A stretch of DNA of 60,000 nucleotides, taken from positions 7,380,001 to 7,440,000 of the forward strand of contig CM075990.1 in assembly GCA_038087875.1 (NCBI GenBank), written 5' to 3'. Source of the stretch: Malacoraja senta (Eukaryota). The position numbers were made by a program, and so were the translations under genes. Numbering within the stretch: position 1 is the stretch's first letter; every line of letters begins with the position of its first letter. The notes under the pieces are model-generated. The model did no database searches. It saw nothing but the letters and a program-made list of their open reading frames with translations, and was not told where the DNA came from. Of the stretch, positions 1-60,000 are shown piece by piece.

Positions 1-103
1 CTGTAAGGCAGCAACTCTACCGCTGTGACACCGTGGCCACCGTGGCCATTCTCTTGAATCCTTTCCTATCTCCTTTATTACTGTAATGTTTTTTAGAGTT
101 ATA

Positions 104-735
104 AAATTAGCACTTGATGGAAACAGTCCCTCTGGCCCAGCGAGTTCATGCTAACTACACAGCACCTTTACAATAATCTAGCATTCATCTATTTTTTTTT
201 AAATTCTCCTAATTTCTTCATCAACTCCCCTAGATTCCTACCCCTCTCTTAAGAGGAGCAATTCCCAGCAGCCAATTAACTTACCAACCCACACATCTTT
301 CACTGTGTGTATAACTCGTTATCACGTACCACACAGCCCACAATGGATCATTGTGGGTTCCACCTTTCCTTGATCAATGTTTATTTTTGCATATCTCTCG
401 TTCATTTGTTGCGTGTGCCATCCATACCTCTCGTTTCCCTTTCCCCTGACTCTCAGCCTGAAGATGGGTCTCGACCCGAAACAACCCCTATTCCTTTTCT
501 CCAGAGATGTTGCCTGACCCGTTGAGTCTATCTTCGGTGTAAACCAGCATCTGCAGTTCCTTCCTACACACATCTTTGGGATGTGGGAGGAAACAAGAGC
601 ACTCAGAGGAAACTCACGTGGTCATAGAACGAATATGTATACTCCACATAGAGACCAAGCCAAAGGTCAGGATCAAACTCATATCCCTGGTACTGTCAGG
701 CAAGGATTCTCCGAGCCGTACCACTGCGCCACTGT
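104..735 (-). mobile_element. HE1-like V-SINE, degenerate, split by a Penelope pLTR fragment (~330-573)
   Basis: 3' part ggaaacagtccctctggccc (~120) and 5' part gtcaggatcaaac...ccactgcgccactgt (~665-735) match the SINE copies elsewhere in the window. Confidence 0.65.
330..573 (+). mobile_element. Penelope-like pLTR fragment with hammerhead motif
   Basis: ctgaagatgggtctcgacccgaaac at 458-482, followed by the family 3' end (ccagagatgttgcctgacccg...catctgcagttcc). Confidence 0.75.
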
Positions 736-1006
736 ATGATTTTAATTGCCCAATGTACCAAGATCTAGAATGGTTTGTGATCATTCCCCAACAGAATAGC
801 CGCCTCTTTTCACATTGTTATTGTCAGTCTCATGAATTGTAGCTCTCGATACCTACATCACTTTTCGATCAACATATTGTGTTCTCTCAGCTATGGGACA
901 CTCTGGACAGGACTGTCAATGGACAGAGCTGTGAATGAGCATTTAAAGAAATATTTGATTGAATTGCAGAAGATCTGGGCAATTAACCAATCTTAGTTAG
1001 CGACAG

Positions 1007-1105
1007 TACACAAAAATGCTGGAGAAACTCAGCGGGTGCAGCAGCATCTATGGAACGAAGGAAATAGGCAACGTTTCGGGCCGAAACCCTTCTTCAGACT
1101 TCATC
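1007..1105 (-). mobile_element. ~100-bp Penelope-derived mini-element with minimal hammerhead motif
   Basis: 12-bp TSD AGTTAGCGACAG (995-1006, 1106-1117); near-identical to the 3' end of 4909-6054. Confidence 0.9.
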
Positions 1106-1246
1106 AGTTAGCGACAGAGTGGGGGATATATAAAACTAATAGAAATGGCTTGTACAATTGTAAGGAGAATTGTGAATCCGGCATGATGTGAGAGATCAAG
1201 ACAACTGGTGAAGTTGCACCCTTTACAGTAATCTAGCATTCATCAA

Positions 1247-1529
1247 GGGCGGCACGGTGGCGCAGCGGTGGAGTTGCTACCTTACAGCGGCGGTGACCCG
1301 GGTTCGATCCCGACTACGGGTGCTGTCTGTATGGAGTTTGTACGTTCTCCGAGATCTTCGGTTTCCTCCCACACTCCAAAGACGTACAGGTATGCAGGTA
1401 AATTGGCTTGGTAAATGTAAACATTTTCCCTAGTGTGTGTAAGATATTGTTAATATGTGGGGATCGCTGGTCGGCGCAGACTTGGTGGGCCGAAGGGCCA
1501 GTTTCCGCGCTGTATCTCTAAACTAAACT
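1247..1529 (+). mobile_element. HE1-like tRNA-derived V-SINE, near full length
   Basis: A box tggcgcagcgg, B box ggttcgatcc (1301-1310), V-domain-like ggtttcctcccacactccaaagac, CR1-like tail gggccgaagggcc...tgtatctctaaactaaac. Confidence 0.9.
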
Positions 1530-1784
1530 GTGGTTGAGTAGTCTCAATGGCAAAGACTGTTGAGGAATATCAAGGGTACCACGGAAGAGACAGCTGATGT
1601 GGTAATTTATGAAATCACAAAATCAGTTAAGACAGTCTTGCTGAGTAATTTTACTTACTGAAGTGTGGAGTTGGATACAGAGTTTAAATTACTGGATAAG
1701 TTCTGCTTCAAATCCCAAAACATAAGCTGTGGAATTTAACTGAAGCTAATAATATGGAATTTGGGACAACATTAATGATGATTT

Positions 1785-2190
1785 TTAGTTTCAGAGAAAC
1801 AGCATAAAAACAGGCCCTTCAGCTGACCAACAATCAACCCGTACACCAGTTCTATCCTAAACATTGGGGGCAATTTATAGAAGCCAATTAACCTACAAAC
1901 CTGGACATCTTTGGTTTTGTGAGAGGAAACCGGAACACCTGGAAAAAACCCACGCAGGTCACGGGGAGAACGTACAACATCTGTACTGACAGCACCCAAA
2001 ATCAGGATCGAACCCGGGTCTCTGGCACTGTGAGGAGGCAACTCTGCCGCTGTTTGTAGGTTAATTAGCATCGGTAAGTTGTAAGACAATTGTCCCTAGT
2101 GTGTAGGATAGTGTTAGTGTGTGTGGTGATTGACTCGGTGGGCTGTAGGTCCTGTTTCTATGCTCTACCTAAAAAGTCTAAAGTCCAAAG
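1785..2190. mobile_element. V-SINE on minus strand (1785-2052) fused to a plus-strand SINE 3' half (2053-2190)
   Basis: gatcgaacccgggtctctggc on minus copy; gtaggttaatt...gtccctagtgtgtaggatagtg on plus copy. Confidence 0.75.
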
Positions 2191-2194
2191 GTTG

Positions 2195-2815
2195 GCTTGC
2201 AGAACACACGTCTTGATGAGCAAAGGCCTACTGGATCGCCAGGTTGCTAACTAGTTTAGCTCCTCTTTCCATTCCTGTGCCGACCTTTCTGTCCTCCATT
2301 GCCGGAGCATGGCCACAGACAAACTGGAGGAACAGCACCTCATATTCCGCTTGGGTAGTTTACAGCCCAACAGTAAAACCTCCAATTTTAGGTAACTGCA
2401 GTCCCCTCCCCACCCAAGCTTTTTTCCGCACCACCCCCTTTTTTTCACCTCCCGCTCCATCTCTGCCCTGTACCCCATCTGGACTTGCATCTACTTCTCC
2501 CTTCCCCCTCCCACCTCCATTCCTTCCTCTAGCTTCACAATTTGTAACTCTTCAATTCTTTTTTCTCACCTCTCTTTTCATCTCTAGTCTTTGTCCAACC
2601 ATCCGCCTATCAAAATACTCTCCTGTGTCGGCCTGCCAGGCTCTGCCCAGCCCCTCCCCTCTTCCAGCTTTCTTCCCCTCTACAATCAGTCTGAAGGAGG
2701 GTCCCAACCTGAAACATCACCCTTCCATGTTCTCCTGAGATGCTGCCTGACCCACTGAATTACTCCAGCAGCTTGTGCCATTTTTTCATAAACCAGCATC
2801 TGCAGTTCCTTGTTT
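2195..2815 (+). mobile_element. Degenerate Penelope-like 3' region (GIY-YIG C-terminus plus pLTR)
   Basis: Encodes KLEEQHLIFRLGSLQP; degenerate hammerhead ctgaaggagggtcccaacctgaaac at ~2691. Confidence 0.8.
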
Positions 2816-2820
2816 CTATA

Positions 2821-3210
2821 GTTCCCTGCAGTTCCCCCACCACGGGTACCATGTAATCTCGTGCTACCTGCTCCATGGTCGGATAGCCGGCGACTAAACC
2901 GTCTCCCCCACCTGGTTTGCCAGGTGAGGAGGGGGCTGTGGGCCCCCAGCAGGACCGAAAAAAAGACCTGTCAAAGGGCGGATGAGCTTCTAGTGAGCCA
3001 ACGGCCATCCACACTTCAGTGGAAGTTGCGATCACTGTCGTACACGGCATTGTAAGGAACGATGATAAAGCACACACACCAAAATCCTGTACTTCCAGCG
3101 GCGGAAGTCCGCAGGAACTGGAGGACAGAGATGTGTGGTGCGTCCGTCACCGTTCTGTCGGAAACCAGCACCACTGCGTCGCTAATGTTTTCAACGATGA
3201 TGAATGAATA
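2821..3210 (+). mobile_element. Probable RTE-derived non-autonomous (bipartite) retroposon
   Basis: RTE-5'UTR-like segment (ggcgactaaaccgtctcccccacctggtttgccaggtgagg) joined to a 3' end encoding ELEDRDVW and a gatgatgaatgaat tail; family recalled, not searched. Confidence 0.5.
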
Positions 3211-3227
3211 CCTGACCATGTCCTCAC

Positions 3228-3530
3228 CAAATTTATCTCTGCCTTAAATATATCCACTGACTTAACCTCCACAGCCTTCTGTGGCAAAGAATTCCACAGA
3301 TTCATCACCCTTTGACTAAATACATTTCTCCTCATCTCCTTCCTAAAAGAATGTCCTTTAATTCTGAGGTTATGACGTCTAGTCCTAGACTCTCCCACTG
3401 GTAGAAACATCCACATCCAGTCTATCCAAGCCTTTCACTATTCTGTATGTTTCAATGAGGCCCCCCTCCCTCATTCTTCTAAACTCTGGCGAGTACAGGC
3501 CCAGTGCTTTCAAACACTTAGCATATGTTA
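3228..3530 (-). mobile_element. CR1 (HER1-like) LINE ORF2 3' fragment
   Basis: GESRTRRHNLRIKGHSFRKEMRRNVFSQRVMNLWNSLPQ. Confidence 0.9.
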
Positions 3531-3889
3531 ACATCTCCCATCTCAGCGATTATAAGACCCAGCACATGAGAGCCAAAGATGAGGTTGTCGCATTCATAAG
3601 CCTGTGCAACCAGAAGTAATGAGTGCTTCCTCTGAGTGCATTACCATCACCAAAACCAATCATTAGCCAATTTGGTTCACTCCACATAATGCCAAGCACC
3701 AGCTAAGTGCACTAGATACAAGATTGGTCAATGCCCCAGCTGTATTAATGGCAATCTGTACTCCACTACCAGTATAGAGTCATACAGTGTGGAATCAGGC
3801 CCTTCGGACCAACTTGCCCACTTCGACCAACATGTCCCATCTACACTACAGCCACCTGTCTGCGTTTGGCCCCATATCTCTCTAACCAT

Positions 3890-4147
3890 AAACCAGTTGG
3901 GCCTCTGGAGTGTGGCATCAACGATCTCTCATATAACTGGTGGGGCTCATGTTGTCGCCATCCCCGTGGCGAGCCCTGTCAACTGACCTCAGTCAGGCGA
4001 ACGACAACAAACAGAGACAGCAGCAGCACCGCAGCTTGGTGCCAACCCGGAGCGTGCGCCCTTTTTAGGGCGGGCACCTACGGATGTCGAAGCGGACGGC
4101 ATCACCCTGCTGCAGACTTCTGCTGCCTCAAACGCAAGAAGAAGAAG
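3890..4147 (+). mobile_element. Vingi/Ingi-like LINE 3' fragment, indel-rich
   Basis: Ends ctgctgcctcaaacgcaagaagaagaag, a (GAA)n tail; CpG-rich. Confidence 0.45.
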
Positions 4148-4894
4148 TATAACTTGTATTGTGCATCACACTAAGAAGGGTGGTTCTGGCCATCCCAGGC
4201 CCAGCACAAACAACACTGCAGGAGATTCTCAGGAGAGTGTCGTAGGTCTAAACATCTTTAGATGTTTCAACAAGATATTTCATTTGACCATAAGGTCAGA
4301 AGTGGGAATGTAAGCTGATGATTGCACAGTGCATATTCCGATTCACAATTTCTCAGCAAATGAACCAAACCATTGCACCATAGATGCTGCCTCACCCGCT
4401 GAGTTTCACCAGCATTTTTGTCTACCTGCACTAAAAGACCTCTTCTGTGCCAGCTCCCCATTATTCAACCCCACCATTTTTCAAAAACCTCTCTCCACCT
4501 TAAATATTTCCAAAGATTCAGCCTCCACAACCATCCAGTGAAGAGAACTGCTGAGATTCACCTTCTTATTTTGTTTGGAGAAATGTCCACACTCCTCCAT
4601 CTAATTGCCCTGCAATTATCTTATAACTGCATTCTCTTGTTCGAGACCCTCCCACCGCTGAAAACATCTCAATATCTACTCTGTCCTGACCCCTCAGAAT
4701 CATGCATGCCTCAATAAGGCTCGCTGTCATTCTCCGAACACCAAGGAATACAGGCCCAACCTACCTAGCATCTGTATTCTTTTGGAGCAGCATGATAATG
4801 ACCAGATAATGTCTATTGATGTGGTTTCATAGATAAATATTGCTCCCAGGACTCTGAGGCATCTCCGCTGTTCTTTTTTATACCAAAGCACATA

Positions 4895-5653
4895 GTGCTG
4901 AATGAAAGGCCATTCCTTGACCTCACTATCTCCATCGCAGGTGATAGACTTCTTACCGACATCCACTACAAACCTACCGACTCCCATGGCTATCTGGACT
5001 ACACTTCTTCCCACCCTGCTTCCTGTAAGGACTCCATCCCCCACTCCCAATTCCTCCGTCTACGCCGCATCTGCTCCCAGGATGAGGCGTTCCACACCAG
5101 GGCATCCGAAATGTCCTCATTTTTCAGGGAACGGGGGTTCCCCTCCTCCACCATAGATGAGGCTCGCACCAGGGTCTCTGCCATACCCCGCAACACTGCT
5201 CACTCTCCCCATCCCACCACTCACAACAAGGGCAGAGTCCCCCTAGTCCTCACCTTTCACCCCACCAGCCGTCACATACAACAAGTGATCCTCCGTCAGT
5301 TTCGCCACCTCCAACGTGACCCCACCACTCGCCACATCTTCCCATCTCCCCCCATGTCTGCCTTCCGCAAAGACCGCTTCCTCCGTAACTCCCTTGTCAA
5401 TTCTTCCCTTCCCTCCCGTACCACCCCCTCCCCGGGTACTTTCCCTTGCAACCGCAAGAGATGCAACACTTGTCCCTTCACCTCCCCCCTCTACTCCATT
5501 CAAGGACCTAAGCAGTCGTTCCAGGTCCGACAGAGGTTCACCTGCATCTCCTCCAACCTGATCTATTGCATCCGCTGCTCTAGATGCCGGCTGATCTACA
5601 TCGGTGAGACCAAGCGGAGGCTCGGCGATCGTTTCGCTGAACACCTCCGGTAG
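4895..5653 (+). pseudogene. Penelope pol fragment: RT thumb plus GIY-YIG nuclease, premature TAG
   Basis: PFLDL...YKPTDSHGYLDYTSSHP...SQFLRLRRICS; C-x4-C-x2-C knuckle; NLIYCIRCSRCRLIYIGETKRRLGDRFAEH; homology continues past the stop. Confidence 0.92.
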
Positions 5654-6054
5654 GTCCGCAATAACCAACCTGAACTCCCGGTGGCTCAGCACTTCAACTC
5701 CCCCTCCCTATCCGTATCTGACCTCTCTGTCCTGCGTCTCCTCCATGGCCACAGCGAGCAACACCGGAAATTGGAGGAAATGCACCTCATATTCTGCTTG
5801 GGCAGTCTACATCCTGGGGGCTTGAACATTGAATTCTCCCAATTCTGCTAGCCCTTGCTGTCCCCTCCCCTTGATCAGCCCTCTGGTTGTCTCCTCCCCT
5901 CCCCCAGCCCTCGGGCTCCTCCTCCACCTTTTTTCCTTTCTTCTCCCCACCCCCTATCAGTCTGAAGAAGGGTTTCGGCCCGAAACATTGCCTGTTTCCT
6001 TCGCTCCATAGATGCTGCTGCACCCGCTGAGTTTCTCCAGCATTTTTGTGTACC
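4909..6054 (+). mobile_element. 5'-truncated Penelope-like element (RT C-terminus, GIY-YIG endonuclease, pLTR with hammerhead motif)
   Basis: 16-bp TSD TAGTGCTGAATGAAAG (4893-4908, 6055-6070); ORF 4895-5653; hammerhead motif at ~5961-5987. Confidence 0.95.
5957..5995 (+). ncRNA. Minimal type-I hammerhead ribozyme-like motif in the pLTR
   Basis: cagt-CTGAAGA-A-GGGT-TTCG-GCCC-GAAAC-ATT; this copy has ATT where sister copies have GTT or GTC. Confidence 0.7.
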
Positions 6055-6669
6055 TAGTGCTGAATGAAAGCTGCTCTGTTCAAATATTGAATGGGAATGA
6101 GAAAGCTGATCTTAAGCCAAACCTTTCGATGCATGAATGGCCTTGGATTGATAAATTGCCAAATCCATTCCGCCACTTAAAAAGCATAGGAGAGATAGAC
6201 TGGGAAATTATAGGCATTAGTCTGGCATCAACCAGGGAGAATTGACTGCAATCTGTTATTAGCAGCAGAATAACTGAGTATTTGAATAAACGAATTATCA
6301 GAGAGAAGTCATTATAGTGAAAGATGAGGGAGTTTCCATGGATATTATATGTGTTTCTCAAAGATGGTCATAAAATAATTGGTAATGACAATTAGAGTGC
6401 ATGGACTTGGAAGCAACCTTCTCAGGAGGAAAAGGGACTGGTTAGATCGGAGAGTAGGAATAACTGAGGTGCAATCAAATTAGCAGGGCATGACACATGG
6501 TTTATTCCAGCTCTGCGATCTCAACATTTCTCCGTATTATGAATTATTTAGAGAAAGAACCGTGAGCCAATAATCCGGTCGCTGGTGATCAAAAGTAGCG
6601 TGAATGGGAGCAGAAAGTTGCAGAGACATCAATTTGATTAAATGAGTGGGAAAAAACAGAAAAGATTAT

Positions 6670-6830
6670 ACTTTATTGCCTTCCATCACAGTGAAGAATG
6701 TGGGGAATCCGCTGTGGTGGATGTTTATGTTAACCTTTATGTACTTGTGTGCCTTACTTTTTTTTAGTATGGCTGTATGGTAATTCAAATATCACTGTAT
6801 CTTAATTGATACACAACTGGAGACCTTTGA
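6670..6830 (+). mobile_element. LINE 3' UTR (Rex1/L2-like) with (CCTTTGAAA)n tail, continued at 7633-7653
   Basis: Similar to 12700-13000 (tatggc/aattc-aatatcactgta-cttaattg-tacac...gacctttgaaacctttgaa). Confidence 0.6.
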
Positions 6831-7632
6831 TCTCCAGTTTTGGTCTCCAAATTTGAGGAAGGACATTCTTGCTATTGAGGGAGTGCAGCGTAGGTTCGCA
6901 AGGTCAATTCCCGGGATGGCGGGACTGTCATATGCTAAGAGAATGGAGCGGCTTGGCTTATATACTCTGGAATTTAGAAGGATGAGGGGGATATTATTGA
7001 GACATATAAGATTATTAAGGGTTTGACACGCTAGAGGCAGGAAACATGTTCCCGATGTTGGGGGAGTCCAGAACCAAGGGCCACAGTTTAAGAATAAGGG
7101 TTGACTGGCACTGGCCACTCAAATCAGCCACCCCGGACATGTTTATGATTGGTCTCACTGTATTTTAACGTTGTTTGTATCTATTTTAACTTATACTGTT
7201 CCATCAGGGACTGGATCGTTTTTTGTGTTGTTATTATTATGTGTGAAATGTTTTAAACTTCATGTGCGATGCTCCGGTATTCCCTGGGAAACGTCTTTTC
7301 GTTTTGCACTGCACAACTGTTGCTTGCAAGATGACAATAAAGGAATTGAATTGAATTGAATTGAATTAAGGCATTAAGAATGGAGACGAGGAAACACTTT
7401 TTCACACAGAGAGTCGTGAGTCTGTGGAATTCTCTGCCTCAGAGGGCGGTGGAGGCCGGTTCTATGGATACTTTCAAGAGAGAGCTAGATAGGGCTCTTG
7501 AAGATAGCGGAGTCAGGGGATATGGGGAGAAGGCAGGAACGGGGTACTGATTGGGGACGATCAGCCATGATCACATTGCTGGCTTGAAGGGCCGAATGGC
7601 CTACTCCTGCACCTATTGTCTATTGTCTATTG
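6831..7632 (+). mobile_element. CR1 (HER1-like) 3' end, interrupted at 7101-7368
   Basis: QFWSPNLRKDILAIEGVQRRF...GESRTKGHSLRIR; tail tattgtctattgtctattg. Confidence 0.9.
7101..7368 (+). mobile_element. Rex1/Babar-type LINE 3' UTR inserted in CR1
   Basis: atgacaataaag followed by (TTGAA)n tail; splits contiguous CR1 sequence. Confidence 0.6.
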
Positions 7633-7865
7633 AAACCTTTGAAACCTTTGAAAGTTAAGACAAGTTTCCTTGGATCAATGACTCGTAAGGAGAGTCTTGA
7701 TGGAAAAAGAAATCCAGTTCTTAAGGTTGTGAGGTAACTATCTCAATAATCCTAAAGAGGAAAGTCAACAATGTTCTCAATCACTGACATTTTCTAAATG
7801 TATCTTTGTTTTTTCTTTGAGATACAGCATGGAAACAATTTTCACCTCTCTGAGCTTAGTTCATA

Positions 7866-8188
7866 GTTTAAGTTAGAGAAACAGCTCGGAAACAGGCCCT
7901 TCGGCCCACCAAGTCCGCACCGACCAGCGATCCCTCGCACACTAACACTATCCGACACACACTAGGGACAATTTACAATTTACACTTATACCAAGCCAAT
8001 TAACCTTCAGACCTGTACGTCTTTGGAGTGTGGGAGGAAACCGAAGACCTCGGAGAAAACCCACGCAGGTCACTGGGAGAACGTACAAACTCCGCACAGA
8101 CAGCACCCGTAGTCGGGATCGAACCAGGGTGTCCGGCACTGCAAGCGCTGTAAGGCAGCAACTCTACCGCTGCGCCACCATGCCGCCC
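7866..8188 (-). mobile_element. HE1-like V-SINE, full length
   Basis: Reverse complement of 1247-1529. Confidence 0.9.
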
Positions 8189-8499
8189 TTGCTGTCAACA
8201 GATTTTTTGAAGTGTTATCACAATGATTTACACTGATAAGGGACTTTTATCACAGTTCGGCATCCATAACTGCTCGACTGGAGCATCATCATTGACACCA
8301 GTCCACGTAAAGAGAAACCAGGGCAAAAAAAACTCAAAGCGAAACGGCTTAAGAAAGAGCAGCAATCTGAACTGGTGAGTTGATGAGGTTTCAGGAAGGA
8401 ATTTCGGAATTTGGGCAGCTGTGATCCTATTTAGAGATTCAGAAAAGGCCAGGATTGAATTAACATAAGGATAGTGAAAAAAACGCGCTACCACAGCCA

Positions 8500-8762
8500 C
8501 GAGGAAGAAGGGTCTCAACCCAAAATGTCACCCATTCTTTCTATCCAGAGATGCTGCCCGTCCCGCTGAGTCCAGCACTGGGGTCAAGGAAGGAGCGTTC
8601 ACGTCGCGGCCCTGTTTCCACCAATCTTTCCACCACCACGCACAAGAAGCGCAAGAAGCCATCGTATGCAGATGCCGAGAAGTGTGTTCAGCTCTGGCTG
8701 AACAACTTCTAATCTTGTGTGTGCACTCGACAAGAAGAGACTCCAGCATTTTGTGTCTATCT
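8500..8762 (+). mobile_element. Penelope-derived short element split by a 164-bp insertion
   Basis: gaagaagggtctcaacccaaaatgtcaccc...gctgag [insert] ctccagcattttgtgtctatc. Confidence 0.75.
8578..8741 (+). mobile_element. Short LINE 3' end, Vingi/Ingi-like
   Basis: 7-bp direct repeat TCCAGCA (8571-8577, 8742-8748); reads ADAEKCVQLWLNNF* then cactcgacaagaagag. Confidence 0.5.
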
Positions 8763-8764
8763 AA

Positions 8765-9009
8765 AGGGCCTGTCCCACTTCACAAGGTAATTCACGAATT
8801 CTCCCGAGTTTTCCCCTGATTCAAACTCGCAGGATGTTCGTAACGAGTCCATAGGAGGCCGAAGGAGTTCGTAGATATATCGTAGCGGCTCGTTACGCTA
8901 GCCGTAGGTACTCGTGGCATCAGGTAAGTCGGGACGTTTTTTCATCCCGTTGAAAAATGCCCACGGGTAAAAAAATTGTCGGGATGACTCGTAAAGTGGG
9001 ACAGGCCCT
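8765..9009. mobile_element. PIF/Harbinger-type MITE
   Basis: TIR AGGGCCTGTCCCACTT at both ends; TAA/TAA TSD. Confidence 0.85.
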
Positions 9010-9076
9010 TAAACTTTGTAAGTTTGGAGGAGACTACAAAGATTGTAAAGGGTTGGAAAACAAAAAATCAGGTTGC

Positions 9077-9580
9077 CATAGAGTCATACGGCATGGACAC
9101 AGGCCCCTTGACCCAACTTGTCTATGCCAACCAAGGTGCCTCATCTAAGCAATTCCCATTTGCCTGCATTTGGCCCTTATCCCTCTAAATCCTTCCTGTC
9201 TATGTACCTGCCCATGTCTAGTAAAGGTTGTTATTGTATCTGCCTCAACTACCTCTTCCAGCAGCTCATTCCATATACCCACCACCCTCTGAGTGAAAAA
9301 CTTGCCCCTCAATCTTTCCCCTCCCACCTTAAATCTCTGAAGTCTGAAGAAGGGTCTCGACCTGAAACGTCACTTATTCCTTTTCTCCACAGACCCGCTG
9401 TTACTCCAGCTTTTTGTGTCTATCTTCGGTTCCCTCCTACACATTAAACCTATGTCCTCTGCTTCTTGATTCCCCAACCCTGGGAAAAAGTGAATGCAGC
9501 TTCTCTATTCTCTTCATCATTTTATAAATCTCTTTAAGATCAGCTCTTAGCATCCTGCGCTCCAAGGAATAAAGTCCTTG
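9077..9580 (-). mobile_element. CR1 3' fragment interrupted by a Penelope hammerhead fragment (~9338-9443, plus strand)
   Basis: FFTQRVVGIWNELLEEVVEA; inserted agtctgaagaagggtctcgacctgaaacgtcact. Confidence 0.8.
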
Positions 9581-9634
9581 GTGCCGATTAAATGGGAGCC
9601 AAAGTAGGTCAACGAACACAAGGAGCATTGGTGT

Positions 9635-9950
9635 CATAGAGTGATACAGTGTGATCAGCCCAATTGCCCACACCGGCCAACATGTCCCAGCTACACTAGT
9701 CCCACCTGCCTGCATTTGGTCCATATCCCTCCAAACCTGTCTTATCCATGTACCTGTCTGACTATATCTTAAACGATGGGATAGTCCCTGCCTCAACTAC
9801 CTCCTCTGGCAGCTTGTTCCATACACCCGCCACCCTTTCAGTGAAAAAGTTACCCCTCAGATTCCTATTAAATCTTTCCCCCTTCACCTTAAACCTATGT
9901 CCTCTGGTCCTCGATTCACCCACTCTGGGCCAGGGACTCTGTGAATCTAC
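9635..9950 (-). mobile_element. CR1 3' fragment
   Basis: PRVGESRTRGHRFKVKGERFNRNLRGNFFTERVAGVWNKLPEEVVEAGT. Confidence 0.9.
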
Positions 9951-10449
9951 CTGTTCTGTGAGCCAGCAGAGTTGGATGCACTCATCCATGGGTGGTGTGG
10001 GTGTGCAGTGTAAGTCCAGCCAGGATGGGGTAGCTGAGTACGGAGGTAACAAACTCTTTGGTGGGAACAGCAACAGGCAATGAGCTTAGAGAATTGCATG
10101 CAAGCATTTTAATGGTGAGGTTATGAAGTCCAATTTGATTATTTTACATCAGGTTGAATGATTGTAAATAACTTTCTGTCAGATTCAATTTGATGGCAAC
10201 ACTGTCAACAGTCTGCCTTGAATCCTGACATGGTGATGGGGACTGGTGTTGAGCAGGGAGGGCGGTTGTCAGTGGGGTTGAACCTACTGTCAGTGGGACT
10301 GCTGTCTGAGGCTGGTACAAGTGAGGTTAATGAAGGTGGACAAGGCATGTGTTAAGAGTCGAGATGGATCCTTGTCAGCTGGGAATCCCCCCCCTCCCTC
10401 CACTAAAAGTCAGTTAACCAGTTCCACAGTTCATAACAATGTATCTCAT

Positions 10450-10835
10450 AGCAACATATAACATTCTTAAGCGATTGGACAGGCTAGATGCAGGAAAAAT
10501 GTTCCCGATGTTGGGGGAGTCCAGAACCAGGGGTCACAGTATATGAATAAGGGATAGGCCATTTAGGACTGATATGAGGACATTTTTTTTTCACTCAGAG
10601 AGTTGTGAATCTGTGGAATTCTCTGCCGCAAAAGTCAGTGGAGGCCAATTCACTGGATGTTTTCAAGAGAGAGTTGGATATAACTCTTAGGGCTAATGGA
10701 ATCAAGGGATATTGGGAGGAAGCAGGAATGGGGTACTTACTGGATGATTAGCCATGATCATATTGAATGGAGTTCCTGGCTCGAAGGGCCGAATGGCCTA
10801 CTCCGGCACCTATTCTCTATGTTTCTATGTTTCTA
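10450..10835 (+). mobile_element. CR1 3' fragment
   Basis: ggggagtccagaaccaggggtcacag...ctgtggaattctctgcc; tail ctatgtttctatgtttctat. Confidence 0.9.
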
Positions 10836-10839
10836 TCCC

Positions 10840-11430
10840 TCTTGGGATCACACCTAGCCAACAATCAGCCTATCAGGGAACCTCCCTCACTGAGGTCAGC
10901 TGTTGCTGGCCCCGATTTGTCCTGTTTTTTTCGTTGCTTCCAGTCCCCCCCACCCTCCACAATCAGTCTGAAGGAGGGGCCCCGACCCGAAACGTCACCT
11001 ATCTATTTTCTCCAGGGATATTCCCTGACCTGTTGAGTTTGTGTTTTGTGCCTATCTTTGGTATGAACATTGAATGCTCCAATTTTAGATAACCTCTAAT
11101 AACTGTCTCCTGTGCTCCACCTGGTACTCACACCTGTTCTGCTCCTCTCCTTCCCCCTCCTCCTACATTGGAAGCTCACACAATGGCCTCACAATTTACA
11201 ACTCTTCCAACTGTCCCACCCCTCCTGCTTTATGGTAATGTTGCAACCATCTGCCCATCGAACCCCCCCCCCCCCGGGTCACTGGTGTCCACCTATTACC
11301 TGCCACGCTTTGTCCTGCCTCTCCTCTCTTCCAGCTTTCTCTTCCCTCTCACAATCAGTCTGAAGACGGGTCCCGACCCAAAACGTCACCTATCCTTGTT
11401 CTGCAGAGATGCTGCCTGCCTGACGGGTTG
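10840..11430 (+). mobile_element. Two adjacent Penelope pLTR fragments, each with a hammerhead-like motif
   Basis: cagtctgaaggaggggccccgacccgaaacgtcacc (~10964) and cagtctgaagacgggtcccgacccaaaacgtcacc (~11356). Confidence 0.75.
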
Positions 11431-11679
11431 AGGGGATCAGGGGGTGTAAATTAGGAAGGAGTGGAGGGGTCATGAAAGGTGTTAGTGGTGATTAATCGGG
11501 GTTTCCGTTGGTGGGGGTCCATTTAGACCATGTCATTTGCGAAGTTCTCCATGAAAATGTTGTCATTGTGCGGGTCAGGAGATGTCAATTGCTGGGAGGG
11601 GGGAAATTAGTTGGCGTCGGCCATATTGACACCAGAAGAGATCTCAATGGTTGAGGGACAATCTGTAAAGGGGACTGAA

Positions 11680-12080
11680 GGATGAGGGGGGACCTCATTG
11701 AAACATACAGAATAGTGAAAGGCTTGGATAGAGTGGATGTGTGGAGGACGTTTCCACTAGGAGAGTCTAGGACTAGAGGTCATAGCCTCAGAATTAAAGG
11801 ATGTTCTTTTAGGAAGTAGATGAGGAGAAATTGGGTGGTGAATCAGTGGGAAGGTGGTGAATCTGTGGAATTCCTTGCCACAGAAGGCTGTGGAGGCCGT
11901 CAGTGGATTTTTTAAGGCAGAGATAGATAGATTCTTGATTAGTACAGATGTTAGAGGTTATGGGGAGAAGGCAAGAGAATGGGGTTAGGTGGAAGAGATA
12001 GATCAGCCATGATTGAATGACGGAGTAGACATGATGGGCCGAATGGCATAATTCTACTCCTATTCCTTATGACCTTATGA
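11680..12080 (+). mobile_element. CR1 3' fragment
   Basis: gagagtctaggactagaggtcatagcctcagaattaaagg; tail ttatgaccttatgacc. Confidence 0.85.
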
Positions 12081-12084
12081 CCTG

Positions 12085-12450
12085 AAGTCAGTGGTTCGAT
12101 CTTCCCAATGTTTATTTGGAGGAGGTTCTGTCTCATCCAGTCATGGATGTTGGATGAACAACCTGACAATTTAGAGAGTGTACAGGGGCCAGCAGAGGCG
12201 GTGATGAAGTAGGGTTGTATCATGTTTCTCAAATGCTCAGGGGAAGTCTGCCGATGGGGTCCAGGTGGCTGGTTTGGGGGAGCAGGCCAGATCCTGGTGG
12301 GAAACCAAAGGGGACAGTCTTGGGATGTTGTGAAGTCATTGTTGTGTGATGCCCTGGCTATGAATAGATAACAATTAATGGCTGAGTGCGGTCCCATCCA
12401 ACTGCTCGATGCTGGAGGGGGTGGGTGACAAAGGCCTGGTGAAAGTGAGT
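12085..12450 (-). mobile_element. Old L2 LINE RT fragment
   Basis: LSGCSSNIHDWMRQNLLQINIGKIE resembles L2 LSxCLxDIxxWMxxNxLxLNxxKTE. Confidence 0.6.
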
Positions 12451-12753
12451 AGAAGAAGGAGTATGTTAACAAGGAACTGCAGATGCTGATTTACAATAAA
12501 AAAAAGAAACAAAGTGCTGGAGTAACTCAATGGATCAGGAGGCATCTCTTTAGATCAGGTTGGGACCCTTCTTTATTGGGATGGGGGAGGGGGAAGCTAG
12601 AAGAGAGGAGCGGCAAGTCAGCCTTCCAGCCGACAATGGTGGCTAGTATGGTATCATAACACGATACCATTGCAGTAGAGTCCATATTTAAGGAGGGTGG
12701 AGGATTCTTTATATTGTTGTTAAGTATGGCAATTCGAATATCACTGTACCTTA

Positions 12754-12954
12754 AGTGCCATCATTTATGCAACATCATTTACGCGTCACGATGCATGACG
12801 CGTGCGTTGTGACGCGCACGTGATGCGCGCATGGTGCGTGGTGACGTAGGCAGTGAGGCGCGGTCGCCCGCGGCACCCCAGGATTTTGGGATGTACAAAA
12901 TCTACGCGCACCATCTGCGTGACGCGCAAATGACGCCCAAGTGGGACAGGCCCT
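12754..12954. mobile_element. Harbinger-type MITE with damaged left TIR
   Basis: Right TIR aagtgggacaggccct followed by TTA; CpG-rich; related to 41050-41505; splits cactgtacctta/ttaattggtacac. Confidence 0.75.
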
Positions 12955-13069
12955 TTAATTGGTACACGTGACAATAAAAGACCTTTGAAACCTTTGAAGT
13001 AAGGCTAGGCTATAGACAAACATCCTTCACTGATGCTGAACAACTTTCAACTAACATTGGTGCCTGATA

Positions 13070-13515
13070 CTATGTCGGCTGCCCTCTCCTCACCTTGGAG
13101 GACTTACACAGTTCCCACTGTCTCAAGAAATCCCAGAACATTATAAAGGACATTTCCCACCCCGGACACTCCCTGTTTGAACTGTTGCCGACAGGCAGAC
13201 GGTACAGATCAATGAGGACAAGGACAAAGACTCAAAACAGTTTTTATCCCACAGCAATAACTACACTTAATGTAGCCACCAAATGAGTGCAGGTGTGCTA
13301 CACACCAAAGGGATTGTGAAATCAACAGAAGAATGTATGTTTATGTGTTTATGCTTGGTTTTTTCATGTTATTTATTTTAGTTGTTTATTTTAGATATTT
13401 CTCTTTTACGTATCGTTAGCTGTTAGATAATGTGTGAAGGGTGCACTGACTGGTTGGCATTTTTAATTTCGTTGTACATGTTTACATGTTATAATGACAA
13501 TAAAGAATTTCATTC
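13070..13515 (+). mobile_element. Rex1/Babar LINE 3' end
   Basis: CLKKSQNIIKDISHPGHSLFELLPTGRRYRSMRTRT...NSFYPTAI; 3' UTR ends atgacaataaag. Confidence 0.85.
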
Positions 13516-13628
13516 AAGTCATTGCATATTGTAGATATGTTTCTTCCTAGAGGTATATCAACATCAAGTGAGGTACAATTATCTATTTTAATGTGTGCCT
13601 TTTAACATTGTAACTGAGGTAGATGTTT

Positions 13629-13794
13629 ATAGACACAAATAGCTGGAGTAACTCAGCGGGACAGAAGAAGGGTCTCGACCCGAAACATCACCCATTCCTT
13701 CTCTCTAGAGAAGCTGCCTGTCCTGCTAAGTTACTCCAGCTGTTTGTCTCTATCTTCGAGTTAAACCGGCATCTGCAGTTCCTTCCTGCACACA
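13629..13794 (+). mobile_element. Penelope-derived element with short inverted 5' piece
   Basis: 13-bp TSD GAGGTAGATGTTT (13616-13628, 13795-13807). Confidence 0.85.
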
Positions 13795-14859
13795 GAGGTA
13801 GATGTTTCATGGGCGCCATTCAAATAAAATGGCACTTGATGACTTCAAAGCAGAAAGAGATGTTGGAGATGGGCTGGTAATTCGTGGATCGTTTTGAAAA
13901 GGGAGGTGATTTGCAAGGTAATCGTCGATACCCGATGAAAGAGAACTGTGACATTTGTGCTTAACATAGTGGTGGGAAGGATGGAGTGGTGCATGGTAGG
14001 AATATGATGAGGGACTAGCACCTGGGCAAAAGCTTATGTAGCTTAATGCATTGGAATAAGTAAAGTGTCCATTGTACACAGATGATGGAATAGCATTGTC
14101 ACTGAGAGATCTTGTGCATTTTGCTAACAATTATATAATTTGTTGCCTCTGCTACGAAAATGAGAATAACCTCCGTCAACGGGGAATTAAATACAGAAAC
14201 TGCTATCGCTGGAAGCATTGTCTTTACTCATTAGACTAATGGCAATGCCAACATTTTAAAAGAAGGTTATGACAACATGAGGAATCTATTCATCTGTGGC
14301 AAAATTGTTCTTGCAAAATATGGCTGGAAATAAGAATCAAATAGTGTTTTGTCCAATTTAATTTCTCAAGCATTAAATCAGGAGAATTAATTGGAATTTG
14401 ATCCTTGTGTATTAGGTTGAATGATTGTAAATAGTTTTCTGGCAGGCAATGGAAATAGCCTGTAATGACACAGGAGCTCAGAGTGAAGGGGAGGGGAAGA
14501 AATCACTGCTCTATGAACCATATTATTTAAGTCTATTTGTTTTACGAGGGCTGAATCTGCATTCACACTGAAATGGTTTAGGGCAAAACACTCCATCTTG
14601 CAGGATGCACAGTGTGGAGTATTTGTCCATTTCCTGCTGTCAACTCCCTGATCAGATTGTCAAATTAAATTCACCCACCTCGGGTTTTAGCTGTTTGTTC
14701 CTGCTTGCACAGTTTCGTTGTGAGCTTAGCCTATTAATATCTCTAATTTGACAAGTGTGAAATACAATAACCATGGTCATTAGGGGATCAAATTGTACGG
14801 AGTTCTGTAGAAGACAAGAATGGGATTAGTTGAAATTGGCCACGCTGTCAACGTGGTTT

Positions 14860-15143
14860 CAGTTCAGTTTGGTTCAGAGATACAGTACGGAAACAGGCCC
14901 TTCGGCCCATTGAGTCCGTGCCGACCAGCGATCCCCGCACATTAACACTACCCTACTCACACTAGGGACAATTTACGTTCACACCAAGCCAATTAAACGA
15001 CAAACCTGTACGTCTTTGGAGGGCGGGGGAAGTTCTCGGAGAAAACCCACGTGGTTACGGGTAGAATGTATAGACAGCACCCGTAGTCAGGATCAAATCT
15101 GGGTCTCTGGCGCTGTAAGGCAGCAACTCTACCGCTGTGCCAC
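14860..15143 (-). mobile_element. HE1-like V-SINE
   Basis: gagatacag..ggaaacaggcccttcggccc...ctgtaaggcagcaactctaccgctgtgccac. Confidence 0.9.
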
Positions 15144-15666
15144 ACATGGTGTAAGCTAGTGTCTTTTATTCTGCTAATGGTTCCGTTTTATGTCTGCTGT
15201 CTAAAGAAGGAAGAAAAATATTAATCTCAGCTCCTTGATTAAGTCGTGTCACCCCTTGACTGCTGTTCCAATCCATCCTTATGGCCCAATAATTCACCGG
15301 ATCTAGCTGTCTTACTCCTGGGCCATTTATACTGTTTATCTTGGTCCAAGATATGGCTTATCTGGACAATAAACGTCTAATTTGTATCTGTCTTGCAATT
15401 AACCCTCTCCAAATCAGGCCTTTGCATTGGAGAAATTGTCTAACTGTGTAGCACATCATAAGAATGCAAGAAATTGAAGCAGAATGAGGCCATTTGTCTT
15501 TTTGAACCTGCGCTATCATTTTGTGTGATGATATCTTGTGCCCCTCACCTCTTTTCACTGGCTCCACTGTCCTCTGAGGTTTTGAAAGCTTATCACTCAG
15601 CAATTTTACAAAGACTGAGCATGCAGGTAGAGAATTCCAAAGATTTACTGCTGTCTGTGTAGTTTT

Positions 15667-16055
15667 AGACAATAGGCAATAGACAATAGGTGCAGGAGTA
15701 GGCCATTCGGCCCTTCGTTCCTGCCTTCTCCCCATATCCCCTGACTCCGCTATTTTTAAGAGCCCTATCTAGCTCTCTCTTGAAAGCATCCAGAGAACCT
15801 GCCTCCACCGCCCTCTGAGGCAGAGAATTCCACAGACTCACCACTCTCTGTGAGAAAAAGTGTTTCCTCATCTCCGTTCTAAATGGCTTACCCCTTATTC
15901 TTAAACTGTGGTCCCTGGTTCTGGACTCCCCCAACATCGGGAACATGTTTCCTGGCGTGTCCAAACCCTTCACAATCTTACATGCTTCAATAAGATCCCC
16001 TCTCATCCTTCTAAACTCCAGAGTGTACAAGCCCAGCCGCTCCATTCTCTCAGCA
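15667..16055 (-). mobile_element. CR1 (HER1-like) 3' end, well preserved
   Basis: MERLGLYTLEFRRMRGDLIE...GESRTRDHSLRIRG...FFSQRVVSLWNSLPQ. Confidence 0.95.
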
Positions 16056-16149
16056 TCATCTCAGTCCTGAACGTCTAATTCTTTATTGTCTGCATGCACC
16101 TCTCATTCCAAAGGAAATGACAACTCCTTATTGATCCTATAGTATTCTC

Positions 16150-16830
16150 CGGCACTTTGGAGACTGAATGGAGACCTGATTGAAGTATATAAAGTCATGA
16201 GAGGTAACGATAAGGTAGACCGTCCAGCTTTAAGGTGAGAGGGGCAAAGTTTAAAAAGAGATGGGTGGTGAAACTTATTTGACTCAGAGGGTGGCGAGTG
16301 CTTGGAACAGGGGTGGTGGTGAAGGTAGATACGACAGTGGCATTTCAGAACCTTAGATAGGCACATGGATATAGAGTCATCAAGTCATCGAGTCACACCG
16401 GCCAACTTGTCCCAGCGACACTACACCCACCTGCCTGCTCTTGGTCCATATCATAGAAACATAGAAACATAGACAATAGGTGCAGGAGGAAGCCATTCGG
16501 CCCTTCGAGCCAGCACCGCCATTCATTGTGATCATGGCTGATCGTCCCCAATCAATAACCCGTGCCTGCCTTCTCCCCGTATTCCACAAGCCACCTAGAG
16601 CTCTATCTAACTCTCTCTTAAATCCATCCAGTGATTTGGCCTCCACTGCCCTCTGTGGCAGGGAATTCCACAAATTCACAACTCTCCGGGTGAAAACGTT
16701 TTTTCTCACCTCCAAACCTGTCCAATCCATGCAGGGAATGGATCACGTGCAGGCAGACTAACTTAACCAGTTAGTTTAACTTGGTTTGGCACAGACATTA
16801 TGGGCCAAAGGGCCTGTCCTATGTTCTATG
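16150..16830. mobile_element. Cluster of nested CR1 3' fragments (minus-strand copy at 16452-16710)
   Basis: NVFTRRVVNLWNSLPQRAVEAKSLDGFKRELDRAL; (ATAGAAAC)n tail. Confidence 0.8.
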
Positions 16831-17519
16831 TCATTTGCATATTCCAATTTAGCACTATTTCTTCCAATTCCTGTCCACATTAACTCTGAACAACATGGTC
16901 TCATTTTTTCCTTTGGCTTTGTGAGTGTTGATTTGAGGAAACCTGGTTTGGATTTACCATATTAACAGTCATTTGATCACCTCTGACTGTGAGATTAGTA
17001 ACAGTGAGAGAGTGTTTGGTGCCTTTCGATTGCTGGTACAAATCTCACATCAATATACAGTCTTGCTTGTGTGAGCAATCCGCAGCAATGCAATTTAGAC
17101 ACTGATGAATTCTGAAGGGAGAGATGCTGTTTACTACTTTCTTACCATCGGCGAAGGAGGAACTCGCTCCAAGTTGGAGTAGACGTACTTGGTTTTGTCG
17201 CAATGTGAATTTCCCTGAGGCTCACAAGTTGGCACTGAGACACTCAGTTAAAAGTCAAGGAGAGGGGCTTTACTCTAATCTGCCCCAGAGTTCTTGGTGT
17301 GACTTAAGTTAGATTGCACTGCGAAACAATAGGCCCAATGGCAATAGCAGTGTTTGTTATTAGTTTTGCTGATGTTTTGAAGCTAATATTGTCACAATAT
17401 TTCTGACAGTTACTTTAACGAGATCCAGCCCATTACACCATTGTAAAAATAAAGAACCAAAAATTCCAAGTAATAGGTCAATAGAACCAAACGTACCAGA
17501 AATAGCTTGGGAATGGATC

Positions 17520-17860
17520 ATAAGGGAATGGATCGGGCAGACGTAATGTCTCGTGCCCAGAGTAGAGGATTCGTGAACCAGAGGGCATAGGTTTACGGTC
17601 AAGGTGGAAAGATTTTATAGGAATCTGAGTAATAACTTTTTCACACAAAGGTTGGTGGGTGTATGGAATGAGCTGCCCGAGGAGGTAGTTGGGGTTCTAT
17701 TGCAATGTTCAAGAAGCAATAGGGCAGGTTAATGGCTAGGAAAGGTTTAGAGGGATATGGGCCAAATGCAGGCAAGTGGGACTAGTGTAGGTGAGACAGG
17801 TTGGTCGGTGTGGGCAAGTTGGGCCAAAGGGCCTGTTTCCACACTGTATCACTCTATCTA
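17520..17860 (+). mobile_element. CR1 3' end
   Basis: ccagagggcataggttta...gggtgtatggaatgagctgcccgaggaggtagtt...gggcctgtttccacactgtatc. Confidence 0.85.
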
Positions 17861-18204
17861 TAACAAAAACTAGGAATCAAACGCTGCTATATATTAAATA
17901 CCTGTTTCATTTGTGGCTGTTTTACTGCATTTAAATCAATGGAGAACCTGTCCAAGGTTGTTTGAATAGATTTCTCTCTCTAAATGTTGTTGCTTTGTGC
18001 TTCGTTGTTGCAAGTGCCTGCGCACAGCAGTTAACACTACTGTGAATGGCAGTATATGGCTTTCACACAGAGGTGTGGGGCCCATAGACGCTGCAGGCAT
18101 CTCCGTGCAAAGCCTGAGCCAGGTGCCTGACTGTAGCCATCCACCTTTGCGTTCCTCTAACCCATGGCTTACCAGAGGTAACCTGCAGCCAACTCACGAG
18201 ACTA

Positions 18205-18510
18205 TTGTTTAGAGATACAGTGCTGAAACAGGCACTTCAGTCCACGCTGCCGATCAACCATTCATTCACACTAGTTCCATGTTATCCTACTCTCTCATCC
18301 ACTCCCTACACATCAGGAGCAATTTTACAGTGGCCAACTAACCTACAAACCCCCACGTCTTGGGATGTGGGTCGAAACCGGAGCGCCCGGAGAAAACCCG
18401 CACAGTCACAGGGAGAACGTGCAAACTCCACACAGATCACACCCGGGGTCAGGATCAAACCCGGTTCTCTGGCGCTGGGAGGCAGCATCTCTACCAGCTG
18501 CAACGCTGTG
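18205..18510 (-). mobile_element. HE1-like V-SINE
   Basis: tttagagatacag...gtcacagggagaacgtgcaaactccacacag...ggatcaaacccgg. Confidence 0.85.
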
Positions 18511-19411
18511 CTGTTTTATTGCAAAAACTCAATATAATGGGCAGCTGCAGACTGGATGTTGATGACCTCATGGCTCACCTTGGAATACCTGTGGTGAGAA
18601 GGCAATGGGTAAGGTGACCATTACCTTTGCTGCAGGCCTGTACTTGTGAGAGATCTCAGTAATAGCCTCCTCAACAAAGTGTAGGTTCCTTGCACACGAC
18701 TTCCCAGTGAAAGAAAGGTAGAGAAGAACTCCGCAGTGGATGTGACCCTCCTGGTTTCTTTACCCCGTCCCGACACATCTGCCCCTGCTTTCCGTGGTCT
18801 ATTTTGCTGGATGTTTCGTAACCAGGCAAAGCGACCAGCAAACCGACCTGGTGTTTAGCACAAAGCCTGCTAAACACCAGTCTATTTATCTGAACGACTG
18901 CAATGTGCAGCTGGTAAAATATCTGCTTGTCAAACTTTTGAAGCAAATAGATTAGGGATTGCCCAGAAGTCAACCATCTGGAAACATTATCCTGGAAGCA
19001 CTAACATCTCTTCCACAACACTCTGGTTGTGACAGCTTGTGATGAATGAGGTCAAGCCAATGGGATGTTTGGAAATCAAAATAAGGATCGCTAGATGTTC
19101 AGGTTATTCTGGGCTATGAACATTCAATAGAAGAAGACTATATTGAACGCTTGTAAAATAATGTTAGGGCAGAATTAGAGTATTGCTTTCAATTGTGGTC
19201 CCAGGAAAATTTTACTTTCAGGGTTGAGGGATTTCAGCTGCAAGGCTATAATGGAGAAGTTGGGAATTGTTCTTCTAGTGGAGAGATGTGATTGAGAAGT
19301 CCAAGACTTGATTGGGATGTTTTTGTTCAGGTCGATAAATGTCTCCATCAGTGGAGGTCAAGAACCAGAGAACAAGCTGCCAAAATATTCAGGAGCGAGT
19401 TGAGGAATATA

Positions 19412-19597
19412 TATGAAAGAACTGCAGATGCTGGTTTAAACCAAAGATAGACACAGAATGCTGGAGTAACTCAGCGGGAGAGGCAGCATCACTGGAGAGA
19501 AGGTATGGGTGGTGTTTCGGGTAGAAACTTCACCCATACCTTCTCTCCAGTGATGCTGCCTGTCCCGCTGAGTTACTCCAGCATTTTGTGTCTATCT
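19412..19597. mobile_element. Penelope-derived fold-back element
   Basis: ~70-bp inverted arms (19442-19511, 19531-19600); 12-bp TSD TTGAGGAATATA (19400-19411, 19598-19609). Confidence 0.9.
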
Positions 19598-19904
19598 TTG
19601 AGGAATATACTGTATATATTTTTTATATGCAGTGGGACAAATTGTTTTAAAGTTTTATGGATACCAACACAATTTCTTTTCGAGGAGTCGAAGAGTTGTC
19701 TCGCACAGAAACCGGCCGTTTGGCTCTCCATGTTCATGCTAAAATTTTGACCTTCAAAATTAATCCCACTTGCCAGTATTAGAAAAATGTCCTTCAAAGC
19801 TATACCTATTCAAGTGCTTCTCTAAATGTATCTTAAAAGTAGTGATTTTATCTGATTCTACCTCTTCCTCTGGCAGCGTTTTCTAGATATCGACCGTTCT
19901 CATC

Positions 19905-20342
19905 AAGAGGTTGCAGCGAATCGCCCGATCAGCTGAGAAGGTTATTGGCTGCAACCTTCCCTCCATTGACGAACTGTACACTGCAAGGGCCAGGAAGCGA
20001 GCGGGCAAGATCATCTCTGACCCCTCTCACCCTGGCCACAAACTCTTTGAATCACTTCCCCCTGGAAGGTGACTCCGGACTGTCAAAGCTGTCACAGCCA
20101 GACATAAAAACAGCTTTTTTCCCCACGAGTAGTAGCTCTACTCAATAACCAAAAATGTGAAGCCTCCTTTTGCTCTGGTATTTTATTTAATTCACATGTT
20201 TAATCGATAATGTTTTATTATTAATGTTTAATGTTTTATGTGTCATTCTTAACTGTCACTGTATGTCATGTTGTCATTTGCGGGCGGAGCACCAAGGCAA
20301 ATTCATTGTATGTGAATATACTTGGCCAATAAACGTATTCAA
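19905..20342 (+). mobile_element. Rex1/Babar LINE 3' end inserted in an old minus-strand CR1 (~19780-20720)
   Basis: RLQRIARSAEKVIGCNLPSIDELYTARARKRAGKIISDPSHPGHKLFESLPPGR. Confidence 0.85.
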
Positions 20343-20746
20343 ACTCTGTATAAAGTTATTTCCTCTCTGATCCTCTTTAAAGCTCCTTATTTGAATACAA
20401 TATCCTCTTGTTTTTGCATTCGCGACATGGAAAAATAATTGACCATCTAGCCTATCAATGCCTCATATAATCTGGTCACCTCTCAGCCTTATTTGCTCTC
20501 AGGAAAAGATGAGCTCCCAACAAGTAAAGTCCTCCAATTCAGGGAACATCTTAGTGAATCTCCTCTGCACACTCTCCAGCACCCGTCCTAAGGTGTTGTA
20601 TCCAGAATAACACACAACACTTGAAAGAGTGTTTTGCAAACTCTATACCCTCACCTATATACTTGCCATGTTTTGTTCTTCACCAGCCTATCTACTGTGA
20701 TGCTACTATCAGGGAACAAAAAGGAATAGAAAAAGAATACTTGTAA

Positions 20747-21392
20747 AGGGGCTGTCCCACTTGGACCACCTAATCCACGAGTTTAGAAGACCCTAGACGA
20801 GTTGAAAAAAATGTCAAGGTCGTGTTGACTCGCCGAAGTAAAAGACCTCCTACGCCTATGTCTACGACCTCCTACGCCTATGTCTACGACCTCCTACGAC
20901 TATGTCTACGACCTCCTACGACTATGTCTACGACCTCCTACGCCTATGTCTACGACCTCCTACGCCTATGTCTACGACCTCATACGACCCCCCTCGACCG
21001 CAGTCTTCCACACCTAAGACCAACTACGACTAGCTGTGAGTGGAAATTATCGCATGATAAAATGATGTTATGTTTGCTTTTTTTTTTCTCGGGCCAGTTA
21101 CCGACCTACGACTATCTACGACCTACCTACGACTACCATCATGACCTACTACCACCTACCTATGAGTAAAAAGTATCAATATTTTCCATGCCGACCTTTT
21201 TTTTATTTTGTGGACATTTTTTATCAGGCTGGAAAAAACACCGCGACCTACTTGAGGCCACGAGTACGCGGAGACCACTCACGAGCATGAGGAAGAGTGA
21301 CCTACGACCTCGTGGCGACCATGCTGCGAGTATGAGTCAAGGGCAAACTCGGCAGAGGTCGCCAATTAGGTCGTGAAAGTGGGACAGGGGCT
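20747..21392. mobile_element. Harbinger-type MITE with internal minisatellite
   Basis: Ends AGGGGCTGTCCCACTT and AAGTGGGACAGGGGCT; TAA/TAA TSD. Confidence 0.85.
20844..20989 (+). repeat. 22-bp minisatellite GACCTCCTACG(C/A)CTATGTCTAC, 6 units plus a partial unit
   Basis: Direct tandem units with no spacers. Confidence 0.95.
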
Positions 21393-22148
21393 TAAGAAAT
21401 ATGCAAGACTCCAAGGAAAGAACAAGAGAATGGACTGGAGGGGATTACATGGTGTCAACAGGCTGAATGCCTCCTTCTGCATGATAGCAGTCCTTTGGTC
21501 CTATCCTCTCTGATTCCTTCATCCAGTAGATCAGTTGACCTTTAGCCACAGGTGTGCACTACACTCCTGGCCCCCATTATAAGAGCTTCATCAGTGCAAG
21601 AATTCTACGCCACTGCAACTTTTCAAAAAGTAAACAGCGATGGCTAGTTCCCCAAAAGCAGAGGAGGCTTTACTGAAATGTCAAGGCAAAATGCACTAAT
21701 ATTGGGCATCATTAATTTAGAATCCAATGTTCATGGAACGACCACTGATCGCAGGCAGAGGCCCTTGGGAAAGTTTAGTAAGTGATGAGAGCGATGAGAA
21801 ATCAGTTGCAGTGACTCTTCACTAAGAGACCTGCCAAAACTCAAAGCGCTGCAAGAGAGAAAGGAAAGGTCATTAAATGAACTAATTTCATATCGATTGT
21901 TCTGCAAAGAGAATTCCAAGAAAGATCAAAGTTCTGTAAAGTTTGTGGTAATAAAGCACTATAATGGAGAGCTCTAGTAAATATCATCTGATCTAATTTG
22001 AGATTACCCTTTGTGCATTTTATTGACTAGGTAACTGCGCACATTGCAACACTAACCACAAATGTGGGCTGCACATGAAGGTTGCCAAACCCCTGCTGGG
22101 GATCAATCACACCCATGCTCTCCTGTGTCCGTCCCTTTGAATTGTTTA

Positions 22149-22405
22149 AGGGCCTGTCCCAATTTCACGACCTAATTCACGACCTTTTTTACTCGTGGAC
22201 ATTTCTCATCATGTTGAGAAAACGCCCCGACCTACTTGATGCCACGAGTACCTACGACTAGCATCACGAACTACCTACGACCTACGTACGACCTACGTAC
22301 GACCTACCTACGACCTATGACCTCGTGACGATCATGCTGCGAGTACGAGTCAAGGGCAAACTCGGCAGAGGTCGTGAATTAGGTCGTGAAAGTGGGACAG
22401 GCCCT
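22149..22405. mobile_element. Harbinger-type MITE, short relative of 20747-21392
   Basis: TIR AGGGCCTGTCCCA extended by tttcacgacctaattcacgacct; TTA/TTA TSD; internal ctacgacc motifs. Confidence 0.88.
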
Positions 22406-22528
22406 TTAGGTGGTCTGGCATCAGACAGTGCCAGATCCTAATGATACAAAGGGAAAGGGTTATGATGTCCATGAATTGGGGCAATGAGGACTCTGGTCAT
22501 TACAACCGCTCGATTGCTCGAGTAATAT

Positions 22529-22725
22529 TGTAGGAAGGAACTGCAGATGCTGGTTTAAACTGAACATAGGCACCAAATGCTGGAGTAACTCAGCGCGACA
22601 GGCGGCATCTCTGGATAGAAGGAATGGGTAACGTTTCTTCAGGGTCTTGACCAGAAACGTCATCCATTCCTTCCATCCAGAGATGCTGCCTGTCCCGCTG
22701 AGTTACTCCAACATTTTTGTATCAA
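22529..22725. mobile_element. Penelope-derived fold-back element
   Basis: 14-bp TSD TGCTCGAGTAATAT (22515-22528, 22726-22739); inverted arms around a damaged hammerhead core. Confidence 0.88.
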
Positions 22726-22879
22726 TGCTCGAGTAATATGTTCACTCATTTCTGCTGAACATCCAAACCGTTTTTATGCATTGCTTATTGTTGAAGTCCA
22801 TATTAAAAGATTCAGATCCAGGGCATTTTGAAAAGTCAGTCAGCAATGACAAATCAGTCTCTGTATTAATCACAGCTCT

Positions 22880-22981
22880 AAGGTAGACAAAAGTGCTGGA
22901 GAAACTCAGCGGGTGCAGCAGCATCTATGGAGCGAAGGAAATAGGCAACGTTTCGGGCCGAAACCCTTCTTCAGACTGAAG
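22880..22981 (-). mobile_element. ~100-bp Penelope-derived mini-element with intact hammerhead motif
   Basis: 12-bp TSD AATCACAGCTCT (22868-22879, 22982-22993); caacgtttcgggccgaaacccttcttcagactg. Confidence 0.92.
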
Positions 22982-23029
22982 AATCACAGCTCTGTCATAC
23001 TGTTTCAGTGAAGTAGTCAGTAAATTTAA

Positions 23030-23320
23030 TTTAGAGATACAGCATGGAAACAGGCCCCTCGGCCCATCAACCACGCCAACCATCGGTCACCCGCTCATAC
23101 TTGTTCTATGTTATCCCACATTTGCACTTGAAGTGATTTTACAGAGGCCAATTAATCTACAAACCCGCACGTCTCTGGTGTGTGAGGGGAAACCGGATCA
23201 TGCAGAGGAAACCCATGCAGTCACAGTGTAAACATGCAAACTCCACACAAACAGCACTCAAAGTCAGGATCAAACCCCCGGGCCTCTGGCAGTGAGAGGC
23301 AGTGGCTTTACCAGCTGCCC
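23030..23320 (-). mobile_element. HE1-like V-SINE
   Basis: ttagagatacagcatggaaacaggcccctcggccc...gtcaggatcaaaccc. Confidence 0.85.
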
Positions 23321-23447
23321 TAGTTAGGGCTGGTGTTGGGGTTTTAGTCGGTGTGTCTGCGTTTGTGTCAGAGAGAGTTTTAAATGCTGTCAAGGGCTGT
23401 GACAGTCAGGGTGTTGTTGTGAACAGTGGTGTGTCTGGGTTTAATGT

Positions 23448-23905
23448 TCATAGAGTCATAGAATCATAGGGTGATACAGTGTAGAAACAGGCCCTTCAGC
23501 CCAACTTGCCCACATCGGCCAACATGTGCCAGCTACACTTGTCCCACCTGCCTGCGCTTGGTCCATATCACTCCAAACCTGTCCTATCCATGTACCTGTC
23601 TAACTGTTTCTTAAACATTGGGATAGTCCCTGCCTCAACTACCTCCTCTGGCAGCTCGTTCCATACGCCTACCACCCTTTGTGTGAAAAAGTTACCTCTC
23701 AGATTCCTATTAAATCTTTTCCCCTTCACTTTGAACCTATGTCCTCTGGTCCTCGATTCCCCTACTCTGGGCAAGAGACTCAGTCCATCTACACGATTTA
23801 TTCCCCTCTGTAAGATCACCCCTCCTGCACTCCAAGGATTCGAGACCCAGCACACTCAACCTCTCCCTATAGCTCACACTCTCTAGTCCTGGCAACATCC
23901 TCGTA
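23448..23905 (-). mobile_element. CR1 3' end
   Basis: GESRTRGHRFKVKGKRFNRNLRGNFFTQRVVGVWNELPEEVVEAG. Confidence 0.9.
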
Positions 23906-24454
23906 ATGTTGTCGGCTGTATCCAGGTGTTGTGTCAAAGGCCGAGTCGGACGGTGTGTTCAGATCTGGAGCTGACTGCAGTGGAGAGGTTTGTGTGGTGT
24001 GCGCTGGGTTCGAGGGAGGCTGGCTTCACACACACTCTGTGCTATTTGATGCTAACTGTGTGCTGGCTCATTAAACCCAGAACAATATCCAGCAGCCGCT
24101 CTGAGGAGAGCTGCACATTGACTGTGTTTGCCTGATAAGCTGCATCTCACCAGTTGCAGAGAAAGAACCTCTGATGCTCTTCAGTTCCAAATGAAGGCAA
24201 CATAATCGACCTATCATTGTTCAATAGGGATGCCGAACGGGTGGCGAATGGGATCGGGAATGATTGCTCCAGTAAACCACTGTGGGTCAGCTCATGAGAA
24301 AGTTAGCAATGAAGATCATTTGGCAACAGCCCGAGATTTCAGTCACTTTCAGTACAGACTTCCTCAATGTGCAATAGTGAGACCATTTTCACTTCTTCAT
24401 CTCAGTAAAGTTGTTCTCACTGTGGGCAACGCTTCCCCTGGACAGGCAATATCC

Positions 24455-25045
24455 ACGAAACATACCGAATAGTAAAAGGCCGAAATGGATGTTACCATTA
24501 GAGGGAGAATCTCGGGCCAGAGGTGATAGCCTCAGAATAAAGGGCCGTTCCTTTAGGAAGGAGATGAGGAGGAACTTCTTTAGTCAGAGGGTGGTGAATC
24601 TATGGAATTCATTGCCACAGAAGGCTTTGGAGGCCATGCCAAAGGATATTTCTAAGGCAGAGATCGATAGATTGAATTCTCCCAATTCTGCTAGCCCTTG
24701 CTGTCCCCTCCCCTTCATCAGCCCTCTGGTTGTCTCCTCCCCTCCCCCAGCCCTCAGGCTCCTCCTCCGCCTTTTTCCTTTTTTCCTTTCTTCTCCCCAC
24801 CCCCTATCAGTCTAAAGAAGGGTTTCGGCCCGAAACGTTGCCTATTTCCTTCGCTCCATAGATGCTGCTGCACCCGCTGAGTTTCTCCAGCATTTTTGTG
24901 TACCATCGATAGATTCTTGATCAGTATGGGCATCAGGGTTATGAGGAGAAGGCAGGAGAATGGAGTTGAGAGGGAATGATAGGTCAGCCATGATCAGACA
25001 GCAGAGTAGACTCAATGGGCCGAATGGCCTAATTTTTGTCCTATG
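24455..25045 (+). mobile_element. CR1 3' end interrupted by a Penelope pLTR
   Basis: GESRARGDSLRIKGRSFRKEMRRNFFSQRVVNLWNSLPQ; resumes at 24916. Confidence 0.88.
24674..24904 (+). mobile_element. Penelope pLTR copy, near-identical to 5829-6054
   Basis: 11-bp TSD ATCGATAGATT (24663-24673, 24905-24915); hammerhead core mutated to ctaaaga. Confidence 0.92.
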
Positions 25046-25309
25046 ACAGGGTGGAATAGTCACTTGAAAAGCCCCATTAGTAATTAGTTGAGCCTGGGGC
25101 ATGGGTCCTGTGTGGTAGTTTGTGAGTGAGGCTGATTTATGTGCAGGTAGTACATAGTGGTTGAAGTAGAGCTATGGTTTGAGTTATGCAGCGTTGTTCA
25201 AAGTGGTTAATGGAAAGAAGTTGTTCTTGAATCTAGAAATTATGGTTCTCAAGCTCCTGTACAGTCTTCCCTATGGTAGCAGCAGGATGAGAACATGGCT
25301 TCGGTAGTG

Positions 25310-25935
25310 CAAATGTGCAGGAAGGGACTGCAACTGCTGGTTTAAACCGAAGATAGACACAAAAAGCTGGAGAAACTCAGTGGGACAGGCAGCATCTCTG
25401 GAGAGGGTGCCGTTTCAGGTCGGGACCGTTCTTCAGACTAGTTAGGGAAAAGGGAAATGAGAGATGATGATGTATAGAGAGAAAGAACAATGAAGGAAAG
25501 ATATGCAAAAAAGTAACGATGACAAAGGAAACAGGCCATTGGGGTCTCGACTTGAAACGTCACCCATTCCTTCTCTCCAGGGATGCACCTGTCCTGCTGA
25601 GTTACTCCAGCATTTTGTGTCTATCTTCGATTTAATCCAGGATCTGCAGTTCTTTCCTACATTCCTGGGCCATTGTTAACTGTGTGTTCGGTGAAAATGT
25701 GAAGCTGGTGTGACTTGGGTGAGTGGGGGGCGGGGGGGGGGGGGAGCGTTGGGGAGAGAGGGAATGCAGGGGTTACTTGGTTAGATAAATCAATATTGAT
25801 TCCACTGGGGTGTAAGCTGCCCAAGTGAAATATGAGATGCTGTTCCTACAATTTACGTTTTGCCTCACTCTGACAATGGAGGAGGCCTAGGACAGAAAGG
25901 TCAGTGTGGGAATGGCAAGGAGAATTAAAATGTTG
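25310..25935 (-). mobile_element. Penelope-like 3' region (GIY-YIG C-terminus plus pLTR) with an internal plus-strand pLTR piece (~25541-25660)
   Basis: Minus strand reads SHTDLSVLGLLHCQSEAKRKL*EQHLIFHLGSLHP; hammerhead-like motif at ~25410-25440. Confidence 0.8.
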
Positions 25936-26532
25936 AGCAGCCATATGTTTGATGATATTAAGCTGGCTACTTGAGGCAACGCTCCTCGTATATCCATCCC
26001 TTCAATGCTAAGCACGTCATCGCCCCATGATAAACCGGGCAATGTTCCCCAATTTCTGCCGCCACCTCCTCATGTCACTCAGGGCACCTGCTTTACGGCT
26101 GCAAAGATATCAATGGGCTTCACCAATTCCTCCACAGGTTTGCTCATGAAAATACTTTCTCGTTTGCAGGCAAGTCTCAGTCATGAATGGATGAGATCGC
26201 TTCAGTCATTGGCAGTAATTTATAACGTTCACGGATGGTAAACGAACACATTGGAAATACTTCATTTTACTGAGGTTATCATGCTGAAATATATTAAGGC
26301 ACATTTTAACAAGCAAAATGTTGTTCCAAGAAATTACAAAGCTCTGCCACATCTGCTTCATGACAGATGTTCCTGATGTTCCAGTCTTTTGACCAAACAT
26401 CTGGGAAACACGTTCACCAAACAACTACTCGATTTTGCCTTTAAGTGTCAGTCAATAATCACTGTGATGTCTGAACAAATCCTTTCTAATTAAGCTAATA
26501 GTTATGTAATGTGATATGCTGCATTCAGTGCT

Positions 26533-26827
26533 TTTAGAGATACAGCGCGGAAACAGGCCCTACTGCCCACCGAGTCTGCACCGACCAGCGATCCCCGCAC
26601 ATTAACACCATCCTACACACACTAGGGACAATTCACACATACACCAAGCCAATTAACCAACGAACCTGCACGTCTTTGGAGTGTGGGAGAAAACCGAAGA
26701 TCTCGGAGAAAATCCACGCAGGTCACGTAAAGCTCCGTACAGACAGCACCCGTAGTCAGGGTCGAGCCCGGGTCTCTGGCGCTGCAAGGGCTGTAAGGCA
26801 ACAACTCTACCGCTGTGCCACCGTGGC
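26533..26827 (-). mobile_element. HE1-like V-SINE, followed by a C26 run (26827-26852)
   Basis: Full SINE match. Confidence 0.9.
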
Positions 26828-26859
26828 CCCCCCCCCCCCCCCCCCCCCCCCCATGCAGG

Positions 26860-27282
26860 TTGCTGAGGAAATACAGCAGACACGGTTAGTGCTGCCTTGG
26901 CAAGGCCACCAGCATAATCGAGGGCCACGCTCACCCTGGTCACTTCCTCTTCTCCCCTCTCCCATCAGGCAAAAGGTACAGAAGTTTGAAAACATACTTC
27001 TAGATTCTGGGACAGTTTCTTCCCAGCTGCTATCAGGCACCCAAAATGTTCTCTCATCAACTAAGGAGCAGTCCTGACCTCCCATCTACCACATTGGAGA
27101 CCTTCGAAATATCTTTAATCAGACTTTACCTTGCACCAAACTTTGTACCCTTTATCCTGTATCTGTACACTATGGACGGCTTGATTGTAATCATGTGTAA
27201 ACTTTTCACTGAGTGGATAGCACACAACAAAAAGCTTTTCATTGTACCTCGGTGCACATGACAATATCAAACTAAACTAAAT
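26860..27282 (+). mobile_element. Rex1/Babar 3' end, degenerate
   Basis: caccctggtcacttcc...cccatcaggcaaaaggtacagaag; cattgtacctcggtgcacatgacaat followed by (AAACT)n. Confidence 0.75.
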
Positions 27283-27689
27283 GTTTCCCACGTAGGCAGT
27301 GTTGAAAGTCCAAACTCTTGAACGTGACAGTTGAATGAAAAGACGCAATGCCACTTACAAGCTTAATAAACTAGTACGAGTGAGGTATGTTCTCCTGAGG
27401 CAGAGAACTTCACAGCTTTACAGGGATAAGATTAGAACACTGCATTTGGAATGACTTTCTCATGCAATTAGTGCAGATACTTTCAGTGGTGCAGCCATGG
27501 ATTTCTTTCTGTCACTGATGTTCTTTTGAGCATTGCACTCATCGGGCAAGTAGAGAGGTATTCATCTTCACTATGTCGGAAGTCCCCCAGTGTCAAGCAT
27601 GACCCACTTTCATTTCAAACCTCTGAAATATAAGGAGTGGTGGGTGGTGGGCATAGGGAACGAGCTGCCAGAACACTGTACTGGCAGTC

Positions 27690-28050
27690 CAAAGACGTAC
27701 AGGTTTGTAGGTTGATTTTGTAAGTTTGTTGGTTAATTGGCTTGGTATAAATGTAAATTGTCCCTAGTGTGTGCAGGGTAGTGTCAATGTGTGGTGATCG
27801 CTGGTTGGTGCGGACACAGTGGGCCAAAGGGCCTGTTTCTGCGCTGTATCTCCAAACTAAAATAAACTAAAGAGGTAGTTGAGGCAGGTACTGTCACAAC
27901 GCTTAAAAGACATTTGGACAGGTAAGTGGACAGGAAAGATTTAGAAGGATATGGGCTAGATGCGGGCAGGCGAGACTGCAAGGTGTAGATGGGACTTCTT
28001 GGTCAGCATGGGCTTTGGGCCGAAGGCCGTCTTTCCATGCTATATGACTA
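27690..28050 (+). mobile_element. SINE 3' half (27690-27870) inserted in a CR1 3' end
   Basis: tccaaagacgtacagg...tgtatctccaaactaaa, then gaggtagttgaggcaggtac. Confidence 0.8.
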
Positions 28051-28339
28051 TATGAGAGTGGTGAAGCAAATGCAGGGTCTTCCCTGTGGGTGGGGGATGA
28101 GGGTGATGATCGATGGGGCAGGCGGGAGGGTGGTTGGGGAGGCCCTGAGCTCCCTCTGTTGTGTGTACATGCAGGTTCCATTGTATGGACCCTGCCACTT
28201 CTCATTCTGGATCTCACTGCCTCCATCTAGCTACTCACATCTAATATTTGACTGCTGTACTGCCGTTGAACACAGCTATTGCTCCATTCTTCACCCTTGT
28301 TTCGGCCAGTCTGAACATCGGCCAGTGCTGAGATTCGAG

Positions 28340-28757
28340 CTACATTGTGGAAACAGGCCCTTGGGCCCACCGAGTCCGCACCAACCAACAATCACCCCAT
28401 ACACTAGCACTAAGATCATAAGATCAGGAGTGACAGGAGTAGAATTAGGCCATTCGGCCCATTAAGTCTTCTCTGCCATTGAATCATGACTGATCTATCT
28501 CTCCCTCCTAAACCCATTCCCCTGCCTTCTCCCCATAACCTCTGACAAGATCATAATCACATGGGACAATTTACCCTAATTAACTAACCCACAAACCTGC
28601 ACGTCTTTAGAATGTGGGAGGAAACTGGAGTGCCTGGGAAAAACCCATGCGGTCACAGGGAGAACGTACAAACCCCGTGCTGACAGCACCCTCAGTCAGG
28701 ATCGAACCTGGGTCTCTTTTGCTGTAAGGCAGCAACTGTACCGCTGCGCCACTGTGC
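28340..28757 (-). mobile_element. V-SINE interrupted by a CR1 3' tail (~28415-28550)
   Basis: ggaaacaggcccttgggccc...[ggagtagaattaggccattcggccc]...ggatcgaacctggg. Confidence 0.8.
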
Positions 28758-28884
28758 CTCCCAAATATGAGGCACCAACAAAAAGAGTAATGCAAGAATG
28801 GTCTGTGGAGCTGAGGGCCGACGGCAGGATTATCTTGAACACATCCAAAACTATTTCATCCTTCCTGAATGAGTGTATCTCAGT

Positions 28885-29345
28885 CATGGTTTTCAAGAGA
28901 GAGTTAGATTTAGCTCTTAGGGCTAAGGGAATCAAGGGATATGGGGAGAAAGCAGGACTGATTTTGGATGATCAGCCATGATCATATTGAATGGCGGTGC
29001 TGGCTCGAAGGACCGAATGGCCTACTCCTGCACCTATTTTCTATGTTTCTATCCTAGCCAGGAAACATGGATGAGCAGGGAGATTCACTCTCTGCTAAAG
29101 TGCAGAGATGAGTCTTTCAAGAAGCATGACATCGCACAGAACAAGAGGTCTGATCTCCACAAGGCTGCCAGGATGCCGAGAGAGAATTTCAAAGAAGGTT
29201 GGATGCTCAATTCAGTTAAGTGGATGTCAGGCAACTGTGACAGGGCCTGAATACTTTCACAGGCTACATGCCAAAATTAAGGGCAATTGCTGGCACCAAC
29301 GCGCGTCTAGCAAATGAGCTTTCTGCTGCCTTTCAACAGGGAAGA
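28885..29345 (+). mobile_element. CR1 3' tail (28885-29050) followed by a Rex1-like ORF fragment
   Basis: VFKRELDLALRAKGIKGYGEKAG; then WMSREIHSLLKCRDESFK. Confidence 0.7.
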
Positions 29346-29397
29346 ATTGTTCCACCTAGGCAGATTCTTATCACCTGATCTTATCAACCAACATCCA

Positions 29398-29670
29398 AAC
29401 ATAGACACAAAAAGCCGGAGTGACTCAGCGGGACAGGCAGCATCTCTGGAGAGAAGGAATGGGTGCCGTTTCGGGTCAAGACCCTTCTTCAGACTGGTAA
29501 AGGATTAGGGAAACGAGAGATATAGACGATGATGTGGAGAGATGAAGAACAATGAATAAAAGATATGCAAAAAAGTAACGATGATAAAGGAAACAGGCCA
29601 TTGTTAGCTGTTTGTTGGGTGAAAACGGGACTTGGGTGGGCGTGGGATAGAGAGAGAGGGAATGTCGGGG
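29398..29670 (-). mobile_element. Penelope pLTR with hammerhead motif
   Basis: ccgtttcgggtcaagacccttcttcagactg; imperfect flanking repeat aaccaacatcca/aacccacatcca. Confidence 0.8.
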
Positions 29671-30211
29671 CAAACCCACATCCATGAGCTTTTGTCTTAC
29701 ATACCAGCTCTGCTTTCTAATCTGACTCGCCTGTACTCTCTCCCCGGTTCTGAGCACGGGTCTCTCCCCAAACCATTTGTCTTTTCACAGATGCAGCTAG
29801 ACTGGATGAGTTCTTCCAGCGTTTCCATTCTCAGTTCGGATCTCAGCTCCGCTGTGTTATTTGTTTTCATTTCCAGACTTGAGGTGTGTAGTTTCTTTTC
29901 CTCCCAAGTGTTGCTCCACCATTTCCTAGTAGCCCACAAGTCAATAAGTCACAGCATCATACTGTGAGAAATAAGTCCTTCAGCCCATGAGAACATTATT
30001 GAGGCATTTTCTCTGTCCTCCTGAAATCCTCTTTCCATATGAAAGCTCAGAGTTATTTGGGGAGGCTAGTGTCTGTCTTATAGATGATGCAACCCACTCA
30101 CTGGCCAGCTGACTATGATCAGAGCCTTCATGCAGGAGATGATATTGGTGCACCAATTTCACCACTACTTTTTGAGACATTTTGGACATTTCAATAATGA
30201 CACCCATAACA

Positions 30212-30520
30212 TGGGAAGCACAGTGGCACAGCAGGTAGGGCCACGGCCTTACAGCACTAGCGACCCAGGTTCGATCCTGACCTCAGGTGCTGTCTTTGTG
30301 GAGTTTGCAGGTTCTCCCTGTGCGCTTTCTCCGGATTCCTCCCCCATCTCAAAGATGAGCAGGTTTGCAGCTTAATTGGCCTCTGTAAATTGTTCCTAGT
30401 GTATAAGGAGCGGATGAGAAAGTGGGATAACATAAAACCAGTGTGAACGGGTGATCAATGGTCAACGTGGACCCAAGGGGTCAAAGGGTCTATTTCCATG
30501 CAGCATCTCGAAATTAAACT
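30212..30520 (+). mobile_element. HE1-like V-SINE
   Basis: gcacagtggcacagcagg...ggttcgatcctgac. Confidence 0.85.
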
Positions 30521-31224
30521 AGTAACGATATTGAGCGATATCTCGGTATCACCTCTGGGCCTAAGCACGGAGACGAAACAGTTATCAGGAGTAAATTAAA
30601 CTTAGAAAGGATTTTACTAGAGTTCTGATAAACAAGAGTACAAGGCACAGCATGGGAAAGTCCCAGTCTGAGCAATGACTGAGACAAACATCAGCACTTA
30701 AATAGGGAACTCAATAGGTGACACACAGGTTCAAATACTTACATCATTGAACCCAAGACAACACTGGACAATTGAACCCAAGACAACACTGCCTATGCAG
30801 CCCTCAGTGGTCAGTAGTAGACTAGGTGGGCCGAAGGGCCTGTTTTCCATCTGGTTTCTCTAAACCCATCTGAGTCTCTCAGAACAATGGTTGTGTTGTT
30901 CACCTGATTCTTTTCCAATGATTTTCCTCTACTGATGTTTGTCTACCCAGCCTGTAGTTACTCAATGTTCTTTTAATCCGCAGAAACACATTAACCATCC
31001 CCCAGCCCTCTGACTCCATGCTTATAAATACAGGGAAATGGAAACAATATTCAGAATCTCTGCTCCTTATTCTACAACTTCTTTGAAGAGCAGGGTACAT
31101 TTCATTTTCTTACCCTGGAATTTTCCTTAGATTTATACATTGCAGATTTTCAGGATTTGTTTTAACTGGAGAATGTTCCTAGGTTTTGCACTGGCAATAT
31201 TCCAAGATTTTAATATTCCAAGAT

Positions 31225-31317
31225 CTGAAGAAGGGTTTCGGCCCGAAACGTTGCCTATTTCCTTCGCTCCATAGATGCTGCTGCACCCGCTAAGTTTCTC
31301 CAACATTTTTGTGTACC
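31225..31317 (+). mobile_element. 93-bp Penelope-derived mini-element starting at the hammerhead core
   Basis: TSD TTCCAAGAT (31216-31224, 31318-31326); begins ctgaagaagggtttcggcccgaaacgttgcc. Confidence 0.9.
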
Positions 31318-31872
31318 TTCCAAGATTTTAAGCTGGTCTTTCCCAGCTTTCATACAAGGAATATTCCTGGATTTTACATGAGGTATATAGGTATGTTGGT
31401 TAATTGGCTTGGTATAAGTGTAAAATTGTCCTTAGTGTGTGTGGGATAGAGTTAGTGGAGGGAGATCGCTGGTTGGCGCGGACTCGATGGGCCGATGGGC
31501 CTGTCTCCACATTGTACCTTTAAAGTAAACCATGGGATGTTCTCAGGTGCAAAGAAGTGATTGTGAGCCAAATGGCGACTTTCAAGTGATGAAGGAAAGG
31601 TAATGAAATGCTGCTTTAGGTGTTGATAAAGCACAGGTTACTTGCTCAAGAGTTCAAAGGGTGGGGTTCAACACCCACTGAGGAGTTGGGTGGCTACAGA
31701 AATGTAATCATTTGGACACCCACATGGGAGTAAGAGACTACTGAGAGTTTAAGGATCGCGTTGCAGGATTATGGAGGGGCACAGAAGGGCATGGACAATA
31801 GTGGGAGAGATACCTCCCCCTTCCTAGTTTTCCCGACTAGTCTGAACAACGCAGCGTTTTGGGGTAATGAAT

Positions 31873-32095
31873 GGGCAGCACAGTGGTGAAGCTTGTAAAA
31901 TACTGCCAGAGACCCCGGTTCGATCCTGACTAGGGGTGCTGTCTGTGTGGAGTTTGCACGTTCTCCGTGCGACCAGATGGGTTTCCTCTGGGTGATCCTG
32001 TTTCCTTCCACATCCCAGTGATGTACAGGTTTTTGTAGGTTAATAGGCATCTGTAACATCACCCCTAGTGTGTAGGGAGTGGATGAGAAAGTGGG
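31873..32095 (+). mobile_element. HE1-like V-SINE, 3' truncated
   Basis: gggcagcacagtgg...ccggttcgatcctgac...ggagtttgcacgttctcc. Confidence 0.8.
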
Positions 32096-32252
32096 ACAGT
32101 CTGACTGTCCCCTTGATTTAATTTTATCTCTGTATGCTTCGTTGTCAACTTCTCCTAGCTAACAATGATCTATTCTACATTTTCCTTGATCTACATCCCC
32201 TTTGATGTCTTGTTTTCACACCTCACATATCCTTCTCCCTGTGCCTCCCTCT

Positions 32253-32590
32253 CATAGAGTGATAGAGTGATACAATGTGGAAACCGGCCCTCAGGCCCAA
32301 CTTGCCCACACCGGCCAACATGTCCCAGCTACACTAGTCCCACTTGCTTGCGCTTGGTCCATATCCCTCCAAACCTGTCCTATCCATGTACCTGTCTAAC
32401 TGTTTCTTAAACAAAGGGATAGTCCTAGCCACAACTACTTCCTCTGTCAGCTTGTTCCATACACCCACCACCCTTTGTGTGAAAAAGTTACCCCTGGGAT
32501 TCCTATTAAATTTTTCCGCTTCACCTTGAACCTATGTCCTCTGGTCCTCGATTTCCCTACTCTGGGCAACAGACACTGCATCTACCCGAT
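32253..32590 (-). mobile_element. CR1 3' end inserted in a Penelope pLTR (32100-32250, 32590-32710)
   Basis: Near-identical to 23448-23790; the flanks contain tctgaagaagtgtctcaaccctgaagc. Confidence 0.8.
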
Positions 32591-34213
32591 CTACTCCTCT
32601 CCTCTGACTCTGTCTGAAGAAGTGTCTCAACCCTGAAGCATCACCCATGCCTTCACCCCAGAGATGATGCCTGTCTCACTGAGATACTCCAGCAATTTGT
32701 GTGCGTCTTCGGAGTGGTAGTAATGATTGTTCAAAGGTGCGAATCTGAAAGAAATTAAAAAAGGATCATTGTCCCTCTGGGTCGTAGAAATGCCCACAGT
32801 GATACAGTGATGCAGCAGGATACATTGCCCATGATCAACCTTAACCTTTCATGCTGTCTGTAGGGAGTTTCCATCTTCTCCCTGTGACCATGTGCTTTCT
32901 CCAAGCTACTGATATATCCTCCCATATCTTAAAGACATGCGGGTTGGTAGGTTAATTGGCCACTGTAAATCGCCCAAAGTGTATTAGAGGCTTTTTACAG
33001 ATGTCAGATCCCATTGCAAGGAATTCTAAACCAATTTATTAACATGGTCTGACTTACATGCTTTATTTCAAACTATCGTCACAGCTTTCAGAAATTTAAG
33101 AAATGAATGGAGAAAGGGATAATGAAGGCACAGACTTATTTCCTATAAAATACAGGCTTAAAACCGTAAAAAAAAAAATTCTAAGATGCAGATGGCATCA
33201 AAGTATCTGCTTAACCTTCATTTCATTGACAACGTTATGGGCAACTGGAATCGTTTAGAGCAATGTTAACTAGAAAGATAGATTGTTCTGTGAACTGTCA
33301 TAGATGGGCTGAATGGCCTGTTTCCACGTCTAAATGAATACGATTGGAAGCTCTTTATCGCTCCTCTCTGCTGCAGCCAGGTTCCGATTCAAGTTGGAGT
33401 TTAATATGAGGGATGAGTTCCAAAATTAGATATAACTGTTGCTTTTCTTATCTCCCAGCTTGTCACCAGCCTCAAATGAATCTCCTTTTTTGGAAAAAAA
33501 AAAGACTTAATTTAAGGTGAATAGAGAGATGGTCTCGCTGAGCTCAAACTGTGCTTAAAACCTGAGCTACAAAAGCTGTCTCAGTGACTAAAATGCTTTG
33601 ATGCCCTCTCATTAAATGAAATACTTTGTGCATCCTTTGAATGGATGTGACAACATATCTCTGGGGAAATTATCAGGCAGAGGTCAGGCTTTAGGGACAG
33701 GCGCTGGGCTTCATTTTGAATCTTCACTGAACGTTGCAAGAGACAAGTTAATAAGTAACATTAGAGGTGTGATTCTGAAACATGTAGCTTTAATTTATTT
33801 CCAGTAATGCAGTAACCAGAAATTTATTTACTGAGGAAAAAACATCGATTGAGAAAAGAAAATTAGATCATAACGTTTGGACAGAGTGGAGACCATCGGT
33901 TAAAATGTCGGCAGGATGTTCACTTTTCTTTATTCCAGTGTTGTTATGCAGCTGATATTTTCTTGTTTGGTGCAACGTTCTCTTGCAGCTGCATCTGCGG
34001 ACTCTGCTGCATTCAATCAGCAATGCTCCGGCAAGAGTGCAGCACACCATCAGCATCACGACTCCACGGTGCCGGCCACTCACTGCTGTCTCTCTGACAA
34101 TGCAGTGCTCCCTCAGTCCCACCGGTTGGACAATCCAGCACTGCCTCAATGTTCCTCCGCCAATTAAGCACTCCATCAGTCCTCCTCCAACAGGGCAACA
34201 CTCCCTCAGTACT

Positions 34214-34817
34214 GGGCGGCACGGTGGCACAGCGGTAGAGTTGCTGCCTCACAGCGCCAGAGACCAGAGTTCGATCCTGACCGTGGGTGCCGTCTGTATG
34301 GAGTTTGTACCTTCTCCCTGTGACCACGTGGGTTTTCTCCGGGTGATCCGGTTTCCTCCCACATTCCAAAGACGTGCAGGTGTGTAGTGTAAATTGTCCA
34401 CAATGTGTAGAATAGAACTAATGTACGGGGTGATTGGTGCGGACTCGTTGAGCGGAAGGGCCTGTTTCCATGATACATAGATACATAGACAATAGGTGCA
34501 GGAGTAGGCCATTCAGCCCTTCGAGCCAGCACCACCATTCAATGCGATCATGGCTCATCATCCACAATCATTACCCCGTTCCTGCCTTCTCCCCATATCC
34601 CCACTAGCCGTAAGAGCTCTATCTAACTCTCTTTTGAATGCATTCAGTGAATCGGCCTCCGCTGCCTTGTGAGGCAGAGAATTCCACAGATTCACAACTC
34701 TCTGGGTGAAAAAGTTTTTCCGCACCTCAGTTCTAAATGCCCTGCCCCTTATTCTTAAACTCTGGCCCCTGGTTCTGGACTCCCCCAACATGACGTATCT
34801 CTAAAGTCTAAAGGCTA
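34214..34817 (+). mobile_element. V-SINE with a minus-strand CR1 (34476-34790) inserted in its tail
   Basis: SINE tail resumes at gtatctctaaagtctaaag; AGTACTG occurs on both sides; CR1 reads GESRTRGQSLRIRGRAFRTEVRKNFFTQRVVNLWNSLP. Confidence 0.85.
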
Positions 34818-34875
34818 AAGTACTGTCCCTCCAACAGTGCAGCACTCCTCAGAACTGCCCAGACAGTAACAGTAA

Positions 34876-35282
34876 AGGGCATGTCCCACGAACATGCGAC
34901 TGCATGCGGCAAGCGCGACCAAACCGGAAGCGGGGGCCGCGCAGAGGTCGAGTGAGTGACGTGAAGTTCGAGCGAAGTCCGCGGGAAGTTCACGCGTGGT
35001 GTACGGCGTCAAGACACTGCGTACGGCGTCGAGACCCTGCGCACGCCCGTCGAGGCGGTGCGCACGGCGTCGAGGCGGCTGCGGGCCGGCAGGCCGTTGC
35101 CGTGCGGAATTTTTTAACACGGTCAGTTTTTCGGAGCCCCGCGCGATGTCGGGACCAACTCCGCACAACTCCATACGGCTCTGGCGATCGAAGTGGGACC
35201 GGCCCCACGAGGCCGTACGGCTCAAGCGACCATGTTAGGTCGTGCTTGCCGCATGCAGTCGCATGCTCGTGGGACAGGCCCT
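34876..35282. mobile_element. Harbinger-type MITE, very CpG-rich
   Basis: ~45-bp TIR agggc(a/c)tgtcccacga(a/g)catgcgactgcatgcggcaagc; TAA/TAA TSD. Confidence 0.9.
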
Positions 35283-35699
35283 TAAGTCATTTAGAGAAGT
35301 GTTTTACTATAGCCCCCTACACTGGATCGGGCTGTGTAATTGTGCTAACCAGGTTTCATTGTCCACCCCAATACTTTTCTTGGTGAGTGCAAATTAACTG
35401 GACTGCGGAGCACACTCTACAACGTCAGGATTTGCAGGTGGTCCAGGATTTGGATGTGAAGTAAACTGTGAGGAGAATGGTGGTGGTCTTTGAGGATCTG
35501 GCTAAACGACTGGCAGAGATAGATGTGTATCAGAGGAAACTCAATTCAGAAATGATGTGAAAAATTGTGTCTACCTACGGCCTTAGAATGGTGATTTGCT
35601 AGAATAGTGGATAGAATATGGTCAGTTATGCGTATTCTAGAGAGGCAGTGATTGTTCTAGCAAGGTTCAGAGGAGACGTCAGGACTAACAAAGCATCCT

Positions 35700-36675
35700 C
35701 CATGTTAATTCTCAACACCCGTGTTCTGTAGGATTGCATTAACAGCCCCTTACTAAACACCCTAATTCACTCACAACTGCACAGCCAAATTCTGCTCTAA
35801 CTCCATTGACAAATTTGCAGACGAGACCACCATGGCGGTCCGGATCACGAACTATGATAAGGTGGAGAACAGGAAGGAGATAAAGAGCTTGGTAGCATGG
35901 TGTCAAGTCAACAGCCTCCCATGCAATGTTAGTAAAATGAAGGTGGTTATTGGCTTCAGCAAGTGGGGTGAAGGACACATACCAGTCTGTATCAAAGATG
36001 CTGAAATGGAGATGGTCAAGAACTCTAATTTATTTGGTATGAATATCACCAACCATTTGTCCTGCTCTAAAACATTGACAGTGTGGCTAAGAAAGGACAG
36101 CAATGTTTATATCAGAAAGCTAAGGAAATTCAGCATGACTCCAATGACTATTAGTATTCATCTTGTTCTACTGAAACACAGCCTGGCCTGACAATTGCTC
36201 TGGCCAAAATTGCAGAGAGATGTGAAATTAGCTTGGTTCATCGCACATACCAATGTTACTCCAATAAACTCCACCGATACTTCATGTTTCCTCAGGAAAG
36301 CAGCCAACATAATCAAGGACCACTCACAGCCCAGTCATTCTTTCTTCTCCCCTTTCCCATCAGCCAGAAGAGATAAAAGCTTAAAAGCATGTACCACCCG
36401 ATTCAAGAACACTTCTTCCTTTCTGTTACCAGACTCTTGAACAGACCTCTCATATGCTGCGGATGAATTTCCCAATCTTCCAATCAACCACAAAAGTGCC
36501 CTTGCACTTTTTCTTATCCGCACTTTCTCTGCATTTGTAACACAACATCCAGCAGCCTGTTTCTGTTTTCTTTTGCACGGCGTGATGTACTTATGTATGG
36601 TATGATTTGCCTGAATAGCACGCAAAACAAAGTTGTTCACTGGGTCTCAGCGCACATGACTATAATGAACCAATA
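35700..36675 (+). mobile_element. Degenerate Rex1/Babar LINE (RT to 3' UTR)
   Basis: KFADETT..RITN...EIKSLVAWCQVNSLPCNVSK; CFLRKAANIIKDHSQPSHSFFSPFPSARR. Confidence 0.85.
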
Positions 36676-37195
36676 CCATTTGATAGTTTTTTCAAATTCA
36701 ACAAGACTAGATAAAAGAAAAATTTAAAACGTTATTATCCCACAGGCACAGATTCAAGGTGATCAAAAAAAGAACCAGTGACAATAGGAAATAAAACTAT
36801 TTAAAATGACAGGTGGTTGGGATTTACAATGTACTGCATAATAGACCAATGATTCCAAGCTCAATGGAAATCTTTAAAGGGGAATTGAATGAAACTTAAA
36901 GGAATATGGAGAAAAACAGTGACATGGGGCTTGTGGGATTATACTTCAAATGAACCAGATCATACCTGATGGGCCTAATGGCCTCTGAAAAAGGGTCCCG
37001 ACCCACAACGTCGCCCACCCATAGTCTTAAGAGATGTTGCCTGACCCGCTGAGTTACTCCAGCAGTTTGTGTGTCTTTATTTTGTAAACCATCATTTGCA
37101 GTTCTTTGTGTCCATTGCCTTCTGTGTTGAACGGTCACACCCTACTGGTCTAGTTGGATAATGGAGGTGAGATGTCACGTTGAACATTGAAAGGC

Positions 37196-37510
37196 TTTAG
37201 TTTAGTTTAATTTAGAGATCCAGCGCGGAAACAGGTCCTTCGGCCCACTGAGTCCGTGCCAACCAGTGATCCCACCCATTAACACTATCCTACACGCACT
37301 AGGGACAATTTACAATTATGCCAAGTCAATTATCCTACAAACCTGTACGTCTTTAGAGTGTGGAAGGAAACCGGAGATCCCGGAGAAAACCTATGCAGGT
37401 CACGGGGCGAACGTACAAACTCCGTACAGACAGCACCCATAGTTGGGATCGAACCTGGGTTTCTGGCACTGTAAAGTAGCAACTCAACTGCTGTGCCACC
37501 ATGCCGCCAT
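37196..37510 (-). mobile_element. HE1-like V-SINE, full length
   Basis: (TTTAG)n tail; gggatcgaacctggg; ctgtgccaccatgccgcc. Confidence 0.9.
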
Positions 37511-40049
37511 TTCTGAACCAATATAAGGTCTGACTGACAGGCTTTATTTCAACTTACACTATCTTAAAAGATTTCAGAAATTTATGAAATTTATGGTGAA
37601 AAGAATAGATATGTTGCAAATTTTCTTTCCTAATTTCAAGGCAGACTTAAACTTTGAAAAACTAATTTCTGAGATGTAGTTGGCACCGGGAGATCTGGCA
37701 TTTATCGCTCAACCTTGATTCCCTCGAAAAAGTGATTGATCAAGTATTGATGTGCATCCAGCGTGCTTCAAACACGACCCGTGGGTCAGGAATTCCTGGA
37801 TTTTAATCCTGGATTGGAACGTGATGAACAAAATGGAAGAGCTAGGAGGATTTTATGCACAACAAATAAATGAATGATGCAATCTTTCTCCTCAAATTTC
37901 AAATCACCTAAAACATGTATTCAGGATGGTCTGATAGAAACATTGAACCTGAGCAAAGATATTTCTTCCATAGCTTTGAGCACAGGCTGAGTTATTAGCC
38001 CTGTCACATTTTCTGCATCAGAGGGCCCAAGTTGCCATGAAGATTATTTTGTATAATGACTTGATTGCTTCAATTTTCATTGTTTGAACTGGCTCATTCC
38101 TGAACTAAATTCAATGAATCAATTTGTTGAAGTTTCCTATTACAATGAGAAATGTTGCATAATTTTGTCCCTGTACTAAAGATGTTCAATATAGATTTGT
38201 ATGCATGTAATGTACTGTACAAATTATTCAGAGCACCAGCATTGCTATTTAATGCAACACCTTACACTTTGATTAAACCATCTTAAGCTTTCAATCTAAC
38301 CAACAATCTGTGTTTGATGAACTGAGTCGGTAAAAGAGAGAGCTGTGATCTCAGGTGACCGGAGACTTTGCATTTTGTAACCCAAAGCTACCTCTCACTC
38401 TCTCTGTCCATGAGTGGACCCAGTCCTGAGCTCTCCCCAACACTGGGCCTGGCCTTCAACTTGAACGTTTCCCTTGGACCCGAACCTGTCCCAGGCCGTA
38501 TCCTCAATCTAAACTTGACCTTGATCTCTTGCAGATCCCCAGATAAAGTTTATGAGTTTTCAGTTTGAGTTTAGTTTATTATCACGTGTACCGAGGTGCA
38601 GTGAAAAGCTTTTGTTGCGTGCTAACCAGTCAGCGGAAAGACAATCGAGCCATTCACACAGCCATGTTCCGTGATTCCACAACTATGTTGTAATCCCAAT
38701 GTAGACCGACCTCTGATTGCTACGACTTTAGACTTTTACCAATGTCCGTGGAAGCTTTCGTGCTCAAATGTTTGGATGAGCCGGAAAAGCCCGTTTTCTG
38801 TGCTGTACGACGCAATGGTTCTGTGTTATTTTCAGTGTGTTCGAGACAGTGAAAAGAAGCTGAAGCGTAAATAGGAAAGTTTACTTCCCTGGTAATTGTA
38901 GCTTGTCAGAGTGGAGATCACAAGAGCACCTGATGTACGAGCGGAGGCAGAAGCAAGCAGTATAATCTGTTTTGCTTGTAGAACTGCTGTAAATGCAGCA
39001 GTTTTGAGAGTGCATTCAACGTATTCTGAGGAAGTCAACTGAGTGCGGACTGAGGGACAGTTCAGTTGTGAAACCAAGTGTGACATCATGCTCCACTTTG
39101 CTCAGACTGTGTTGATGATGAATGTCACCCTCTGGCAAGACATTTTAGTCACTGGAAACATCACGATGTCTGGGTAAGCAATACCCTCCCCATATAACTA
39201 AGAGCCAAGCTGATGCACTGTTTGATGAAGCTGGCTACTTCAGCAGGTTCAAGTGGGAACAGTTTCCTACCACACTCCAAAGACATGTAGATTTGTAGGC
39301 TAATTGGCTCCAGTAAAAATTGTCCCTGGCGTGTAGAATAGTGCTAGTGTATGGGGATCGCTGGTCAGTGCAGATTCGGTGGGCCGAAGGGCCCTATTTC
39401 CGTGCTGTATCTCTAAACTAAATTAAAAGTCGACTACTTATTAAGAAGCAGTGACTTAGTTACATTTATTTCCAGGACAAAGCTATGTTTCTAACATATG
39501 ATCATTGCAGCACTGAAGCCAGCCATCCTTGGTTCCCCTCCAAGGCAGCCAAATCAGCACTGGTAACTCTGAGAATAATCCCATCAGTTTACTCATCAGA
39601 GCCTTTTCCGTAGGCCTGCAAACCTTCTCTGCGAAACCTAAACTGCCAATTGAATTCCCTATTGAACGTCCATTCTGCTTCCAACATCCCTGAAGGCAGC
39701 GAGTCCCAGTTCATTGCTGCTCTCCACGTACAAAGACTTCCCCTACACACTCCTGCGTCCGCTGCCGAAATGTTTTCGTCTGTGGCCCATGGTGCTGGAA
39801 GAATCTGTTAATGGAAGCAGATTCTCAGTTCAGTTCAGTTTAGTTTTTTGTCACGTGTACCGAGGTTTTGTTGCGTGGTAACCAGTTAGCGGAAAGGCAA
39901 TACCTGATTACAATCAATCCACTTACAGTGTATACAGTAGATACATGAACCAGAGCCTCTTCCTTTTCATTTCTTTCCCTCGGGGTTGTTGGGAATTTCT
40001 CCAAGAGCTTCATTCAGCTCCCCTACCGTTTAGATCACCTACAATGAAC

Positions 40050-42100
40050 GGATCAGGCAATGCTGTATCCAAATCCCTGCACCTTGTAGTCCAGTATCGA
40101 CATGATCTCCGACCAGGATGTGTTAGAGAGTGACTGAATGACAAACCACCATTGTAGAAGAAGATGGGTTAGAGTGTAGGAGAGAGAATAATCGACTGAT
40201 GAAATGGTGCCAGAACAACAAGCACACGGTGGCACTAGGATCAGTGATGTAAGGGTTGACCTGGCCTGGCGAGGTTTCTTGTGATGAGATGGGAGGTGGC
40301 ATGTATTCTGTAATATACCTCTCCCTCTCACCGAGGCCCCTTGCCTCCAGGCTGTGGGAACTGAAGCACTGCTGACAGGAAAAGCTGGGATATTATATAC
40401 AACACCAAATATAGGCTTCAAAGTGTTAAAGGATGATTCCCATTATTTGAAAGGTCTGACATAGATTGTCCACAGCCGGATCCATGCGACCATCCAACTC
40501 ACTGTGGGGGCGGCAATATAGCCCTCATAATCATGCACTGATCCAATTAAATTTCCAGTCATTGGTGACCCCCAAGATGCTGTTGGCGGCTCGGTGATGT
40601 TGATGCTATTGAATGTCAAGACTGTGTGTGGTTTGACCTTCACTTGTTGGAGTTGGTTATTGTCTTTTGTTTGGGCATTTATGTGACTTGCCGTATATTC
40701 ATCTATGCCAGAACGACATGTCAGGCTTTGTTACATGCACATATTATGTGCTCCGTCTGTTGAGGAGTCGCAGATGTATTTGGGTGATGCGCATTCATCA
40801 GAAAACATCCTGACATAGCAAGGGAAGTTGTTTAGCGATGCACCAGGAGATGTTTGGGCCTGGGACACCACCACGAAGTACTCCTGCAGTGATGTCCTGG
40901 GGTTGAGAAGCTCTCCAAGAAACACTACCATCTTCCTTTGTGCCAAGTACGACCCTCCCTAGTCATTGGAGTTTTCCCCTTTCAGTTCAGTTTCAGCAGG
41001 GATCTTTAATCTCAAGGTCAGCTTCTTGCACTTTGCCTGTGGAACTTCAAGGGCCTGTCCCACTTGGCCGTCATTTGCGCCTCATTTACGCGTCATATGT
41101 AAAATAGGTCGACGCGTTGTTAAGAGCGACGTTACACGCAAATCACGCGTCATCATGCCATCTGGTGCCTGTGACGTCATTAGAATACCGTGCGCCGCGC
41201 GGCGACGTATGGTTACGCACGGTGACGTAACCATGCATCACCACACGATACACATGAGACGTCGGGACGCAGCGTGCGACGCCAATGCGTCAGCGTGCAT
41301 ACCCAATGCGTCAGCGTGCGTACGCGATGTGTCATGCAGGTGGTGCGCGAGGATTTCGTGCTTCACGAAATCCTGGAGCGCCGCGCGATACCGCGCGCAA
41401 CTCCACACTCCTCCACGCCTATCCATGTGCCCGTCCCGCATGTCGACCTATTTTACATATGACGCGTAAATGAGGCGTAAATGACGGCCAAGTGGGACAG
41501 GCCCTTAAGTCTTTGCTCCTCGTTTGAAAACATGAGTTAAGTAGTCGTAGCAAAGCCCAAACTAGATGTCATTGAGTAGGTTATTAGTGAGTAAGTGCTG
41601 CCTGATAGCACTATCGATGATATCTTCCTTCACTTTATCAATGTTTGAGAGTAATCTGATCAGGTGATAATTAGACATATTGAATTTCTCAGACTTATTA
41701 CGAACAGGACATACTCAGGCAATGTTCTGCTTCATTGGGCATTCTTGATGTTAGTGTTGTAACTCTACTGCAACATCTTGGCCAGAGGGACAGTTAATTC
41801 TGAGTGCAGGCCTTCAGTACAATAGATGATGAACTAGCTGGTCTAGTAGCCTTTTTTATATCCAGAAGTCTCATCCGTTTGTTTTTTAAAATATCATGAG
41901 GAGTTAATTGAATTGGTTAGGGATCTCAGGGGAAGCCAAGATGGATCATCTAGTTGGCACTTCTGGCAGAAGTGTCCGAGCGCGCCACTCGGTATATCAC
42001 AACTGCAACATCAAAGCAGATCAAAATTAAAACTGGACACTCCACTTGGCATCAGTCGAGGCAGCAAAGTCACTTCCAGCTCTGTGCAACACTCACTCAC
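40050..42100 (-). mobile_element. Ancient, fragmented CR1/L2-group LINE ORF2
   Basis: AQRKMVV...VRMFSDEC, a degenerate YLAQRKMVVV..GVPQGSVLGP..MFADDC. Confidence 0.6.
41050..41505. mobile_element. Harbinger-type MITE with 64-bp TIRs
   Basis: agggcctgtcccacttggccgtcattt(g/a)cgcctcatttacgcgtcatatgtaaaataggtcgac at both ends, 1 mismatch; flanks TCA/TAA. Confidence 0.92.
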
Positions 42101-42145
42101 AGATCATGTGGGGAACAATGCTTTATTTGGGAGGTCTATAATAGA

Positions 42146-43210
42146 GATAGAAACATAGAAACATAGAAAATAGGTGCAGGAGGAGGCCATTTGGCCCTTC
42201 GAGCCAGCACTGTCATTCATTGTGATCATGGCTGATCGTCCCCTATCAATAACCCGTGCCTGCCTTCTCCCCATATCCCTTGACTCCACTAGCCCCTAGA
42301 GCTCCATCTAAGGTTTGGAGGTCAAATGGTTTGGTGTAAATGTAAAACTGTCCCTGGTGTGTGTGTAGAATAGTGTTAATGTGCGACACTCGCTGGTCGG
42401 TGAGGACTCAATGCGCTGAAGGGCCTGTATCTCTAAACTAAAACCTAAACTAGTCAAGGAACAACCTGCCCTAATCGCAGAATTATGTCTTCCAGATAGT
42501 CCCAGACTTTTTAGTTTAGTTTAGTTTAATTTAGGGGTACAGCGTAGAAACAGGCCCTTCGGCCCACTGGGTCCGCGCCGACCAGCGATCCCCGCACATT
42601 AACACTATCCTAGAGCCAATGTTTTTACACTCATCTCATTCTCTAGGTACATCTGTCCTGCCAGCATAAAGATAGGCAGATGGAGTTCTGCAGTGACACA
42701 CAAGCTGAAGGGAGTAGCCCTGAGATTCTGAATCATGTCCCAAGGCATCAGGTTAAACATGGGCAAGGAATCCTTTTTCTGAATACTGCCTGCCGTCCCT
42801 CAGCTGGTACATCAGTTCTCCTCATGTTGAATTAGACCCAGAAGAAGCATTGAGGGTAGCACTGGGGACAAGGAGGGAGGGGTAGGAGGATGGGGTCTTC
42901 TGTAGAAACAGAGAAAATAGGTGCAGGAGAAGGCCATTTGGCCCTTCGAGCCAGCACCGCCATTCATTGTGATCATGGCTGATCGTCCCCAATCAATAAC
43001 CCGTGCCTGCCTTCTCCCCGTATCCCTTGATTCCACTAGCCCCTAGAGCTCTATCTAACTCTCTCTTAAATCCATCCAGTGATCTGGCCTCCACTGCCCT
43101 CTGTGGCAGGGAATTCCACAAATTCACCATTCTCTGGGTGAAAACGTTTTTTTCTCACAGTCTTAAATGGCCTCCCCTTTAGTCTAAGACTGTGATCCCT
43201 GGTTCTGGAT
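42146..43210. mobile_element. Cluster of CR1 3' tails (42146-42310 and 42903-43210, minus) and SINE 3' halves (42330-42450 plus, 42510-42612 minus)
   Basis: ggtgcaggaggaggccatttggcccttcgagccagc; ggcccttcggcccactgggtccgcgccgaccagcgatc. Confidence 0.8.
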
Positions 43211-43259
43211 ATACTTAGGTACTTTAGTATACTTTAGTACTCCCAGTTGAACTGGGCAC

Positions 43260-44335
43260 CTGAAGATGTGGCCACCATATTGGGTCTGTGTCTATGGTGA
43301 GTGAATCAACCTGAGGACAAGGCCAACAGCCCTTCTTCAGCACTGCATTTGTCTTCAATGATGTTGGTAGGAATGATTACCGCAGTCGCCTCGTGAAGAT
43401 GAAGTCTTGTCTCCACACCGCGGACACTCTGCCACAATGCTAAAGGAGATAGATGAGATAGGGCAGCTCGGAACTAGGTATCCGTGGGTTGCTGCGTCCC
43501 ATCATCAGCACCAGTTCGATTGTCTTCCATCTTTGGTAACTTCATGGCCTGGAATAACCCTGAATACCATGGCTATTGAGACAAAAGACAAACCCACATT
43601 CAACGAGGAATGTAGTAAGGCATCACCAGAGCACCATTAAGCTCATTTAAAGGTGGCTGCCCATGTAAGAAAGTTGCAAGTCATGCTAAACACATAAGGC
43701 AATATATCTTTAAGGGGTTCTAAATCAAAACATGCCCGTGTGAGTGCCAAAGATAAGAATTAAGCGTTATAGTCAAAGTGCTGTGTTAACGATCTTCCTT
43801 AGTTACCTCCGCGGGTGCCTGCCGTCATATATATAGTCAACCCTCAGCAAATTCAAATCACTCCTTATAGTATTACTGCCCATGAGAGCAGGCAATATTC
43901 CAGTTGGAGTATCAAAGACATTTTCTCCAGAACTGGCTGTGCTCACACCGAGCTGTTCCGGGTTCCGACATTACCGACATTTAGCCAAGAATGTAGCAGG
44001 GCATCTAGGTTCATCCCGCTTACAAAAAGCAGCAGAAATCCAAACCAGCTCATTTCCACCCATGCAGTCTGCTCTCGATGATCAGCGAAATGATATGAAG
44101 TGCTCGAAAACCTATTAACGGGCAGAAACCCGCTCGCCGATACACATGTTGGATGGTTCGAGACCATTTTGCAGCCTTGATCCAAACCTGGAGCAAGAAA
44201 CTGTGAGATGAGAGTGGCTGCTCTTGACCGAGGGAGCATTTGTGGTATCGAGGAATCCTGATAAAAGTGAATTCAAATGGGCCTTAAGGGGAAAACATCC
44301 CAATGGCTGGAGTCACACCTTGCGCAGGGGAATGA
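43260..44335 (+). mobile_element. Ancient CR1/L2-group LINE fragment
   Basis: Degenerate ALIQTWSKKL..RVAALD..AF..W...LRGK...WLESHL RT region. Confidence 0.55.
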
Positions 44336-44960
44336 GGTTGAGAAAGTGGAAGGTTAATTACACCAACACCTCCTGGGATAAATAAAGTTCTATCGTATCG
44401 TATAGTAACATCCCTACATTCTCCAGTGTTCTTTCCATTCACCCAAGCACCCCTCCATTCTTCTGTACACTTTACATTCTCCTCTGTATCCTGCATTTTC
44501 CCAAGTGCTCTGACAATCCCCTGGACCCCCAGTATCCTGAGCAAAAACTTCCTCCTGTGCACCCTTCAATACTCCGTGGAATTCAGATGAAGAGAAGGCA
44601 ATGGGAAATGACATTGTTAATATTTCCACAACAAACAAACAGGAAGCTGCCTGTCAGAAAAGATGCCTTGGGCAATTTAGACAACAGGAATACTAAAGGA
44701 TGTATAGTAATTAAACTTGTAATGAGAAATAAGCAATCCGTGCAACATAGAGGAGAGTGGTTGGCCCAGATAAATATATTTTATGCATATTCATAGATAT
44801 AAAGCAACAAATCAGTAAATTCCAGGCACAAAATCTTGGAGATTTCAATGTGGTAGCTGTTATTGAGAAAGGGCTGCGAAACATCAGGACCGAAAATATT
44901 GACCATGCTGCCATTCATTACTGTTTACCCATATAGTTTATTGTGGGATCTTGTGTTTTG

Positions 44961-45261
44961 AAGCCCTGTCCCACTGTACGAGTGCATTCAAGAGCTCTCC
45001 CAAGTTTAAAAAAAAAATCAAACTCGTGGTAAGCACGGAGAATGAATGTAGCGGGTACGTCGGAGCTCGGGGATGTCTCTTAGCGGCTCGTAACGCTAGC
45101 GGCAGGTACTCGGGAAACGCGGTAAGCTCGGGAAGACTCGTGAAGATTTTTCAACATGTTGAAAAATGATCAGGAGAGCCCCGAGTACCTGTGAGTGGCC
45201 ATTACCGTAAATCTCCGAGTTCGAATCAGGGCAAATGAACTCGTACAGCGGGACAGGGCTT
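44961..45261. mobile_element. Harbinger-type MITE
   Basis: aagccctgtcccactgtacgag / ctcgtacagcgggacagggctt; flanks TTG/TTA. Confidence 0.85.
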
Positions 45262-45599
45262 TTATACTTTTATACTCCTTTATTCACATGAAATGTAGTT
45301 ACAAGTTCACATAATCTATATTCATGGCGCTTGTCCCTAACTGAACTGGAAGCTGGGCGCAACAATGTCACAACATATAAATAAACGACACAATTGCTCA
45401 TGATTTCAGCAATCTACCAACAATGAGTTAGCAGATTCTCCAGTTGTCAATAGAAATACACTGCCATACATTTAAAAAAGAAGGGAACAATGCTGCTAAA
45501 ATTTTTACATTTATTAGTTTGCTATGATAAAAACATAAAGGTTTTTTTAAAACTTATAACAAGGTCAACTTGTTTTTATCCCATTCAATATATAATTTT

Positions 45600-45890
45600 T
45601 AGTTTAGTTTAGAGATAGAGCATGGAAACATACCCTTCGGCCCATCAAGTCTCTGCTCACCATTGATCATCCATTCACACTGGTTCTTTGTTATTCCACT
45701 TCTCAACCACACCAGGCACAATTTTACAGGATTAACCTACAAACCCGCACGTCTTTGGAATGTGGGAGGAAACTGGAGCACCTGGAGGAAATTGACGCGG
45801 TCACAGGGAGAACATGCATACTCCACACAGACAGCATCCAAGGTCAGGATCGAAGCCAAGTCTCTGGACCGTGAGACAGTAGCTCTACCA
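45600..45890 (-). mobile_element. HE1-like V-SINE
   Basis: tttagtttagttagagatagagcatggaaac...gtcaggatcgaagcc. Confidence 0.8.
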
Positions 45891-46344
45891 ATTATTTATA
45901 TCATATTTAATCATTACATTTACGAAGATAAAATTAAAGTGGTGAGATTCAAACATTGCAGATTAAAAAACACCTAATTTGCACTAACCTGCAATTCCAC
46001 ATGACCACTTGGGTCATGCTACCAAAGAACAAGCACTTCATTAGTTTGTGAGATCTTTCTCCATATCATTTACGTTTCTTCCTGACATCCCCAATAACAG
46101 AGGGTCAGCAAATTGGTTCTTTCCATGCGATATCTATAAATGCCCAAGAGCATCAGGTACAGGAAAGCTTATGGGACCAACGACACTTTAGCTGCAGTGC
46201 TAAAGATCTGCGGTCCAGAACCAGCTGCAAGTCTGGTCAAGCTGTTCCAGAGGAGTCACAGCATGGGCCTGTATCAACAATGTGAAAAATTGCCCTAATG
46301 TCCCATTCACAGACAAGTAGGGAACATCTAATCTGAATAATTGC

Positions 46345-46635
46345 TGGCCATTTGGCCCTTCGAGCCAGCACCGCCATTCAATAAGATCATGGCTGATCAT
46401 CCTAAATCCATACACCGTTCCTGCTTTTTTCCCATATCCCTTGATTCCATTAGCCCCAAGAGCTAAATCTAACTCTCTCTTGAAAATAGAGAGTTTTGTG
46501 GCAGAGAATTCACAGATTCTCAACTCTCTTGGTGAAAACGTTTTTCCTCATCTCAGTCCTCAATGGCCTACCCCTTATTCTTAAACTGTAACCCCTGGTT
46601 CTGGACTCCCCCAACATCAGGAACATTTTTCCTGT
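46345..46635 (-). mobile_element. CR1 3' end
   Basis: IFKRELDLALGANGIKGYGKKAG. Confidence 0.85.
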
Positions 46636-46998
46636 TTCTCCTGTGCAGTAAAGTTTCCTAAGGCAAAGATGTGACTGTCCCTACATAGGAGAGGGCAACA
46701 TTTGACCTAGTCTTGGGAAATTGAGGTGGACAATTGATTGAAGTGTCAATGCCTTTTGGGCCCAATGACCTATTAACTGTAAAATGCATTGATAAGGAAA
46801 GTAATAGAGCGATACAGTATGGAATCAGGCCCTTCGGCCCAACCTGCTTACACCAGCCATCATGTATCAGTTATACTAGTCCCACCTGCCTGAGTTTGGT
46901 CCATATCCCTCCAAACCTGTCCTAGACGTGTGTGTCTACATGTTAAAATTCTAAATTGGGGGCAGAGCCAACTTTAGTGTTAGACAGGAACTTGCTTA

Positions 46999-47306
46999 AG
47001 CCCCTGTCCCACTTTCCCGAGTTACTCACGAATTCTCCCGAGTTTTCCCCTTGATTCAAACTCGGAGATGCCAGCCGTAGGTACTCGGGGCTATTTTTTT
47101 TACTCGTGGACATTTTTGAACATGCTGAAAAAACGTCCCGACTTACCTGATGCCCCGAGTACCTACAGCTGGCATTATGAGCCGCTACAAAATATCTATG
47201 GACTCCTACGGCCTCCTACGGACTCACTACGGAAAATCTCCGAGTTTGAATCAAGGGGTAAACTCGGGAGAATTCGTGAGTAACTCGGAAAAGTGGGACA
47301 GGGGTT
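46999..47306. mobile_element. Harbinger-type MITE with ~70-bp TIRs, related to 8765-9009 and 44961-45261
   Basis: cccctgtcccacttt.ccgagttactcacgaattctcccgagttt.ccccttgattcaaactcggaga inverted at both ends; flanks TTA/TAA. Confidence 0.92.
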
Positions 47307-48357
47307 TAAGATCGATTAGAGTAAGTTGTTTGGGGATAAATGTCTGGAAAGTGGGCTGCTTTTAAAAATGTGATGGTGAAAGTTCATAGTATGTATGTTC
47401 TAAAGAATGGGCAAAGTAGGTGGGAGTAAGGAAGCTGAAATGACAAGAGAAATTGAGGCTCTGGTTTTACAAATAGGAGGAGGCATGGGCCAGGTATAGG
47501 CAGCTGGGATCAAGTGTATCCCTGGCAGACCTTCCGGGACTGAGGAGAATACTTAAAAATAAATTAGCAGTGCAAAAGGGGGCAGGAGTTGGCTCTGGCA
47601 GACAAAATTAAGGATGATTCAAAGTTAATTTATGTACATTATGGTAGAGTGAATAGGGTGGGTCAGAAACCAAAGTGGTCATCCATGTGAGGAGTCGCAG
47701 TAGATGGGCAAGGTGCTCAATGAGTATTTCTTCTGTTTTTACTGTGAAGATATATATGGAGACAAGGGAACTTGGAATAGTCAATGGAGATATCTTAAGG
47801 GCAGTCAGAGGAGGTACTGAATGTCAAAAGGAATATAAAGGCAGATATTTCTCTCTGGTCTAATCGGATACAATCAAGGAAGCTAGGGGAAAAATTGCCA
47901 TTGCCCTGTCTGAGATGTATTAGTGATCATTAGTTTAGTTTAGAGATACAGCGTGGAAAAAAGCCCTTTGGCCTACCGAGTCCATGCCGACCAGCGATCC
48001 CCACACATTAACACTATCCGAAAACACACTAGGGACATTTATACCAAGCCAATTAACCTACAAACCTGTATGTCTTTGGAGGGTGGGAGGAGACTGAAGA
48101 TCTCAGAGCAAACCCACGGGGAGAATGTACAAATACGAACTCAGAGGAGACACCACCGGTAGTCGGGATCGAACCCGGGTGTCAGGCGCTGTAAGGCAGC
48201 AAGTCTACCGCTGCACCACCGTGCTGACATAGGTGAGGTGCCAGATGAGGCTAATGTTATGCCTCTATTTATGAAGAGCTGCAAGGAAAAGCCTAGGAAC
48301 TGTAGACCACTGTCTAACATCTGTGGTAGGTAAGTCACTGGAGAGGGTTAAGATATA

Positions 48358-49168
48358 CTAGACCGAAGGGGACCCGTTGGGTCCCGTCCCCTCAACGCGC
48401 GGTTGTGGGGGGGGGTGCTGCGGCATCACACACACAGTGGGGGAGGGGGGTTGAGAGGGGGAGGGGGGGAGAAGGGGGGAGGTGGGGGAAAGTGGGGGGG
48501 GAAGAGGGGGAAGGAGGGGGAGGGGGGATGGGGCAGAGGGGGAAGGGGGAGAGAGAGGAGGGGGAGAAGGGGGGAGAGAGATGAGGAGGAGAGAAGAGGG
48601 GGAGAGAGGGGGTGAGAGGAGGGGGGAGAGGGGGAAAGGGAGGGGGTGTAGGGGAGAGGGGGAGGGGGAGGGGTGGGGGAGGGAGGAATGGAGGGGGAGA
48701 GAGGGGGGGAGAGGAGGGGAGGGGGAGAGGGGAGGGAGGGGGAGAGAGAGTAGAGGGGAGAGAGGAGGGGGAGAGAGGAGAGGGTAGAGAGGAGGGTGGG
48801 AGGATTGGGGAGAAAGGAGGGGAAAGGAGGAGGGTGGGGAGAGGGGTAGGTGGGAGGGGGCGGAGGAGGGGGGGTTGGGGGTGGGTAGTGGGGATGGGGG
48901 AGGGGGAGGGAGAGAGAGGAGGAGGGAGAGGGGGGAAAGGGAGGGGTGTGGAGAGGGGGTAGAGGGGAGGGGGAGAGGGGGTGAGGGAGGGGGAGAGAGA
49001 GTAGAGGGAGAGAGGGGGGGAGAGAGGGGGGAGAGAGGGGGGGAGAGAGGGGGGGAGAGAGGAGGGGGAGAGGAGGAGGGGGGAGAATAGGAGGGGGGAG
49101 AGGTGGAGGGGGGAGAGGAGAAGGGGAGCCGGGTGAGTGAGGGTGCTGCGAAAAGTGGAGTGAGCCTG

Positions 49169-49205
<37 letters not shown>

Positions 49206-49819
49206 CTAGTACAGGGCCCGACTGGTAAAAAGCTCTTGGCAGCTCTTGGCGGGAAAGCCGAGGCGCGAGCGTGCGTCGTGCATTGACCAAAGCTCTTGGT
49301 TGCTCTCGGGAGTTCTCGGGAAAGCCAAGCCAAGGCTAGCGTGCGTCGACTTCAATAGCGCTCGGAAAGTCTCGGAACGCCGTTGGGATTTGCAGAATAG
49401 AGCCCACTTGCTCATTCTTTCTGCGTCTTTTGAAGAACTGGGGGGGGGGAGGGAGGGTGGTGACGTCACTCCTGGAAAACAGTGCCCAGCAGGCAGCACG
49501 TTGCAAATTCTGCGCAGCTTGCAGCGACGAGCAGAGCGATTGTGACGTCATCCAGCTCACTTCAGCTCGTTAGATTTTAAAAAGATGTCAGATTGGTGAA
49601 CAATTTTAGTAAAAAACTCAGGAAATAATGAATCAAATTTTCAGATTATGGGATTTTTGAAATCATGAGGTAAGTCTCTACCGGAATATGTAAAAATTTC
49701 ACCGTTAGCGCCTCCGGTTTTCGAGGAGATGTGAATCACATATGAAAACACACACACACACACACACACACAAATAAATTCATCCACATCCAAGATCAGA
49801 GTTTTATATTGTAATAGGA
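48358..49819 (-). mobile_element. Non-autonomous Helitron
   Basis: On minus: 5' A|TCCTATTACAATATAAAACTC; 3' GGGACCC-AAC-GGGTCCC hairpin (48369-48385) 11 nt before CTAG|T; no TSD; (CA)n near the 5' end. Confidence 0.85.
48437..49203 (+). repeat. G-rich polypurine low-complexity tract ending in (GA)n
   Basis: Almost all G and A, with dozens of runs of 3 or more G. Confidence 0.95.
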
Positions 49820-51243
49820 TAGATAGATAGATATGCATTGGAATAGACAGGGGCTGGTTCATAGATAGCCAGCAGTCTAGAATTCCTCAGAAATTCTAAA
49901 ATCTCAGTATTCTAAAATCTTAACAACCACTGAAGTCGCCTGGGTCCTTTCTTTTGCCTGGGTCCCTTCTTAAACAGTGGAGTTACACTTCCAATTTTCA
50001 AGTCCTCTGGAACCATTCCTGACTCGTGATTCTTGAAAGATCACTACAATGCCTCCCTGATCTCCACAGCTACCTTCATCAGAAGTCTGAGGTGCAGTCA
50101 GTCCACCTGGTCCAGGTGACATCCACCTTCAGACCTTTCAGTTTCCCAAGCACCTTCTCCTTAGTAATAGTGACTGTACTCACTCCGGCCCCCCTGACCC
50201 TCTTGAATGTCTGGCACATTGCTGATGTCTTTCACTGTGAAGACTGACACAAAAACGTATTCAGTTTGTCCACCATTTCTTTGTTTCCCATTACTACTTC
50301 CACAGTGTCATGTTCCAGCAGTTCAATGCTCACTCTTTTATTCTGTGTATATTTGTAAAATATCTCTTAGTATAATTTTTTTTAATTTTTGGATAGCTTA
50401 CCTTCTTTTATCTCAATGATTTTTTTTAGTTGCCTTCTGTTGATTTTTAAAAGCTTGCCAATCCTCTAGTTTCTTGCTAATCTTTGCATATTATATGCCA
50501 TCTCTATTTGCTTTTATGCTTTCTTTGACTTCCTTTGTCAGCCAGTGTTGCCCCATTCTCCCCTTGAAATGTTTCTTCCCGGATAAAGTATTACAAAAAT
50601 TCCAACTGGGAGTGAATTTTATTTTATGGATTAAATTATTATATAATAAACCTACAGCTAGAATACTAACTAATAACATATTATCCTCGAAATTTCAACT
50701 ATCAAGGGGAAACAGACAAGGATGCTCATTATCACCACAGTTGTTTGCTCTCATAATTGAACCTTTAGCAGAAAAAATTAGAACACATCCCGATCTCCAT
50801 GGGTATAATACTAAATACTCAAATAATAAAATATCTTTATACGTGGATGATATATTATTGTACATTGCAAAACCTCAAATTACTATACCAAACATATTAA
50901 ATCTAATTGAGGACTTTGGATCCTTTTCTGGATACAGAATAAATTGGAATAAAAGTGAAATTACGTCAATAAAACCGAAAGACTCAACACATCTTTTAAA
51001 ATTCCCTTTTAAAATAGCTACAGAAAAATTTAAATACTTAGGTATTGAAATCACCAGAACATATCAAGGCATGTTCAAAGCAAATTATGATCCTCTAAAT
51101 TAAATACATTAATTACATTTTGAAAAACGCTTCCGATGTCTTTAATAGGCCGAATAAATGCAATAAAAATGATCTTCTTACCACAAATTTTATACCTATT
51201 TCAATCGATTCCTATATACCTACCAAAGAAGTTTTAAAAAAAA

Positions 51244-53373
51244 TTGGATTCAGACATTACTAATTTTATATGGGACTATAAATCCCATAGAATACAAAGA
51301 ACACACTTGAACAAAGATAAAGTATTAGGGGGCTTAGCACTCCCTAACTTCATGTATTATTATTGGTCAGTAAATATTAAAAATATGATTCAACTGATGG
51401 ACAACTCTGCCCAGCAAGTGGACTGGATTGTAATGGAGAGAGAGGACTGCTCCTCTGGAAACATTGGAGCGATCCTTCTCTCACCAATGAAACTGAATAA
51501 CATAAATTATAACAAAAACCCAATTATACATAGTACAATCAGAACTTGGAAACAAATAAAACAAAATTTAAAATTAAGAAATCTATCGCTTTTATCTCCA
51601 ATAGTTAATAACCCTTCGTTTAATCCCTCTATTACAGACATTAGAATACACCCTGATATCCATGGATATAATACTAAAGACTCATATAATAAAATATCTT
51701 TATACGCGGATGATATATTACTGTACATTACAAAACCTCAAATCACTATACCAAATATATTAAATTTAATTGAAGACTTTGGATCTTTTTCTGGATATAG
51801 AATAAATTGGAATAAAAGTGAAATTATGTCAATAAAACCGAAAGATTCAACACATCTTTTAAAATTCCCTTTTAAAATAGCTACAGAAAAATGTAAATAC
51901 TTGGGAATCGAAATTACCAGAACATATCAAGGTATGTTTAGGGCAAATTTTGACCCCCTACTTAATAAATTAAACACAATAAGTAAATTCTGGAAAACGC
52001 TCCCGATGTCTTTAATAGGCCGAATAAACGCAATAAAAATGATCTTTCTACCACAAATTTTATACCTATTTCAATCGATTCCTATATACTTACCAAAGAA
52101 GTTTAAAAAAAAACTCGACTCAGATATCACTAATTTTATATGGGACTATAAATCACATAGAATACAAAAAACTCATCTGAATAAACCTAAAGTATTAGGG
52201 GGTTTAGCACTACCTAACTTTATGTATTATTATTGGTCAGTAAATATTAAAAATATGATTCAACTGATGGATAACTCCGCCCAGCAAGTGGACTGGATTG
52301 TAATGGAGAAAGAGGATTGCTCCTCTGGAAACATTGGAGCGATCCTCCTTTCTCCAATGAAATTGAATAACATAAATTATAATAAGAACCCAATTATTCA
52401 TAGTACAATCCGAATTTGGAAACAAATAAAACAAAATTTAAAATTAAGAAATTTATCACTTTTATTACCTATAGTTAATAACCCTTCGTTTAATCCCGCT
52501 ATTATAAATAAAGCTTTTACACATTGGGATAGACTAGGAATTAAAACGCTTGGTGACTTGTATGAAACTGGAAAATTACTTTCATTTCAACAATTACAAA
52601 TAAAATATAAACTCGGAAATAATCAATATTTTAAATATTTTCAAATATGTGACTATTTGAAAAAATATACAAAAGATCATTATAATAACCCAGTAGATGT
52701 ATTGGACGAGGCAATGCAGATAAAAGATGAATCAGCAAACTTAATATCATATTTGTATAATATTATCTTAAATGTACAAATACCATCTACGGAGGGTATC
52801 AGAAGAGACTGGGAACAAGAGTTAGCTATTAAAATTTCAAAGGAAAGTTGGAATGAACACTTATTAAACGTGCATAAATGTTCGATTAATGTAAGACACA
52901 CTTTAATACAATTTAAAATTTTACATAGATTATATTATTCGAAAACTAAAATTCATAAAATTTTCCCAAATGTATCATCTATTTGTGATAAATGTCAATC
53001 CCAAGAAGCTACTATAGCGCACTCATTCGTTTTCTGTACAAAAATTCAAAAATTTTGGAATGAAATTTTTGAAATCTTTACAAAGTTATTTAAAATAAGA
53101 CTGATACCCAAAGCAGAATGGATTATCTTCGGAATAACAGAAGATGGCCCAGAACTAAATGTGTTTCAAAAGAAACTAATGGACTATGGGTTAATAACTG
53201 GAAAAAAGCTAATTCTAAAATTTTGGAAGAAGGCTCCAATACCAACTATAAATATGTGGACTTCAAATATGTTTGAAACATTACACCTAGAAGAGATAAG
53301 ACTCCTCCTAGCAGGTAAACCAGATCACTTCCACCTGACGTGGTCTGCATTTATAGAATTATTACAAATATAG
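51244..53373 (+). pseudogene. L1 ORF2 fragment (709 aa), chimeric across the junction at ~51640
   Basis: Contains SLYADDILLY and the C-terminal CCHC region; lacks endonuclease and N-terminal RT. Confidence 0.9.
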
Positions 53374-53800
53374 GGTGCAAAAGTACTTTAAAAAAAATTG
53401 AGGTCAGGTAAGGGGGGATGCTAGTTGAAGAGTTGGTATGTCCCATTTACGTAATGCTCATAAAAATATTTGTTTCTCTCTTTTTCCTCTTTCTCTTTCT
53501 CTTTCTTTTCTAGGGTCTATTTCTTAACTCTTTTTCTTTTGTTTTTTAATTTTGCTCTTATAGGGTCTTCGTCCTTTTTTGTTGTCACATTTTCTACACT
53601 TTCACTTTTTCCTTTACTTTCTTCTTTCTTTCAATCTTTTCTTTTTCTAGTGTAAAAAATAAATGGAGTACATTAATTGTAAGAAGACATAAGTGACGAG
53701 TACTAATGTATGTGGTTGTAATGTAATGTACTTCTAATAAATACAAATTAAAAAATAAATAAATAAATAAATTTTAAAAAAAGCAAACTTAATATCATAT

Positions 53801-54421
53801 TTGTATAATATTATCTTAAATGAAGAAATACCATCTACGGAAGGAATTAGAAGAGACTGGGAACAAGAATTAGCTATTGAAATCTCAAAGGAAAGGTGGA
53901 ATGAACATTTATTATATGTGCATAAATGTTCGATTAATGTAAGACACACTTTAATACAATTTAAAATTTTACATAGATTATATTATTCAAAAACTAAAAT
54001 TAATAAAATTTTCCCAAATGTATCATCCATTTGTGATACATGCCAATCTCAAGAAGCTAGTATAGCGCACTCATTTGTTTTTTGTACAAAAGTTCAAAAA
54101 TTTTGGATTGAAATTTTTGAAATCTTTACAAAATTATTTAAAATAAAACTGATACCAAAAGCAGAATGGATTATCTTCGGAACAACGGAAGATAGTCCTG
54201 AACTAAACGTGTTTCAAAATAAATTAATAGATTACGGGTTAATAACTGGAAAAAACTTAATCCTAAAATTCTGGAAAAACGCTCCAATACCAACTATAAA
54301 CATGTGGATTTCAAATATGTTTGAAACATTACACCTAGAAGAGATAAGACTCCTCCTGGCAGGTAAACCAGATCACTTCCACCTGACGTGGTCTGCATTT
54401 ATAGAATTATTACAAGTATAG
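53801..54421 (+). pseudogene. Second copy of the L1 ORF2 C-terminus
   Basis: Diverged paralog of 52753-53373 (CDTCQSQEASIAHSFVFC). Confidence 0.9.
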
Positions 54422-56539
54422 GGTGCAAAAGTACTTTAAAAAAAAAACTGGGATGTAAGGGGGATGAAAGCTGGAGAGTTGGTATGTCCCATTTGCGTGA
54501 TGCTTATAATAAAGTATTTGTTTTTCTCTTTTTTCCTCTTTCTCTTTTTTTTCTTCTTTAGGGTCTATCTCTTAATCCTTTCTTTTTAATTTCTTTTCTA
54601 CAGGGTCTCTGTTCTTTCCTGTTGTCACGTTTTTACACCTTCACTATTTTCCTTCACTTTCTCTTTTTTCTTAATCTCAACCTTTCCTTTTTATCAGTGT
54701 AAAAAATGACGGAGTACATTAATTGTAATAAGATATACATGATGAGTACTAATGTAATTGGTTGTAATGTAATGTACTTCTAATAAATACAAATTAAAAA
54801 AAAAAGAAATGTTTCTTCCCTTTTGGGATGAAAAGATCCTCGGTCTTCCAAATTACTCCCGCATGCTCCTGCTATTGCCACTCCACCTGCTCGGAACGTC
54901 TTCCACGCAACTTTCGCCAGCTCCTCCCTCATGTCTCTGTAGTTACCTTTGCTCAACAGTAATACCAATACATTTGATTTTCTCTCCCTTAAACTCCTGG
55001 TTGAGTCCTATCTCATTATGATTACTACCTCCTAGGGGTTCCTTCACTTTATGCTCCCTGATCAAATCTGGTTCATTACACCAAATCCAGAATTGCTTTT
55101 TCCCTAGTGGGCTCGATCACAAGCTGCTCTAAAAAGCCGTCTCGGAGGTATTCTACAAATTCTTTCTCTCGGGATCTAGTACCAACCTGATGTTTCCCTG
55201 AGGTCTACCTGCACATTAAAATCCCCCATGATCACTGTAACATTGCCTTTCATTCATGCCTTTTCTATCCCCTAACGTAATTTGTATGCTACATCCAGGC
55301 TACTATTCGGAGGTCTGTATATAACTCCCATCAGGGTCTCATTACCCTTGAAGTTACTTAATTCTATCCACAAGGATTCATCTTCTGATGCCATACTGTT
55401 ACTTGCTAAGGATTGGATTTCATGCCTTACCACCCCTCTGCTCACCTCTCTACCTTTACAATAGGATGTGTATCCTTGGTTGTTCAGCTCCCAGCTCTGA
55501 TTCTCTTTGAGCCATGACTCTGTGATACCCACATACCTGCCAATTGCTAACTGTGCAATAACCTCCTTCACCTTGCTCGGTATACTGCATGCATTCAAAT
55601 ATAACACCTTCAGTTCTGTATTCATCATCCTTCTCTTCAAATTGGTCCCGATGTTGCTTGACATTAGACTCTTATCCTTTTCTAAAGTTTCTGTCTTACT
55701 TCTTATTCTAGAGACTTAGGTAACCTCTTTTGCGCTCTGCTTCCCTTATGTTTATCCACACTGTTCCAATCTATTAAACCTAACCCACCCCCCTCACTAT
55801 TTAGTATAAAGCCCTATCTACAGCTGTAGTTATGTGATTCAGGAGGAACATGGCCCCAGTAGGCTTCAGGGGTACCGCCTGCTTCTTTTAATGGCCTGCC
55901 TTTTCCATCAAAGGCTCTTTCCCTGTATTTTCCTGGTGATTTACCAAAATTGATTTTTCTCCCCTCAAAATGCCTGCTCACCCACATTCTGTTGGACTTT
56001 GAAGGTAGAAAGAATATCTTGTAGCTATGTCCTCTTGTTTCAGATTTTTTTCCCCCCTATATGTGGAAGCATCTCAACATAGGTACAGCCCCCTTAGGTA
56101 TGCTTGAAATAAAGGTAACCCTTCATTCCTCTAAACTCTAAGGGATACAGACCCAAATTGGTAGATTCTCCTAACAAGCCAACCCTCTCATCTGAGGAAT
56201 TAGCTGACGTTCCATCCCTGGAGTTTTCTACCTGATGTTTCCGTTATTGTGACCATTGTTCCTAACATTGTTCACTTGCTGTGTTGCAGCATTTTCATTA
56301 ACATGTCCTTGTTTCCAAAGCAAATACAATACAACTTTGACAGCTGCAATTCTGACAGCTAGAACTATGAGTCCTTTGCTTTTTAAAAATGTTCTAAATA
56401 GTGACTTTGGATCTCCAAATCTGTACACTGTGTTCAGGTTATTGCCTGTCACTGCGAACCCATAACTTGATCCTTCATGGTAAAGTCATGCTCCAAGTTA
56501 TCTGGCCCGCAGTGCCTCCAAACCTTTTTCAAACTCTAG

Positions 56540-56992
56540 ATTCAAGATTCAAGTGAGTTTATTGTCATGTGTCCCAGATAGGACAATTAAATTCTTGCTT
56601 TGCCTCAGCACAACAGAATTATAGAAGGCATGAATACAGAACAGATCAGTGTGTCCATATACCATTGTATAAATATATACACACATGAATAAATAAAACA
56701 TATAAAGTGCAACTAAACAGATAATGGTCTATTAATGTTCAGAGTTTTGTCTGAGCCAAGTTTAATAGCCTGATGGCTGTGGGGAAGTAGCTGTTTCTGA
56801 ATCTGGACGTTGCAGTCTTCAGGCTCCTGTACCTTCTACCTGAAGGTAGCGGGGAGATGAGTGTGTGGCCAGGACGATGTGGGTCCTTGATGATGCTGCC
56901 AGCCTTTTTGAGGCAGCGACTGCGATAGATCCCCTCGATGGTAGGGAGGTCAAGAGCCAATGATGGACTGGGCAGTGTTTACTACTTTTTGT
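56540..56992 (-). mobile_element. Rex1/Babar LINE 3' end, well preserved
   Basis: LPTIEGIYRSRCLKKAGSIIKDPHRPGHTLISPLPSGRRYRSLKTATSRFRNSYFPTAIRLLN; (TTGAATC)n tail. Confidence 0.9.
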
Positions 56993-57289
56993 AAACTGGC
57001 AACACAATTTCTAAATGCTAAGGATCCAGTTTGTCATCACTTTGCCAAGTTCCTGTATTTGTCATCATGAGGCTTCATTTTCTGCTGGTGCAGTGATTTC
57101 AATTCCTCCAGATTTGCATGGCATTCCCATTCTTTCCCCACTGCCCTCCATGTCTCTCATTTTCTGTGCTGTTTTCCTTTGCCTCAGTCTCTAACAGCTT
57201 CTCCATGGTTTCTCTGCTCTTTTGAGCAGTCTGTTGGCTAGTGGTACAATCCCTCTTTTACTTCCCAATGCTTCTGCACGTGGGTGTAG

Positions 57290-58010
57290 TGTGGAACAGC
57301 ACCGAAATAGGCCCTTCTGACCACCTTTTGCCCATCGACACTAATCCCATTGGATTGTATTAGGACCCTATCCTTCAATGTCTCTATGCCCCTCAATTGC
57401 ACTGATTGTACCTGATACCACGGGTGCAGGAAAGTACTGCAGGTGCTGGTTTAAATCGAAGATAGACCCAAAATGCTGGAGTAACTCAGCAGGACAGGCA
57501 GCATCTCTGGAGAGAAGGAATGGGTGACGTTTCGGGTCGAGACCCTTCTTCAGACTTTACTTCAATCTGAAGAAGGGTCTCGACCCGAATCATCACCCAT
57601 TCCTTCTTTCCAGAGATGCTGCCTGTCCCGCTGAGTTACTCCAGCATTTTGTAAATGATACTACCACCTCTTTTGGCAGCACATTCCCAAAATCAACCAC
57701 TCTGTGAAAAAAGCCTTTCCGCTCATATCCTCTCCAAGGTGCCGACCTCTCACCTTAAACCTATGCCCTTGGTTTGGTACCCCTACAATGGGAATAAGAC
57801 TTCCACACTCTGACCCCTCATAATGTTGTATACTTTCACCAAATATACTTCTATCAGCTGATACTTCAGCCTCTTTCACTCCAAGGTAAATAAGCCAAGC
57901 CTATTCAATCCAGACAACATCCTGATGAATCTCTTCTGCACTCTAATACAATCATATTCTTCCAGTGGAGTGCCAACAAGAACTGTGCACAATACTGCAT
58001 GTGCAGCCTA
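57290..58010 (-). mobile_element. Degenerate CR1 3' region hosting a fold-back Penelope derivative
   Basis: QGHRFKVRGRHLGEDMSGKAFFT. Confidence 0.7.
57425..57653. mobile_element. Penelope-derived fold-back element with two divergent hammerhead motifs
   Basis: Inverted arms of ~86 bp over 57469-57651 around a ~11-nt spacer. Confidence 0.9.
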
Positions 58011-58209
58011 ATCACTGCCACCAAATGCTTGTCTGCTACTTCGCCTCGTGTTTATACCTCCGCCATGGATACCATTAAAAGTGAATCCCTCGACCTTGAA
58101 ATAAAAATGAACTGCAGATGCTGGTTTATACCAGAGAAAGAAACACAATGCTGGTGTAACTCAGCAGGGTGAGGCAGCATCTCTGGAGAAAATAGATAGG
58201 TGCTGTACA

Positions 58210-58497
58210 GTTTAGTTTAGAGATACAGCATGAAAGAAAAAGGCCCTTCGGTCCATGTCCACCAGCGATCCCCATACACTAGGACTATCCCACACACTAG
58301 GAACAGATTACAATTTTAACAAAGCCAATTAAACTACAATTCTGTAAGTCTTTTGGGAGTGTGGGAGGAAACCAGAGCACCTGGGACAAACCTATGGGGA
58401 GAATGTACAAACTCCGTAGAGACAGCACCCATGGTCAGAATCGAACCCGGGTCTCTGGCACTGTAAGGCAGCAACTCTACCGCTGCGCCACTGGGCT
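58210..58497 (-). mobile_element. HE1-like V-SINE
   Basis: gaatcgaacccgggtctctggcactgtaaggcagcaactctaccgctgcgccac. Confidence 0.88.
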
Positions 58498-59604
58498 GCC
58501 CACTGTTCTTATATACGATCTCTTTAATTATTGGCAACTCTGATTCCTGCTAACTATTGGGAGAGCCTATAGCACAATCCCATCAAAGTGACCACCCCAT
58601 TCTTATTTCTTAGTTCCACCCATATTACATCACTGGAAGATCCTGGAGAAATATCCTCTGAGTACTGCCATGGTGTTCTCCTTAATTAGAAACACTCTCC
58701 CTCTTCATATTACTCCACCTCTCTCATGCCTCCAGCATCTGTGCCCCAGGGGACAGTACCAATAAATTCAGCATTAAAAATTATGACTGCTTGTTCCGAC
58801 GATGTAGAGCTTTCTCTGTTTCTCTCTTCGTGATACTACCTGGCCTGCTGAGTGTTTGCAAAATTCCCTGTTTTATTTCAGATTTCCAGCATCACCTATT
58901 GATTTTTATTTTTTGCTCATGAATATCCCCTGAAACGTTTACAATGCCATTAGTCTTTAAAAAAAACATGCTCCAACGCTTCAGGTAAATAGCGAACAAC
59001 TCTTATTACTCAAACTTTTCTCAAACCAATATTTGTGTTTCTGCCAACCAGTCCTAAGTTTTTTTTCTTCACTTGCAATAACTGGATTTTAATTTGAGTG
59101 AGGTTTGCAGTTTACTCAAACTTTTAGTAAATTTATAAACTCACACAATTTTACTTTCTGCAGACCATGTGATCGACATATCATTATTTGGTTGAATTTC
59201 GAGATATAGCACGGAAACAGGCCCTTCGGCCCACCGAGTCCACACCGACCAGCGATCACCACTAGCACTATCCTACATACTAGGGACAGTTTTCAATGTT
59301 TTTTTACCAAAGCCTATTTACCTACAAACTTTGGGTCTTTGGGTATTCTGAGCTTCTGAGCTGGCCTCGAGAGTTGGTCATCGTGTCACTTACATCGTTA
59401 AACTTGTGGGAATTGGTCATTGAATGAATGCAAGCAAGGCACATCAGCGTCACAAACCATTACCGTGTGAAATAACCCCTTAAGGTAGTTGCAAACGCAC
59501 CCATAAACCAGCAAAATGTAAATGTACAAGGATTATTTGCAGTTTGTAGGAGCTGATGCCAAAGATCAAATTAGGTATGATTTGTTGGATGACTGAGCAG
59601 GCTT

Positions 59605-59940
59605 GATCATAAGGCAAGGAAGAGCAGAATTGGGTCATTTGGCCCATTCCAGTCTGCTCTGCCATCTGATAATGGCTGATCTATTTTTCCTCTCAATCCA
59701 AATCTCCTGCCACCTCCCATAACCTTTGTCCATTCTAATCAATTTCTGCTTTAAAAATACTGAATGACTGGACCTCCACAGCCGTCTGTGGCGATGAATT
59801 CCACAGATTCACCAACCTCTGGCAAAATAAATTCCTCCACTTCCATTCTAAAGGCAGGTCATTTTATTCTGAGGCTGTGCCTTCTCATCCTAGACTCTCC
59901 CACTACTGGAAATACCCTCTCCACATTCACTCTATCTAGT
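59605..59940 (-). mobile_element. CR1 3' end
   Basis: cctccacagccgtctgtggcgatgaattccacagattcacc...ctagactctcccactactgg. Confidence 0.85.
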
Positions 59941-60000
59941 CCTACATGAGGCTATATGACCTACTTCTGCTTCTAATTCCTGTATTCCTATGTTTTAGTT

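What the first reader, a model, noticed from the sequence alone, without database searches (positions are those of the whole stretch)
458..57600. Penelope-like family scatters minimal hammerhead ribozyme motifs across the window
Seen: more than 15 intact or degenerate copies of CTGAAGA-A-[stem II]-GAAAC-GTY, at about 458, 1075(-), 2691, 5961, 8503, 9344, 10968, 11360, 13663, 22950(-), 24812, 25420(-), 29470(-), 31225, 32613, 36985 and 57530(-)/57567. Two subfamilies keep stem II paired with different sequence: GGGT-TTCG-GCCC with a GUU triplet, and GGGT-CTCG-ACCC with a GUC triplet. Stem III is reduced to the palindrome ACGT. Established: Penelope-like elements carry minimal type-I hammerheads in their pLTRs, thought to cleave as dimers, so the class is not new. 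Inference: this genome holds a very large number of these motifs, and transcripts reading through them could be cleaved or circularised. The extra A after CUGANGA and the very short stem I make activity uncertain.
Basis: partly seen in the sequence, partly recalled or inferred. Interest (0 to 1): 0.72.

Follow-up and report, generated by a model that had tools for sequence, protein, structure and literature searches.

The report
Jumping-gene ribozyme leaves cut-site fossils
These repeats are the known small self-cutting RNA motif of a Penelope-type jumping gene, present in tens of thousands of exact copies, and rearranged copies join unusually often at the exact base where the motif is predicted to cut, which likely records occasional self-cutting in living cells.

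Summary
All 18 listed motifs exist, 5 with an intact core; the genome has 11,606 and 13,276 exact copies of the two variants. They are the published minimal type-I hammerhead in the pseudo-LTR of a Penelope-like retrotransposon. The extra A and the loopless ACGU are hallmarks of that class, not defects. Stem II shows only a U-A/U·G change, not compensatory covariation. Most copies are 95- or 130-nt stubs that begin at the ribozyme's front edge (about -3, likely a capped start), so uncut RNA is the usual template; at most about 1.4% begin at the cut site. In permuted cDNA junctions, however, 7 of 19 between +9 and +32 fall exactly on the predicted cut (+28; p about 7e-6). None of these carries an untemplated G, whereas 9 of 10 junctions at -3/-2 follow a G. 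An older GUC lineage shows the same in small numbers. One array of ten identical 138-nt units joins exactly at +28. This is likely genomic evidence of minor in vivo cleavage, an open question in print. The scan noted front-edge starts and cut-site junctions before in other genomes. No RNA-end data were available.

The parts
1070..1097 (-). Intact minimal hammerhead (GUU); in a ~95-nt stub spanning about 1006-1100, flanked by a 12-bp duplication
9344..9371 (+). Intact minimal hammerhead (GUC lineage)
22947..22974 (-). Intact minimal hammerhead (GUU); ~100-nt stub starting at -5, with a 12-bp duplication
31225..31252 (+). Intact core (GUU); stub starts at -1, so stem I keeps only 1 bp; 14-bp duplication
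57526..57553 (-). Intact minimal hammerhead (GUC); head-to-head with the decayed copy at 57567
57567..57594 (+). Decayed hammerhead, inverted arm of the same insertion
4909..6054 (+). 5'-truncated Penelope-like copy: RT C-terminus, CX4CX2C linker, GIY-YIG, 3' pLTR with hammerhead at 5962-5989 (palindrome mutated), tail ending at +92; 16-bp duplication at 4893-4908 and 6055-6070
24674..24905 (+). 5'-truncated pLTR copy with a decayed hammerhead at 24812-24839
458..485 (+). Decayed hammerhead (GUC lineage)
2691..2718 (+). Decayed hammerhead
8502..8529 (+). Decayed hammerhead whose tail is interrupted by a 160-bp element with an HDV-like head
10968..10996 (+). Decayed hammerhead
11360..11387 (+). 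Decayed hammerhead
13662..13689 (+). Decayed hammerhead preceded by an inverted tail fragment
25409..25436 (-). Decayed hammerhead; an oppositely oriented partial copy lies at 25542-25661
29465..29492 (-). Decayed hammerhead
32614..32642 (+). Decayed hammerhead
36985..37012 (+). Decayed hammerhead
19415..19601 (.).
22529..22720 (.).

Best explanation
The motifs are the minimal type-I hammerhead in the pseudo-LTR of an endonuclease-bearing Penelope-like retrotransposon; most genomic copies are short stubs likely copied from uncut, capped RNA, and a minority of template RNAs were likely self-cleaved after GUU/GUC. Shown: element structure, copy numbers, the two 3' ends (+92/95 and +128/130), 5' ends piling up at about -8 to +8, and a second sharp pile-up of permuted junctions at +28. 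Inferred: transcription starts at the initiator-like TCAGT (A at -3, G at -2) and the RNA is capped. The element's reverse transcriptase primes on nicked DNA inside the RNA, at the tail. It runs to the RNA's 5' end, and sometimes continues on an RNA 3' end at about +165 to +225, either by jumping or on a circle. Two RNAs would pair through ACGU, probably with protein help, to cut at +27/+28. Cutting is likely a side path and not required for insertion.
For: Full-length pLTR-ORF-pLTR unit of 3,918 nt with a 1,224-codon open frame, RT and GIY-YIG hits, and tandem units. Genome counts with one fixed anchor: 39,424 copies; 31,384 with GAAA at +20; 23,336 with CTGA at 0; 8,716 with CTAT at -8; 234 for an off-by-one probe. 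Of 30 anchor loci, 21 start between about -12 and +12, 9 run further upstream, none starts at +28. Of 56 de-duplicated permuted junctions, 33 lie at -8..+8 and 19 at +9..+32. Of those 19, 7 are exactly +28, 2 are +27 (a T shared with the upstream side) and 2 are +29; binomial p = 7e-6 against uniform 1/24. G precedes 9 of 10 junctions at -3/-2 (p = 3e-5; 6 untemplated by eye) but only 2 of 9 at +27/+28, both templated by the upstream side. Older GUC-type anchor: 3 of 4 distinct junctions in +9..+32 fit +28, and 2 of 8 tail junctions do. Arrays of 10 identical 138-nt units (junction exactly +165|+28, 3' end at +129) and 3 identical 165-nt units. In vitro, the anole element's hammerhead cuts only with protein and is dispensable for insertion (PMC11167929).
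Against: Linear 5' ends show at most a weak excess at +28: 219 against 93 (+26), 11 (+30) and 99 (+32) of 39,424. The +28 probe accepts either purine and also collects +29 starts, deletions and fold-backs. G precedes +28 in 25 of the first 50 rows (hand count), many in fold-back or deletion contexts that I did not resolve. Tail-end junctions give only 3 exact of 21 (p = 0.055). In linear copies starting at -3 the preceding base is G in only 38 of 100. Folding predicts a non-ribozyme hairpin that buries the core in monomers and a different duplex in dimers, with z near 0. Stem I is 2 bp. The uniform null is crude and junctions were de-duplicated by eye. Published RNA-seq of the anole element showed no ends at the cut (PMC11167929).
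Confidence: 0.75

Rival explanations
1. The motif is a real Penelope hammerhead by descent but does not cut in vivo; the +28 junctions come from a secondary transcription start (pyrimidine-purine step at +27/+28), a reverse-transcriptase stop at structure, or a protein nuclease.
For: Only about 1% of linear copies start at +28. The predicted fold is not the hammerhead. +27/+28 is a pyrimidine-purine step in all variants. Half of the first 50 linear +28 rows have a preceding G.
Against: +28 was predicted beforehand. The pile-up is one base wide and recurs in the GUU and GUC lineages. Permuted +28 junctions lack the untemplated G seen at -3/-2. Helix-edge stops would be expected at +20, +27 or +30 (inference).
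Confidence: 0.15
2. Cleavage followed by ligation makes small covalent circles that are a regular, retrozyme-like route of amplification, so cutting is central and not a side path.
For: Arrays with identical junctions at +28 (11 and 4 junctions), one starting at the +129 initiation site.
Against: The +28 units lack the ribozyme. Repeated identical junctions also occur at +3 (47 junctions), -1, +23 and elsewhere. The +3 array has variants shared among units, which points to DNA-level expansion. Single junctions often carry untemplated A runs, as expected for end-to-end jumps. Such products number tens against tens of thousands of stubs.
Confidence: 0.07
3. The front-edge 5' ends mark a splice acceptor (pyrimidine tract + CAG|U at -1), as in D. 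virilis Penelope, or a fold-back at the TCAG-T-CTGA palindrome, and not a transcription start.
For: An acceptor-like sequence lies right before stem I. 6 of 33 front-edge junctions are at -1. The D. virilis intron ends at helix I (PMC4209133). Exact inversions centred on -1 exist (L020/L021).
Against: No shared upstream exon among stubs. None of 13 matches joins the donor-like site near +160 to -1. Untemplated G before -3/-2.
Confidence: 0.1

Closest known systems
Minimal type-I hammerheads (min-HHR) of metazoan Penelope-like elements (Cervera and de la Pena 2014, PMC4209133; parts 1-2 of 4 read)
   Same: Located in the pLTR; extra base between 9 and 10.1; G10.1-C11.1; palindromic 15.2-16.2 with no helix III loop; mostly dispersed single truncated copies; predicted to need a dimer.
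   Different: Helix II is 4 bp and helix I 2 bp here, against 7-8 and 4-5 bp in Schistosoma. Copy number is far higher (24,882 exact copies of two 31-mers, against about 4,000-9,000 motifs reported for coelacanth and Xenopus with another method). That paper says in vivo evidence is absent.
Poseidon element PAc of Anolis (Frangieh et al. 2024, PMC11167929; parts 1-2 of 4 read)
   Same: Two internal RT start sites defining a 30-40-nt tail (here +92/95 and +128/130); uncut RNA as the main template.
   Different: Here the hammerhead and tail lie in the 5' UTR (first Met at +163), the protein has a Zn-finger-like linker, and genomic junctions record the predicted cut, which their RNA-seq search did not find.
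Neptune/Nematis-type EN+ PLEs (Craig et al. 2021, PMC8557442; passages read)
   Same: C-terminal GIY-YIG, CX2-5CxxC linker, partial tandems, inverted 5' copies, optional tail.
   Different: Clade not placed by a tree here; long proline-rich N-terminus (about 1,210 aa protein).
Non-LTR retrozymes (bioRxiv 10.64898/2026.07.22.740005; parts 1 and 3 of 5 and passages read)
   Same: Tandem arrays derived from a PLE pLTR.
   Different: Retrozyme units each hold a whole hammerhead. The +28 arrays here lack it and the +3 array lacks CUG; only short two-junction arrays at -1 keep the core.

Membership tests
Penelope-like element (EN+) | Single ORF with RT and C-terminal GIY-YIG | tested here: met
   1,224-codon frame; RVT_1 E=6e-4 and GIY-YIG E=1.4e-3, both under Pfam's cut-offs; DKG, YIGET and C..C..H..H motifs read by eye
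Penelope-like element (EN+) | pLTRs from partial tandems, inverted 5' copies, 30-40-nt optional tail, short target duplications | tested here: met
Neptune clade | CX2-5CxxC linker between RT and EN | tested here: met
   CX4CX2C before the GIY-YIG; feature shared with Nematis (PMC8557442)
Neptune clade | RT phylogeny | not tested
   no named reference PLE proteins were fetched
Minimal type-I hammerhead of PLEs | CUGANGA, extra base, G10.1-C11.1 helix II, GAAA, palindromic 15.2-16.2, UH | tested here: met
   5 of 18 window copies intact; master sequences intact
Minimal type-I hammerhead of PLEs | Compensatory covariation in helices | tested here: inconclusive
   only U-A/U·G changes at 10.4-11.4 and 2.1-1.1 among 122 copies; the lineages are too close
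Minimal type-I hammerhead of PLEs | Self-cleavage as a dimer | not testable with these tools
   indirect support from junctions at +28; folding does not favour the active form
Non-LTR retrozyme | Tandem units each with a complete hammerhead | tested here: not met
   long arrays found lack all or part of the core; the genome was not searched exhaustively for such arrays

The most novel reading that the evidence does not exclude
The genome is a fossil 5'-end map of a Penelope RNA. It records a capped start three bases before the ribozyme and an uncapped end exactly at the hammerhead cut. Cut RNAs were closed into 138-165-nt circles and copied round and round by the element's reverse transcriptase, so a loopless, 2-bp-stem hammerhead works in trans in the vertebrate germline and seeds new tandem arrays.
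Probability: 0.35. Interest if true: 0.72.

Novelty: new member of a known kind. Interest (0 to 1): 0.52.

Why it matters
Whether the minimal hammerheads of animal Penelope-like elements cut in vivo is open. They are weak in vitro (PMC4209133), dispensable for insertion and undetected as RNA ends in the anole system (PMC11167929), and have been suggested to be possible parasites of the elements (PMC8557442). Junctions at the predicted cut give a DNA-only readout that can be repeated in any assembled genome with many copies. It indicates that cutting happens but feeds only a small share of insertions. It also explains the roughly 250 motif copies per Mb as start-to-tail stubs and not as selected host ribozymes.

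Tried and rejected
Rfam found no hammerhead family in the window at E up to 10; its microRNA hits at 19.5 and 22.6 kb are fold-back stubs. Sequencing runs: no RNA holder listed and only contigs. A depth step near +195 in RNA-like contig sets also appears in two large DNA-like sets, where related lineages diverge, so it is no evidence on transcript ends. The cap-G test on linear copies was inconclusive (G 38, A 35, T 27 of 100). Splicing from the donor-like site near +160 to the acceptor-like site at -1: none of 13 matches. One search was an off-by-one probe, kept as a noise control. A longer stem I is not conserved beyond 2 bp. The apparent cluster of RNA 3' ends at +186 to +209 is bounded above by my search gap, so a defined ~200-nt transcript is suggested but not shown. 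Lunse et al. (PMC5785218) is not held; I saw only its reference line. No supplements were read, and motif alignments in those of PMC4209133 and PMC8557442 may already include this family.
Full report
Numbering: C3 of CUGAAGA is 0; the predicted cut lies between +27 and +28.

1. Observation. Motif scans recover all 18 listed places. Five keep the whole minimal core and 13 are decayed. A strict descriptor gives 5 hits in the window against 0.07 on average in 100 shuffles. The genome (1.94 Gb) holds 11,606 exact copies of the GUU 31-mer and 13,276 of the GUC 31-mer, with 0 for reversed controls. In 600 kb taken as twelve 50-kb blocks from the twelve largest contigs, 150 ungapped copies lie within 7 substitutions. 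That is about 250 per Mb, or roughly 5 x 10^5 if extrapolated. Among 122 better-kept copies, stem II varies only by U-A/U·G at 10.4-11.4 and by decay, and stem I has 2 bp. Rfam has no matching hammerhead model.

2. What it is. The copy at 5962 ends a 5'-truncated insertion with RT C-terminus, CX4CX2C linker and GIY-YIG, flanked by a 16-bp duplication. Its protein finds many 97-98% identical copies (150 scored of 73,520 candidates). Locus L112 is pLTR-ORF-pLTR, unit 3,918 nt, open frame 1,224 codons, and L119 and L120 hold tandem units. Pfam gives weak RVT_1 and GIY-YIG hits. This is an EN+ Penelope-like element with the linker described for Neptune and Nematis (PMC8557442, passages). Cervera and de la Pena (PMC4209133, parts 1-2 of 4) list the extra base after A9, G10.1-C11.1 and the palindromic 15.2-16.2 pair as conserved features of these ribozymes. 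They also report a 2-bp helix I in D. virilis and low activity even as dimers. Copies end at +92/95 or +128/130, matching the two internal RT start sites and tail shown for the anole element (PMC11167929, parts 1-2 of 4).

3. Where copies begin. With one fixed anchor (+44..+63) there are 39,424 copies. Of these, 31,384 keep GAAA at +20, 23,336 keep CTGA at 0 and 8,716 keep CTAT at -8; an off-by-one probe gives 234. Part of the last drop is a sublineage with another base there. Still, of the first 30 anchor loci 21 begin between about -12 and +12, 9 run further upstream and none begins at +28; many stubs show 9-17-bp target duplications. Uncut RNA is thus the usual template. Exclusion probes for linear starts give 219 at +28, 93 at +26, 11 at +30 and 99 at +32. 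That is at most about 1.4% of copies after correction and perhaps a two-fold excess, with noise from insertions, deletions and fold-backs; 12 of 17 fetched +28 loci had an inverted partner.

4. Permuted junctions. I searched for 5'-UTR or ORF-start sequence lying directly upstream of pLTR sequence, the mark of an RT that reached an RNA 5' end and went on at an RNA 3' end (loci completed). I kept 13 of 16, 36 of 76, 3 of 13 and 4 of 13 matches, dropping repeats within arrays and apparent duplicates by eye, which left 56 loci. Scripted calls put 33 at -8..+8, 19 at +9..+32 and 4 at the search edge. Of the 19, seven are at +28, two at +27 (sharing a T with the upstream side) and two at +29; p = 7e-6 for 7 of 19 under a uniform 1/24. 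By eye three calls are off (L417 belongs near -1, L403 at -3, L231 at +29), which does not weaken the peak. G precedes 9 of 10 junctions at -3/-2, six of them untemplated by eye. This fits copying of a cap (established knowledge of RTs, recalled; one search gave only a listing) and a start at the initiator-like TCAGT; D. virilis Penelope has an internal Inr/DPE promoter (PMC2377424, passages). At +27/+28 only 2 of 9 follow a G, both templated; several follow short A runs. With a GUC-lineage anchor, 3 of 4 distinct junctions in +9..+32 fit +28 (one with 2-nt microhomology) and 13 lie at the front edge. Tail-end junctions are weaker: 3 exact of 21 (p = 0.055) and 2 of 8 in the GUC lineage.

5. 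Arrays. L411 has ten identical 138-nt units joined exactly +165|+28 and ending at the +129 RT start. L237 has three identical 165-nt units joined at +27/28. These fit rolling-circle copying of circles closed at the cut end. But identical repeated junctions also occur at -1, +23 and +3; the +3 array spans 9 kb and has shared variants that suggest DNA-level expansion. Circle versus repeated jumping versus later duplication is therefore undecided. These are not retrozymes, whose units keep the ribozyme (bioRxiv 10.64898/2026.07.22.740005, parts 1 and 3). The circle idea for PLEs is in print as a hypothesis (PMC4209133; PMC6765202, passages).

6. Mechanism. Shown: structure, counts, ends and junction positions. 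Inferred: capped start at -3/-2; internal priming at the tail; stubs as start-to-tail copies; occasional cleavage by two RNAs pairing through ACGU, probably protein-assisted as for the anole ribozyme; reuse of the cut 3' fragment as template. Folding does not favour the active form, in keeping with low yield. Whether host transcripts running through dispersed copies are cut is untested and seems unlikely for most, since they are decayed, unpaired and often lack the 5' half of stem I. RNA-level checks were not possible.

7. Novelty. The class is known and this is a new, very abundant member. I found no paper reporting PLE junctions at the hammerhead cut (searches; the last listed 0 papers). Lunse et al. 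was not available, and supplements were not read. PMC3846280 (passages) describes inverted pLTRs, tails and duplications, and proposes template jumps. The scan's own notes, read after I had formed my reading, report front-edge starts and cut-site starts in other genomes. They are unchecked and not independent support, but they show the idea has arisen before in this scan. The added value here is the permuted-junction statistic with a cap-G contrast and a second lineage.

8. Verdict. Observation confirmed; interpretation partly supported; new member of a known kind; interest 0.52. Confidence in PLE hammerhead identity is about 0.97, in recorded in vivo cleavage about 0.75-0.8, and in covalent circles about 0.35.

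Noticed in passing
window 8580-8738 (+): A separate 160-bp SINE-like element with an AAG-repeat tail. Its first 52 nt can be drawn as a compact HDV-like ribozyme: Rfam CPEB3 hit at 30.9 bits (gathering 35), with a P3/L3 13-mer identical to the CPEB3 model. By hand pairing it has a 6-bp P1 starting with G·U, a 7-bp P2, almost no P4 and a CCAA joiner. The genome search gave 1,511 candidates, 40 scored. In many of the 20 best copies the target duplication abuts the first G, the predicted cleavage site (by eye; best hits are biased to full length). It could be a mobile relative of the mammalian CPEB3 ribozyme. Activity is untested, and search listed no paper on such an element.
   Followed up: partly
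L409-L410 (G000:C5488, about 71.4-80.4 kb): A 9-kb array of 46 full 192-nt units (+3..+194 of the element), 3' end exactly at the +92 RT start, with a short flanking duplication; 10 unit types with shared variants.
   Followed up: partly
window 57553-57567; L020/L021: Head-to-head inversions often break at or near the TCAG-T-CTGA palindrome that spans stem I and the core, some exactly centred on -1.
   Followed up: partly
L112:4025-4071; window 22931-22977 and 57510-57556 (-): In all three variants the purine-rich 5' core is predicted to pair with the pyrimidine run just after the cut site, a possible off-state of the ribozyme; z-scores near 0.
   Followed up: partly
window 50444-54421 (+): Partly duplicated L1-like RT frames (RVT_1 and zf-RVT hits).
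   Followed up: no
G000:C1:3.87-4.03 Mb: About 20 copies at ~2.4-kb spacing share one mutation of the cleavage-triplet region, consistent with a larger tandem repeat carrying one stub.
   Followed up: no
L112:4182-4196: A splice-donor-like sequence overlaps the first Met codon of the ORF (+160 to +165); no spliced copy to the -1 acceptor-like site was found.
   Followed up: partly
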